32,000 nucleotides of DNA from assembly GCA_001761425.1 (NCBI GenBank), contig CP012986.1, forward strand, positions 90,001 through 122,000, read 5' to 3'. The translations under genes were made by a program, and so were the position numbers. How positions within the stretch are numbered: the first letter of the stretch is position 1; each line of letters starts with the position of its first letter. This DNA is from Candidatus Saccharimonadota bacterium. Its GTDB lineage: Archaea; Nanohalarchaeota; Nanosalinia; Nanosalinales; Nanosalinaceae. Shown one piece after another: positions 1 through 32,000 of this stretch. The notes beneath the pieces are model-generated. The model saw only the letters and a list, made by a program, of their open reading frames with translations, was not told where the DNA came from and did no database searches.

Positions 1-1321
1 TCTTCCCTGATATACTGTCGATGATGTCGTATTTTCTTCCAAGCATGACTATGAGAGATGTGGCCATCACCGGTACGCCGAGAAGTGTCAGCGTCCACGG
101 ATTGACGAAGTGAGATACGAATACTATCAGGTTAGAGATAGGTGCGATTATGACTTCAAGATTTGAGATCAGTTCAGCGCCGCCGAACGTGTTTGTGAAC
201 CAGGATCCGAATGCCGAGATTCCTGCTCCGGCGTCTACGCCAAGCGATCCCACCATACTCCGAAGGTTAGCCGGCTGGCTCTCCGAAACCGTTCCAAGGA
301 TAACCGTTCCTGCTTTAGGTGATGTGACACTGTTAATTACACTCACGACCTTTGATGCGATAAACTGCGAGTAAAGAGGTGATAGAAGTGCCATTATTCC
401 TCCGAGTATGGAAGCTGCTGGCACATAGTACTTGATCTGATGCTCCTCAAGTAGTTCGAACTCCTCTATCACGTAACGACTCCAGAGTACTGCTAGGAGG
501 CCTATATTTGCCACTAGGTATACGTCCGTGAACCAGAATCTTGCTGAATCAAAAGTTGCTCCTAAGAACCCTCCTACAAGGACTGTAGGTGTGTATGCAG
601 CGACTAAGGCCTTGATATCTTCGTCTATGAATATGATTGCGCCTACAACTAGAGGATAGAGAAGCCAGAGCATCTTTGAGCCACCCCATGTTACTGTGAA
701 GATTCCGAGTGAGAGGCCTGAGATCATGCCGTGTTTCCAGTCTACCTGTTTCCAGGCCTTTGTGAAGAAGATCATCGAGATAAGCATAAAGACTGTTCCG
801 ACAGGTTCTTTATCGAAGAATCCTGCGGATGTTCTGTGCATGACTCCTGTCAGGACTGCGAGGAAGAAAGCTGCTGAGATACCTGTGAATCTGTCGAACA
901 GTTCTTTACCGAGGAAGTACATGAGTACTACTCCTATTGCTCCCATCAGTGCCGGGAAGAACTGTGCGTATTCCATGTAGTTCGGGAAAAATGCTGAAAG
1001 ACCCAGGTTATGCAGGAATGCCGGTGCTGCGATTTCTCCTATTTGTATAGTATGCGTTGGTGTTGCGTAGGGAAAGTATCGTGAGAAATCCAGTGCCGGG
1101 ACGCCTCCAGACAATGCAAGGTGCTGGGAAATTCTGAATATCATGTACGGGTCCAGGGCCTGTAAGTTTTCCAGACCTCTGTTCGGCAGGTTCCTGATCC
1201 AGAGCGAAAGTACGAATAGGAGGCCTACGGATGGTACCGGCCAGTTTTTCTTTACTGCCTCTTTGAAGTTTTCTGGCTGAGAAAGATGTTCTGCCTTTTC
1301 TCTGTACTGGCTCAGGTTCAT
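1..1321 (-). CDS. aglB: Archaeal oligosaccharyltransferase AglB/STT3, N-terminal ~440 aa; the 3' end of the gene lies beyond the window start
   Basis: Absent from the ORF track because it runs off the window edge. My reverse-strand translation from the ATG at 1321..1319 stays open to position 1 (MNLSQYREKAEHLSQPENFKEAVKKNWPVPSVGLLFVLSLWIRNLP...). It has a multi-TM profile and STT3-type loop motifs LDPYMIFR, AGFFDKEP and TVSESQP (compare the SVSE/TIxE motif). The C-terminal WWDYG region would lie outside the window. Confidence 0.8.
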   Translation of the reverse strand, partial: MNLSQYREKAEHLSQPENFKEAVKKNWPVPSVGLLFVLSLWIRNLPNRGLENLQALDPYMIFRISQHLALSGGVPALDFSRYFPYATPTHTIQIGEIAAPAFLHNLGLSAFFPNYMEYAQFFPALMGAIGVVLMYFLGKELFDRFTGISAAFFLAVLTGVMHRTSAGFFDKEPVGTVFMLISMIFFTKAWKQVDWKHGMISGLSLGIFTVTWGGSKMLWLLYPLVVGAIIFIDEDIKALVAAYTPTVLVGGFLGATFDSARFWFTDVYLVANIGLLAVLWSRYVIEEFELLEEHQIKYYVPAASILGGIMALLSPLYSQFIASKVVSVINSVTSPKAGTVILGTVSESQPANLRSMVGSLGVDAGAGISAFGSWFTNTFGGAELISNLEVIIAPISNLIVFVSHFVNPWTLTLLGVPVMATSLIVMLGRKYDIIDSISGK

Positions 1322-1413
1322 TATACTTATTGGGGTTTGATACTAGAGTTTTTATAATCTCTTCCATTTTAACGGCGGAGTGTTTAAAAGGATTCCAATA
1401 CACGCATTTTTCT
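1322..1413. promoter_or_regulatory. Divergent promoter spacer between aglB and secF with two TATA-like boxes
   Basis: gtttttataat at 1348-1358 lies about 30 bp upstream of the aglB ATG on the minus strand. gtttaaaagg at 1382-1391 lies about 28 bp upstream of the GTG at 1414. The spacing fits archaeal leaderless or short-leader transcripts. Confidence 0.35.
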
Positions 1414-2340
1414 GTGAACGCTGAAAAGTACTTTGACAGAGTTTACGAGGATTTTGACAGGTACCTCTGGATTCCTGTAGCTATGATCTTACTGGCTTCC
1501 GGCGTTCTAGGGTTTAATTATGCTACAACCGGAGAGTTCCTGGCAAAAGGGACAGATTTCTCGGGAGGATCCGAGATCCAGTTCGATATCCAGGGAGATT
1601 TCCAGAACTCTGAAATCGAACAGGCCTTCGCCGAAGCAGGCAGAACCCAGACAGATGTTCTTACACAGACCACGGGCAACCAGACACTTACTATCGTAGA
1701 GCTTCCTCCGCCAACCATCGATGAAGAGGAAGCTGCAAATATATTAGGCGATGCAGGGTATGAGGCAGAGGTGATAGGCCTCAGGACGATCTCGGCTGCT
1801 GTTTCCAGCCAGTTCTTCCTCCAGGCACAGATTGCTTTCGTTCTCGCGTTCACCACGATGAGTCTTGTAATTTTCATTGCGTTCAAAGATCTTACTCCTT
1901 CACTAGCTGTTATAATAGCTGCTTTCGGCGACATCGTATTCGCCTCAGCAGGTATGGCAGTGCTGGGAATACCATTAACTCTTGGTTCGCTTGCAGCATT
2001 GCTCATGCTCATCGGTTACTCTGTCGACACAGATATCGTGCTTTCAACCCGTGTTATAAAGAGGAACCGTGGCGAATTGAAGAAAAGAATGTGGAGCTCG
2101 GTCAAGACAGGCACAACTATGAGCATGGGAGGCATAGGAGGTTTTATACTGCTTTACGCAATTTCGTACCTGATGGTAGGGTCTTCAGAGCTTACAAACA
2201 TCGCAGCAGTCATGGTTATAGGCCTTCTTGCAGATATGCCTATTACATGGCTTGGTAACGCAGTTATACTGAAGAAATACAAGGAAGGAGAGTTTGAGAG
2301 GTTTAGAAGATTTGAAGAGGTGATTCCGTCATGGAAGTAA
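1414..2340 (+). CDS. secF: Protein-export membrane protein SecF
   Basis: The ORF-track ORF 1330..2340 starts at a TTG that abuts the aglB start. The in-frame GTG at 1414 leaves a promoter spacer and gives a typical SecF N-terminus (VNAEKYFDRVYEDFDRYLWIPVAMILLASG). It has the SecD/F C-terminal 6-TM domain (GYSVDTDIVLSTRV) and overlaps the secD start. Confidence 0.85.
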   Translation: MNAEKYFDRVYEDFDRYLWIPVAMILLASGVLGFNYATTGEFLAKGTDFSGGSEIQFDIQGDFQNSEIEQAFAEAGRTQTDVLTQTTGNQTLTIVELPPPTIDEEEAANILGDAGYEAEVIGLRTISAAVSSQFFLQAQIAFVLAFTTMSLVIFIAFKDLTPSLAVIIAAFGDIVFASAGMAVLGIPLTLGSLAALLMLIGYSVDTDIVLSTRVIKRNRGELKKRMWSSVKTGTTMSMGGIGGFILLYAISYLMVGSSELTNIAAVMVIGLLADMPITWLGNAVILKKYKEGEFERFRRFEEVIPSWK

Positions 2341-3950
2341 AGGATCTGATGAAGGAATGGAGACTGTGGGTTCTGTTCACTGCTCTTATTGTCTCTACAG
2401 TACTGCTGGCACCTCAGTACGAGACCACGGATTCCGGAGATTACAGGATATCCACAAATCTTGATGAGAGGAAAAGCATCGAGTTCTCCGGAGGAACAAG
2501 AATACTCTTAGGCCTTCAGTCCAATGCTACAGGGGAACAACTGGGCAACCAGGTTGAGCAGATAGAGAGAATACTTGGGATAAGATTATCTGGCTCAGGT
2601 TTCGCGGATACACAGGTCAGGAGCATTGATCTAGGTGGAGGGGAACAGAGGATTCAGGTCCAGACAGGTTCCAGTAATACTACCCGGTTGAAACAGCTTA
2701 TCTCCCAGCAGGGAAGCTTCGAGGCCCGCCTACCAGTTATGGTAGATGGAACGAAGAACTTCACAGTCGATCAAACCTACACCTTTGAACGTGAAAATGA
2801 ATCCGTGATCGCATCAGGGCCTTCCGGGACGATAGGAACGTACCAGGAGGGAGACAGCTTTTCAGCAGGAGAAACACGTTTCCACTTCGTAAATCAGACA
2901 GATCAATCAGCAAGACTTGAAGTTACCGCATACAACGGAGAAGATATAATAGAAGTCCTGACCTCTCAGGGAAGACTTACCGGAGGACAGGGCAACATCC
3001 AGTGGAGCTTCCAGATATCAATAGACCAGGAAGCAGCACAGAGAGTTCAGAAGATAGCACAGAACTACCAGGGCCTTAACCAGTTGACACTTGACAACGG
3101 ACAGCCTGCGATGCTTACATACTACGTCGATGGAAGAGAGGAGACCTCTCTGACTGTCTCATCAGATTTCAAGCGAAGTGTTATTACACAGCCTTCGATT
3201 CAGGGAACTGCAGAGTCACGACAGAAAGCTGTGGATGAACGCAACAGGCTTCAGGCCTTACTTCAGTCCGGGCAGTTACCTGTGCCTGTAGAGGTGCAGA
3301 GTATCAACCAGATCTCTTCCTCACTGGGAGGCGAGTTCTTCTCAGCATCAATAGTATCTATAATCGCAGCCCTCTTCGCAGTAGGAGGGGTCGTCTACGC
3401 ACGGTACAGAGATCCTAGAGTTGTCCTGCCAATTGTACTGACAGGAGCATCCGAAATCTACATCCTGCTCGGGCTCTGGTTCTCCAACTTCGGAACACTC
3501 AGCCTTTCAGCGATCGCAGGTATCGTGGCAGCAGTAGGAACAGGAGTGGACGACCAGATTATCATCACGGACGAATCAACACGTGAAAAGGTCGAATCAT
3601 GGAGCAACAGGATGAAAAAGGCCTTCTTTGTCATTTTCACTTCAGCAGCGTCCACAATCGGTGCCATGGCTCCTATCGTACAGCCAGGACTGATCAGCCT
3701 ATCAGTGACTACCTCAGGAATAGGCCTTATCGGATACACGTTGTATACCAGAGGGACGAACCTTCACTACATCGGTATTGGAGGCCTGGCGGTTATGGTG
3801 GGAATGATTACATCTTCGCTTGAGCCTTCAGGCGCGGCACTTCAGAACATCCACGAGTTCGCATTCACCACGATCTTTGGTATAATGATCGGTATCACGA
3901 TTACGAGGCCTGCTTATGCGAAAACCATCGAATACATCAAACAGGACTAA
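2331..3950 (+). CDS. secD: Protein-export membrane protein SecD
   Basis: 539 aa with an N-terminal TM, a large sequon-rich extracytoplasmic domain and a C-terminal SecD/F TM bundle (GTGVDDQIIITDE). It is translationally coupled to secF by a 10-bp overlap. Confidence 0.9.
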   Translation: MEVKDLMKEWRLWVLFTALIVSTVLLAPQYETTDSGDYRISTNLDERKSIEFSGGTRILLGLQSNATGEQLGNQVEQIERILGIRLSGSGFADTQVRSIDLGGGEQRIQVQTGSSNTTRLKQLISQQGSFEARLPVMVDGTKNFTVDQTYTFERENESVIASGPSGTIGTYQEGDSFSAGETRFHFVNQTDQSARLEVTAYNGEDIIEVLTSQGRLTGGQGNIQWSFQISIDQEAAQRVQKIAQNYQGLNQLTLDNGQPAMLTYYVDGREETSLTVSSDFKRSVITQPSIQGTAESRQKAVDERNRLQALLQSGQLPVPVEVQSINQISSSLGGEFFSASIVSIIAALFAVGGVVYARYRDPRVVLPIVLTGASEIYILLGLWFSNFGTLSLSAIAGIVAAVGTGVDDQIIITDESTREKVESWSNRMKKAFFVIFTSAASTIGAMAPIVQPGLISLSVTTSGIGLIGYTLYTRGTNLHYIGIGGLAVMVGMITSSLEPSGAALQNIHEFAFTTIFGIMIGITITRPAYAKTIEYIKQD

Positions 3951-4717
3951 TGAGAATAGCTATAACAGGTGCAGCGGGAGGTATCGGAGGCGAGGCCTCC
4001 AGAGTCCTCGAGGAAAAAGGACACGAAGTTCTGGCAGTTGATAAAGATAGGGAAGGCCTTGAGGAGCTTGATGTAACTTCTAAACACTGCTTTAATGTTC
4101 GGGATGAGGATGCAGTTGAGAGTTTTGTTGAGGAAAATGATTTCGAAGTTCTTGTGAACTGTGCAGGGTACCAGGAAGCAGGCGCGCTAGAGGATATGCC
4201 TTCCAGGACAGTAGAGGAGATGTTCGGCGACAACGTCTTCGGCATGCTGAACATGATCAGGAACTCTCTACCTATGATCAGAGAGAAAAAGGGCCGGATT
4301 GTAAACGTTTCATCGATCGCTGGCAGGGCGACGGTTCCTTTCTACGGAGTTTATTCAGCTACGAAGTTTTCTGTCGAGGCCTTATCAGATGCACTGCGTG
4401 GAGAGGTCAAAGAGAACGGCGTCGATGTCGTTATAGTCGAACCAGGCTACATAAATACGGGTTTCAACGTGAAAGGCCTGAAAGCAGTGAAACAGTACAT
4501 GCCTGATTCTATATATAGTGAAAAATACGAGGAAAATCTTGAACGAGGAGGTATTCCCGGTACAAACGCGGAAAAGGCAGGTAAAAAAGTTGCGAAGGCT
4601 GTTACAAGTTCAAGGCCTAGAAGAAGGTATACGATCACCTGGTTGGCGTGGCTTGCTCCTAAGATGAAGCGTTTTCTGCCTCGCAGGCTGTTTTACATGA
4701 TTGCGGACAGAGCCTAG
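3950..4717 (+). CDS. Short-chain dehydrogenase/reductase (classical SDR)
   Basis: TGAAGGIGGE Rossmann motif, NCAG, the catalytic S...YSATK triad, and PGYINT. The start overlaps the secD stop (TAATG). Confidence 0.85.
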   Translation: MRIAITGAAGGIGGEASRVLEEKGHEVLAVDKDREGLEELDVTSKHCFNVRDEDAVESFVEENDFEVLVNCAGYQEAGALEDMPSRTVEEMFGDNVFGMLNMIRNSLPMIREKKGRIVNVSSIAGRATVPFYGVYSATKFSVEALSDALRGEVKENGVDVVIVEPGYINTGFNVKGLKAVKQYMPDSIYSEKYEENLERGGIPGTNAEKAGKKVAKAVTSSRPRRRYTITWLAWLAPKMKRFLPRRLFYMIADRA

Positions 4718-5028
4718 CTCAGCTCCATCACTGCTTCCGCTACGTCGTCCGAGTTCTCCAGTGCTTGTTCTGCTTCTTCTCTTGAGGCCTCTGTTTTCTC
4801 CATGACGAGTTCGATGTCGTCTTCTTCAGGGCCTGTGTCTTTCTGTTCTTCTGTATAGTTGCCCTGTAACTGGAACATCTCCTGACCCTGTGCATCGATC
4901 TTGGAGATCTCTGGACTATTGAACACCATTTTCTTATCGCCCACATGGACTTCGACTTTGTCTGCGTTGATTTCTTCCATGTCGACGCCCATCTGCTTCA
5001 TCATCTGCTGCATATTTCCTCCAAACAT
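4714..5028 (-). CDS. nac: Nascent polypeptide-associated complex protein (archaeal NAC alpha)
   Basis: MFGGNMQQMMKQMGVDMEEI... NAC domain followed by a C-terminal UBA-like segment (IELVMEKTEASREEAEQALENSDDVAEAVMELS). Confidence 0.85.
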   Translation of the reverse strand: MFGGNMQQMMKQMGVDMEEINADKVEVHVGDKKMVFNSPEISKIDAQGQEMFQLQGNYTEEQKDTGPEEDDIELVMEKTEASREEAEQALENSDDVAEAVMELS

Positions 5029-5047
5029 ACCCTTGAATTATACCTTG

Positions 5048-5057
5048 TTTTTTAAAT
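5048..5057 (+). promoter_or_regulatory. TATA-like box for the DUF112 membrane-protein gene
   Basis: ttttttaaat is centred about 33 bp upstream of the ATG at 5086. Confidence 0.35.
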
Positions 5058-5085
5058 CCGTATGCGTCCTAACCCAAACAGGAAA

Positions 5086-6268
5086 AATGCTTGATCTAGT
5101 GCTGGCGACAGGCCTCGGCGTACTCCTGGGAATATTTACAGGCTTTATTCCGGGTATTCATCCCAACACAGTTGTGTTCTCCAGCTTCCCGCTTTACTTC
5201 TCCTTCCAGATAGAGTTCACAGCATATGTATCCTTTATAGCAGGTCTTTCTGTCTGCCATACATTCCATGACTTTTTACCTGCTATATACCTGAATACTC
5301 CATCTGCAGAATCAGCAGTTGCCAGCCTTCCAGGAGCAGAGATGGCAGGGGAAGGAAAAGGGCCTACAGCATTCTTCCACACAGTCTATGGAGGCCTTAC
5401 AGCTGTCTTCGCCGTTATACTTTTGACTCCTCTGCTTTTTCTCTTCCTTGAACCTCTCTACAGTTACGCTACCTCATTCATGCCGTTTATCCTTGTCTTT
5501 TTCCTCCTGTTCATAGTTATCAGCAACGGGAGTCTTTCAGGCCTTTTTGTCGCCTCTGTATCCGGTATTCTAGGATTGCTTGCTTTCAGGCAGCCTGTGA
5601 ACCAGAGTTTTATCCTGATGCCTGTTTTCGCAGGTCTTTTCGCTGTTCCTGCTGTTATCGAGGTCTGGAGAAGCGATAAAGATATAGTGGATCAGGAGGA
5701 GGCTGAGGAAAGTTTCTCCCTGCGAGGAGGCCTTGTGGGCTTTGTTTCAGGGCTCATCGCTGGTACTGTTCCTGGTGTAGGTGCTGGTGCTGGTACTTCT
5801 TTTCTGTCGCCTCTTATAGAAAAGAGGGAGGAGGTTCTTACAGGCCTCGGTGCTGTTAACACTTCGGACATTTTTGTGTCTTTGATAGTGCTTTTCTTGC
5901 TGGAGAAGGCTCGTTCCGGTGCTTCTGTGGCTGTGAATACTCTTGGAAATTTGACTCCTAGCCTTTTGGCTGTAACATATGGTTCAAGTCTCGTGGCAGT
6001 AGGCCTTTCTGTTCTCCTTGTTCCGTACACTCACGATGTCTTTCTGGGAGCTGTCAAATCTTTAAAGGTCAGAAATATTTTAGTTGCTGTTTTAGGCCTT
6101 ATCTGTGGTTTAACTATTTATTTCACTGGTTTTCCAGGCTTTTTGACTTTACTGACCTCATCTGCTATAGGCCTCTTGGCATGGCGTGAGGACTGCAGGA
6201 TATGCGGTATGGCGGTGCTTATTGTGCCTGCGCTGTTTTTCTATCTGGATATGGGTATTTTTATTTAG
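5086..6268 (+). CDS. TctA/DUF112-family integral membrane protein
   Basis: ORF-track ORF 4901..6268 trimmed to the ATG at 5086 (MLDLVLATGLGVLLGIFTGFIPGIHPNT), because the upstream extension is antisense to nac. It is polytopic with a duplicated GxxPG(I/V)G pattern typical of the TctA/DUF112 family. Confidence 0.7.
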
Positions 6269-6289
6269 GCCTGGGATAAATTCTGGTTT

Positions 6290-7291
6290 ATGGATCTGCA
6301 GAAAGGTTTCCTTATCTCTGTTACGCTTTCCCTGCTTTTCATCTCACTGCAGATGCTGGAGCCTTTCCTGGGTTATCTTCTGGGAACTGTGATGGTGGCG
6401 TTCGTTCTTTATCCTCTGCAACGGCGTATGGCACCGAGGATAGGTCCGAGAGTCTCAGCCTTTACTTTGATTATTTTCACTTTACTTGCTGCTGTCATAC
6501 CTCTAGGCCTTGCTGTTAACGCCGTTGTAGATGATGCAAGAGGTCTCTCGGATAACCTGAACGGCACTGATTTCATCAAGACAGATGAGATAGAGGGACA
6601 GATATCCGAATTGACAGGTCGGGAAATGGATATCGACGGCGAGATAGACGGTTTTATCAGCGAGCTGGCATCTCAGGCTATCGGAGGCGCACCCCAGGTT
6701 ATAGGTATCGTTACAGACCTGTCTATAGGCCTTTCCATATCGTTTTTCGTGCTTTTCTACATGCTGAAAGATGGTAAGGACTTCAAGGCCTGGCTGAAAG
6801 AAACAACTCCTTTACCAGACCATATCCAGGACAAGCTTTACGGTAAAACGTACAAGACGACATGGGCAGTGGTTAAAGGTCATGTTCTAGTTGCTATCGC
6901 ACAGGGAAGTATGGCCGGGTTAGGCCTTATGATAGCCGGTATTGAGAGCTATGCGTTCTGGACTTTCGTTATGATCCTGCTGGCGTTCATCCCTATGGTC
7001 GGGGCTTTCCTGGTCTGGGGTCCTGCAAGCCTCTATCTTTTCGTCACCGGAAGGCCTGCGCAGGGAGTCTTCCTGGCTATCTGGGGAGCGGTGGCGGTAG
7101 GTTTTACCGATAACTTCCTGAGGCCTATTCTTGTGGAGCGAGATGCTGATCTGCATCCTGCGATAATTCTTATAGGGGTTATAGGAGGCCTCTATGTGTT
7201 CGGCTCTGCGGGCATATTCATGGGACCGATCGCTCTCGGGGTTTTGAAGTCAGTGCTTGAGGTCTTCAGGAACAACTACGATGAGCTGTGA
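6290..7291 (+). CDS. AI-2E family transporter (PerM/UPF0118-type permease)
   Basis: 333 aa and about 8 TM segments. The family-typical C-terminal half reads FIPMVGAFLVWGPASLYLF...GFTDNFLRPILV...GLYVFGSAGIFMGP. Confidence 0.8.
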   Translation: MDLQKGFLISVTLSLLFISLQMLEPFLGYLLGTVMVAFVLYPLQRRMAPRIGPRVSAFTLIIFTLLAAVIPLGLAVNAVVDDARGLSDNLNGTDFIKTDEIEGQISELTGREMDIDGEIDGFISELASQAIGGAPQVIGIVTDLSIGLSISFFVLFYMLKDGKDFKAWLKETTPLPDHIQDKLYGKTYKTTWAVVKGHVLVAIAQGSMAGLGLMIAGIESYAFWTFVMILLAFIPMVGAFLVWGPASLYLFVTGRPAQGVFLAIWGAVAVGFTDNFLRPILVERDADLHPAIILIGVIGGLYVFGSAGIFMGPIALGVLKSVLEVFRNNYDEL

Positions 7292-8102
7292 ACCACGGTT
7301 TTTAAACCTGGGAAAGGCATGGTTATCCGTGGTTGAAGCCGGAAAGGCCTCTGTTTATTCTGTAGTTTTACTTCTCGTCTTCTCTATACCGGTTGCTTCG
7401 CAGCAGGTGGATATACAGGAGAGTTCAGAGGGTTTCAATGCGTTCGTCAATACGAACTTCTCAAGTAGCTTCCAGATGGATATAGGTACAGGCCTCGAGG
7501 AGATAAGTCTTGAGGACAGCGACGGCAGTTACTCTATGACAGAAAGGCCTGAAAAGAAGACCAGGAAGTTTGTCAGCCCTCATGGCAGTTTGAAGGTAGA
7601 GAAGACTCCAAATATGTCAGTTGAGACGGTAAGAACGCCTTATGGAGTTCTGAAGACCGGTTTCAGGGAAGGGGAGAATATCTCCAGTTTTTCAGGGCCT
7701 GAAGATTTGAAAGACAGGGTTCGGGAGATCAGAGAGAAGTTGAAGAGCAATCTCAGTGTAAGCAGGCGTGAGGCCTCGGTAAAGAAAAGCGTGGTTATGG
7801 AAAAGATGCTTCCTGATGTCTCTTTAAGCCATGAGTTCGGAGACAGTGAGAGTATAACGATCTCGAATGATGAAGAAGAAAGTATTTCTCTGGACGGCTG
7901 GAAGGTAAAGAACAGCGATCCAGACGTTTACGAGCTGAAGAAAACTCTTTCACCGGGAGAAGAGGTTGTTCTCTATCCGAAAGAAGCCGGAAATGTTACA
8001 GAAAATGCTGTGGAAAGTACAGGGGTCGATATAGATGAGACAGAGGATAGTTTGACCCTTGAGAACCGTTTAGGCAGGGAGATAGATTCCGAGACGTGGT
8101 AA
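7281..8102 (+). CDS. Secreted acidic protein with a C-terminal lamin-tail-like (LTD) domain
   Basis: Hydrophobic signal-like segment VYSVVLLLVFSIPVASQQ. The C-terminus ITISNDEEESISLDGWKVKNSDPDVYELKKTLSPGEEVVLY matches the LTD pattern (N..xxxDLSGWxL...Y.F....L.PG..V.V). There are several N-x-S/T sequons. The start is uncertain: TTG 7257, ATG 7281 or GTG 7329. Confidence 0.55.
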   Translation: MSCEPRFLNLGKAWLSVVEAGKASVYSVVLLLVFSIPVASQQVDIQESSEGFNAFVNTNFSSSFQMDIGTGLEEISLEDSDGSYSMTERPEKKTRKFVSPHGSLKVEKTPNMSVETVRTPYGVLKTGFREGENISSFSGPEDLKDRVREIREKLKSNLSVSRREASVKKSVVMEKMLPDVSLSHEFGDSESITISNDEEESISLDGWKVKNSDPDVYELKKTLSPGEEVVLYPKEAGNVTENAVESTGVDIDETEDSLTLENRLGREIDSETW

Positions 8103-8111
8103 GGCCTTTTT

Positions 8112-8393
8112 CTAGATTTCTTCCAGTTCTCCGTTGACCCTGTATTTTTTGTCTCTGAATATTCTGTTGAGTGTTTTCTCTTCTTCCTCTGCAACGACGA
8201 CTACTTCTCCGAAAAGGTCTTTAAGGCCTAATTGAAGCGTGTTTTTCAGTTCAAAAAATGCTCCGAATATGAGGAACATATAGAGCAGTACTGTGAGGGA
8301 TGTGGTGTTGTAACCTAGTGTGTTTACGACAAGAAATGCTGCGCCTGCTGTAAGGAGGCCCTGTATTGCTCCTCTTTCGAGTGCGCGTTTCAT
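8112..8393 (-). CDS. Small membrane protein, function unknown
   Basis: 93-aa ORF with two predicted TM helices and an acidic C-terminal tail. I recognise no family. Confidence 0.5.
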   Translation of the reverse strand: MKRALERGAIQGLLTAGAAFLVVNTLGYNTTSLTVLLYMFLIFGAFFELKNTLQLGLKDLFGEVVVVAEEEEKTLNRIFRDKKYRVNGELEEI

Positions 8394-8397
8394 TGGT

Positions 8398-8769
8398 TTA
8401 TTCTGGTTTTCTGGTTTCTTCGTATGGGTCTTCTATTCTTTTGATGTCTTCAGGCTTGTAGGGGAATGATATTTCGAGTATTTCTGCGACCTGGCTGTCG
8501 ATGTTCTGGAGCTGGTGTTTCTGTCCTGATCTGATGACCAATGCGTTTCCACGCTCCAGCTCCTTCATGCCGTCTTCCATCCTGACGACTACAGTGCCTT
8601 CCTGGAGGTAGATGATGTCCGTCTGCTTCTGGTGCAGAGCGTAGGAAGTCATCTCGTCGCCGTTGATAACCAGTTTTCTTATACCTAGCATGCCGGTCTG
8701 TTCGCCGATCTCTATCTGAGTCATCAGGACCTGATCCTCGTAACCCCATGGCTTGTCAATGCGACCCAT
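8398..8769 (-). CDS. Cupin-domain protein (mannose-6-phosphate-isomerase-type cupin_2)
   Basis: KPWGYE...LVINGDEMTSYALHQKQTDIIYLQEGTVVV...LVIRSGQKHQLQN is a typical single cupin barrel. Confidence 0.7.
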   Translation of the reverse strand: MGRIDKPWGYEDQVLMTQIEIGEQTGMLGIRKLVINGDEMTSYALHQKQTDIIYLQEGTVVVRMEDGMKELERGNALVIRSGQKHQLQNIDSQVAEILEISFPYKPEDIKRIEDPYEETRKPE

Positions 8770-8816
8770 ACAAATCTAAGACCAGTCAAACTTATTATAA
8801 ATTCCGATAAGTTTCC

Positions 8817-9356
8817 TCAGAGAAGATCCCGCTCCACCAGGAACTTCTGGGTAGGCGCTGTAAGCTCCAGAGAACCTACCTCTTCAAGGCTTATCCATTC
8901 CAGTTTTTCCGCTTCTTCATTGGAAGAAGTATCAGGCCTTTCGCCCAGCCTCAGGGTGTAAAGGCTCCAGTCATGAATATCGCATCCTCTCCTGCATGGA
9001 TCATCGATCTTTCCACTGAAGATTTTTTCAAAGGCCTCAGCTCCTTTTTCTATACCTGTCTCTTCTATGACTTCTCTGGTGACTGCTATGTCCGGATCCT
9101 CGTTTTTCTCCATGTGTCCTGCGGGAATACTGTATTTGTAGGGGTATTTTCTTCTCTTGAGAAGAAGTACTTCGCCGTCGTTGATGATAAGCGCGCCGAC
9201 GCTACGGTGTATTACTTCTCCGTCTTCTCTGTAGTATTCAAGGCCTTTGTTCTTGATTATTCTCTCGTTTACGTGGCCTCTGGAGCACCTGTATCTTTCC
9301 TCACCGTTTTTTTCGATTACTTCGACTTCTTCGATTCCACATTCTATGCATTTCAT
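8817..9356 (-). CDS. NUDIX hydrolase with an N-terminal zinc-ribbon
   Basis: A CxxC...CxxGH ribbon (MKCIECG...YRCSRGH) followed by the Nudix box GHMEKNEDPDIAVTREVIEETGIE (Gx5Ex7REUxEExGU). Confidence 0.85.
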   Translation of the reverse strand: MKCIECGIEEVEVIEKNGEERYRCSRGHVNERIIKNKGLEYYREDGEVIHRSVGALIINDGEVLLLKRRKYPYKYSIPAGHMEKNEDPDIAVTREVIEETGIEKGAEAFEKIFSGKIDDPCRRGCDIHDWSLYTLRLGERPDTSSNEEAEKLEWISLEEVGSLELTAPTQKFLVERDLL

Positions 9357-9376
9357 TTTTCTGATTTCACCTTTTT

Positions 9377-10135
9377 TCAGTAGGATACAACCTGATTTAG
9401 TGCTGGCTCCTCTTCAAAGTGATCGTAGAACTGTTCGCCTTCAAGATCCCATTTACCGACCCATTCCTCCTGTCCAGAAGGATCTCCTCTCGCGACACCC
9501 AGATACGCGTCATCGTCTTTCGCCATGATTCCGTGGTACTGGCCTGGATCGACCCTGAAGACTTCATCTTCAAAGGTATAGGTATCGAACCATTCAGGCC
9601 TTTCCTCCAGTAACGCATTTGGATCGTCTGAAGGTATACTTCTTGCCTCTTCATAGACTTCATCTGGATTGTCCGGCATGTTTTCGTTGCCTAGCACCAT
9701 TTCGAATTCTCCGACTCCAAAGTACCATTCAGGAACGTTGTGTACGTGAACTGTCTCCGGGTAGTCTCTGAGTTCGTCGGGAAAACGGGATTTGAGCTCC
9801 ACGTTCGAGAACTGAGCTTTTTCAAGGCCTGCGTTCGATCCGTTGGTGAAGAGAAATCCCCCTCCGTTCCTGTAATCTTCTGGAATGCGGGCGATCTCCT
9901 CGTTGAAGACTTCTCCGGGAAGAACTGCTGCGATACCTTCGATATATTGTGGGTCGTGAACTCTTGCGAACTCTCCAGGCCTTAGAGCTTCCTCCCTCCG
10001 CGCTCCTGTCACCTGTAAATCATCAAGGGCCAGGATCGCTGCTTCGTCCGGTACCTCTCCATTAAGCTTTTCACCAGAGAACTCCTCGAGAACCATCTCA
10101 TATGTGCTGTAGTCCTGATCACTGAAAGCAGACAT
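9377..10135 (-). CDS. Highly acidic hypothetical protein
   Basis: 252-aa ORF with coding-like composition and a good ATG. I recognise no confident family. The segment HVHNVPEWYFGVGEFEMVL is weakly cupin-like. Confidence 0.6.
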   Translation of the reverse strand: MSAFSDQDYSTYEMVLEEFSGEKLNGEVPDEAAILALDDLQVTGARREEALRPGEFARVHDPQYIEGIAAVLPGEVFNEEIARIPEDYRNGGGFLFTNGSNAGLEKAQFSNVELKSRFPDELRDYPETVHVHNVPEWYFGVGEFEMVLGNENMPDNPDEVYEEARSIPSDDPNALLEERPEWFDTYTFEDEVFRVDPGQYHGIMAKDDDAYLGVARGDPSGQEEWVGKWDLEGEQFYDHFEEEPALNQVVSY

Positions 10136-10218
10136 ATTTACCCGGTAACATATTACGATGTATTACTTTATTTAAAGGTTCGTCAGTTTTTATAAGGCCT
10201 GACAGAGATTTTTCTAGT
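10136..10218. promoter_or_regulatory. Divergent promoter spacer with two TATA-like boxes
   Basis: ctttatttaaagg at 10167-10178 serves the minus-strand gene starting at 10135. tttttataa at 10187-10195 lies about 28 bp upstream of the GTG at 10219. Confidence 0.35.
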
Positions 10219-10623
10219 GTGACGCAGAAATTCCTGAAATCAATGCTGGCGGAAGAATCGAGGGCCTACGGGTTCACGATAAGTTTCTGGGGATCAGGAG
10301 CAGTTCTCATCAATACATTTGGAATCCCGAACACTCCACTCGCCTTGATGTACGGCCTTGGAGCTGTAACAGGCTTCGGTATACTGGCCGTAAACAGTTT
10401 TGGAGGGGTCACGACCGAAGTACAGGAAGAAAAATCAAATTACATGGCTCTGGGAACCATACACTACCTGGCGTCGCTCCTGCCGATAATAATAGCAGGT
10501 TTTATTGCCCGTCACCTGAATGCTTCTTCAGCTTTCTTCATAGGAGGCCTCAGCGTTTCACTGCTTTACAATATCCTGGCCTTGCTTGAAGAAGATATCT
10601 CCGAGTTGCTTCACAGGGCTTGA
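10219..10623 (+). CDS. Small integral membrane protein, function unknown
   Basis: 134 aa with a GTG start and about 4 TM segments. I recognise no family. Confidence 0.55.
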   Translation: MTQKFLKSMLAEESRAYGFTISFWGSGAVLINTFGIPNTPLALMYGLGAVTGFGILAVNSFGGVTTEVQEEKSNYMALGTIHYLASLLPIIIAGFIARHLNASSAFFIGGLSVSLLYNILALLEEDISELLHRA

Positions 10624-10631
10624 AAAAGTTA

Positions 10632-11378
10632 TTAGCGAGTGTCTTTCCATTTTCCGCCGTAGATGTAGCCGGAAAGATTTCTGTCAGATGTTAGATGTTC
10701 GAATACTGTATCGAGGCCTTCGGCATCGAGTTGGGAGAATATCTCCGGTTCAAAGATGTATGTTCCTGCGTTGATCAGTCTGGAAGGTTCTGCTCCGGGA
10801 TCGGGTTTTTCCTCGAATCCTAGGATGGTTCTGCCTTTCAGTTTGACCACGCCGTACTCCGAAGGGTTCTCTACTGTGGTGAGGGCCATGGTCGCTATGT
10901 TTGCTTCATCTCTGTGTACTTTGAGCATGTCTTCTACGTCCACGTCTGTGAGGACGTTTCCGTTGACTGCGAGGAAGGTCTTGCCTATCCTTTCTCCGGT
11001 TTTGGATAAGGCCTTTGCTGTTCCCTGTGGCTCTGATTCTTCGAAGTATTCTATTGCTGCTCCGCGGTATGAGGAGCCGAAATGATTTTCTATCTCTTCC
11101 TGGTTGGAGCCTGAGAGAAGTATTATTCTGTCGATTTCCTCTCCTGTAAGGTGGTCAAGTACGTGGCTGAGAACCGGTTTTCCTTCATGGATCTCCATTG
11201 ACTGTCCTTGTTCACCGCCACAGAAGACGACTGCGGTGTCAAGGCCTTGAGAGGATAGGTAGTCCTGTACGATCTCCTCCATCATCTGGGAACGGTTCAG
11301 GTTCTTTCTTCCGGCTTCCGAGTCAACTTTGTCAAGAAGTTCCTCTTCAAGAGTAAGGGAGATCCTCTGCTTGGCCAT
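10632..11378 (-). CDS. Ribbon-helix-helix (CopG-like) domain fused to a sugar-phosphate nucleotidyltransferase-like domain
   Basis: The N-terminus KQRISLTLEEELLDKVDSEAGRKNLNRSQMMEEIVQDYL fits the RHH pattern. The rest resembles the G1P/M1P nucleotidyltransferase fold (GKPVLSHVLDHL, GTAKAL, EKPDPGAEPSRLINAGTYIFEPEIF). The N-terminal GxGxR loop reads GGEQGQSM, with no Arg. Confidence 0.8.
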   Translation of the reverse strand: MAKQRISLTLEEELLDKVDSEAGRKNLNRSQMMEEIVQDYLSSQGLDTAVVFCGGEQGQSMEIHEGKPVLSHVLDHLTGEEIDRIILLSGSNQEEIENHFGSSYRGAAIEYFEESEPQGTAKALSKTGERIGKTFLAVNGNVLTDVDVEDMLKVHRDEANIATMALTTVENPSEYGVVKLKGRTILGFEEKPDPGAEPSRLINAGTYIFEPEIFSQLDAEGLDTVFEHLTSDRNLSGYIYGGKWKDTR

Positions 11379-11454
11379 ATAGAATATTTATCACATCGAA
11401 CTTTTAATTTATGACCGTGGAAAAACACCGGTCGAGGCCTTAAAACTTCAAACT

Positions 11455-12171
11455 TCAGGTTTCCTTGGAGTTACCTTCAGTGGTGTTGTGTTCCGGAGGC
11501 CTGACATCTTCCTCTGTGACTTCCGAGCTGTAATTCTTTGCTTCAAGTGTGTAAATGTTTGATACCGATGATCCTCCGGAGTTCACTGGTTTAGCCAGGT
11601 CCATGGAGTTGTAGGCGACGTAGCCTTTCTCTTTGTCGAGGCAGAGGTCTACTATAGCTCCCGTGTTGATGACGGAGGAGTTTTCGAAATCTGATGGTGG
11701 AATGGCTATTTTGTAGAGTTTGCATTTTCTGTCGGCGTATTTCTTTTCCTTTACGTAGTTGACGGAGTATTTGTCTTTGGAGTATCCTGTTCCGTCAATG
11801 TACCTGTCAGGTGTGGCCTCTGTGATGTTGCATTCTGTCTGTGAGGTCTTGTTGTCGATATAGTTTGATTCCGTGCATTTGAGGGCCTGGCTTCCGTTCA
11901 TGCTGTAGAGAGATGTTGTTGTGTTGCCCTGGGCATAGATTGTTGTCCTGTCGAATCTTGTTTTTCCGTTTGAGGCGAAAAGCTCTGCGTCGTCCGATAC
12001 CTGTCCGAGAAGTGCTGTCCCCTCCATGCTGAAGTTGTATTTTACATTGTAAGTTGTTTCATCTGCTCTGGACGCCAGTTCAGCAAGCTCCTCAGAGTCA
12101 CCTGCGTTGGAATAGGTACATCCTGAAGTGATTACTGCCAGGAGGATCAGAACCGTTATCTTCGCCCTCAT
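11455..12171 (-). CDS. Secreted lipoprotein, sequon-rich (paralog of 12256..13308)
   Basis: Signal peptide plus lipobox (LLAVITSGC). It has at least 8 N-x-S/T sequons. The block DRKCKLYKI...DLCLDKEKGYVAYNS is shared with the neighbouring gene. Confidence 0.7.
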   Translation of the reverse strand: MRAKITVLILLAVITSGCTYSNAGDSEELAELASRADETTYNVKYNFSMEGTALLGQVSDDAELFASNGKTRFDRTTIYAQGNTTTSLYSMNGSQALKCTESNYIDNKTSQTECNITEATPDRYIDGTGYSKDKYSVNYVKEKKYADRKCKLYKIAIPPSDFENSSVINTGAIVDLCLDKEKGYVAYNSMDLAKPVNSGGSSVSNIYTLEAKNYSSEVTEEDVRPPEHNTTEGNSKET

Positions 12172-12255
12172 ATAGTTTTAGTTGACCTGTGTCCCATAAA
12201 AATGCTTTATCGAAGGGAAAAAGGAAAGAGAAAAATGAAGGGTAAAGAGAAGGGA

Positions 12256-13308
12256 TCAGTAGCTGTAGTTGTAGTCCGTATCGTAATTGCTGGTGTAGTT
12301 ATAATCGTAGTCGTAGTCAGTCTCGTAATCTGTACTGTAATCGTAGCACGAGGCTGTCGTCGTTTCACTTTCTGTAGATACTTCGACTTCGTTTGAACCG
12401 TATACCAGGTTATCCGAGTTCAGTTCAACGCTGATCTGCGAGTCACTTCCGATCTGTCTTGTCACGTTTTCCTCCTCATTAAACGAAACCTGAACCTCTC
12501 CGCTGTAACCGAAAGAGGTGACATTGACCATAGGATCACAGCTCATGCTAGCACTGATATCGACAGGGACCTCCATATTGACTCCCTCGAAATCAGTATC
12601 ATGTGCCGTCGCCTTCACACTGACAAGCTCCTTCATACCGCCCTCGCGGAGTTCGGAGCTCTGATTGGTCTTGGCATTCAGAAGAGCAGGGTAGCCCTTC
12701 TGGTTATCAAGACAGATATTGATCTGGCTGTCACTGTACTCAGAGATGGTCGAAGACTGAGGAACATCAGTATCCTCAAGAGTCTCATTCACATCACCAG
12801 ACGGCTTGAACCGGTAATTCGTACACTCACGGTCCGCAACCGTCTCTGTACCTGTAACAGTCATGTTGAACTCGTCAAGACCTTCCTCTAAGTCATCCTG
12901 ATTTGTGTAACCAGTATTCACTGCATCACAGCTGATCTCGGACTCGGAGGATGAAGTACCTGGGACTGAACCTCCCATAAGGCCTCCTAAGATCGATCCC
13001 TGGGTACATAGAGCCGACCTGTTCCCTTCAAGGAAGTTATAGGCAGCTGCTGTTACGCCAGAGACATCTACAACAAACTTGGACTGATCTCCCTTCTTGT
13101 AGATCTCAGGCTCATTAATCATGCCCGAGACAATATCACCGTAGCCTCCGATATTCGTCTCTACCTCATAAGTGACGTGGAAATCCGAACTCTGCATATC
13201 ACTTATCTGGGATTTGAACTGCTGTTCCGGACTCATATTACCTGTCAGAGCGGAACAACCAGAAGCTGCCACAGCGATAGAAACCAGTAAAACCAAGCTT
13301 AATCTCAT
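12256..13308 (-). CDS. Secreted lipoprotein with a C-terminal Asp/Tyr-rich low-complexity tail
   Basis: Signal peptide plus lipobox (SIAVAASGC). The block DRECTNYRF...NICLDNQKGYPALLNA is shared with 11455..12171. The C-terminal tail is CYDYSTDYETDYDYDYNYTSNYDTDYNYSY. Confidence 0.7.
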   Translation of the reverse strand: MRLSLVLLVSIAVAASGCSALTGNMSPEQQFKSQISDMQSSDFHVTYEVETNIGGYGDIVSGMINEPEIYKKGDQSKFVVDVSGVTAAAYNFLEGNRSALCTQGSILGGLMGGSVPGTSSSESEISCDAVNTGYTNQDDLEEGLDEFNMTVTGTETVADRECTNYRFKPSGDVNETLEDTDVPQSSTISEYSDSQINICLDNQKGYPALLNAKTNQSSELREGGMKELVSVKATAHDTDFEGVNMEVPVDISASMSCDPMVNVTSFGYSGEVQVSFNEEENVTRQIGSDSQISVELNSDNLVYGSNEVEVSTESETTTASCYDYSTDYETDYDYDYNYTSNYDTDYNYSY

Positions 13309-13397
13309 TAAGGCCTAATTCTCCTGTAGAAGATTTAAAACCTTTCCAGGAGGTAACCCCCGAAGGCCTTAAACAGTTACGAGACCATAAAAACTCC

Positions 13398-14297
13398 ATG
13401 AAAGCAGCAGTCACAGGCGGAGCAGGATTCATCGGATCAAGACTCGTAGAACAGCTACTCAAAGAACACGAAGTAAAGATAATAGATAACCTCTCATCAG
13501 GCCTTGAAGAAAACATGCCGGAAGAAGCAGAGTTCATACAGCATGACATCAAGGAAAAAGGCCTAGAATCAGAACTTGAGGACGTAGACGTTGTTTTCCA
13601 TTTTGCAGCGAACCCTAAAGTAAATACTTTCCCAGGTGACAGGGAAAAGGACTTTGATGAGAATCTTGTCGGTACGAAGAACGTTCTGGAGGCCTGTGAA
13701 CACGCAGATGTAGATGATGTAGTGTTTGCTTCTTCTTCCGTAGTTTATGGAGAAGAAGCGGAGATCCCGACCCCTGAGAACGCTAACATGGATCCTATCT
13801 CAATGTACGGGGCGACGAAGTGTGGAGACGAGCACATGTGTGAAGTCTACCAGCAGATCTTCGACATCGATATGACTATCGTTAGATTGGCGAACATTGT
13901 CGGAGGGCGGAACCAGAAAGGAGTTATCTACGATTTCATCCACAAGCTGGAGGATAATCCTGAGAAGCTGACGATTCTGGGGAACGGCAGGCAGAGAAAA
14001 TCTTACTTACACGTCGAGGATACTGTTAACGGAATCCTGAAGGCCTGGGAAAGCGATAAAACAACTTTCAACATCGGGTCAGAGGACTCCATCGATGTCG
14101 ATGGGATCGCAGACATTGTCGCGGACGAACTAGGCCTTGAACCAGAATACAAATACACAGGCGGAGAAAAAGGTTGGGACGGCGACGTACCCGAGATGCG
14201 CCTAAGTATCGAGAAGCTAAGATCCGAGGGCTGGAAGCCAGAGAGAAACTCGGCTGAATCTGTCAGAAAAACGGTCCAGGAACTGCTCGAAACTTAG
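13398..14297 (+). CDS. NAD-dependent sugar epimerase/dehydratase (extended SDR, UDP-glucose-4-epimerase-like)
   Basis: VTGGAGFIGSRLV Rossmann motif, ASSSVVYG, and the YGATK catalytic motif. Length 299 aa. Confidence 0.85.
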   Translation: MKAAVTGGAGFIGSRLVEQLLKEHEVKIIDNLSSGLEENMPEEAEFIQHDIKEKGLESELEDVDVVFHFAANPKVNTFPGDREKDFDENLVGTKNVLEACEHADVDDVVFASSSVVYGEEAEIPTPENANMDPISMYGATKCGDEHMCEVYQQIFDIDMTIVRLANIVGGRNQKGVIYDFIHKLEDNPEKLTILGNGRQRKSYLHVEDTVNGILKAWESDKTTFNIGSEDSIDVDGIADIVADELGLEPEYKYTGGEKGWDGDVPEMRLSIEKLRSEGWKPERNSAESVRKTVQELLET

Positions 14298-14309
14298 AGG
14301 CCTCAGAAG

Positions 14310-15107
14310 ATGATAGACGGAGAGGAAATCGCGGAAGAACTCCTTTCAGAGCTTGAAAAAGTCGATGCCTCTCCGAAGCTCAGGATAATTCTTGTCGGGG
14401 AGAATCAAGCTTCAAAGACCTTTGTAGACGAGAAAATCGAGGCAGCGGAGAGAATAGGTTTCCGGGCAGAAGTAGAGAAATTTCATGAAAATATAGAGGA
14501 ACAAGAAGTGATTGAAGAGGTAAAGGCCGGGAACAAGGCCTCAGACGTTCACGGTATTTTGGTACAGCTTCCTCTCCCGGAACAGATAAGTGAAGAAAGG
14601 GTTTTTGAAGCCCTGAAAACTTTGAAAGATGTGGACGGATTGACACCTAAAAACATGGGAAAAACACTGAGAGGAGAACCCGAAATCCTGCCAGGTGCTG
14701 TAGAAGCTGTCGAGAAGATTCTGGAACAGGAACTGGGTAGTCTTGAAAGCCTTGAAGTCACGGTAATCAATAACTCTAACCTGATAGGGAGGCCTCTATC
14801 CATGGTGCTGAGCGAGAGAGGGGCGACCGTAACTTTATGCAACAGGAAAACTGAAGACCTGGAAAAACACACAGAGAAAGCCGATGCAGTGGTGACAGCT
14901 ACCGGACAGAGAGGTGTTTTAAGGCCTGAAATGGTGAGAGAAGGTACTATCGTGATCGATGCCGGTTACAGCCTGGGAAAAGGAGATATAGAGGATAAAG
15001 AAAAGATGGACCGGAAAACAAGCTTTTGCGGAGTTCCAGGCGGTGCCGGGCCTCTAACCGTCGCAGTCACGATGAAAAATCTTTTGAACTGCTACAGAAA
15101 TCAGTGA
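14310..15107 (+). CDS. folD: Bifunctional methylenetetrahydrofolate dehydrogenase/cyclohydrolase FolD
   Basis: ILVGENQASKTFV, GILVQLPLP, DVDGLTPKN, NNSNLIGRPLSMVL...TVTLCNRKT, and GVPGGAGPLTVAVTMKNLL. Confidence 0.9.
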   Translation: MIDGEEIAEELLSELEKVDASPKLRIILVGENQASKTFVDEKIEAAERIGFRAEVEKFHENIEEQEVIEEVKAGNKASDVHGILVQLPLPEQISEERVFEALKTLKDVDGLTPKNMGKTLRGEPEILPGAVEAVEKILEQELGSLESLEVTVINNSNLIGRPLSMVLSERGATVTLCNRKTEDLEKHTEKADAVVTATGQRGVLRPEMVREGTIVIDAGYSLGKGDIEDKEKMDRKTSFCGVPGGAGPLTVAVTMKNLLNCYRNQ

Positions 15108-15778
15108 TCCAGCTCTTCTTCCGGAGTAATATCTATACCAACGAAAAACCTCTGACCATCCTCCTCAAAGTATGCAAGGCCTTCATCCGTGTAACTTAAC
15201 GCCTTCAGCTTGTCAATGACTTCCTCGACTTTTTTCTCCTCTCTCATCTCTAACTCTGAGAACTCGTCCAGTTCCTTCCTGTAATGAGTTGTGCCCATGT
15301 TCTCTATCTGCTCGTTTGCTTTAGGTCCTTCTCTGATCCTCTCCCAGTTCTCCTTGAAAAGTTCAACCTGTTTTTCCATCAACCGTTTCCTGAGGCTCTT
15401 CGACGTATCCTCAGTAGAAGTTCCGACTTTTTCCTTTGCGATTACAGGGCCTTCATCGATCTCCTCCGTCATAAAATGAATGGAGACTCCTGGGGGCGTT
15501 CCGTCAACCAACGGCCAGATATACGGGTGTGAGCCGCGGTTGTACGGCAGATACGACGGATGAAGGTTAACTATGCCTTTCTCCGGAACATCTATTATCT
15601 CCCCTGGAACCTTATGCCTGAAGCCCGACGAAACTACAATATCCGGCTCAAGCTCTTTGATAAGCGAAAGCTGATCCTTCTCAGTCAACAGAGCAAGAAT
15701 TTCAACGTCCTCCCTCTCGTTCAGCCATTCGTAAACCTCTTCACCGGCATCGTTCATCCCCAGGAAAACCGCTTCCAT
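15101..15778 (-). CDS. Formyltransferase (Fmt/ArnA-N-like; probable sugar N-formyltransferase)
   Basis: NLHPSYLPYNRGSHPYIWPLVDGTPPGVSIHFMTEEIDEGPVIA matches the formyl_trans_N catalytic core (N..H...D). The ORF is trimmed from the TTG at 15805 to the ATG at 15778 (MEAVFLGMNDAG). Confidence 0.8.
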   Translation of the reverse strand: MEAVFLGMNDAGEEVYEWLNEREDVEILALLTEKDQLSLIKELEPDIVVSSGFRHKVPGEIIDVPEKGIVNLHPSYLPYNRGSHPYIWPLVDGTPPGVSIHFMTEEIDEGPVIAKEKVGTSTEDTSKSLRKRLMEKQVELFKENWERIREGPKANEQIENMGTTHYRKELDEFSELEMREEKKVEEVIDKLKALSYTDEGLAYFEEDGQRFFVGIDITPEEELDH

Positions 15779-15818
15779 AGAACAAAAAAAGGCCTCAACA
15801 TTCAATTAACTAACGGCC

Positions 15819-15864
15819 AGAAAAAGTCAAAAAGAGAGAAAAATTTAAGGCCTTTACAGGGCCT
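15819..15864 (-). terminator. Hairpin plus oligo-U tract downstream of the CysD-like gene
   Basis: The minus-strand RNA would read AGGCC-cuguaaa-GGCCU followed by UAAAUUUUUCUCUCUUUUUGACUUUUUCU. Archaeal termination typically uses oligo-T tracts. Confidence 0.35.
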
Positions 15865-15870
15865 GAAACG

Positions 15871-16788
15871 TCACATATAGCCTAAGCGCCTCAATTTATC
15901 CATAATTTCTTTGTCGTCTTTGTTCTGGGCTCTTCCTGCACGTTCCTTTGTGTTCTCGACGTCCTGTAGCCAAGCTGGCTTATCTTCGCTCTTGTCTGTG
16001 GATACTTCGGAACCTAAAGAGCGGAATCCTGCCCAGTACTTCGGTGAGATAGGCACGTCTTCCTTGGAAAGGCCTTCCGGCAGATCTTCTTCCGTTTCCG
16101 GGTATGAGTTGATGTCGATTCCTGTGATGTCCGGTGTCATGTGGAACCATGAGACGTCCCAGACGTCTCTTTCGTCTAGCTGGAGTATTGGGTGGACTCT
16201 AATGTGTTCTGGTTCGTCACGAGGAGAGTAGAAGTCTTCGTCTCCCCTGCTTTCGTGTTCGTCCCAGCGAACTCCGTTGATGACAGCGTTGATACCTTCT
16301 TCCTCCAGTAGGGAGTTCATCGGCACAGTCTTCAGAAGATGGTTTCCTGCTTCTGTGTCCATCAGCCACGGAACTTCGTCCATATCTTCGTCGATCCTCG
16401 CTGCTTCTTCCTGATTGGTATCGTTAAGCTCTGCGACAGGAACCATTTCACCCGGTTCATCTGCTTTCTCAATCAAGTCTTCGTTCTTCGCCGTCAGAAC
16501 CTCGAATCCCCAGTCATCGGCCAGTCTCTCGACGTAGTCTTCTAGTTCGTCGAAGTGTTGTCCGTGGTCTACAAACATGAACCTTGGTTTATCGAGGCCT
16601 TCTCTTTCACAGACTCTCTTGACGAGCCATGCTGTAAGAGTGGAGTCTTTTCCCCCTGTGAAACCTATGACTGTATTCTCTGAATCGTATTCTTCAAGTG
16701 CTCTTTTGACAACTTCTTCTCCTGCTCTGATTTTGGCTTTTATAGGCGCGTTCTCAATTTCTTCACGTGTAACTGGTGCTTCTGGCAT
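15871..16788 (-). CDS. PP-loop ATP pyrophosphatase of the PAPS-reductase/CysD family, most like sulfate adenylyltransferase subunit 2
   Basis: PP-loop GFTGGKDS. GVRWDEHESRGDEDFYSPRD, IRVHPILQLDERDVWD, FRSLG and the C-terminus ERAGRAQNKDDKEIMDKLRRLGYM parallel E. coli CysD as I recall it (GGARRDEEKSR...FRD, FRTLG, ERQGR...MELKKRQGYF). There is no CysH-type C-terminal ECGLH cysteine motif. Confidence 0.8.
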   Translation of the reverse strand: MPEAPVTREEIENAPIKAKIRAGEEVVKRALEEYDSENTVIGFTGGKDSTLTAWLVKRVCEREGLDKPRFMFVDHGQHFDELEDYVERLADDWGFEVLTAKNEDLIEKADEPGEMVPVAELNDTNQEEAARIDEDMDEVPWLMDTEAGNHLLKTVPMNSLLEEEGINAVINGVRWDEHESRGDEDFYSPRDEPEHIRVHPILQLDERDVWDVSWFHMTPDITGIDINSYPETEEDLPEGLSKEDVPISPKYWAGFRSLGSEVSTDKSEDKPAWLQDVENTKERAGRAQNKDDKEIMDKLRRLGYM

Positions 16789-16861
16789 AATAAATCACAG
16801 TAAAATAGTCATCAAGGGCTATCAACCCCGTAATGACTTGAAAATCGAAGATTTTCCGGTC

Positions 16862-17641
16862 TCAGGAAAACTCACCTGAGTTTTCAAAATGACTTAGGAT
16901 AGCTTTTCCGACATCCTCCGGCTGATCAATACTGGAGTCAACGTTCTTCGTGATGAGAACCGCTTCTTCATGATGATCGCCCTCTAAAGCTCCGTGAGGC
17001 GTCTCCTCCGGCAAAGTCTGTACACGGCCTTCTCCGAACTCTGCGAACCCGTGGTCAGAAAGGACTATGAGCGGTTCATCCGAGTCGAAATCATAGTATT
17101 CGAGAAGTTCGCTAAGGACTTCATCCATCTTTTTGTACCATTCAAGGATCAGTTCTTTGTCGTTCCAGTAGAAATGGCTTACCCTGTCCAGTTGCATGAA
17201 TACTACCGCAAAAAACTCTGGATCTTCTTCAAGAACTTCTTTTGATTTCTCCACCAGTTTTTTCCTGTCCGCCTCCAGTTCCTCCAGGTCGGAAGATACT
17301 CCGAAACCTTCCGGCTCGTATTCTTTATTGTAGTTTATCGGAGGGATGACAGCCGGGACCTGGAGAACTTTCGAATCAACATCTAATTCTTCCCAGACAA
17401 AAGTTCCATCAATATCCTCACGCTTCTGAAGCTCATCATCCATCACAAAGTCCATATGACCATGTTCCTCCTGCCTAAGGCCTGTAAAGATAGAGGTCCA
17501 TAGAGGCGCGCTTTTTGGCGTCTCCTCAACAGTAATAGTCTGGTACTCGCATTCCTCCATCAGACGGTCAAAGTTAGGAAGTTCGTCTCTATGAGGTTTT
17601 ATCATATCCCATGTAGCTGCGTCTATTCCAATTACCTTCAT
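16862..17641 (-). CDS. Alkaline-phosphatase-superfamily protein (type I phosphodiesterase/nucleotide pyrophosphatase-like)
   Basis: MKVIGIDAATWDMI (metal Asp), TPKSAPLWTSIFTGLRQEEHGH, and LIVLSDHGFAE...GDHH. The ORF is trimmed to the ATG at 17641. Confidence 0.75.
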   Translation of the reverse strand: MKVIGIDAATWDMIKPHRDELPNFDRLMEECEYQTITVEETPKSAPLWTSIFTGLRQEEHGHMDFVMDDELQKREDIDGTFVWEELDVDSKVLQVPAVIPPINYNKEYEPEGFGVSSDLEELEADRKKLVEKSKEVLEEDPEFFAVVFMQLDRVSHFYWNDKELILEWYKKMDEVLSELLEYYDFDSDEPLIVLSDHGFAEFGEGRVQTLPEETPHGALEGDHHEEAVLITKNVDSSIDQPEDVGKAILSHFENSGEFS

Positions 17642-17661
17642 TTTTCTATTGTCACCTAGTA

Positions 17662-17877
17662 TCAATTTTCCATTTCAAGACCCCAGGAAATATTGTTCCA
17701 GAGCCTCTCCCAGATATAGTAAAGAAAGGTTTTAGCAATAGCAGCCGTAAGGCCTATGCTCGCCGCAGAAGAAAAACTTCCCGTGTAAATAAAGGAGACT
17801 GCGAAAACTGTAAAAGTTGCGAAAACTCTGTAAGAAGCTGCTTTAAGCATCGTTCTTCGATGTTTTTCCATATTCAA
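17662..17877 (-). CDS. DUF2061-family small membrane protein
   Basis: KAASYRVFATFTVFAVSFIYTG....KTFLYYIWERLWNNISWG matches the DUF2061 pattern (K..SYR.......F....TG...K...YY.HER.W....WG). Confidence 0.65.
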   Translation of the reverse strand: MNMEKHRRTMLKAASYRVFATFTVFAVSFIYTGSFSSAASIGLTAAIAKTFLYYIWERLWNNISWGLEMEN

Positions 17878-17881
17878 GGCC

Positions 17882-18079
17882 TCACCTATCTAGATAGCCG
17901 AGTTTTTCCAGTTTTTGAGCAATCTCTTTAGCCTGTTCCTCCGTCAATTCATCCTCATCCTTCTGCCCAGATTCAGCCAGCTCTCTTAATTTATCCTGAA
18001 CGAAGCGAGACAGATTAATATGATTCTCATCCACAAACTCCGCCAGATCCTCTGGCAGAGAAATAGTCTTTCTCGGCAT
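17882..18079 (-). CDS. Small ribbon-helix-helix (CopG-like) DNA-binding protein
   Basis: MPRKTISLPEDLAEFVDENHINLSRFVQDKLRELA fits the RHH pattern. The ATG at 18079 is preferred over 18097 because a TATA-like box and a palindrome lie immediately upstream. Confidence 0.65.
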   Translation of the reverse strand: MPRKTISLPEDLAEFVDENHINLSRFVQDKLRELAESGQKDEDELTEEQAKEIAQKLEKLGYLDR

Positions 18080-18080
18080 A

Positions 18081-18113
18081 ATGCATAACTTATGCATGAT
18101 CGTTAATAAAAGG
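18081..18113 (-). promoter_or_regulatory. TATA-like box plus a perfect 8-1-8 palindrome (candidate RHH operator)
   Basis: ATGCATAA-C-TTATGCAT at 18081-18097 is a perfect inverted repeat. On the minus strand it lies between CTTTTATTAA (18103-18112) and the ATG at 18079. Confidence 0.4.
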
Positions 18114-18118
18114 CCTTC

Positions 18119-18826
18119 CTAGATATCGAGTTCCTTCATCTCTTCCCGAAGTTCTCTGAGTTCCTCAGGATTATCTACTTCTCTCCAGAACTCATCGCTG
18201 ACATCTACAGCTTCAAAATAGGTCTCATCAAGAATTTCACCGACCGCGGAGTCGAACCACTGTGTTCTGTCATCTTCAGAAATCTTATCTGCCGTGTCAA
18301 AAAGAAGCTTTGAGTCCTCCGCTACGACTCCAAAGACCTCAGTAGTGACACCGTCGTACTCTTCAGGATTTTTACCTAGAATCTCTGTCATTCTACCATT
18401 CTCAACCCGAACCTTGATTGACTCATCATCTGGAGTCTCCATATCCAGAGGATAACCCGAGGAATCAATATCCATTATGCTTTCGAGAAGGCCTTCAGAG
18501 AAAATCGCATCTCCATTAATTACAAGGAAATCCTCGCCTTCAGCGAAGCTTCTTGAAAGCTTGAATGAGTAGAGATTATCAGTTTCGTCCCATATATCAT
18601 TCTCAATAAGTGTAATATCTGTATCCGAAAATCTTTTTTCAAATTCTACCGCCATATAGCCCACTACAATAGCGATATCTTTTTCTTCAAGGCCTTGTTT
18701 CTCTAGAAGCCGGATCTGTCTCTCGATTATGGTTCCATCATTTAATTCAAGAAGTCCTTTCGGTGTATCTTCCGTCAAAGGCCTCATTCTTGTTCCGGGA
18801 CCTGCTGCAAGTATGACTGCTTTCAT
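18119..18826 (-). CDS. Cytidylyltransferase-like nucleotidyltransferase (LicC/IPCT-like), paralog A
   Basis: MKAVILAAGPGTRMRPLTEDTPKGLLEL...IAIVVGY...TDNLYSF...FLVINGDAIF...FWREVDNPEEL. The ORF is trimmed to the ATG at 18826, which overlaps the upstream stop (TAATG). It is about 70% identical to 27532..28233. Confidence 0.8.
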   Translation of the reverse strand: MKAVILAAGPGTRMRPLTEDTPKGLLELNDGTIIERQIRLLEKQGLEEKDIAIVVGYMAVEFEKRFSDTDITLIENDIWDETDNLYSFKLSRSFAEGEDFLVINGDAIFSEGLLESIMDIDSSGYPLDMETPDDESIKVRVENGRMTEILGKNPEEYDGVTTEVFGVVAEDSKLLFDTADKISEDDRTQWFDSAVGEILDETYFEAVDVSDEFWREVDNPEELRELREEMKELDI

Positions 18827-19536
18827 TATTTCATATCCTCCTTTATACTTCTGAACCTCTTTATTACGAGAAAGGTTGCTGCCGTTGACGCAGCTACAGG
18901 GTAGAAAATCCTCCAACTTCCTCCTGTAATCGCGTCAAGTGCGAGGAATCCAGCCAGCGGGTGAGTTATCCCTCCTGGACTTGTAACCAGGTGTTTTCCT
19001 GTATCTATAGCCTTCCTAATGATATTCTTATCTCTGGGTGAGTAACCCCCAGAATGGGCCTCATCGTTCCCGTATTCTCCTAGCAGCGATAGAAGCGTGA
19101 ACATAATTCCTCCTGAGGCCGAAAAAGTGAGTAGAGGGACGCTACCAGTCATCCTGTAAGCGCCGAAGGCTGAGACATAGATGATAAACGAATTGGTTAT
19201 AGGATGGCTGATTTTGTCGAGGAACCCGCCGAAATCTGACGTGGAATCTGTCAAGACAGCGATCTCTCCATCCGAACAGTCCAGAACATAGTAAAGCTGG
19301 TACATCACCCATCCAATGACCCAGTAAACCAAGGAGGTCGAGTAGAACATGAAAGAGCCTGCTACAGCCATGACAAGGCCTAGAAACGTTATCATGTTCG
19401 CAGAAGCACCTAACCTCAGGAAAATCCATGTGAAGAACGGCGATAGACGCCTAAGAAAAAAGTAGGCGTAAACAGTCTCGTTCTCACCTTTCTTATCAAC
19501 TGCGAAATCCCTAAGTTCAGACAGAGACTTGCCCAT
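18826..19536 (-). CDS. CDP-alcohol phosphatidyltransferase-family membrane protein (variant motif)
   Basis: Polytopic membrane protein. DG-EI-A-V-x8-G-x3-D-x3-H matches the exact spacing of DG-x2-AR-x8-G-x3-D-x3-D, with R->V and the terminal D->H. Confidence 0.75.
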   Translation of the reverse strand: MGKSLSELRDFAVDKKGENETVYAYFFLRRLSPFFTWIFLRLGASANMITFLGLVMAVAGSFMFYSTSLVYWVIGWVMYQLYYVLDCSDGEIAVLTDSTSDFGGFLDKISHPITNSFIIYVSAFGAYRMTGSVPLLTFSASGGIMFTLLSLLGEYGNDEAHSGGYSPRDKNIIRKAIDTGKHLVTSPGGITHPLAGFLALDAITGGSWRIFYPVAASTAATFLVIKRFRSIKEDMK

Positions 19537-19571
19537 CTATAACCAAAAACGAGTAGCAAGGAACTAAAAAA

Positions 19572-19879
19572 CTACTTACTGCCATAACCCAAGGCCTCCA
19601 GTTTCTCCTTTATTTCAGCATCATCTCCTTCAGATAGTTTTTTGAAGCCTTTTTCCTCTCCTTCGTAGGCCTCCGTGTTAACTTCAGACCGACTCCTCAA
19701 GCTCTTCGACCTCTAAAATCCTCCGATGCCCATAGAACTTCTTTTCTCAAATATGGAGCGTCCAGAATGATCAAAGTGTCCCATTTATCTTCCAGAACGC
19801 TAAACTGGTTCTCAAAAATTAGCCCACATTGATGAGACCTCTCATAAAGTTCCTGTAGCCATGTCCGATAAATTATCAC
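19572..19879 (-). pseudogene. Degenerate remnant of an alkaline-phosphatase/sulfatase-superfamily paralog
   Basis: ORF 19697..19879 encodes ...LEDKWDTLIILDAPYLRKEVLWASEDFRG, alignable to the N-termini of 30355..31185 and 31189..>32000 (ESDWDYLIVLDACRYDYF...QDFLEG). It stops after 60 aa. A short reading frame in another frame (19572..19700) follows. Confidence 0.45.
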
Positions 19880-20007
19880 GCCCGGCCTTTTTGGACCCTT
19901 TAGACTATTCAGCGATCATATCAATAAATAGTGTCTTACCCATTAAAAATTAGATCTTCGGTTTGGAAAACCAGTTTTAAACAGTTTCTTCACCCAGAAC
20001 TAGACAG

Positions 20008-21564
20008 ATGACTGATCAAAAGCAGAGAACTTTGAACGCCTTGGCTAAAGGCGCAGGAATCACTGCTATCGGAATGGCTGTATCAAAGGCCTTGACTTAT
20101 CTCTTCAGAGTTATCGTTGCCCGTTTCCTGGGACCTGAGGCCTATGGACAGGTGGAGTTGGCTCTGATGGTGGCCGGTTTTGCGGGCACAGTCTCATTGA
20201 TGGCCTTGAACTCTTCACTGAAAAAGTTCATACCTGAGTTCCGTGTAAATGATGAGAAAGCCAAGATTAAAGGCATAGTGCTCAGCTCTCTACACCTTAC
20301 GATACCTCTGTCACTTCTTGCTACGGTCGTGATTTTCCTGAGTGCGGATTTTATCGCAGTTGAGATATTTAATAATCCTGCTTTGATACCTCTGATACAG
20401 GTAGTCGCTTTCAAACCGTTATTCGGAAACATGGCTAATATCTACCTTGGGACCACTATCGGTTACAACAAGATATTCTACAAGACACTAACAAGGAAAA
20501 TTATTCAAAACATAGTACAATTGCTGGTCGCTACAGGCCTGATAATACTGAATTTCGGAGTTCTCGGCGCAGCCTGGGGATCACTGGCAGGAACAGTAGT
20601 AGCAGCAGTTCTAGGCCTCTACTACATGGAGAAAAAAGTAGGCCCTATACTGACATCAAGTGTAGAAGCGGTCTACCAGCACAAGAAAATCCTAATGTAC
20701 TCCTCTCCTCTAGTAGTATCCGCAACGATCTCAACTATTATGGGGTGGGCCGATACCGCCTTACTCGGATACCTCATGTCCGACTTCGAGGTAGGAATCT
20801 ACAATACCGCACTACCTACAGCATTACTGATACTCCTACCTCACAAAGCGATAGGAAGCCTGGCTATCACTTCATTCTCCGAATTAAAGGAGAGGAGTGA
20901 GGAAGAGGTAGAGAAATCGCTCCAGGCTGCTACTTACTGGGTCTACGCTCTGGTATTCCCGACCTTCCTAATCATGCTCCTTTTCTCAGAACAGGTATTG
21001 AATGTTCTCTGGGGCTCACAGTACACACAGGCCTCACTCGCACTCTCGATACTCGCAGTAGGATACCTGATAGACGCAACGGCCGGCAGAACAGGAAGCC
21101 TACTCAGCGCCAAGGGAAGAACCAATTACATACTGTACAACAATATCGCAGCGGTCACACTCAACGTAGGCCTCAACATTGCACTAATACCTATCTACGG
21201 AATAATGGGCGCAGCAATCGCTACAGCAGCATCAACCATACTAACAAACATCCTCATGTTCATCGAACTCTGGAAAAAAGAAAACATAATCAGCATACCA
21301 AAAAACAAAGTACTGAAAATAACACTAGTAGGCCTCACACCACTTATCCTCGTAGCAGGCCTCAACAACCTGCTGTTCATCGAAACACCATACTGGTTCA
21401 TCTTCCCAGCAGGCCTCCTCTACTACGGCCTCTATATTCTCATTTTCCTCAAAGTACTAGGCCTCGGAGAAGAAGAGAAAGAAGTATTCCTTAGGATCGG
21501 AGAGATAATCGGCTACAGGGAAGAAGTCGAAGCAAGCTTGGAATTTATAGAGGATAAGTTATAG
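20008..21564 (+). CDS. Oligosaccharide/polysaccharide flippase (Wzx/MOP superfamily)
   Basis: 518 aa and about 14 TM segments. The N-terminus LAKGAGITAIGMAVSKALTYLFRVIVARFLGPEAYGQ is typical of polysaccharide biosynthesis (PST) proteins. Confidence 0.85.
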   Translation: MTDQKQRTLNALAKGAGITAIGMAVSKALTYLFRVIVARFLGPEAYGQVELALMVAGFAGTVSLMALNSSLKKFIPEFRVNDEKAKIKGIVLSSLHLTIPLSLLATVVIFLSADFIAVEIFNNPALIPLIQVVAFKPLFGNMANIYLGTTIGYNKIFYKTLTRKIIQNIVQLLVATGLIILNFGVLGAAWGSLAGTVVAAVLGLYYMEKKVGPILTSSVEAVYQHKKILMYSSPLVVSATISTIMGWADTALLGYLMSDFEVGIYNTALPTALLILLPHKAIGSLAITSFSELKERSEEEVEKSLQAATYWVYALVFPTFLIMLLFSEQVLNVLWGSQYTQASLALSILAVGYLIDATAGRTGSLLSAKGRTNYILYNNIAAVTLNVGLNIALIPIYGIMGAAIATAASTILTNILMFIELWKKENIISIPKNKVLKITLVGLTPLILVAGLNNLLFIETPYWFIFPAGLLYYGLYILIFLKVLGLGEEEKEVFLRIGEIIGYREEVEASLEFIEDKL

Positions 21565-22494
21565 CTGGAACTTTTTCTCTATCTCATCTTCCAGCGTATA
21601 TTCCGGATTAAATGCTATCTCATCCTTGATCTTACTGGAGTCAACATCGAACTTCTCGGCCACAGAATCGTTTTCCCTAGGATTCTCCACTATCCTCACT
21701 TCTGGATCAGAAACCTCCTTCTCCACTGCCTTCCCCTTAATTTTATCAGCCAAGGCCTTTATGCTTGTGCTCTGTTCACTTGCCAGCAAATATGCTTCCT
21801 TGCCATTATTTCCATCTATTAGGCTATCAAGTGATTTGATATAGGCCTTTGCAACATCTTTCACATGTATAAAGTCCTTTGACTGAGTACCGGGGCTGTG
21901 AACTGTCAGATCTTCACCTTTCTTAGCGCAGTCAAGGAAGTAGTTCATTACGGTACCTTTACTGATCTCTTTGTCTTTTATTTCATGAGTACCGTAGACA
22001 TTGGACTTGATGAAAACATAGACCGGAAAGCTATCTTTAGAGAGTAACTCTATCGTCTTTTCGCTGATAGTCTTCGTGATGCCATAGTTATTCACTGGTC
22101 TGCGAGAATTTTCTTCAGTTATCGGGAATTCCTTGACTTTGCCAAATACCTGCATCGACATCGGGAAAACCAGTGGGATTCCGTTTTCACTGCATATCCT
22201 GGCGATGTTCTCCGTGCCTCTGACATTCACTTCGTACGCCAGATCCTCTTTCTCCTCACATTCTGGTATCCCTGTTATCGCTGCCAGATGAAAGATGGCG
22301 TCTACGTCACCAAATTTTTCTTTTAGGCCTTCTATGTTCCTTACGTCCTGATCAATCACTTTTTCCCCTTGAACTTCCTGGACCTGTGAATTGTAACCGT
22401 TATCGATAGGAACAACTTCATATCCTTCCTCTAAAGCCAGTTTTGTCACTCTTGACCCGATGTAGCCGCCTGCTCCTGTGATTCCTATTTTCAT
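21559..22494 (-). CDS. NAD-dependent sugar epimerase/dehydratase (extended SDR)
   Basis: MKIGITGAGGYIGSRV and the YGITK catalytic motif. The ATG at 22494 overlaps the upstream TGA (ATGA coupling). Confidence 0.85.
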   Translation of the reverse strand: MKIGITGAGGYIGSRVTKLALEEGYEVVPIDNGYNSQVQEVQGEKVIDQDVRNIEGLKEKFGDVDAIFHLAAITGIPECEEKEDLAYEVNVRGTENIARICSENGIPLVFPMSMQVFGKVKEFPITEENSRRPVNNYGITKTISEKTIELLSKDSFPVYVFIKSNVYGTHEIKDKEISKGTVMNYFLDCAKKGEDLTVHSPGTQSKDFIHVKDVAKAYIKSLDSLIDGNNGKEAYLLASEQSTSIKALADKIKGKAVEKEVSDPEVRIVENPRENDSVAEKFDVDSSKIKDEIAFNPEYTLEDEIEKKFQL

Positions 22495-23516
22495 GGATTC
22501 CAATCCTCTCTTATTTCTTCCTGTCCTTGTTCATAGTGCTTTATAAGCCCGGATATAGCTTTTTCCAGATTGTATTTTTTATCAATAGAGATCTGGTTAT
22601 TTATCTTGGCGAAACTAACCTGATATGACGGACCCGGATCCTTTTCCCTTTTGTACTCTATCTCTACTTCCCGATCCATTTCTGCCTCTACTTCTTCTTT
22701 TACTCTATCAGCTATCTCTTCTATCCTAAAGTTCATCTCATCGAATCCCGCGTTAAAAACTGCTCCGCTCTCATAATCGCTCTTTGCAATCTCCTTGATG
22801 ATTCTAGCCGAGTCAACGACATGAAGGAAAGGCCTCCAGTTCTTCCCGTTTCCATAAGGTGTGAGAGGTTTTCTTTCCAGGGCCTGTTTTACAAATTTGT
22901 TTATAACAAGATTGTATCTGGTGCCTCCCAGTTCTGGCTCCTGGCTCCCGAAGTTTGTAGCCAGCCTTAACGAGACTGCAGGAACTTTCTCTTTTTTTGC
23001 CCTTTTCGATACTATCTTTTCTGCGGAGGCCTTGGCTCTGGCATAAGTATTGATAGGGTTTATACTGCTTTCTTCTGTTAGTTTTCCATCGGGACTTCTA
23101 CCGTATATATTACAGCTAGATATATTGATGAAGGCCTCAAGTTCTGTTTTCTTCGCAGCCTCAAACATGTTCATCGTGCCATCGAATATCGTCTTCCAGT
23201 AGAGCTTCCTGTTATCGTTCGAGTAGGAGGCCCCTGTAACCGCTGCGAGATGGAAAACGTAATCTGCTTCATCCACTAGTTCTTCAATCTGATGTGTATC
23301 ATACCTTACATCTCCAGTGACAAGCCTTAAGTTAGAGAATTCTTCTTCTATCTTTTCGTACACCTGATATCCTTTTTGTGGTTTGTCGAAGTAATCAAAC
23401 CTTCCTCTGAGGGAGTCGAAAAGAACTATTTCATGTTCCTCAAATTCTTTATCCTTCTGGAGTTCACTGACCAGCTGAGGGCCTATATATCCTGTGCCCC
23501 CCGTAATTAGGATCAT
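22491..23516 (-). CDS. NAD-dependent sugar epimerase/dehydratase (extended SDR)
   Basis: MILITGGTGYIGPQLV, SSCNIYG, and the YARAK catalytic motif. Length 341 aa. Confidence 0.85.
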   Translation of the reverse strand: MILITGGTGYIGPQLVSELQKDKEFEEHEIVLFDSLRGRFDYFDKPQKGYQVYEKIEEEFSNLRLVTGDVRYDTHQIEELVDEADYVFHLAAVTGASYSNDNRKLYWKTIFDGTMNMFEAAKKTELEAFINISSCNIYGRSPDGKLTEESSINPINTYARAKASAEKIVSKRAKKEKVPAVSLRLATNFGSQEPELGGTRYNLVINKFVKQALERKPLTPYGNGKNWRPFLHVVDSARIIKEIAKSDYESGAVFNAGFDEMNFRIEEIADRVKEEVEAEMDREVEIEYKREKDPGPSYQVSFAKINNQISIDKKYNLEKAISGLIKHYEQGQEEIREDWNP

Positions 23517-23599
23517 AGATTATGGCTGGTCTTCTCAGAATTAAATAGCTTGGATACCTTTCTTTCGAATCTATAAATCTTGAAGACTTAGGTAATTTT

Positions 23600-23881
23600 A
23601 TGACTGCCGAAGAACAGATGTATGGGCCTTTCAGAATGGAGGAAACCTACGCCTTAGTATTCAGCCATAATTCCGATACAGAAGTATACAGAGATGTAGA
23701 AGAAGTTCTAGACGAAGTGAAGGAGGATATAGGCCGGAATACATATGAAGACCTAGCTGACATTTACGGTGAAGAGGCTCTAGATGAAATAGATCATGTA
23801 TCTCATTTAGACGATGTTCAGGATGGAGTCGGATGTACGGAGATATGGGAGAAAATGAGTGAGAGACGCGCACAAGACTAG
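23600..23881 (+). CDS. Small highly acidic hypothetical protein
   Basis: 93-aa ORF with an ATG start and coding-like composition. I recognise no family. Confidence 0.45.
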   Translation: MTAEEQMYGPFRMEETYALVFSHNSDTEVYRDVEEVLDEVKEDIGRNTYEDLADIYGEEALDEIDHVSHLDDVQDGVGCTEIWEKMSERRAQD

Positions 23882-23888
23882 TCAAACT

Positions 23889-23897
23889 AATTTATAC
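23889..23897 (+). promoter_or_regulatory. TATA-like box for the UDP-sulfoquinovose synthase gene
   Basis: aatttatac is centred about 26 bp upstream of the ATG at 23919. Confidence 0.4.
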
Positions 23898-23918
23898 TTT
23901 CGAACTCACTGTCTTACT

Positions 23919-25064
23919 ATGGCTATACTGGTTACAGGCGCAGACGGATACATGGGCTGGCCAACAGTTCTAAGACTGGCAGAGAGAAACCCTGAAGAAA
24001 GAATAATTGGAGTAGACAACCTCGCACGCAGAGACTGGGTTGAAGAAGTAGGAAGCGTCTCCGCCACAGAAATAGACTCAACAGAAGAAAGATACATTTC
24101 AAAAGATAATATCAGCTTTGTAGAAGGAGATCTATCTAACCGGGACTTCGTAAAAGATATACTGGAAGTTCATCAACCCGATACAGTAGTTCACCTAGCT
24201 GCACAGCCTTCAGCACCTTACTCCCAGATAAATGGAGAGAGAGCACTGGAGACACAGAAGAACAATATCTCCATGACCCTGAACCTTCTATGGGGCCTGA
24301 AAGAGACAGGCCTTGAAGACACTCACTTTATCGAAACTACAACTATGGGAGTCTACGGCGCACCAGAGTTCGAGATACCGGAAAACGGCCTAGATGTAGA
24401 AAGAAAGGGAGGCGAAGATAATATACCTTACCCCGCGATGGGAGGAAGCTGGTATCACCAGACTAAGTCCTTTGACGCAGGAAATCTCAGACTCGCTAGC
24501 GGACATTGGGATCAACCGATCTCCGACCTAAGAACAGCGATCGTCTACGGAACAGAGACAGAAGAAACCAAAGAAACAGGCCTTGACACGCGTTTCGACT
24601 TCGACTACTACTTCGGAACTGTCGTGAACAGGTTCTGCGCACAGGCAGTAGCAGGATACCCTATCACAGTCTACGGCAAAGGAGAGCAGAGAAAACCAAT
24701 GATAAGCCTGGAAGACGCAGTAGAAAGCATCGCGCAGCTAGTGGAAAAAGGCCACAGTGGAGAAGGAGTAGAAGTCTACAACCAGATCACAAGGCCCGTA
24801 GCCATCGTGGAACTCGCAGAAACTATCGAAAAAGTTGCCCAAGAGATAGGGCTCGATACAGAAGTCAAGCACTATGAAAACCCTAGAGACGAGAAAGAGG
24901 ACCACAAGATGGAGGTAGAAACCGGGAAATTTATGGATCTCCTCGGAGAACAGAAAGTAGACATAGAAGAAGGAGTAAGAGACATTCTAAAAACACTGAA
25001 AGAACAGCAGGAGAAAATAGAAAACCACGAAGACAGGTTCCTACCAGGCGTCCTAACTGATTGA
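23919..25064 (+). CDS. sqdB: UDP-sulfoquinovose synthase (SQD1/SqdB/Agl3 family)
   Basis: Near-colinear motif match to SQD1 as I recall it: GADGYMGW (GGDGYCGW), VDNLARR (VDNLVRR), SAPYS, TTMGVYG (GTMGEYG), IPYP, SWYHQTK (SFYHLSK), DLRTAIVYG, FDFDYYFGTVVNRFCAQAVAGYPITVYGKGEQ, and NPRDEKEDH. The ORF is trimmed to MAILVTG. Confidence 0.9.
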   Translation: MAILVTGADGYMGWPTVLRLAERNPEERIIGVDNLARRDWVEEVGSVSATEIDSTEERYISKDNISFVEGDLSNRDFVKDILEVHQPDTVVHLAAQPSAPYSQINGERALETQKNNISMTLNLLWGLKETGLEDTHFIETTTMGVYGAPEFEIPENGLDVERKGGEDNIPYPAMGGSWYHQTKSFDAGNLRLASGHWDQPISDLRTAIVYGTETEETKETGLDTRFDFDYYFGTVVNRFCAQAVAGYPITVYGKGEQRKPMISLEDAVESIAQLVEKGHSGEGVEVYNQITRPVAIVELAETIEKVAQEIGLDTEVKHYENPRDEKEDHKMEVETGKFMDLLGEQKVDIEEGVRDILKTLKEQQEKIENHEDRFLPGVLTD

Positions 25065-25073
25065 GAGCTAGAT

Positions 25074-26606
25074 ATGAAAGGAGAGGATTATCTAGACTCT
25101 AAACCAAGTTTGGACAGACTTAACCATTTGGACCTGCTCAAATCAGTATTGAAAGAAGCAGGAGTTAATAAAGAAGATATAATGCTTTATGGCAGTTCTA
25201 TAACTGCTATATATGGTATAAAACCCAATAACGATCTAGAATTCATACCGCACCCAGATGTAAGATCAAATTTTCTAGAACTCGCTGAGGAGAATCCTGA
25301 TATAAACAAGGCTAGAAACGGTCAAATCCATTTTCCAGGAGAAGTAAAAGCAGTATGGGAACCCGGGAAATTCGAACCCTTCGGCTGGAGCGATGAAGAA
25401 CTGTTTGAAGATGAGACATGTTACATAGAAACTAAAGGATACAAGTTCCTCAAGTTAGAGCTTTTCGTTTCTCTTAAAGCAGCTAAAAGGCGTCCAAAAG
25501 ATTTTGAACATATAGATTTGCTTGAGGAAGAAGATTACATAGGCGGGGAAGACTGGAACTGGGAGCTAGTTCACCAGTTACCGCCCTGGGAACGCAGAGA
25601 AAGGCCTCCAAAGAGTCTCATAGAGATAGGTAGAGATTCCATAAAACAGTACGGCCTATTTTACACAGCAGCCAGAGGACCTACATATGTGGCTTCTCAT
25701 CTAGGATCAAAGGCCCTCCAGAAAATCGGTGCTAATAATGAGGCCGTCAAGGATAAACTTCAGACAACAGGAGAGAACTTGAAACCATTTATCGAACGAA
25801 ATAATCAATATCAGGTTCCTGCTCTTCTTAATGACCAGTTTGATGATGAAGAATTTGAACGCTATGATTTGGTTGCAGCTATACTTTATTTAGAGGGAAA
25901 AGAGGAGTTCAAGGATTTCTTCGAAGGCGAGGACTACGAAGAACAGATTTCTGTTACTCCAAAAGGAAGGTTGAACGGAGGGCTACTTGAGCTTGCAAAC
26001 AAGCTCGCCGAGATTTCAGAAGACGAGACAGATCTAGCCACAATAGATATTTCAGTGAAAATATCCCGTAAACCTTCTATCTCAAAAAGAGGGCGCTCCT
26101 GGGCTGAAAACAAATTTGGACCAGATAGAGTAGAACTTCTAGAGAATAGGAAAGAAGAACTGCTGGAAAACTCAGGAGTTTATTTCTACGCCATGCTTTG
26201 GCCTTCTGTCAGAGATTATCATGATGAAATTGAAGCCTGGATTCAAGACAGAATAGAGGTAAAAGAAAGCATCAACCTGGACCTAAAGGAGAATATACAC
26301 GACTATCTAGAATCTGTATATTCTGTGGATGCTAGGCCTTCAGACTGGGAGAAGGAGAGAAAGATTAAGAAAATACAGTCTTTCGGCTCCGAAGTAAGTG
26401 TTCTGAAATTAAGAGTTGATAATCCCGACTTTTGGTATGAAGAGGACGAACCAATCTCTAATACTGTCCACAGTCTTAAGCAAAAGTGCAGGAAAGAATT
26501 TCAGAAAAGGGTAGAGAACTACGAATATGGAGTTATAACCCATTTCACAGACAACTATGAACATAACGCGCACAACTCTAAAATCCTAGATAGGTACAAA
26601 TCATAA
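25074..26606 (+). CDS. Uncharacterised 510-aa protein with an N-terminal Pol-beta-superfamily nucleotidyltransferase-fold domain
   Basis: LYGSSITAIYGIKPNNDLEFI fits hG[GS]-x9-13-Dh[DE]h. The downstream KAAKRRPKDFEHIDLL resembles the R.KD..D+..L helix of small-molecule NTases. The C-terminal ~130 aa (GVYFYAMLWPSV...VITHFTDNYEHNAHN) weakly resembles an NDK-like fold. Confidence is high that this is a real gene and low for its function. Confidence 0.6.
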   Translation: MKGEDYLDSKPSLDRLNHLDLLKSVLKEAGVNKEDIMLYGSSITAIYGIKPNNDLEFIPHPDVRSNFLELAEENPDINKARNGQIHFPGEVKAVWEPGKFEPFGWSDEELFEDETCYIETKGYKFLKLELFVSLKAAKRRPKDFEHIDLLEEEDYIGGEDWNWELVHQLPPWERRERPPKSLIEIGRDSIKQYGLFYTAARGPTYVASHLGSKALQKIGANNEAVKDKLQTTGENLKPFIERNNQYQVPALLNDQFDDEEFERYDLVAAILYLEGKEEFKDFFEGEDYEEQISVTPKGRLNGGLLELANKLAEISEDETDLATIDISVKISRKPSISKRGRSWAENKFGPDRVELLENRKEELLENSGVYFYAMLWPSVRDYHDEIEAWIQDRIEVKESINLDLKENIHDYLESVYSVDARPSDWEKERKIKKIQSFGSEVSVLKLRVDNPDFWYEEDEPISNTVHSLKQKCRKEFQKRVENYEYGVITHFTDNYEHNAHNSKILDRYKS

Positions 26607-26611
26607 CCAAG

Positions 26612-27478
26612 ATGAGACTAATTTTGAAGGGAATTCAATGTCTGAAGGAAGAAGGCCCTAAAACATTCTCCAGAAAATTCTACAGATACTCTTCTCAAAT
26701 ACCTTTCAAGATAGCCAGATCAAAAGTTCCAAGGCTATACTATTCTACGGCAGAACGCTGGCATAGATATTTCAGAGATTTCAACACAGATTCCTGGGAA
26801 GCTCCTCTAAACCCATACAAAACCATATGGATAAATTCAGATGAAATCAACGAAGTCACAGGAAGAGTACCCAACCTGCCTTTTGAAGAGAGGATTAAGA
26901 AATTCGGAGAAGTCAAAGAAGGAGACTGGGATATAACAGACCAAATACAGTACCAGGCATGGTATCCAGAGAAATACGGAGATAACAAATGGCTCTATGA
27001 TTTACTCTATGATAAAAAAGTGGAGGAAACTGTTTTCTTCAGATCAGCTGATAACCATTTCAAGAACAATATTGATTGGGAGAACACAGAATTCTACCGG
27101 AAAATGATAGAAGGTTTTGATAATGAGAAATCCGGTTTTCCTACCTATGGAAGAAATGAAAAAGAGCTCAAACAAAATTTAAGAGGAATAGACCGCCTTT
27201 ACGACAAAATAAAGGACAAAGGCGTGAAGCAGCAACATCAGATAAAAAAGAAATGTTATCTACACCTATTGAACGATTCCATATTAGTTGATATTTCGAG
27301 AAACGGTAAATTCCTTTTCGTAGAAGGTAGAAGGCGCCTAACTATTGCCAAAATTCTGGATTTGGAGAAAATTCCGGTCAAAGTACAGGTTCGTCATCCT
27401 CAATGGATGGATTATCGAGACAAGGTTTACAACCAGAAGTCAGGAGAGGGGCATCCCGATTTCTCTGAATTCCGATAA
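26612..27478 (+). CDS. Uncharacterised 288-aa protein with a C-terminal ParB/Srx-fold domain
   Basis: FLFVEGRRRLTIAKILDLEKIPVKVQVRH closely parallels ParB box II (GERRxRAAkllGl.eIPv.V), the nucleotide-binding arginine patch. I do not recognise the N-terminal 200 aa. Confidence 0.6.
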   Translation: MRLILKGIQCLKEEGPKTFSRKFYRYSSQIPFKIARSKVPRLYYSTAERWHRYFRDFNTDSWEAPLNPYKTIWINSDEINEVTGRVPNLPFEERIKKFGEVKEGDWDITDQIQYQAWYPEKYGDNKWLYDLLYDKKVEETVFFRSADNHFKNNIDWENTEFYRKMIEGFDNEKSGFPTYGRNEKELKQNLRGIDRLYDKIKDKGVKQQHQIKKKCYLHLLNDSILVDISRNGKFLFVEGRRRLTIAKILDLEKIPVKVQVRHPQWMDYRDKVYNQKSGEGHPDFSEFR

Positions 27479-27531
27479 ATTTATTTTCTCAAACCATTAA
27501 TTGAATAAAGTAAGTTTCAGCAAAATATTAT

Positions 27532-28233
27532 ATGAAAGCAGTCATCCTAGCAGCCGGGCCAGGCACAAGAATGAGGCCTCTGACTGAAGATTGTCCAAAA
27601 GGCCTACTTGAGTTAAATAATGAGAGTATCATTGAGAGACAAATTAGGATCTTGAAGGACTGTGGTCTGAGAGAGCGTGATATTTCTATTGTTATAGGTT
27701 ATTGCGCGGAGGACTTTAGAAGAGAGTTCGAGAACAGAGATATTAGGTTAATTGAGAACGAAGACTGGAGCAAAACTGATAATCTTTATTCATTCAAGTT
27801 ATCCAGAGATTTTGCGGAAGGAAAAGACTTCCTTGTAATCAACGGGGACGCCATATTTTCCAAAGGACTGATAGAAAAGACTATAGCAATTGGATCTTCG
27901 GGTTATCCGCTAGACATGGAGACTCCAGACGATGAATCCATCAAGGTTGAAGTTCAAGATGGCCAAATGACAAGGATTTTGGACAAGGATTCCGAAAACT
28001 ATGATGGAGTCACCACTGAAGTGTTTAGAATTTCAGATGAGGATTCAGAGAAAATCTTTGATGCTGCAGAGAAGATATCAGAGAAAGACAAAACGCAATG
28101 GTTTGACTCCGCAGTTGATCAAATACTAGATAAGGCTCAATTCTCGGCTATTGACGTCAGCGACCAATTCTGGAGAGAAGTAGACAATCCAGAAGAACTC
28201 GAGGAGGTCAGAGAAGAACTTAAGAACCTCTAA
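27532..28233 (+). CDS. Cytidylyltransferase-like nucleotidyltransferase (LicC/IPCT-like), paralog B
   Basis: MKAVILAAGPGTRMRPLTEDCPKGLLEL... is colinear with 18119..18826 over its full length. Confidence 0.8.
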   Translation: MKAVILAAGPGTRMRPLTEDCPKGLLELNNESIIERQIRILKDCGLRERDISIVIGYCAEDFRREFENRDIRLIENEDWSKTDNLYSFKLSRDFAEGKDFLVINGDAIFSKGLIEKTIAIGSSGYPLDMETPDDESIKVEVQDGQMTRILDKDSENYDGVTTEVFRISDEDSEKIFDAAEKISEKDKTQWFDSAVDQILDKAQFSAIDVSDQFWREVDNPEELEEVREELKNL

Positions 28234-29374
28234 CTTGATCTAGAATATGCTCTGCCTGCAGACCTTCTTTCCTGTATTTGAATACTTCTTTTTTCTTATC
28301 TTTGTAATCCGTATCTTCTTTTTCCAAGTTCTTCAGAGCTTCTTCAAGTTCTTCAACTGTATTTACCTGTTTTCCCGGGACCAAATGCTTAATCTCATTG
28401 TTTAATCCTCTTTTTTTCTCGTATTCTTCTTTGTCATATTCAAATCGGATTATTGGTTTGCCTGTATGCATATAATCAAATACAACTGAAGAGTAGTCGC
28501 TAATTAAGGCCTCCGATTCTTTGAGAAGTAGGTATGGATCTAGATTGTTTTCTGAAATCATGATATTGCTGAACTCTCCAGATAGGTCGAATCTATGATG
28601 AGGTTTTAATACCATCTTCATGTCGAGTCTTTCAAGTATAGCATCTATTTTGTCTAGATCGATATCTCCTTCTATACTCTCATCTTCATCATATCTTCTG
28701 TAGGTAGGCATGTAGACGATGTAATCTTCTGAAGGAGGTTCTTCCGAGAAGAGTTCATGACCTCCTATCTCTTCATAAAATATATCATTTCGGGGATACC
28801 CCGCACAGACTACCTCTGAAGTCCTGAAGACTTTTTTGTAAAGTCCAAGATATTTTTTACTTGTCTCGAGGAAGAAATCAGGCTTATAGAACATCCTATG
28901 ATAAATAGAACTAACTGCTTCTATCAAATCTCCGCCAGACTCTTTATCAGATATAATATTCTTATACGGAAATCCGTGCCATAGATTAACTTTATTCGAC
29001 CCAAGATAGAGCCAGGAGTTCAGACTTATAGGCGAATAATTATCAAAAAATACATATTGTGCTCTCAAAAGTTTGTACTTTGCTCTCAGAGTATTAGAGT
29101 TGATAGCATTGAACCCTTTTTCCGACAAAGTATCTACAACTTCCTCATCATCACTAATCCAAACTAAATCCATACCTATCTCCTCGGTTTCAGCAAGTTC
29201 CAGAAACATGTACTTTGAATTATGAGCGAATTTTCCCAGCGAAGTGGTGAAGACAGCAAGATCCTGATCCTTAGGAAAGATTTTGGACAAAAATCCGGAG
29301 AGAAACATTAGAAATCTCTGCTTAATCTTAAGATTAAACAATATTCTTCTTACTTGGTCTAGAACTGAAGCCAT
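28220..29374 (-). CDS. CDP-glycerol glycerophosphotransferase family protein (TagB/TagF-like)
   Basis: YMPTYRRYDE (compare YAPTWR), LKPHH, and LISDYSSVVFDYMHTGKPIIRFEYDKEEY (compare the LITDYSS..FDF....KP.IFF..D...Y signature). Confidence 0.8.
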   Translation of the reverse strand: MASVLDQVRRILFNLKIKQRFLMFLSGFLSKIFPKDQDLAVFTTSLGKFAHNSKYMFLELAETEEIGMDLVWISDDEEVVDTLSEKGFNAINSNTLRAKYKLLRAQYVFFDNYSPISLNSWLYLGSNKVNLWHGFPYKNIISDKESGGDLIEAVSSIYHRMFYKPDFFLETSKKYLGLYKKVFRTSEVVCAGYPRNDIFYEEIGGHELFSEEPPSEDYIVYMPTYRRYDEDESIEGDIDLDKIDAILERLDMKMVLKPHHRFDLSGEFSNIMISENNLDPYLLLKESEALISDYSSVVFDYMHTGKPIIRFEYDKEEYEKKRGLNNEIKHLVPGKQVNTVEELEEALKNLEKEDTDYKDKKKEVFKYRKEGLQAEHILDQVRGS

Positions 29375-29440
29375 TAAACTATCTTAAAATCTTGAGATTT
29401 TAAATTATACTCGTCAAAACTCTAAACAGGCCTTTAGAAT

Positions 29441-30358
29441 ATGAAATTAATTTCAATCATTATTCCTACATACGAGAGAGAAGAGATTTTGGAAGAAACA
29501 TTGAACTCCATCCTTGACCAAAATTATGACGAATGGGAGGCTATCATAGTTGACGATAATAAAGATAGTTATCAGGAGTCTGTAAAAGATATCGTGAAGG
29601 CCTTTGATGAGAAATCGGAAAACAGTTTCAGATATGTTCTGAACACTGACGGGCAGGGTCCTGCTTCTGCTAGGAATCTTGGAATAAGTGAAGCTGAGGG
29701 AGATTATGTTGCTTTCCTGGATGATGATGATCTCTGGAAGCCTTCTAAGCTGGAGAAGCAGATAAAATCTTTGGAAGATTATGGGTTTGAGGCTTCTCAT
29801 ACTTCGAGACAGATGGATACCTCCTCAGACCATCCTGAGCATGTGGTTGAGGCCGTGGATGTTACTGATATAGGACAGGTTCTCTCTGGTAATCCTATCG
29901 CTACTTCTTCTGTGCTTGTTGAGAAGAGCTATCTGGAAGAGGTAGATGATTTTGATGAGGAGAGAGACGGAGGTGAGGACTGGCATCTTTGGGCGAAACT
30001 GGCCGATCACGGATGCAGATTCAAGGCAGTTAAAGAGCCTCTTACTGTAATTAATATGGAAATTGGGTCTTTCTCCTCAAAATCTGAGACCTCTACCCCT
30101 GGAAAGGACAAACTTACCGAAGAGTTCAGAGACGAACTAGAATCTGATAACAGGATTGCCTCGCAATATTACCTAAGTAGGGGAAAGGAACACCTGAAGT
30201 TCAAGAACTTTGATAAATCCGAGGAAATGTTGAGAAAGGCCTTGAAACACGACAAGGCGAACCATCAGGCCTATATTTTCCTGCTCTCAGGTAAGATTGA
30301 GAGAACAACAGGCCTGAATATGGTAGATCCCCTGGTAAAGATCAAGCACATGTTCTAG
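29441..30358 (+). CDS. Family-2 glycosyltransferase with a C-terminal TPR-like extension
   Basis: ISIIIPTYEREEILEETLNSILDQNY..WEAIIVDDN, ARNLGISEAEGDYVAFLDDDDLW (DxD). The C-terminal KSEEMLRKALKHDKANHQAYIFLL is TPR-like. Confidence 0.85.
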   Translation: MKLISIIIPTYEREEILEETLNSILDQNYDEWEAIIVDDNKDSYQESVKDIVKAFDEKSENSFRYVLNTDGQGPASARNLGISEAEGDYVAFLDDDDLWKPSKLEKQIKSLEDYGFEASHTSRQMDTSSDHPEHVVEAVDVTDIGQVLSGNPIATSSVLVEKSYLEEVDDFDEERDGGEDWHLWAKLADHGCRFKAVKEPLTVINMEIGSFSSKSETSTPGKDKLTEEFRDELESDNRIASQYYLSRGKEHLKFKNFDKSEEMLRKALKHDKANHQAYIFLLSGKIERTTGLNMVDPLVKIKHMF

Positions 30359-31185
30359 GTTACCTCAAGCCATGGTACAGTATACTGCTTTGGATTATCG
30401 CTTTCTTCCTGGTGTCCCCAGTCGTTGTGTTCGCCCAAGGCCTCTCCATGGTCTGCAGTCACTACTACTTTGCCGTCCAGTTCTTCAACGAGGCGGGCTA
30501 CTTGTTCCAAAGCCATCCTGAGGTCTTGTTCGTAGTGTTTGCGGACTTTTTCTTCTCCTATGTCCTGTACTAGTGCTCCCCAGTGAGGATTTTCGAGGCC
30601 TAATGCGTCTTTGATTTTCCACCGTGTTCTGTAAGGTAGTTTCCAGAAGAATTTGCTCCAGTAAGGCCTTGTCATCTCGATCATCTTTCTCTTCGTACTG
30701 GATTTCTCTGTTTCCTGGTCCTCTACTATCTGTTCCTGAAGGTTCCAGACTTTTTCTTCCTGTGGACAGCTAATGTAAGGCCTGTGTGGCTGGATATAAT
30801 GTATTATTGTTTTTCTACCGTCCGATTCTTCTATTACTTTATCTGTCAGGTCTTCTGGTAGTACAGTGTTTTGTTCTTTGTTCCAGTCTGTTGCCCAGAC
30901 GTCTTCGATCTCTCTGAAGGCCTTTGCCGGGTCCCAGTCCTCATGTGCTTTTCCGAGGCTGTTGATGTACGGATTTGCTGCGAAGTATCTGTAATTGTAT
31001 CTTGAGGTGAATGTTTTCGGCAGCCATTCCGGCGTCGAGGTTCCACGAGTTTTCACAGGCCTTAGATCGCCTTCGAGAAAGTCCTGATAGTTATCTCTGA
31101 AGTAATCGTACCGACATGCGTCTAAAACGATGAGGTAGTCCCAGTCGGATTCATGAATAGGCTGAATCTCAAGTTCCTCACTCAT
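30355..31185 (-). CDS. Soluble alkaline-phosphatase/sulfatase-superfamily protein (tandem copy 1)
   Basis: DWDYLIVLDACRYDYF (metal Asp), TRGTSTPEWLP (candidate Ser/Thr nucleophile), IHYIQPHRPYI, and VVVTADHGEALGEHNDWGH (compare sulfatase SDHGE.LGEHG). There is no CxPxR formylglycine motif. Confidence 0.7.
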   Translation of the reverse strand: MSEELEIQPIHESDWDYLIVLDACRYDYFRDNYQDFLEGDLRPVKTRGTSTPEWLPKTFTSRYNYRYFAANPYINSLGKAHEDWDPAKAFREIEDVWATDWNKEQNTVLPEDLTDKVIEESDGRKTIIHYIQPHRPYISCPQEEKVWNLQEQIVEDQETEKSSTKRKMIEMTRPYWSKFFWKLPYRTRWKIKDALGLENPHWGALVQDIGEEKVRKHYEQDLRMALEQVARLVEELDGKVVVTADHGEALGEHNDWGHQEESDNPKQYTVPWLEVT

Positions 31186-31188
31186 TTT

Positions 31189-32000
31189 CTAGGCCTCCTT
31201 CTCTCTTACTTCCAGCCATGGAACGTTCAGTAGTTCGTCTTCATTTCCACCGATATAGTGGCCCCAGCCGCCCTCGCCGAGAAGTTCGCCGTGGTCCGCA
31301 GTCACTACTACTTTGCCATCAAGGCCTTCTATTAGTCTCTTTACTTCTTCTAATGCGAGTCTAAGGTCTTTCCTGTAGTATTCCTTGACTTTTTCCTCTC
31401 CTTTTTCTCTCGCTAGCTTCTCATAGTCGTTTCCAAGGCCCAATGCTCCTTTAATTTTTGCCTGGAATGTATAAGGTATGGACGAGAACACTGGGTCCCA
31501 GACAGGTCTTGTCGCATCCAGTGCTTTTCTCAAAACAGTTTCTTCTTCGTCTTCAAGCTTGTTTTTCGGCGCCCACTCAAAATTTTTCTCATTCATTGAG
31601 ATGAAAGGTCTGTGTGGCTGGATATAATGTATTACTGTTTTTGAGTATTCGAGGTTTTCCAGTGCTGTATCTGTCAGGTCTTCAGGCCTTACAGTGTTTA
31701 ATTCGTCGTCCCAGTCTTTTATCCAGGAGTCAACGACGTTCTGGAACTGTTCAGGCGCTTTCCAGCTCCAGTCTTCTCCGCTGACCAAGTCTCCAAGTGT
31801 GAGGCCTTCTCCGTTGATATATGGGTTCGCAGAGATGTAGTTGTAGCTGTATCTCCCTGTGAATGTATTTTTCAGCCACTCTGGTGTCGCAGATCCTCTT
31901 GACCTAACCTTCTTTAACTCGCCTTCTAGAAAGTCTTCGTACTCTTGTTCAAAAATGTCGTATCTGCATGCGTCCAGAACGATCAGGTAGTCCCAGTCTG
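31189..32000 (-). CDS. Soluble alkaline-phosphatase/sulfatase-superfamily protein (tandem copy 2; the 5' end lies beyond the window)
   Basis: The ORF-track start at 31788 is a TTG. My translation stays open upstream to the window end (...DWDYLIVLDACRYDIFEQEYEDFLEGELKKVRSRGSATPEWLKNTFTGRYSYNYISANPYINGEGLTLGDLVSGEDWSW...), colinear with copy 1. Confidence 0.7.
   Translation of the reverse strand, partial: DWDYLIVLDACRYDIFEQEYEDFLEGELKKVRSRGSATPEWLKNTFTGRYSYNYISANPYINGEGLTLGDLVSGEDWSWKAPEQFQNVVDSWIKDWDDELNTVRPEDLTDTALENLEYSKTVIHYIQPHRPFISMNEKNFEWAPKNKLEDEEETVLRKALDATRPVWDPVFSSIPYTFQAKIKGALGLGNDYEKLAREKGEEKVKEYYRKDLRLALEEVKRLIEGLDGKVVVTADHGELLGEGGWGHYIGGNEDELLNVPWLEVREKEA

Follow-up and report, generated by a model that had tools for sequence, protein, structure and literature searches.

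How highly iterated palindromes (HIPs) arise and are maintained has remained unresolved for about 30 years, and to our knowledge these sequences have so far been open to study in cyanobacteria only. The cyanobacterial HIPs are HIP1 (GCGATCGC) and the alternates GGCGCC (Calothrix PCC 7103), GCsGC (Cyanothece PCC 7822), and rCCGGy (Oscillatoria PCC 10802) (Elhai 2015, PMC4390886; Xu et al. 2018, PMC5861425). For GGCGCC, Calothrix D253 has an observed/expected ratio of 15.5 and Calothrix PCC 7103 a slightly higher one, and each alternate HIP is found together with its cognate methyltransferase (PMC4390886).

The hexamer described here, AGGCCT, also resembles the uptake sequences of Haemophilus (USS) and Neisseria (DUS), which reach thousands of copies by a directional process, lie within genes at a cost to the protein, and are kept between related species. 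USS and DUS are tied to a known competence receptor and, unlike AGGCCT, are non-palindromic, extend over 9–12 bp with their flanks, and often form inverted pairs at terminators. In kind, AGGCCT is also like the CCWGG site of the E. coli Dcm/Vsr system, a methyltransferase site made commoner by biased repair. The CCWGG excess is small, well under two-fold, with depletion of CTWGG, whereas that of AGGCCT is about 15-fold, without depletion of its neighbors and with all alternative bases disfavored. Host genomes normally avoid or tolerate, rather than accumulate, the site of an active restriction enzyme. AGGCCT is a classical Type II recognition sequence, and enzymes that read exactly this sequence and methylate its outer cytosine exist: the StuI-type restriction-modification system M.AboORF2079P/AboORF2079P is documented in Alcanivorax borkumensis SK2, in whose genome 1,674 AGGCCT motifs were counted (PMC12128166).

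The DNA analyzed here (the window) is a 32 kb stretch of the genome of a salt-loving symbiont, the DPANN nanohaloarchaeon Candidatus Nanopetramus SG9; an initial annotation, made from the sequence alone, had correctly guessed at a host-associated lifestyle. An exact count gave 120 copies of the six-letter palindrome AGGCCT, with 15, 25, 15, 15, 12, 16, 6, and 16 sites per 4-kb bin (Table 1). These bins are identical to those of the initial annotation, which had put the total at about 120. At the window GC content of 45.1%, 6.2 sites are expected (order 0), in agreement with the ~6 sites of its composition model, and the expectations of order 1, 2, and 3 are 8.3, 22, and 51, respectively. The over-representation is thus ~14-fold relative to order 1, or about 15-fold in round terms. 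AGGCCT is the most frequent hexamer of the window and also by far the most strongly over-represented one; the second-ranked 6-bp palindrome exceeds its expectation only 2.5-fold, and most of the remaining 6-bp palindromes are under-represented. A 14-fold excess does not fit a site cut by an active Type II restriction-modification system, which should be avoided or at most near expectation, and we rejected this reading.

Enrichment in SG9 was measured on ~49 kb of contiguous sequence only, i.e., the window and 17 kb adjoining it. This sequence (48.9 kb) contains 185 AGGCCT sites (3.8/kb) vs 12.3 expected, and the mean density is one site per about 265 bp. The genome total of ~4,000 sites is an extrapolation (3.8/kb × 1.125 Mb) and not a whole-genome count. 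With a genome of about 3.1 Mb, Alcanivorax borkumensis SK2 has AGGCCT roughly once per 1.9 kb and, unlike SG9, shows no hyper-abundance of this sequence.

Table 1. AGGCCT sites and related features in the 32 kb window (a dot in the strand column marks features without strand).
Feature	Position	Strand	Remark
AGGCCT sites, first bases (1–8 kb)	498, 607, 714, 754, 1221, 1622, 1776, 2220, 2510, 3253, 3619, 3722, 3782, 3906, 3993, 4054, 4377, 4474, 4613, 4785, 5110, 5392, 5539, 5728, 5842, 6001, 6094, 6169, 6267, 6505, 6727, 6786, 6922, 7052, 7121, 7186, 7345, 7490, 7545, 7771	.	exact count
AGGCCT sites, first bases (8–16 kb)	8102, 8224, 8934, 9032, 9241, 9596, 9825, 9977, 10195, 10545, 10714, 11009, 11242, 11435, 11497, 12980, 13311, 13364, 13499, 13559, 13690, 14041, 14132, 14298, 14536, 14790, 14922, 15177, 15790, 15848	.	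exact count
AGGCCT sites, first bases (16–24 kb)	16070, 16595, 17478, 17750, 17877, 18111, 18489, 18690, 18779, 19376, 19592, 19667, 20087, 20138, 20535, 20613, 21029, 21168, 21330, 21357, 21411, 21459, 21753, 21843, 22325, 22830, 23027, 23132	.	exact count
AGGCCT sites, first bases (24–32 kb)	24308, 24578, 25602, 26334, 27574, 27600, 28507, 29428, 29598, 30237, 30267, 30310, 30438, 30596, 30664, 30778, 30918, 31057, 31191, 31322, 31684, 31802	.	exact count
secD site, xxA-GGC-CTx (Leu-Gly-Leu), the commonest coding context	2510..2515	+	57/79 x-Gly-Leu opportunities filled
secD site, xAG-GCC-Txx (Gln-Ala-Leu)	3253..3258	+	31/49 (K/E/Q)-Ala-(F/L/S/Y/C/W) opportunities filled
secD site, AGG-CCT (Arg-Pro)	3906..3911	+	20/25 Arg-Pro dipeptides encoded AGGCCT
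11 sites in spacers or across stop/start codons	6267, 8102, 10195, 11435, 13311, 13364, 14298, 15848, 19592, 19667, 29428 (first bases; span 6267..29433)	.	
Low-GC block (GC 0.36–0.41), cell-surface glycosylation genes	25074..29374	.	AGGCCT in 5/15 synonymous opportunities vs about 78% elsewhere

The 37 gene models of the window contain 109 AGGCCT sites. Synonymous shuffling within genes, the control set beforehand as the refuting test, gave 15.2 ± 3.5 sites (z about 27; no more than 26 in any of 500 shuffles), and shuffling the codon order gave 8.5 ± 2.9. All three reading frames were enriched (20, 32, and 57 sites observed vs 3.8, 3.8, and 7.9 expected), and the three secD sites occupy the codon phases initially assigned to them. 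The early claim that no codon-pair or dipeptide effect is involved therefore stands. The Arg-Pro site of secD is kept in all SG9-clade relatives and in the outgroup L006. The whole hexamer is enriched and not GGCC alone, as had been proposed: 120 of the 182 GGCC tetramers lie inside AGGCCT, the 62 outside show no enrichment, and the six one-off flank variants around the GGCC core total 42 (estimated before at about 40).

The flanks of AGGCCT show only a mild symmetric preference, with T avoided at −1 and A at +6, and the bases at −8 to −2 and +7 to +13 differ little from background. Because its flanks are unconserved, AGGCCT is not a mobile repeat; a REP/MITE test found no conserved sequence extending past the core among the window copies. 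Both codon effects and repeat elements were rejected as the cause, based on the shuffle controls and the absent flank conservation. The broader possibility that the excess is an artefact or by-product (of amino-acid or codon usage, GGCC richness, a small mobile repeat, or assembly error) has nothing in its favor beyond the maximal-order Markov expectation of 109. This value is uninformative because AGGCC (134) and GGCCT (148) are almost wholly derived from the hexamer. The pattern recurs in independent JGI, Logan, ENA, and NCBI assemblies from several continents, at orthologous in-frame positions, and we consider an artefact virtually ruled out.

Non-coding DNA makes up 4.4% of the window and carries one AGGCCT per about 127 bp vs one per 281 bp in genes, a ~2-fold higher density. 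Thirteen sites had initially been called intergenic. Those at 15790, 17877, 18111, and 31191 lie just inside gene calls, whereas those at 6267, 8102, 10195, 11435, 13311, 13364, 14298, 15848, and 29428 do lie in spacers or across gene ends. The 11 spacer and gene-end sites (Table 1) are single copies without inverted pairs, and their position relative to promoters or terminators is not fixed.

AGGCCT fulfils the HIP criteria of extreme palindrome excess, dispersed single copies, and conservation between genomes. The analogy drawn at the outset with HIP1 or uptake sequences holds. Like the HIPs, it is a short GC-rich palindrome over-represented on a 15-fold scale, close to the enrichment of GGCGCC. 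Its copies are likewise scattered over intergenic DNA and all three reading frames without flanking repeats, they persist at orthologous positions more often than background, and the trait is lineage-specific. Unlike the HIPs, AGGCCT occurs in Archaea (DPANN, Nanohaloarchaeota), has a different sequence and a higher density, and recurs in separated lineages whose nearest sampled relatives are without excess. The HIPs show a chromosomal periodicity of 10–90 kb, whereas the AGGCCT data span only 49 kb of contiguous sequence, and the cognate methyltransferase and methylation that define Elhai's association are data that AGGCCT lacks. No published description of the motif was found in full-text literature searches or in the SG9 genome paper, and an AGGCCT-type HIP is apparently undescribed in archaea. 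The HIP phenomenon is thereby met in a different domain of life and in genomes of about 1 Mb, as a second, independent system.

A directional, sequence-specific, genome-wide, and ongoing pressure favors AGGCCT over its one-step neighbors, with position 4 alone being directly tested. In the A-GGN-CT context, the C:T:A:G ratio at this position was 57:6:3:3 vs a background Gly codon usage of 22:20:41:11%, i.e., all three alternative bases were depleted, A most. The pressure acts in all reading frames and in spacers and is weak per site, yet pervasive; its scaled strength, inferred from an approximately 9- to 35-fold odds shift, is roughly 2–3.5. AGGCCT fills 72%, 63%, and 80% of the synonymous opportunities in the x-Gly-Leu, (K/E/Q)-Ala-x, and Arg-Pro classes, respectively. 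Across 8 orthologous genes, its occupancy was 48–74% in the SG9 clade vs 3–9% in trait-less relatives, and the opportunity contexts themselves numbered 1.7–2.0 vs 1.1–1.3 per 100 codons. The pressure has raised the frequency of the encoding amino-acid contexts about 1.6-fold relative to trait-less relatives, and protein sequences have been pushed towards Gly-Leu, Arg-Pro, and Lys/Glu/Gln-Ala-X. Site gains are often non-synonymous (e.g., TIV to TGL, ME to RP, and LTL to LGL). One short DNA word strongly reshapes both the synonymous sites and the proteins of a reduced symbiont genome.

Within the SG9 clade, retention of AGGCCT at orthologous positions exceeded that of ordinary hexamers 2.5- to 3-fold (31–70% vs 11–29%), and where the amino acids were identical, the values were 64–85% vs 27–39%. 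Trait-less relatives showed no excess AGGCCT conservation at orthologous positions. Between very close strains (2.5% divergence), AGGCCT was not detectably better kept (91% vs 88–92% for other hexamers), and the force is therefore weak or slow. Both gains and losses separate SG9 from L001 (2.5% nucleotide divergence), and 5 of the 11 site differences are C/T at the inner cytosine. AGGTCT is the commonest alternative, both at orthologous positions and in unfilled x-Gly-Leu contexts. These two observations would suit very-short-patch repair, in which an m5C methyltransferase and a T:G enzyme (Vsr/Mig-type) revert AGGTCT/AGGCTT to AGGCCT and overshoot. Methanothermobacter, where a GGCC m5C methyltransferase is paired with the Mig T:G glycosylase, offers an archaeal precedent. 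However, the T-neighbors are not depleted (AGGTCT/AGACCT 27 vs 25 expected, 1.06; AGGCTT/AAGCCT 17 vs 21, 0.81), and the bias at position 4 is not limited to C/T. In a four-state calculation, boosting T-to-C alone leaves the A and G states undiminished and cannot lift C above about 50%. Other gains of AGGCCT were G-to-A changes at position 1 or started from sequences with 2–5 mismatches. Repair bias had been one of several possibilities listed initially without a choice among them; the data oppose its Vsr-type T:G version, which we judge very unlikely. As the sole cause, simple T:G patch repair is largely refuted by the neighbor counts and the position-4 bases.

The density of AGGCCT is 3.2–4.4/kb in 7 SG9-clade genomes and about 2.3–3.8/kb in M3_22, B1-Br10_U2g29, DAL-WCL_22_57C1R, and NHA29, which represent at least four lineages outside this clade. 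All enriched lineages carry this one motif. The nearest SecD relatives of M3_22, B1-Br10_U2g29, and NHA29 have about 0.2–0.3/kb, up to 0.9/kb in L033, which is near expectation; DAL-WCL_22_57C1R has no reliable placement in the SecD tree. Values near expectation were likewise obtained for about 20 further Nanohaloarchaeota and for 40 loci of other DPANN archaea. The trait is thus patchy among Nanohaloarchaeota, with scattered lineages rich in AGGCCT and their nearest sampled relatives poor; this picture rests on a distance tree of SecD alone and on about 20 kb from each genome. Since such neighbors form natural on/off contrasts, the responsible gene should be findable by presence/absence comparison. 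In hypersaline metagenomes, AGGCCT also offers a practical means of binning these organisms, by k-mer counts or StuI digestion.

We interpret AGGCCT as a HIP-type signature of SG9 and several other Nanohaloarchaeota, with the pressure tied to one gained or lost product, most likely an AGGCCT-specific DNA methyltransferase, and assign this reading a probability of about 0.5. It is inferred that the pressure depends on a single gene product, which lineages have gained and lost. The likeliest candidate would be a StuI-type enzyme without restriction partner (orphan), probably an N4-cytosine methyltransferase. Alleles with the methylated site may win in repair or recombination, or by weak selection on an effect of the methyl mark, which is the same proposal as made for HIP1 and the alternate HIPs. 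A methyltransferase alone does not explain site accumulation; for AGGCCT as for HIP1, any step of repair, recombination, or selection remains a hypothesis. Among the complete archaeal genomes surveyed in REBASE, that of M3_22 contains a single gene related to restriction-modification. It encodes an orphan Type II methyltransferase with predicted N4-methylcytosine product and unknown target sequence, and Ca. Nanohalobium constans has no gene of this class (PMC10609329). M3_22 is rich in AGGCCT and Ca. Nanohalobium constans is poor. Neither the window nor the 17 kb of SG9 sequence next to it nor any relative locus examined showed a methyltransferase gene. With no methylation data for these organisms and no gene shown in SG9, the link between AGGCCT and methylation is circumstantial.

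AGGCCT could instead be selected directly as a protein binding or stop site, either for a nucleoid-organising factor or as a Chi-like "self" signal. It is conserved above background, which for HIP1 has served to argue for selection (PMC5861425), the symmetric flank preference is expected of a dimeric binder, and the density, which matches that of a tetramer in random sequence, might point to a spacing requirement. However, the spacing is close to exponential without regularity, and the apparent shortage of spacings <20 bp vanishes when one controls for how the available contexts are spaced. Individual selection on an estimated 4,000 sites would also be hard in a small-genome symbiont, no candidate binding protein has been identified, and we regard this explanation as unlikely. 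Nanohaloarchaeal SPEARE proteins with nuclease-like domains have been proposed to degrade imported DNA (PMC6642349). By analogy with Chi, which protects E. coli DNA from RecBCD, and given the suggestion that nanohaloarchaea take up host DNA and break it down as a nucleotide source, a dense, perhaps methylated AGGCCT carpet might be a positive "self" mark that stops or excludes the cell's own DNA-scavenging nuclease. Any lineage acquiring such a system would have to load its genome with AGGCCT, which would explain the patchy recurrence and the near-saturation; we nevertheless find this version quite improbable.

A DNA uptake or recombination signal, where site-bearing fragments are preferred and alleles spread by molecular drive, also appears doubtful to us, and there are no data on competence machinery. 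Uptake sequences, too, are favored over all alternative bases, reshape proteins, and are conserved between species. Import of host DNA has been suggested for nanohaloarchaea (PMC6642349), and a preprint reports that HIP1 boosts transformation in a homology- and methylation-dependent manner (bioRxiv 10.1101/2024.09.10.611283). On the other hand, AGGCCT did not meet the USS/DUS pattern of an asymmetric 9–12 bp motif with inverted pairs: it is palindromic, its spacer copies are single, and no extended consensus surrounds it. A hexamer discriminates little against foreign DNA, and the low-GC genes, probably acquired recently, entered despite their few AGGCCT sites. This block (Table 1) is probably foreign DNA that has not yet been converted to AGGCCT.

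The window contained exactly 120 copies of AGGCCT, against the approximately 120 claimed in the initial annotation, whose counts per 4-kb bin (15, 25, 15, 15, 12, 16, 6, and 16) were also reproduced exactly. At 45.1% GC, 6.2 copies are expected from base composition and 8.3 from dinucleotide composition. Higher-order Markov expectations climbed to 22, 51, and 109, but only because AGGCCT itself accounts for the sub-words AGGCC (134 copies) and GGCCT (148 copies); the maximal-order value (109) was therefore discarded as a control. AGGCCT was the most frequent hexamer of the window, and its over-representation exceeded that of all other hexamers by a wide margin. The enrichment concerns the full hexamer, as had been proposed, and not GGCC alone: 120 of the 182 GGCC tetramers were flanked by A and T, the six flank variants summed to 42, and GGCC outside AGGCCT was not enriched, which rules out a general GGCC effect. 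In the contiguous 48.9 kb of SG9 (the window extended by 7.7 kb on its upstream side and 9.2 kb on its downstream side), 185 copies were found, compared to 12.3 expected.

Under-representation of 6-bp palindromes is usual in prokaryotes, and most other palindromes of this length were under-represented in the window: AGCGCT (0 observed, 5.2 expected), GGGCCC (0, 3.7), GTGCAC (0, 3.1), TCGCGA (1, 5.1), CCTAGG (2, 7.5), and GAGCTC (4, 13.7). The SG9 genome thus combines ordinary restriction-site avoidance with AGGCCT as one extreme exception.

The gene models (n = 37, supported by NCBIfam and Pfam matches) cover 95.6% of the window and contain 109 AGGCCT sites. Synonymous-codon shuffling within each gene left 15.2 ± 3.5 sites (maximum 26 in 500 trials), and shuffling of codon order left 8.5 ± 2.9. 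The loss of the signal under synonymous shuffling, which the initial annotation had named as a refuting outcome, therefore does not occur. By reading frame, 20, 32, and 57 sites were observed, compared to 3.8, 3.8, and 7.9 expected, so that each frame is 5- to 8-fold enriched. In the non-coding 4.4% of the window, 11 sites occurred at twice the coding density, each as a single copy and often directly next to a stop or start codon. Together with the shuffles, this spacer density excludes a codon-pair or dipeptide effect. The flanks of AGGCCT showed no extended consensus; the only deviation was a slight, symmetric bias against T at −1 and against A at +6. The sites are therefore not part of a repeat element, and a mobile repeat was rejected as their source.

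We then considered how far the contexts that can encode AGGCCT without a protein change (permissive contexts) are occupied in the window genes. The hexamer was present in 57 of 79 x-Gly-Leu contexts, in 31 of 49 [Lys/Glu/Gln]-Ala-[Phe/Leu/Ser/Tyr/Cys/Trp] contexts, and in 20 of 25 Arg-Pro contexts. The fourth base in the A-GGN-CT context was distributed as C:T:A:G = 57:6:3:3, whereas the comparable shares in glycine codons outside this context were about 22:20:41:11%. All three alternatives at position 4 are thus disfavored, by ~9- to 35-fold in odds. If this shift is taken as a fixation bias, we infer, without having measured it, a scaled strength of roughly 2–3.5. The same base counts bear on very-short-patch (Vsr-type) T:G repair, which would restore C from T at the site. 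In a four-state calculation, boosting only T-to-C could neither lower A and G nor lift C above about half, and the deamination neighbors of AGGCCT were not depleted (observed/expected 1.06 and 0.81). Simple repair of this type cannot be the sole cause, and a purely Vsr-type explanation is highly improbable.

When the window and the loci of the SG9 clade were pooled, spacings of <20 bp between sites were observed 5 times, compared to ~20 expected for random placement. This apparent short-range exclusion did not reach significance after control for the spacing of permissive contexts (both occupied in 3 of 13 pairs, compared to 5.2 expected). Beyond 20 bp, the spacing was close to exponential.

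Codon alignments of 17 orthologous genes were used to follow the sites through evolution. Within the SG9 clade, 31%–70% of SG9 sites were also AGGCCT at the same position, compared to 11%–29% for ordinary hexamers; where the amino acids were unchanged, these values were 64%–85% and 27%–39%. Against non-enriched lineages, SG9 sites showed no conservation excess (0%–3%, compared to 5%–6%). In separately enriched lineages, AGGCCT recurred at 10%–20% of SG9 sites, compared to 0%–6% in equally distant lineages without enrichment, which indicates that the same permissive positions are filled repeatedly. Many gains altered the protein (e.g., TIV to TGL, ME to RP, LTL to LGL, and AEH to AGL), and permissive peptide contexts were ~1.6 times commoner in the SG9 clade than in relatives that lack the trait. 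SG9 shared 82 sites with a strain at 2.5% divergence; 7 were found only in SG9, and 4 only in that strain. Sites were thus seen to be both gained and lost, and conservation was not clearly above background at this distance. The conservation, refilling, protein changes, and turnover point to a weak, pervasive directional pressure at equilibrium, and the sites are described as neither a frozen relic nor hypermutable. It is the existence and the properties of this pressure, but not its cause, that the data show. An artefact, such as one of assembly, can be practically dismissed as the origin of the excess, as independent assemblies from four sources carry AGGCCT at orthologous in-frame positions.

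The distribution among relatives was determined in SecD neighborhoods (up to ±10 kb, ~20 kb per genome). Each of the seven SG9-clade members was enriched (3.2–4.4 AGGCCT/kb; SecD identity 59%–99%, GC 44%–54%), whereas Candidatus Nanohalobium constans and another genome (54% SecD identity) were at expectation (~0.2/kb). A wider survey, in which each GTDB species was represented by one genome, yielded 80 loci. Four further nanohaloarchaeal lineages were enriched: B1-Br10_U2g29 (3.7/kb), NHA29 (3.1/kb), DAL-WCL_22_57C1R (2.9/kb), and strain M3_22, a complete genome (CP046106.1; 2.3/kb). Two or three lineages had intermediate densities of 0.65–1.1/kb, which is 2–3 times expectation: L038 (CAZWHR010000045.1; 1.1/kb), L033 (CAYMJB010000013.1; 0.9/kb), and L031 (JBDGRE010000002.1; 0.65/kb). 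These lineages may at present be acquiring the trait, or losing it. The SecD of L033 is 75% identical to that of locus L032, which is at expectation; the sequences of L026, L032, and L033 were too divergent to trace the decay of ancestral sites. About 20 other Nanohaloarchaeota and all surveyed loci of Woesearchaeota, Nanoarchaeota, and Aenigmatarchaeota were at expectation, and no different hyper-abundant palindrome was found in any surveyed lineage. In the SecD tree and identity matrix, the nearest relatives of M3_22, B1-Br10_U2g29, and NHA29 were each non-enriched; DAL-WCL_22_57C1R was not placed in the tree, as translation at its SecD coordinates was interrupted by many stop codons. The trait therefore appears patchy, having been gained several times or lost several times, always as the same hexamer, although this picture rests on the sequence of one marker protein and ~20 kb per genome.

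The likeness to the cyanobacterial HIP1 motif that the initial annotation had suggested holds in every feature compared with highly iterated palindromes (HIPs; PMC4390886, PMC5861425): palindromic form, enrichment scale, presence in all frames and in spacers, conservation above background, and lineage specificity. For the HIP GGCGCC, observed/expected is 15.5 in Calothrix D253 and slightly higher in PCC 7103, and each alternate HIP is accompanied by a cognate methyltransferase (PMC4390886). AGGCCT belongs to the classical recognition sites of Type II systems, and Alcanivorax has a system that methylates the outer cytosine of this hexamer (PMC12128166). That a single hexamer recurs patchily is the pattern expected of a mobile single-gene determinant. 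In a REBASE survey of complete archaeal genomes, the only restriction-modification-related gene of the AGGCCT-rich M3_22 was an orphan Type II methyltransferase, for which N4-methylcytosine is the predicted product, and the AGGCCT-poor Ca. Nanohalobium constans had no enzyme of this class (PMC10609329). On these grounds we favor a methyltransferase-coupled process as the basis of AGGCCT accumulation, with a probability of about one half. Repair or recombination would favor alleles with methylated AGGCCT, or such alleles would gain from weak selection on the methyl mark. The methyltransferase, its specificity, the methylation, and the step from methylation to accumulation are all inferred. Annotation of every window gene with Pfam and NCBIfam revealed no DNA methyltransferase or nuclease, and a catalytic-motif scan revealed no methyltransferase gene in any fetched locus.

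Two other sources of a directional pressure remain conceivable, both rather unlikely in our judgment. AGGCCT could be an uptake or recombination signal that spreads by molecular drive. With similarly low support, it could be selected directly as a protein-binding or Chi-like self-marking site, a reading made more interesting by the suggestion that nanohaloarchaea take up DNA of their hosts and degrade it (PMC6642349). No description of the signature in archaea or nanohaloarchaea was found in full-text literature searches, and it is absent from the SG9 genome paper, the nanohaloarchaeal methylome papers, and the archaeal restriction-modification survey. What is new is that a motif of the HIP type occurs in Archaea, that it differs in sequence from the known ones and is denser, and that it is distributed patchily among closely related lineages. 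This patchiness makes the cause of the excess experimentally and computationally tractable.

Among the matches listed in an IMG/VR scan for AGGCCT-dense viral contigs, there was no nanohaloarchaeal virus, and most were chance matches. Of the stand-outs, L193 was a tandem-repeat artefact and L149 (IMGVR_UViG_2791354938_000002, 8150–20011) an unrelated bacterial-type prophage. The latter, a siphovirus-like (pro)phage contig whose proteins are non-halophilic in composition, has a GC content of 43% and carries AGGCCT at 26 dispersed positions within 11.9 kb, compared to 2.8 expected; it matched no phage of the INPHARED collection. AGGCCT may be hyper-abundant in an unrelated bacterial host or phage. 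Of note, locus L029 (JBLGBK010000001.1, a 130-kb contig) is titled 'MAG: Colwellia polaris' but encodes a nanohaloarchaeal-type SecD, 42% identical to that of SG9, and is probably a mislabelled or mis-binned MAG.

The SecD of the window is identical to that of Nanohaloarchaea archaeon SG9 (Candidatus Nanopetramus SG9), whose 1.125-Mb contig (JGI Ga0136257_100001) was obtained by assembly from Atacama halite. The window corresponds approximately to positions 88,963–120,962 of this contig. The window genes are of housekeeping type (STT3, SecF/SecD, NAC, TctA, and FolD) or belong to a cell-surface glycosylation cluster. In the low-GC block, 5 of 15 opportunities for AGGCCT were occupied, compared to ~78% elsewhere, which is consistent with recent foreign DNA that is still unconverted.

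Features of the SG9 locus (window coordinates unless stated otherwise)
Feature	Position	Description
Low-GC block	25074-29374	GC 0.36-0.41 (~0.47 elsewhere in the window); CDP-glycerol glycerophosphotransferase, NTP transferase, two ORFs without family; probably a recently transferred surface-glycan island
MobA-like NTP transferase	18119-18808	71% identical to its paralogue
MobA-like NTP transferase	27532-28233	Paralogue of the preceding
Sulfatase-like gene	30355-31185	Tandem pair, 49% identical
Sulfatase-like gene	31189-31998	Second of the pair
Spacer	19537-20007	471 bp, unusually long
Sulfatase-like fragment	19700-19915	Short, decayed, inside the preceding spacer
Likely replication origin	L210 6715-7582	868-bp spacer, ~1.6-2.5 kb past the right end of the window

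Just past the window end lie three further uncharacterized ORFs in the same orientation, which are possibly extra sulfatase-like copies, although no comparison was made. The spacer in L210, the locus that extends beyond the window, adjoins cdc6/orc1 and PolD DP1/DP2 and contains ORB-like repeats (CCCCCTGATTTCGTGTGGAA) in both orientations, flanking an AT-rich core. Judged from these elements, it is likely a replication origin. AGGCCT occurs in this spacer at only 2 sites.

What the first reader, a model, noticed from the sequence alone, without database searches (positions are those of the whole stretch)
25074..27478. Uncharacterised gene pair (NTase-fold 510 aa plus ParB/Srx-fold 288 aa) directly upstream of a cytidylyltransferase: candidate novel phospho-alcohol activation/transfer module
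The two co-directional genes are 5 bp apart, and the cytidylyltransferase gene follows 53 bp downstream. Protein 1 has a clean Pol-beta-type motif (YGSS-x12-DLE) plus an RRPKDFEHIDLL helix. The same fold is used by LicD/fukutin-type phosphotransferases, which move phosphocholine or ribitol-phosphate from CDP-donors onto glycans, and by small-molecule nucleotidyltransferases. Protein 2 carries EGRRRLTIAKILDLEKIPVKV. This matches the ParB GERRxRA arginine patch that binds CTP in ParB. The ParB/Srx fold also includes ATP/ADP-dependent enzymes such as sulfiredoxin and the archaeal free-serine kinase SerK. A plausible reading, by inference, is a three-step pathway. The ParB/Srx-fold kinase would make a phospho-alcohol. 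The cytidylyltransferase would activate it as CDP-X. The TagF-like and/or NTase-fold protein would transfer phospho-X to the glycan. I could assign neither protein to a characterised family by eye.
Basis: partly seen in the sequence, partly recalled or inferred. Interest (0 to 1): 0.75.

Follow-up and report, generated by a model that had tools for sequence, protein, structure and literature searches.

The report
Split nucleotide-handling enzyme in glycan cluster
The two unannotated genes are real and form a two-gene version of a large, unstudied enzyme family found beside the enzymes that activate surface sugars with cytidine nucleotides in bacteria and archaea, so a widespread step in cell-surface glycan building is probably still unknown.

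Summary
Both ORFs, the 5-bp and 53-bp gaps and the quoted motifs are present, and neither protein matches Pfam, NCBIfam, PADLOC or PDB sequences. The window comes from Nanohaloarchaea archaeon SG9.

The 510-aa protein (P1) has three modules, not one:
- an N-terminal Pol-beta-type NTase motif domain;
- a truncated ParB/Srx domain that has lost its motif;
- a C-terminal NDK-like domain with a near-invariant His490.

The 288-aa protein (P2) has a ParB/Srx fold. It carries the segment and motif that P1 has lost.

P1 belongs to an uncharacterised family of about 863 clusters at 50% identity. Most bacterial members have an intact internal ParB/Srx domain and no P2. They sit next to, or are fused with, CMP-sugar synthetases in sialic-acid-like clusters (49 of 68 loci). 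The halophile clade pairs P1 with P2 (12 of 14 loci), a TagF-like gene and an NTP_transf_3 gene.

Its pathway (P2 as alcohol kinase, NTase domain as LicD-like transferase) is not favoured.

My best inference, at low confidence, is a phosphohistidine-based phosphotransfer module that serves the cytidine-nucleotide cycle of the neighbouring cytidylyltransferase and transferase. The function has not been tested experimentally.

The parts
25074..26606 (+). P1 (AQV86_00770), 510 aa. A three-module protein and a class-B member of an uncharacterised NTase-ParB/Srx-NDK-like family.
   Evidence: ORF. 100% identical to P0001. Family of 863 representatives at E<=1e-3. No Pfam, NCBIfam or PADLOC hit.
25074..25598 (+). 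P1 N-terminal module (about aa 1-175): Pol-beta-type nucleotidyltransferase motif domain (G40-S41 ... D54-x-E56, E129, K142-D143 helix).
   Evidence: The motif residues are 85-93% conserved across 149 family members. Some relatives match DUF6036, DUF2204, NTP_transf_2 and MTPAP-like. A weak PDB profile hit falls on the putative NTase TM1012. AF2 confidence here is low (pLDDT 40-75), so the fold itself is not confirmed.
25800..26078 (+). P1 middle module (about aa 243-335): a truncated, motif-degenerate ParB/Srx-like domain. It reads NGGLLELANKLA where relatives have G...DG[SA]HRLA.
   Evidence: hhalign of class-B against class-A middle domains gives 98% probability, E 1.8e-13 over 84 columns. 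It shows a deletion of the 'Y.KMQ..R...F..LI.SI..GF' segment. Motif comparison. The class-A domain hits sulfiredoxin, Spo0J and ParB weakly.
26091..26603 (+). P1 C-terminal module (about aa 340-510): NDK-like alpha/beta domain. Near-invariant residues are W376, Y416, K430, K469, R473, H490 and D493. The His490 codon is at 26541-26543.
   Evidence: All 50 top Foldseek PDB hits are nucleoside diphosphate kinases (E 5e-3 to 8e-2, probability about 1.0, target TM 0.45-0.71, about 150 columns). pLDDT is about 85-90. Conservation. The local hhalign segment aligns R473 with NDK R105 and H490-x-T-D with H118-G-S-D. There is no significant sequence-level match.
26612..27478 (+). P2 (AQV86_00775), 288 aa: a stand-alone ParB/Srx-fold protein with an arginine patch (G239-R-R-R242-L-x-x-A-K).
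   Evidence: ORF. 100% identical to P0009. AF2 pLDDT 79.7, pTM 0.74. Foldseek hits Noc, ParB, Srx and SbnI. Found only next to class-B P1 genes and never in 69 class-A bacterial loci.
27179..27397 (+). P2 ParB/Srx core (about aa 190-262), homologous to the intact internal domain of class-A family members.
   Evidence: hhalign of the P2 family against the class-A middle domain gives 96% probability, E 4e-9. A second run gives 95.7%, E 8.5e-9 over 85 columns covering P2 143-261.
27532..28233 (+). NTP_transf_3 nucleotidyltransferase (233 aa), the likely phospho-alcohol cytidylyltransferase of the module.
   Evidence: PF12804 1.5e-12. Best NCBIfam match is the IPCT half of IPCT/DIPPS, 5e-28. Homologues are present in L001-L004, L006/L007 and L084. 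In L006 it is fused to a NagD-type HAD.
28220..29374 (-). TagF-like CDP-alcohol (glycerol/ribitol-phosphate) phosphotransferase, 384 aa.
   Evidence: PF04464 2.1e-49. TarL, TarF and TarB NCBIfam hits. Present in every class-B locus with enough flank.
29441..30358 (+). GT2 glycosyltransferase with a C-terminal TPR-like tail. Part of the conserved neighbourhood.
   Evidence: PF00535 2.5e-33. A homologue sits in the same relative position in L006.
30355..31788 (-). Two tandem alkaline-phosphatase-superfamily (sulfatase/PglZ-like) paralogues that travel with the module.
   Evidence: PF00884 7.5e-7. Homologous pairs occur in L006 and L008.

Best explanation
P1 and P2 together are a two-gene ('split') member of a large, uncharacterised enzyme family. 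The family's usual single-chain form is an NTase domain, an intact ParB/Srx NTP-binding domain and an NDK-like domain with a conserved histidine.

Shown: in the halophile clade that includes SG9, the internal ParB/Srx domain of P1 has lost about 25-30 residues and its DG[SA]HRLA motif. P2, a neighbouring stand-alone ParB/Srx protein with an intact arginine motif, carries exactly that segment. Across bacteria and archaea the family is an accessory of cytidylyltransferase-dependent glycan decoration. Bacterial members partner CMP-nonulosonic-acid synthetases. The SG9 clade partners NTP_transf_3 and a TagF-like transferase.

Inferred, and my committed guess: the conserved core carries out phosphoryl transfer through a phospho-His490 intermediate on the NDK-like domain. 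The ParB/Srx site, supplied in SG9 by P2, binds the nucleoside triphosphate or cytidine nucleotide. The substrate is the cytidine nucleotide that all these pathways share. The likeliest reaction is re-phosphorylation of the CMP/CDP released by the TagF-like or NulO transferase back to CTP for the adjacent cytidylyltransferase. The role of the N-terminal NTase domain is unresolved, and many relatives lack it.
For: Architecture:
- The AF2 model plus Foldseek give NDK for P1's C-terminal domain and ParB/Srx for P2.
- W376, Y416, K430, K469, R473, H490 and D493 are near-invariant across 149 diverse members.
- The His-containing segment aligns to the NDK catalytic H-G-S-D.

Split and complementation:
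- Class-B against class-A middle domain: hhalign 98%, E 1.8e-13, with a deletion and loss of the motif.
- Class-A middle domain against P2: 96%, E 4e-9 to 8.5e-9.
- P2 is adjacent to class-B P1 in 12 of 14 loci, in three orientations, and absent from 69 class-A loci.
- In Clostridia and Bacilli the ParB-like and NDK-like modules also occur as separate neighbouring genes.

Cytidine link:
- A CMP-sugar synthetase is present in 49 of 68 bacterial loci. In 27 it lies within 300 bp.
- Direct fusions exist to a CMP-synthetase (P0165) and to the CMP-releasing Maf NulO transferases (P0095, L044).
- The SG9 clade is linked to NTP_transf_3 and to the CMP-releasing TagF-like enzyme.
- The putative active-site residues are the same in both contexts, which implies a shared ligand. 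Cytidine nucleotides are what the two contexts share.
- From established knowledge: ParB-fold proteins bind CTP or ATP, and Srx, SerK and SbnI are phosphotransferases (PMC12704722). NDK works through a phosphohistidine.
Against: - No biochemical data exist.
- NDK similarity is at fold level only. Foldseek E-values are 5e-3 or weaker. Profile searches against PDB sequences and NDK are not significant. By the local alignment and strand order, NDK Lys12 and Asn115 are not conserved; Trp376 appears to occupy the Lys12 position.
- The model comes from an 8-sequence alignment.
- Housekeeping Cmk and Ndk normally recycle CMP, so a dedicated recycler in many glycan clusters is not an obvious necessity.
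- Recurrent fusions to SAM methyltransferases (P0163, L044; P2-like P0022 and P0024) and frequent KdsC-type HAD phosphatases (35 of 49 loci) fit a decorating or precursor enzyme at least as well.
- The conserved NTase domain has no role in this scheme.
- CTP specificity of the SG9 NTP_transf_3 is unproven.
Confidence: 0.35

Rival explanations
1. Decorating phosphotransferase. The ParB/Srx + NDK-like core phosphorylates either the sugar or glycan itself, or the ribose 3'-OH of the cytidine-linked donor. The logic is that of Cj1415 in the Campylobacter O-methyl-phosphoramidate pathway (recalled from my own knowledge). The phosphate may then be methylated or built on. In SG9 this would modify the CDP-alcohol donor or the TagF product.
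For: - Repeated fusions and adjacency to SAM methyltransferases: P0163, the L044 protein with Maf + ParB-NDK + MTase, and P2-like P0022 and P0024 with MTase.
- In Clostridia it is embedded among NulO-modifying genes (deacetylase, GDSL, radical SAM).
- Its position between the CMP-synthetase and candidate transferases in operons.
- The conserved K, K, R, H, D and Y residues suit a phosphoryl-transfer site.
Against: - No NDK-fold enzyme is known to phosphorylate sugars.
- The same active-site residues are kept in clusters with chemically very different products (NulO versus teichoic-acid-like), which favours a shared nucleotide ligand over a specific glycan acceptor.
- There is no structural or mass-spectrometric evidence for such a phosphate.
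Confidence: 0.25
2. P2 is a SerK/SbnI-like kinase that makes a phospho-alcohol. NTP_transf_3 converts it to CDP-X. The TagF-like enzyme and/or the P1 NTase domain (LicD-like) transfers phospho-X to the glycan.
For: - ParB/Srx fold, with SbnI among the structural and sequence hits.
- Conserved linkage to NTP_transf_3 and TagF-like genes.
- No other kinase in the SG9 window or its close clade.
- HAD phosphatases are fused or adjacent in L006 and L009, and KdsC-type HADs occur in 35 of 49 bacterial loci. This is compatible with a kinase-phosphatase-nucleotidyltransferase route.
Against: - In L055, homologues of the ParB-like and NDK-like modules sit in a complete NeuC-NeuB-CMP-synthetase cluster that needs no precursor kinase.
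- In L009 a separate protein with weak APH/choline-kinase-type matches is present, and the L080 neighbour also has a weak APH match.
- Fusions to Maf transferases make little sense for a precursor kinase.
- No LicD similarity was found, and the NTase domain is dispensable in many relatives.
- The scheme ignores the most conserved part, the NDK-like His domain.
Confidence: 0.2
3. Regulatory or scaffolding NTP switch. The ParB/Srx domain acts as a CTP- or ATP-gated switch, as in ParB and Noc. It would tune or assemble the cytidylyltransferase and transferase complex according to nucleotide supply, with no chemistry on pathway intermediates.
For: - ParB-fold proteins are best known as CTP switches (PMC12704722).
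- The family is fused or adjacent to both the synthetase and the transferase.
- P2 has a long basic N-terminal helical region that could mediate interactions.
Against: - The near-invariant His, Asp, Arg, Lys and Tyr constellation in the NDK-like domain, and the intact NTase carboxylates, look catalytic.
- There is no HTH or dimerisation domain of clamp-type ParBs.
Confidence: 0.1
4. A defence or mobile-element module (NTase plus ParB-like nuclease) that merely landed in a variable glycan island.
For: - NTase and ParB-like domains are common in conflict systems.
- GC content drops to 37-41% across 25-30 kb of the window.
Against: - No PADLOC hit for P1, P2 or relatives.
- The linkage to glycan genes is consistent and syntenic across phyla.
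- The family is fused to glycan enzymes.
Confidence: 0.02

Closest known systems
ParB/Srx-fold small-molecule phosphotransferases (sulfiredoxin; free-serine kinases SerK and SbnI)
   Same: P2 and the internal domain of class-A relatives share the fold and the G-x-[HR]-R-x-x-A nucleotide-phosphate-binding helix. Like these enzymes, they lack the HTH and dimerisation domains of clamp-type ParBs.
   Different: There is no significant sequence match (best SbnI E 0.55; PF02195 not hit). P2 has a unique ~140-aa N-terminal extension with its own invariant motifs (G99, G104-x-W106-D107, W156, T159). It is always coupled to an NDK-like domain. Its context is glycan decoration, not cysteine, siderophore or redox metabolism.
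Nucleoside diphosphate kinase (NDK/NME)
   Same: The fold of P1 residues ~370-510 matches, including the beta-alpha-beta / helix hairpin / beta-alpha-beta-alpha order. A near-invariant His sits on the strand that carries the catalytic His in NDK, followed by T/S-D. An Arg and a Tyr are conserved in positions suggestive of NDK R88/R105 and Y52; this mapping is inferred.
   Different: There is no detectable sequence homology and no PF00334 hit. The positions of NDK Lys12 and Asn115 are not conserved, with Trp376-Pro377 in place of the Lys12 region. The domain is fused to other modules and encoded in glycan clusters rather than as a housekeeping gene.
Lic pathway (LicA kinase, LicC cytidylyltransferase, LicD NTase-fold phosphocholine transferase) and TagD/TagF teichoic-acid logic
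   Same: It has the same gene-cluster logic of a small cytidylyltransferase plus a CDP-alcohol transferase. An NTase-fold domain is present. One class-B locus (L009) even has an APH/ChoK-like kinase fused to a methyltransferase.
   Different: The P1 NTase domain shows no LicD (PF04991) similarity. It resembles minimal NTases instead (DUF6036, DUF2204, NTP_transf_2). The conserved core (ParB/Srx + NDK-like) has no counterpart in Lic or Tag pathways.
Campylobacter O-methyl-phosphoramidate pathway (Cj1416 NTP_transf_3-type cytidylyltransferase followed by Cj1415 kinase acting on the CDP-linked intermediate, then methyltransferases); recalled from my own knowledge
   Same: It is a precedent for a kinase that acts on a cytidine-linked donor directly after a small cytidylyltransferase, and for an association with methyltransferases.
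   Different: The kinase fold is entirely different (APS-kinase-like P-loop versus ParB/Srx + NDK-like). No glutamine-kinase or amidohydrolase genes are present here.

Membership tests
Pol-beta-type nucleotidyltransferase superfamily (P1 N-terminal domain) | hG[GS]-x9-13-Dh[DE]h motif plus a third downstream carboxylate | tested here: met
   G40-S41, 12 residues, then D54-L-E56, with E129. These are conserved in 85-93% of 149 relatives.
Pol-beta-type nucleotidyltransferase superfamily (P1 N-terminal domain) | Predicted or observed NTase alpha-beta-alpha-beta-alpha-beta fold, or a significant profile match | tested here: inconclusive
LicD/fukutin phosphotransferase family | Match to the LicD profile (PF04991) | tested here: not met
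   There is no LicD hit for P1 (E<=1) or among the families matched by 97 relatives (E<=0.01).
ParB/Srx fold (P2) | Fold similarity to ParB N-domain or sulfiredoxin structures | tested here: met
   The Foldseek PDB top hits are Noc, ParB, Srx, SbnI and KorB (probability up to 0.99, E 7e-3 to 0.1, about 70-98 columns). The model has pLDDT 79.7 overall and above 85 across the core.
ParB/Srx fold (P2) | G-x-x-R-x-x-A phosphate-binding helix | tested here: met
   G239, R242, L243, A246 and K247 are invariant in 16 homologues. Distant members have G-x-H-R-L.
Canonical ParB (CTP-dependent DNA clamp) | PF02195 match, HTH DNA-binding domain, C-terminal dimerisation domain, parA/parS context | tested here: not met
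   There are no PF02195 or HTH hits. The protein ends about 25 residues after the ParB core. The neighbours are glycan genes.
Free-serine kinase SerK/SbnI | Significant sequence similarity and a context of cysteine or staphyloferrin biosynthesis | tested here: not met
   SbnI E is 0.55 over 39 residues only. Structural E is 0.05-0.3. The context is a glycan cluster. Catalytic-residue equivalence was not assessed.
ParB/Srx fold NTP binding (P2) | Binding or hydrolysis of CTP or ATP | not testable with these tools
   This needs DRaCALA, ITC or activity assays.
Nucleoside diphosphate kinase family (P1 C-terminal domain) | NDK fold | tested here: met
   All 50 listed Foldseek PDB hits are NDK/NME proteins (probability about 1.0, target TM 0.45-0.71, about 150 columns). 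E-values are only 5e-3 to 8e-2.
Nucleoside diphosphate kinase family (P1 C-terminal domain) | Catalytic His in the N-x-x-H-G-S-D motif, with Lys12, Tyr52, Arg88, Arg105 and Asn115 | tested here: inconclusive
   H490-x-T-D aligns to H118-G-S-D and R473 to R105 in the only hhalign segment (probability 4%). Y416, K430 and K469 are near-invariant. The Lys12 and Asn115 equivalents appear to be absent. A residue-level structural superposition was not available.
Nucleoside diphosphate kinase family (P1 C-terminal domain) | Sequence-profile membership (PF00334, or significant PDB or NDK profile match) | tested here: not met
   There is no Pfam hit. A profile search against PDB finds no NDK. Global hhalign finds nothing.
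TagF-type CDP-glycerol/ribitol phosphotransferase (neighbour, 28220-29374) | PF04464 match over the catalytic domain | tested here: met
   2.1e-49 covering profile positions 7-345 of 367. TarL, TarF and TarB hits fall below the equivalog cut-offs.
Phospho-alcohol cytidylyltransferase (neighbour, 27532-28233) | NTP_transf_3/NTP_transferase fold, with CTP specificity | tested here: inconclusive
   The fold family is met (PF12804 1.5e-12). The best NCBIfam match is IPCT at 5e-28, far below its cut-off, and sugar-1-P nucleotidyltransferases score similarly. Nucleotide specificity is inferred only from the TagF-like partner.

The most novel reading that the evidence does not exclude
The ParB/Srx + NDK-like core is a previously unrecognised enzyme class: a phosphohistidine relay dedicated to cytidine-nucleotide-dependent glycan decoration. 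It would either regenerate CTP from CMP/CDP on site, or phosphorylate CMP-/CDP-linked donors. It is present in sialic-acid-like (NulO) clusters of many bacterial phyla and in teichoic-acid-like clusters of halophilic archaea. The SG9 gene pair would be a natural example of domain decay in one protein compensated in trans by a separate ParB/Srx subunit.
Probability: 0.3. Interest if true: 0.8.

Novelty: new variant of a known kind. Interest (0 to 1): 0.65.

Why it matters
Sialic-acid-like sugars and teichoic-acid-like polymers shape how microbes interact with hosts, phages and symbiotic partners. Their pathways are considered well mapped. Yet a family of about 863 sequence clusters has no Pfam or NCBIfam model and no literature that I could find. 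It sits beside, or is fused to, the CMP-sugar synthetase in most of the bacterial loci sampled, and beside the cytidylyltransferase/TagF pair in halophilic archaea.

If it recycles or modifies cytidine nucleotides, that adds a missing step to these pathways. It would also extend the chemistry of both the ParB/Srx and NDK folds, and it could improve enzymatic synthesis of sialosides. The SG9 pair itself gives a clean test case for how a decayed catalytic domain is replaced by a separate subunit.

Tried and rejected
- **Single-sequence searches.** Pfam, NCBIfam and PDB-sequence searches of P1 and P2 found nothing.
- **Shallow-profile PDB searches.** Only noise, plus a weak SbnI hit for P2.
- **Sequence-level NDK homology.** A C-domain profile against PDB found only coiled-coil noise. 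A forced global alignment gave nothing. Sequence-level NDK homology is therefore rejected and only fold-level similarity is claimed.
- **Third word-indexed homologue search, with the broad alignment.** It returned only the proteins already known.
- **Genome-collection scan with the SG9-clade alignment.** No confirmed locus. The broad C-domain alignment was too divergent for pattern scanning.
- **Metagenome scan.** Only 3 loci, one a duplicate.
- **Separate APH/choline-kinase-type kinase as a general partner.** Rejected. It occurs only in L009 and, weakly, L080, and not in the SG9 window or its close clade.
- **P1 family as the NulO or phospho-alcohol transferase.** Considered and down-weighted. 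TagF-like enzymes, or uncharacterised soluble proteins bearing an 'HP' motif, are present as transferase candidates.
- **Defence-system reading.** Rejected.
- **ParB-fold survey PMC12704722.** It does not cover this architecture, because it was seeded on PF02195.

Full report
**Observation.** The window is from Nanohaloarchaea archaeon SG9. P1 is AQV86_00770 and P2 is AQV86_00775, both at 100% identity. The ORFs are at 25074-26606 (+, 510 aa) and 26612-27478 (+, 288 aa), 5 bp apart. A 233-aa NTP_transf_3 gene starts 53 bp downstream. A TagF-like gene converges on it. All quoted motifs are present. The surroundings form a glycan island: a flippase, two SDR enzymes, UDP-sulfoquinovose synthase (NCBIfam 1e-113), a GT2, and two sulfatase/PglZ-like paralogues. 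Neither P1 nor P2 matches Pfam, NCBIfam, PADLOC or PDB sequences. Both are conserved genes: 8 and 16 homologues in the word-indexed search, at 42-60% and 27-52% identity.

**Anatomy of P2.** AlphaFold2 on the 16-sequence alignment gives pLDDT 79.7 and pTM 0.74. Foldseek against the PDB returns only ParB-fold proteins: Noc, ParB, sulfiredoxin, SbnI and KorB (best E 7e-3, probability 0.99, about 70-98 aligned columns). The profile search also touches SbnI at the motif (E 0.55). G239, R242, L243, A246 and K247 are invariant. Distant homologues read G-x-H-R-L, and two of them carry a C-terminal SAM methyltransferase. So the ParB/Srx fold call is right. P2 is not a canonical ParB, because it lacks a PF02195 match, an HTH and a dimerisation domain. 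It cannot be placed with SerK/SbnI by sequence.

**Anatomy of P1.** That signature is real and conserved: G40-S41, D54, E56, E129 and K142-D143 are 80-93% conserved in 149 relatives. A few relatives match NTase Pfam families (DUF6036, DUF2204, NTP_transf_2, MTPAP-like). However, the AF2 model is poor in this region (pLDDT 40-75), so the fold is inferred rather than shown. No LicD similarity exists.

The well-modelled part is the C-terminal half (pLDDT about 85-90). All 50 top Foldseek PDB hits for the model are nucleoside diphosphate kinases (E 5e-3 to 8e-2, probability about 1.0, target-normalised TM 0.45-0.71, about 150 columns). The predicted element order from residue 371 is strand, helix, strand, two-helix hairpin, strand, helix, short strand, helix. 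This matches the NDK topology, by my reading and from my own knowledge of NDK. W376, Y416, K430, K469, R473, H490 and D493 are nearly invariant across the family. The only segment hhalign aligns to NDK puts R473 on Arg105 and H490-F-T-D on the catalytic H118-G-S-D. Sequence-level homology is not significant, so 'NDK-like' is a fold-level statement.

**A large hidden family.** An exhaustive profile search of 1.84 billion representatives found 863 proteins at E<=1e-3 (414 at <=1e-10 and 109 at <=1e-30). Most are about 500 aa with the same architecture. Aligning 149 of them revealed a middle domain whose consensus is '...F..LI.SI...GF....I.....G.L.DG[SA]HRLA.AL......PV', which is a ParB/Srx motif. 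This domain weakly hits sulfiredoxin, Spo0J and ParB in the PDB. It also hits the ParB-like N-terminus of ParB-methyltransferase fusions in PADLOC.

About half of the sampled members have this intact ~120-aa domain (70 of 149; class A). The rest have a shorter domain without the motif (class B). Class B includes SG9 and its relatives. SG9 P1 reads NGGLLELANKLA at that position.

**The pair is a split enzyme.** Three profile-profile comparisons bear on this.
- Class-B against class-A middle domains: 98% probability, E 1.8e-13. Class B has a deletion of the 'Y.KMQ..R...F..LI.SI..GF' segment and has lost DG[SA]HRLA.
- Class-A middle domain against the P2 family: 96% probability, E 4e-9 to 8.5e-9, over 53-85 columns covering P2 residues 143-261.
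- Class-B middle domain against P2: not significant.

P2 therefore carries, intact, exactly what class-B P1 has lost. The distribution fits. P2 is adjacent to class-B P1 in 12 of 14 loci (8 of 10 distinct P1 proteins, down to 28% identity). It occurs co-directional downstream, convergent and divergent, and sometimes in two tandem copies. It is absent from all 69 bacterial class-A loci. That P2 complements P1 functionally is an inference from this pattern.

**Genomic associations.** In class-B loci a TagF-like gene is present wherever the contig extends far enough: the window, L001-L004, L006, L008, L080 and L081. NTP_transf_3 is present in most. In L006 NTP_transf_3 is fused to a NagD-type HAD, and L009 has a separate one.

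A scan of 185,579 species genomes with a class-A alignment gave 69 bacterial loci. They come from Flavobacteriales, Saprospiraceae, cyanobacteria, Spirochaetota, Verrucomicrobia, Lachnospiraceae and other Clostridia, Bacilli, Nautiliaceae and others. A bulk Pfam scan of 135 neighbouring genes is led by CTP_transf_3 (15), Hydrolase_3 (14) and NeuB (13). Local profile searches gave these counts:
- a CMP-sugar synthetase in 49 of 68 loci, within 300 bp in 27;
- NeuB in 45 of 68 loci;
- a KdsC/KDN-9-P-type phosphatase in 35 loci, fused to the synthetase in 26.

A conserved Flavobacteriales operon reads Wzc, NeuB, CMP-synthetase::KDN-9-P-phosphatase, family member, an unknown 'HP'-motif protein, GT4, GT4, sulfotransferase. 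In Clostridia and Bacilli the ParB-like (~171 aa) and NDK-like (~188 aa) modules are separate genes flanking the CMP-synthetase. There they lie inside a complete NeuC-NeuB cluster with deacetylase, GDSL and radical-SAM genes. Fusions include CMP-synthetase + ParB-NDK (P0165), Maf NulO-transferase + ParB-NDK (P0095), Maf + ParB-NDK + methyltransferase (1436 aa, L044) and ParB-NDK + methyltransferase (P0163).

**Mechanism.** The following are shown:
- a conserved ParB/Srx + NDK-like core, with an optional NTase domain;
- conserved putative catalytic residues in both classes;
- obligate linkage to cytidylyltransferases and to transferases that release CMP, in chemically different pathways (CMP-NulO and CDP-alcohol).

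From this I infer that the shared ligand is a cytidine nucleotide, because the same site is conserved in both contexts. ParB-fold domains bind CTP or ATP, and some transfer phosphate (PMC12704722). NDK chemistry uses a phosphohistidine. My committed model is therefore a His490-mediated phosphotransfer module serving the cytidine-nucleotide cycle. Its likeliest reaction is CMP/CDP to CTP regeneration for the adjacent cytidylyltransferase, with P2 supplying the NTP-binding site in SG9. My confidence is about 0.35.

The main rival (0.25) is a decorating kinase that acts on the donor or the glycan. It is favoured by the methyltransferase fusions and the modification-gene contexts. It is disfavoured as the family's conserved function, for four reasons:
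- members occur in NeuC-NeuB clusters that need no kinase;
- members are fused to Maf transferases;
- many members lack the NTase domain;
- there is no LicD similarity.

A pure regulatory switch (0.1) and a defence module (0.02) are less likely.

**Comparison and novelty.** The parts are known folds: NTase, ParB/Srx and NDK-like. The combination, the family and its context are undescribed in Pfam, NCBIfam, PADLOC, the PDB, the 2025 survey of the ParB-CTPase fold and the literature searches run here. I rate it a new variant of a known kind, namely ParB/Srx-fold nucleotide-dependent enzymes. If the phosphohistidine relay on cytidine nucleotides is confirmed, it would deserve 'categorically new'.

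**Caveats.**
- The P1 model rests on 8 sequences.
- Foldseek E-values are modest.
- ORF calling in fetched loci was a simple longest-ORF heuristic.
- Neighbourhood counts include short contigs and some partial matches.

Noticed in passing
window 18119-19536 (-): A second NTP_transf_3 paralogue (18119-18916) overlaps a CDP-alcohol phosphatidyltransferase gene (18826-19536). Together they resemble a split IPCT/DIPPS-like pair, so the island encodes two separate CDP-alcohol systems.
   Followed up: partly
window 30355-31788 (-): Two tandem sulfatase/PglZ-like (alkaline-phosphatase superfamily) paralogues of about 200-276 aa, with no obvious membrane domain. Homologous pairs accompany the P1/P2/TagF module in L006 and L008. 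Their role is unknown.
   Followed up: partly
window 25000-30000: GC content falls to 37-41% here, against 44-50% in the rest of the window. Related modules sit on contigs with haloarchaeal marker families (HVO_A0114, PIN_halo, DUF7437; L002 and L004) at 43-49% GC. This hints at exchange of the module between nanohaloarchaea and their haloarchaeal hosts.
   Followed up: partly
L009:297-2003 (+) and L009:3610-4368 (-): Next to the class-B P1 relative P0025 is a 568-aa protein with a weak methyltransferase match and the 'HGDFQPKN...DWE' motif of APH/choline-kinase-type kinases. A NagD-type HAD phosphatase is also adjacent. This could be a phosphocholine- or phosphoethanolamine-like branch.
   Followed up: partly
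L014:11516-12643 (+); L010:8498-9898 (+): Soluble proteins with no family assignment sit directly beside class-A family members in NulO operons. They carry 'KNHPR'/'KPHPR' motifs, and one has a weak LpxB-like (GT-B) match (E 0.0056). They are candidate novel CMP-NulO transferases.
   Followed up: partly
L001:1637-3356; L083:2235-3629; L079:1196-2047 and 4928-5716: P2-like genes occur as tandem duplicates in several loci. In L079 (GCA_001563825.1) two copies lie in a glycan cluster with KpsF-like SIS+CBS, a pyruvyl transferase, Methyltransf_21, a GT2 and a faint MptE-like gene, but with no P1 on the 9-kb contig.
   Followed up: partly
L047, L054, L055, L057 (about 9.9-12.6 kb in each): In Clostridia and Bacilli the ParB-like and NDK-like modules are separate small genes. 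They bracket a CMP-NulO synthetase and a polysaccharide deacetylase. In L055, radical-SAM/SPASM, NUDIX, NeuC and NeuB genes lie upstream.
   Followed up: partly
window 23600-23881 (+): A 93-aa, very acidic ORF overlaps the annotated GTG start of the UDP-sulfoquinovose synthase gene (23859). The true start of the synthase may be later, because the NCBIfam alignment begins at residue 21.
   Followed up: no
window 15871-16788 (-) and 23859-25064 (+): A PAPS-reductase-domain protein and a UDP-sulfoquinovose synthase lie in the same island, together with a formyltransferase (15101-15805) and FolD (14310-15107). This suggests sulfonated and N-formylated sugars in this organism's glycan.
   Followed up: no
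window 10632-11378 (-): A sugar-phosphate nucleotidyltransferase carries an N-terminal ribbon-helix-helix (CopG) domain, which is an unusual fusion.
   Followed up: no
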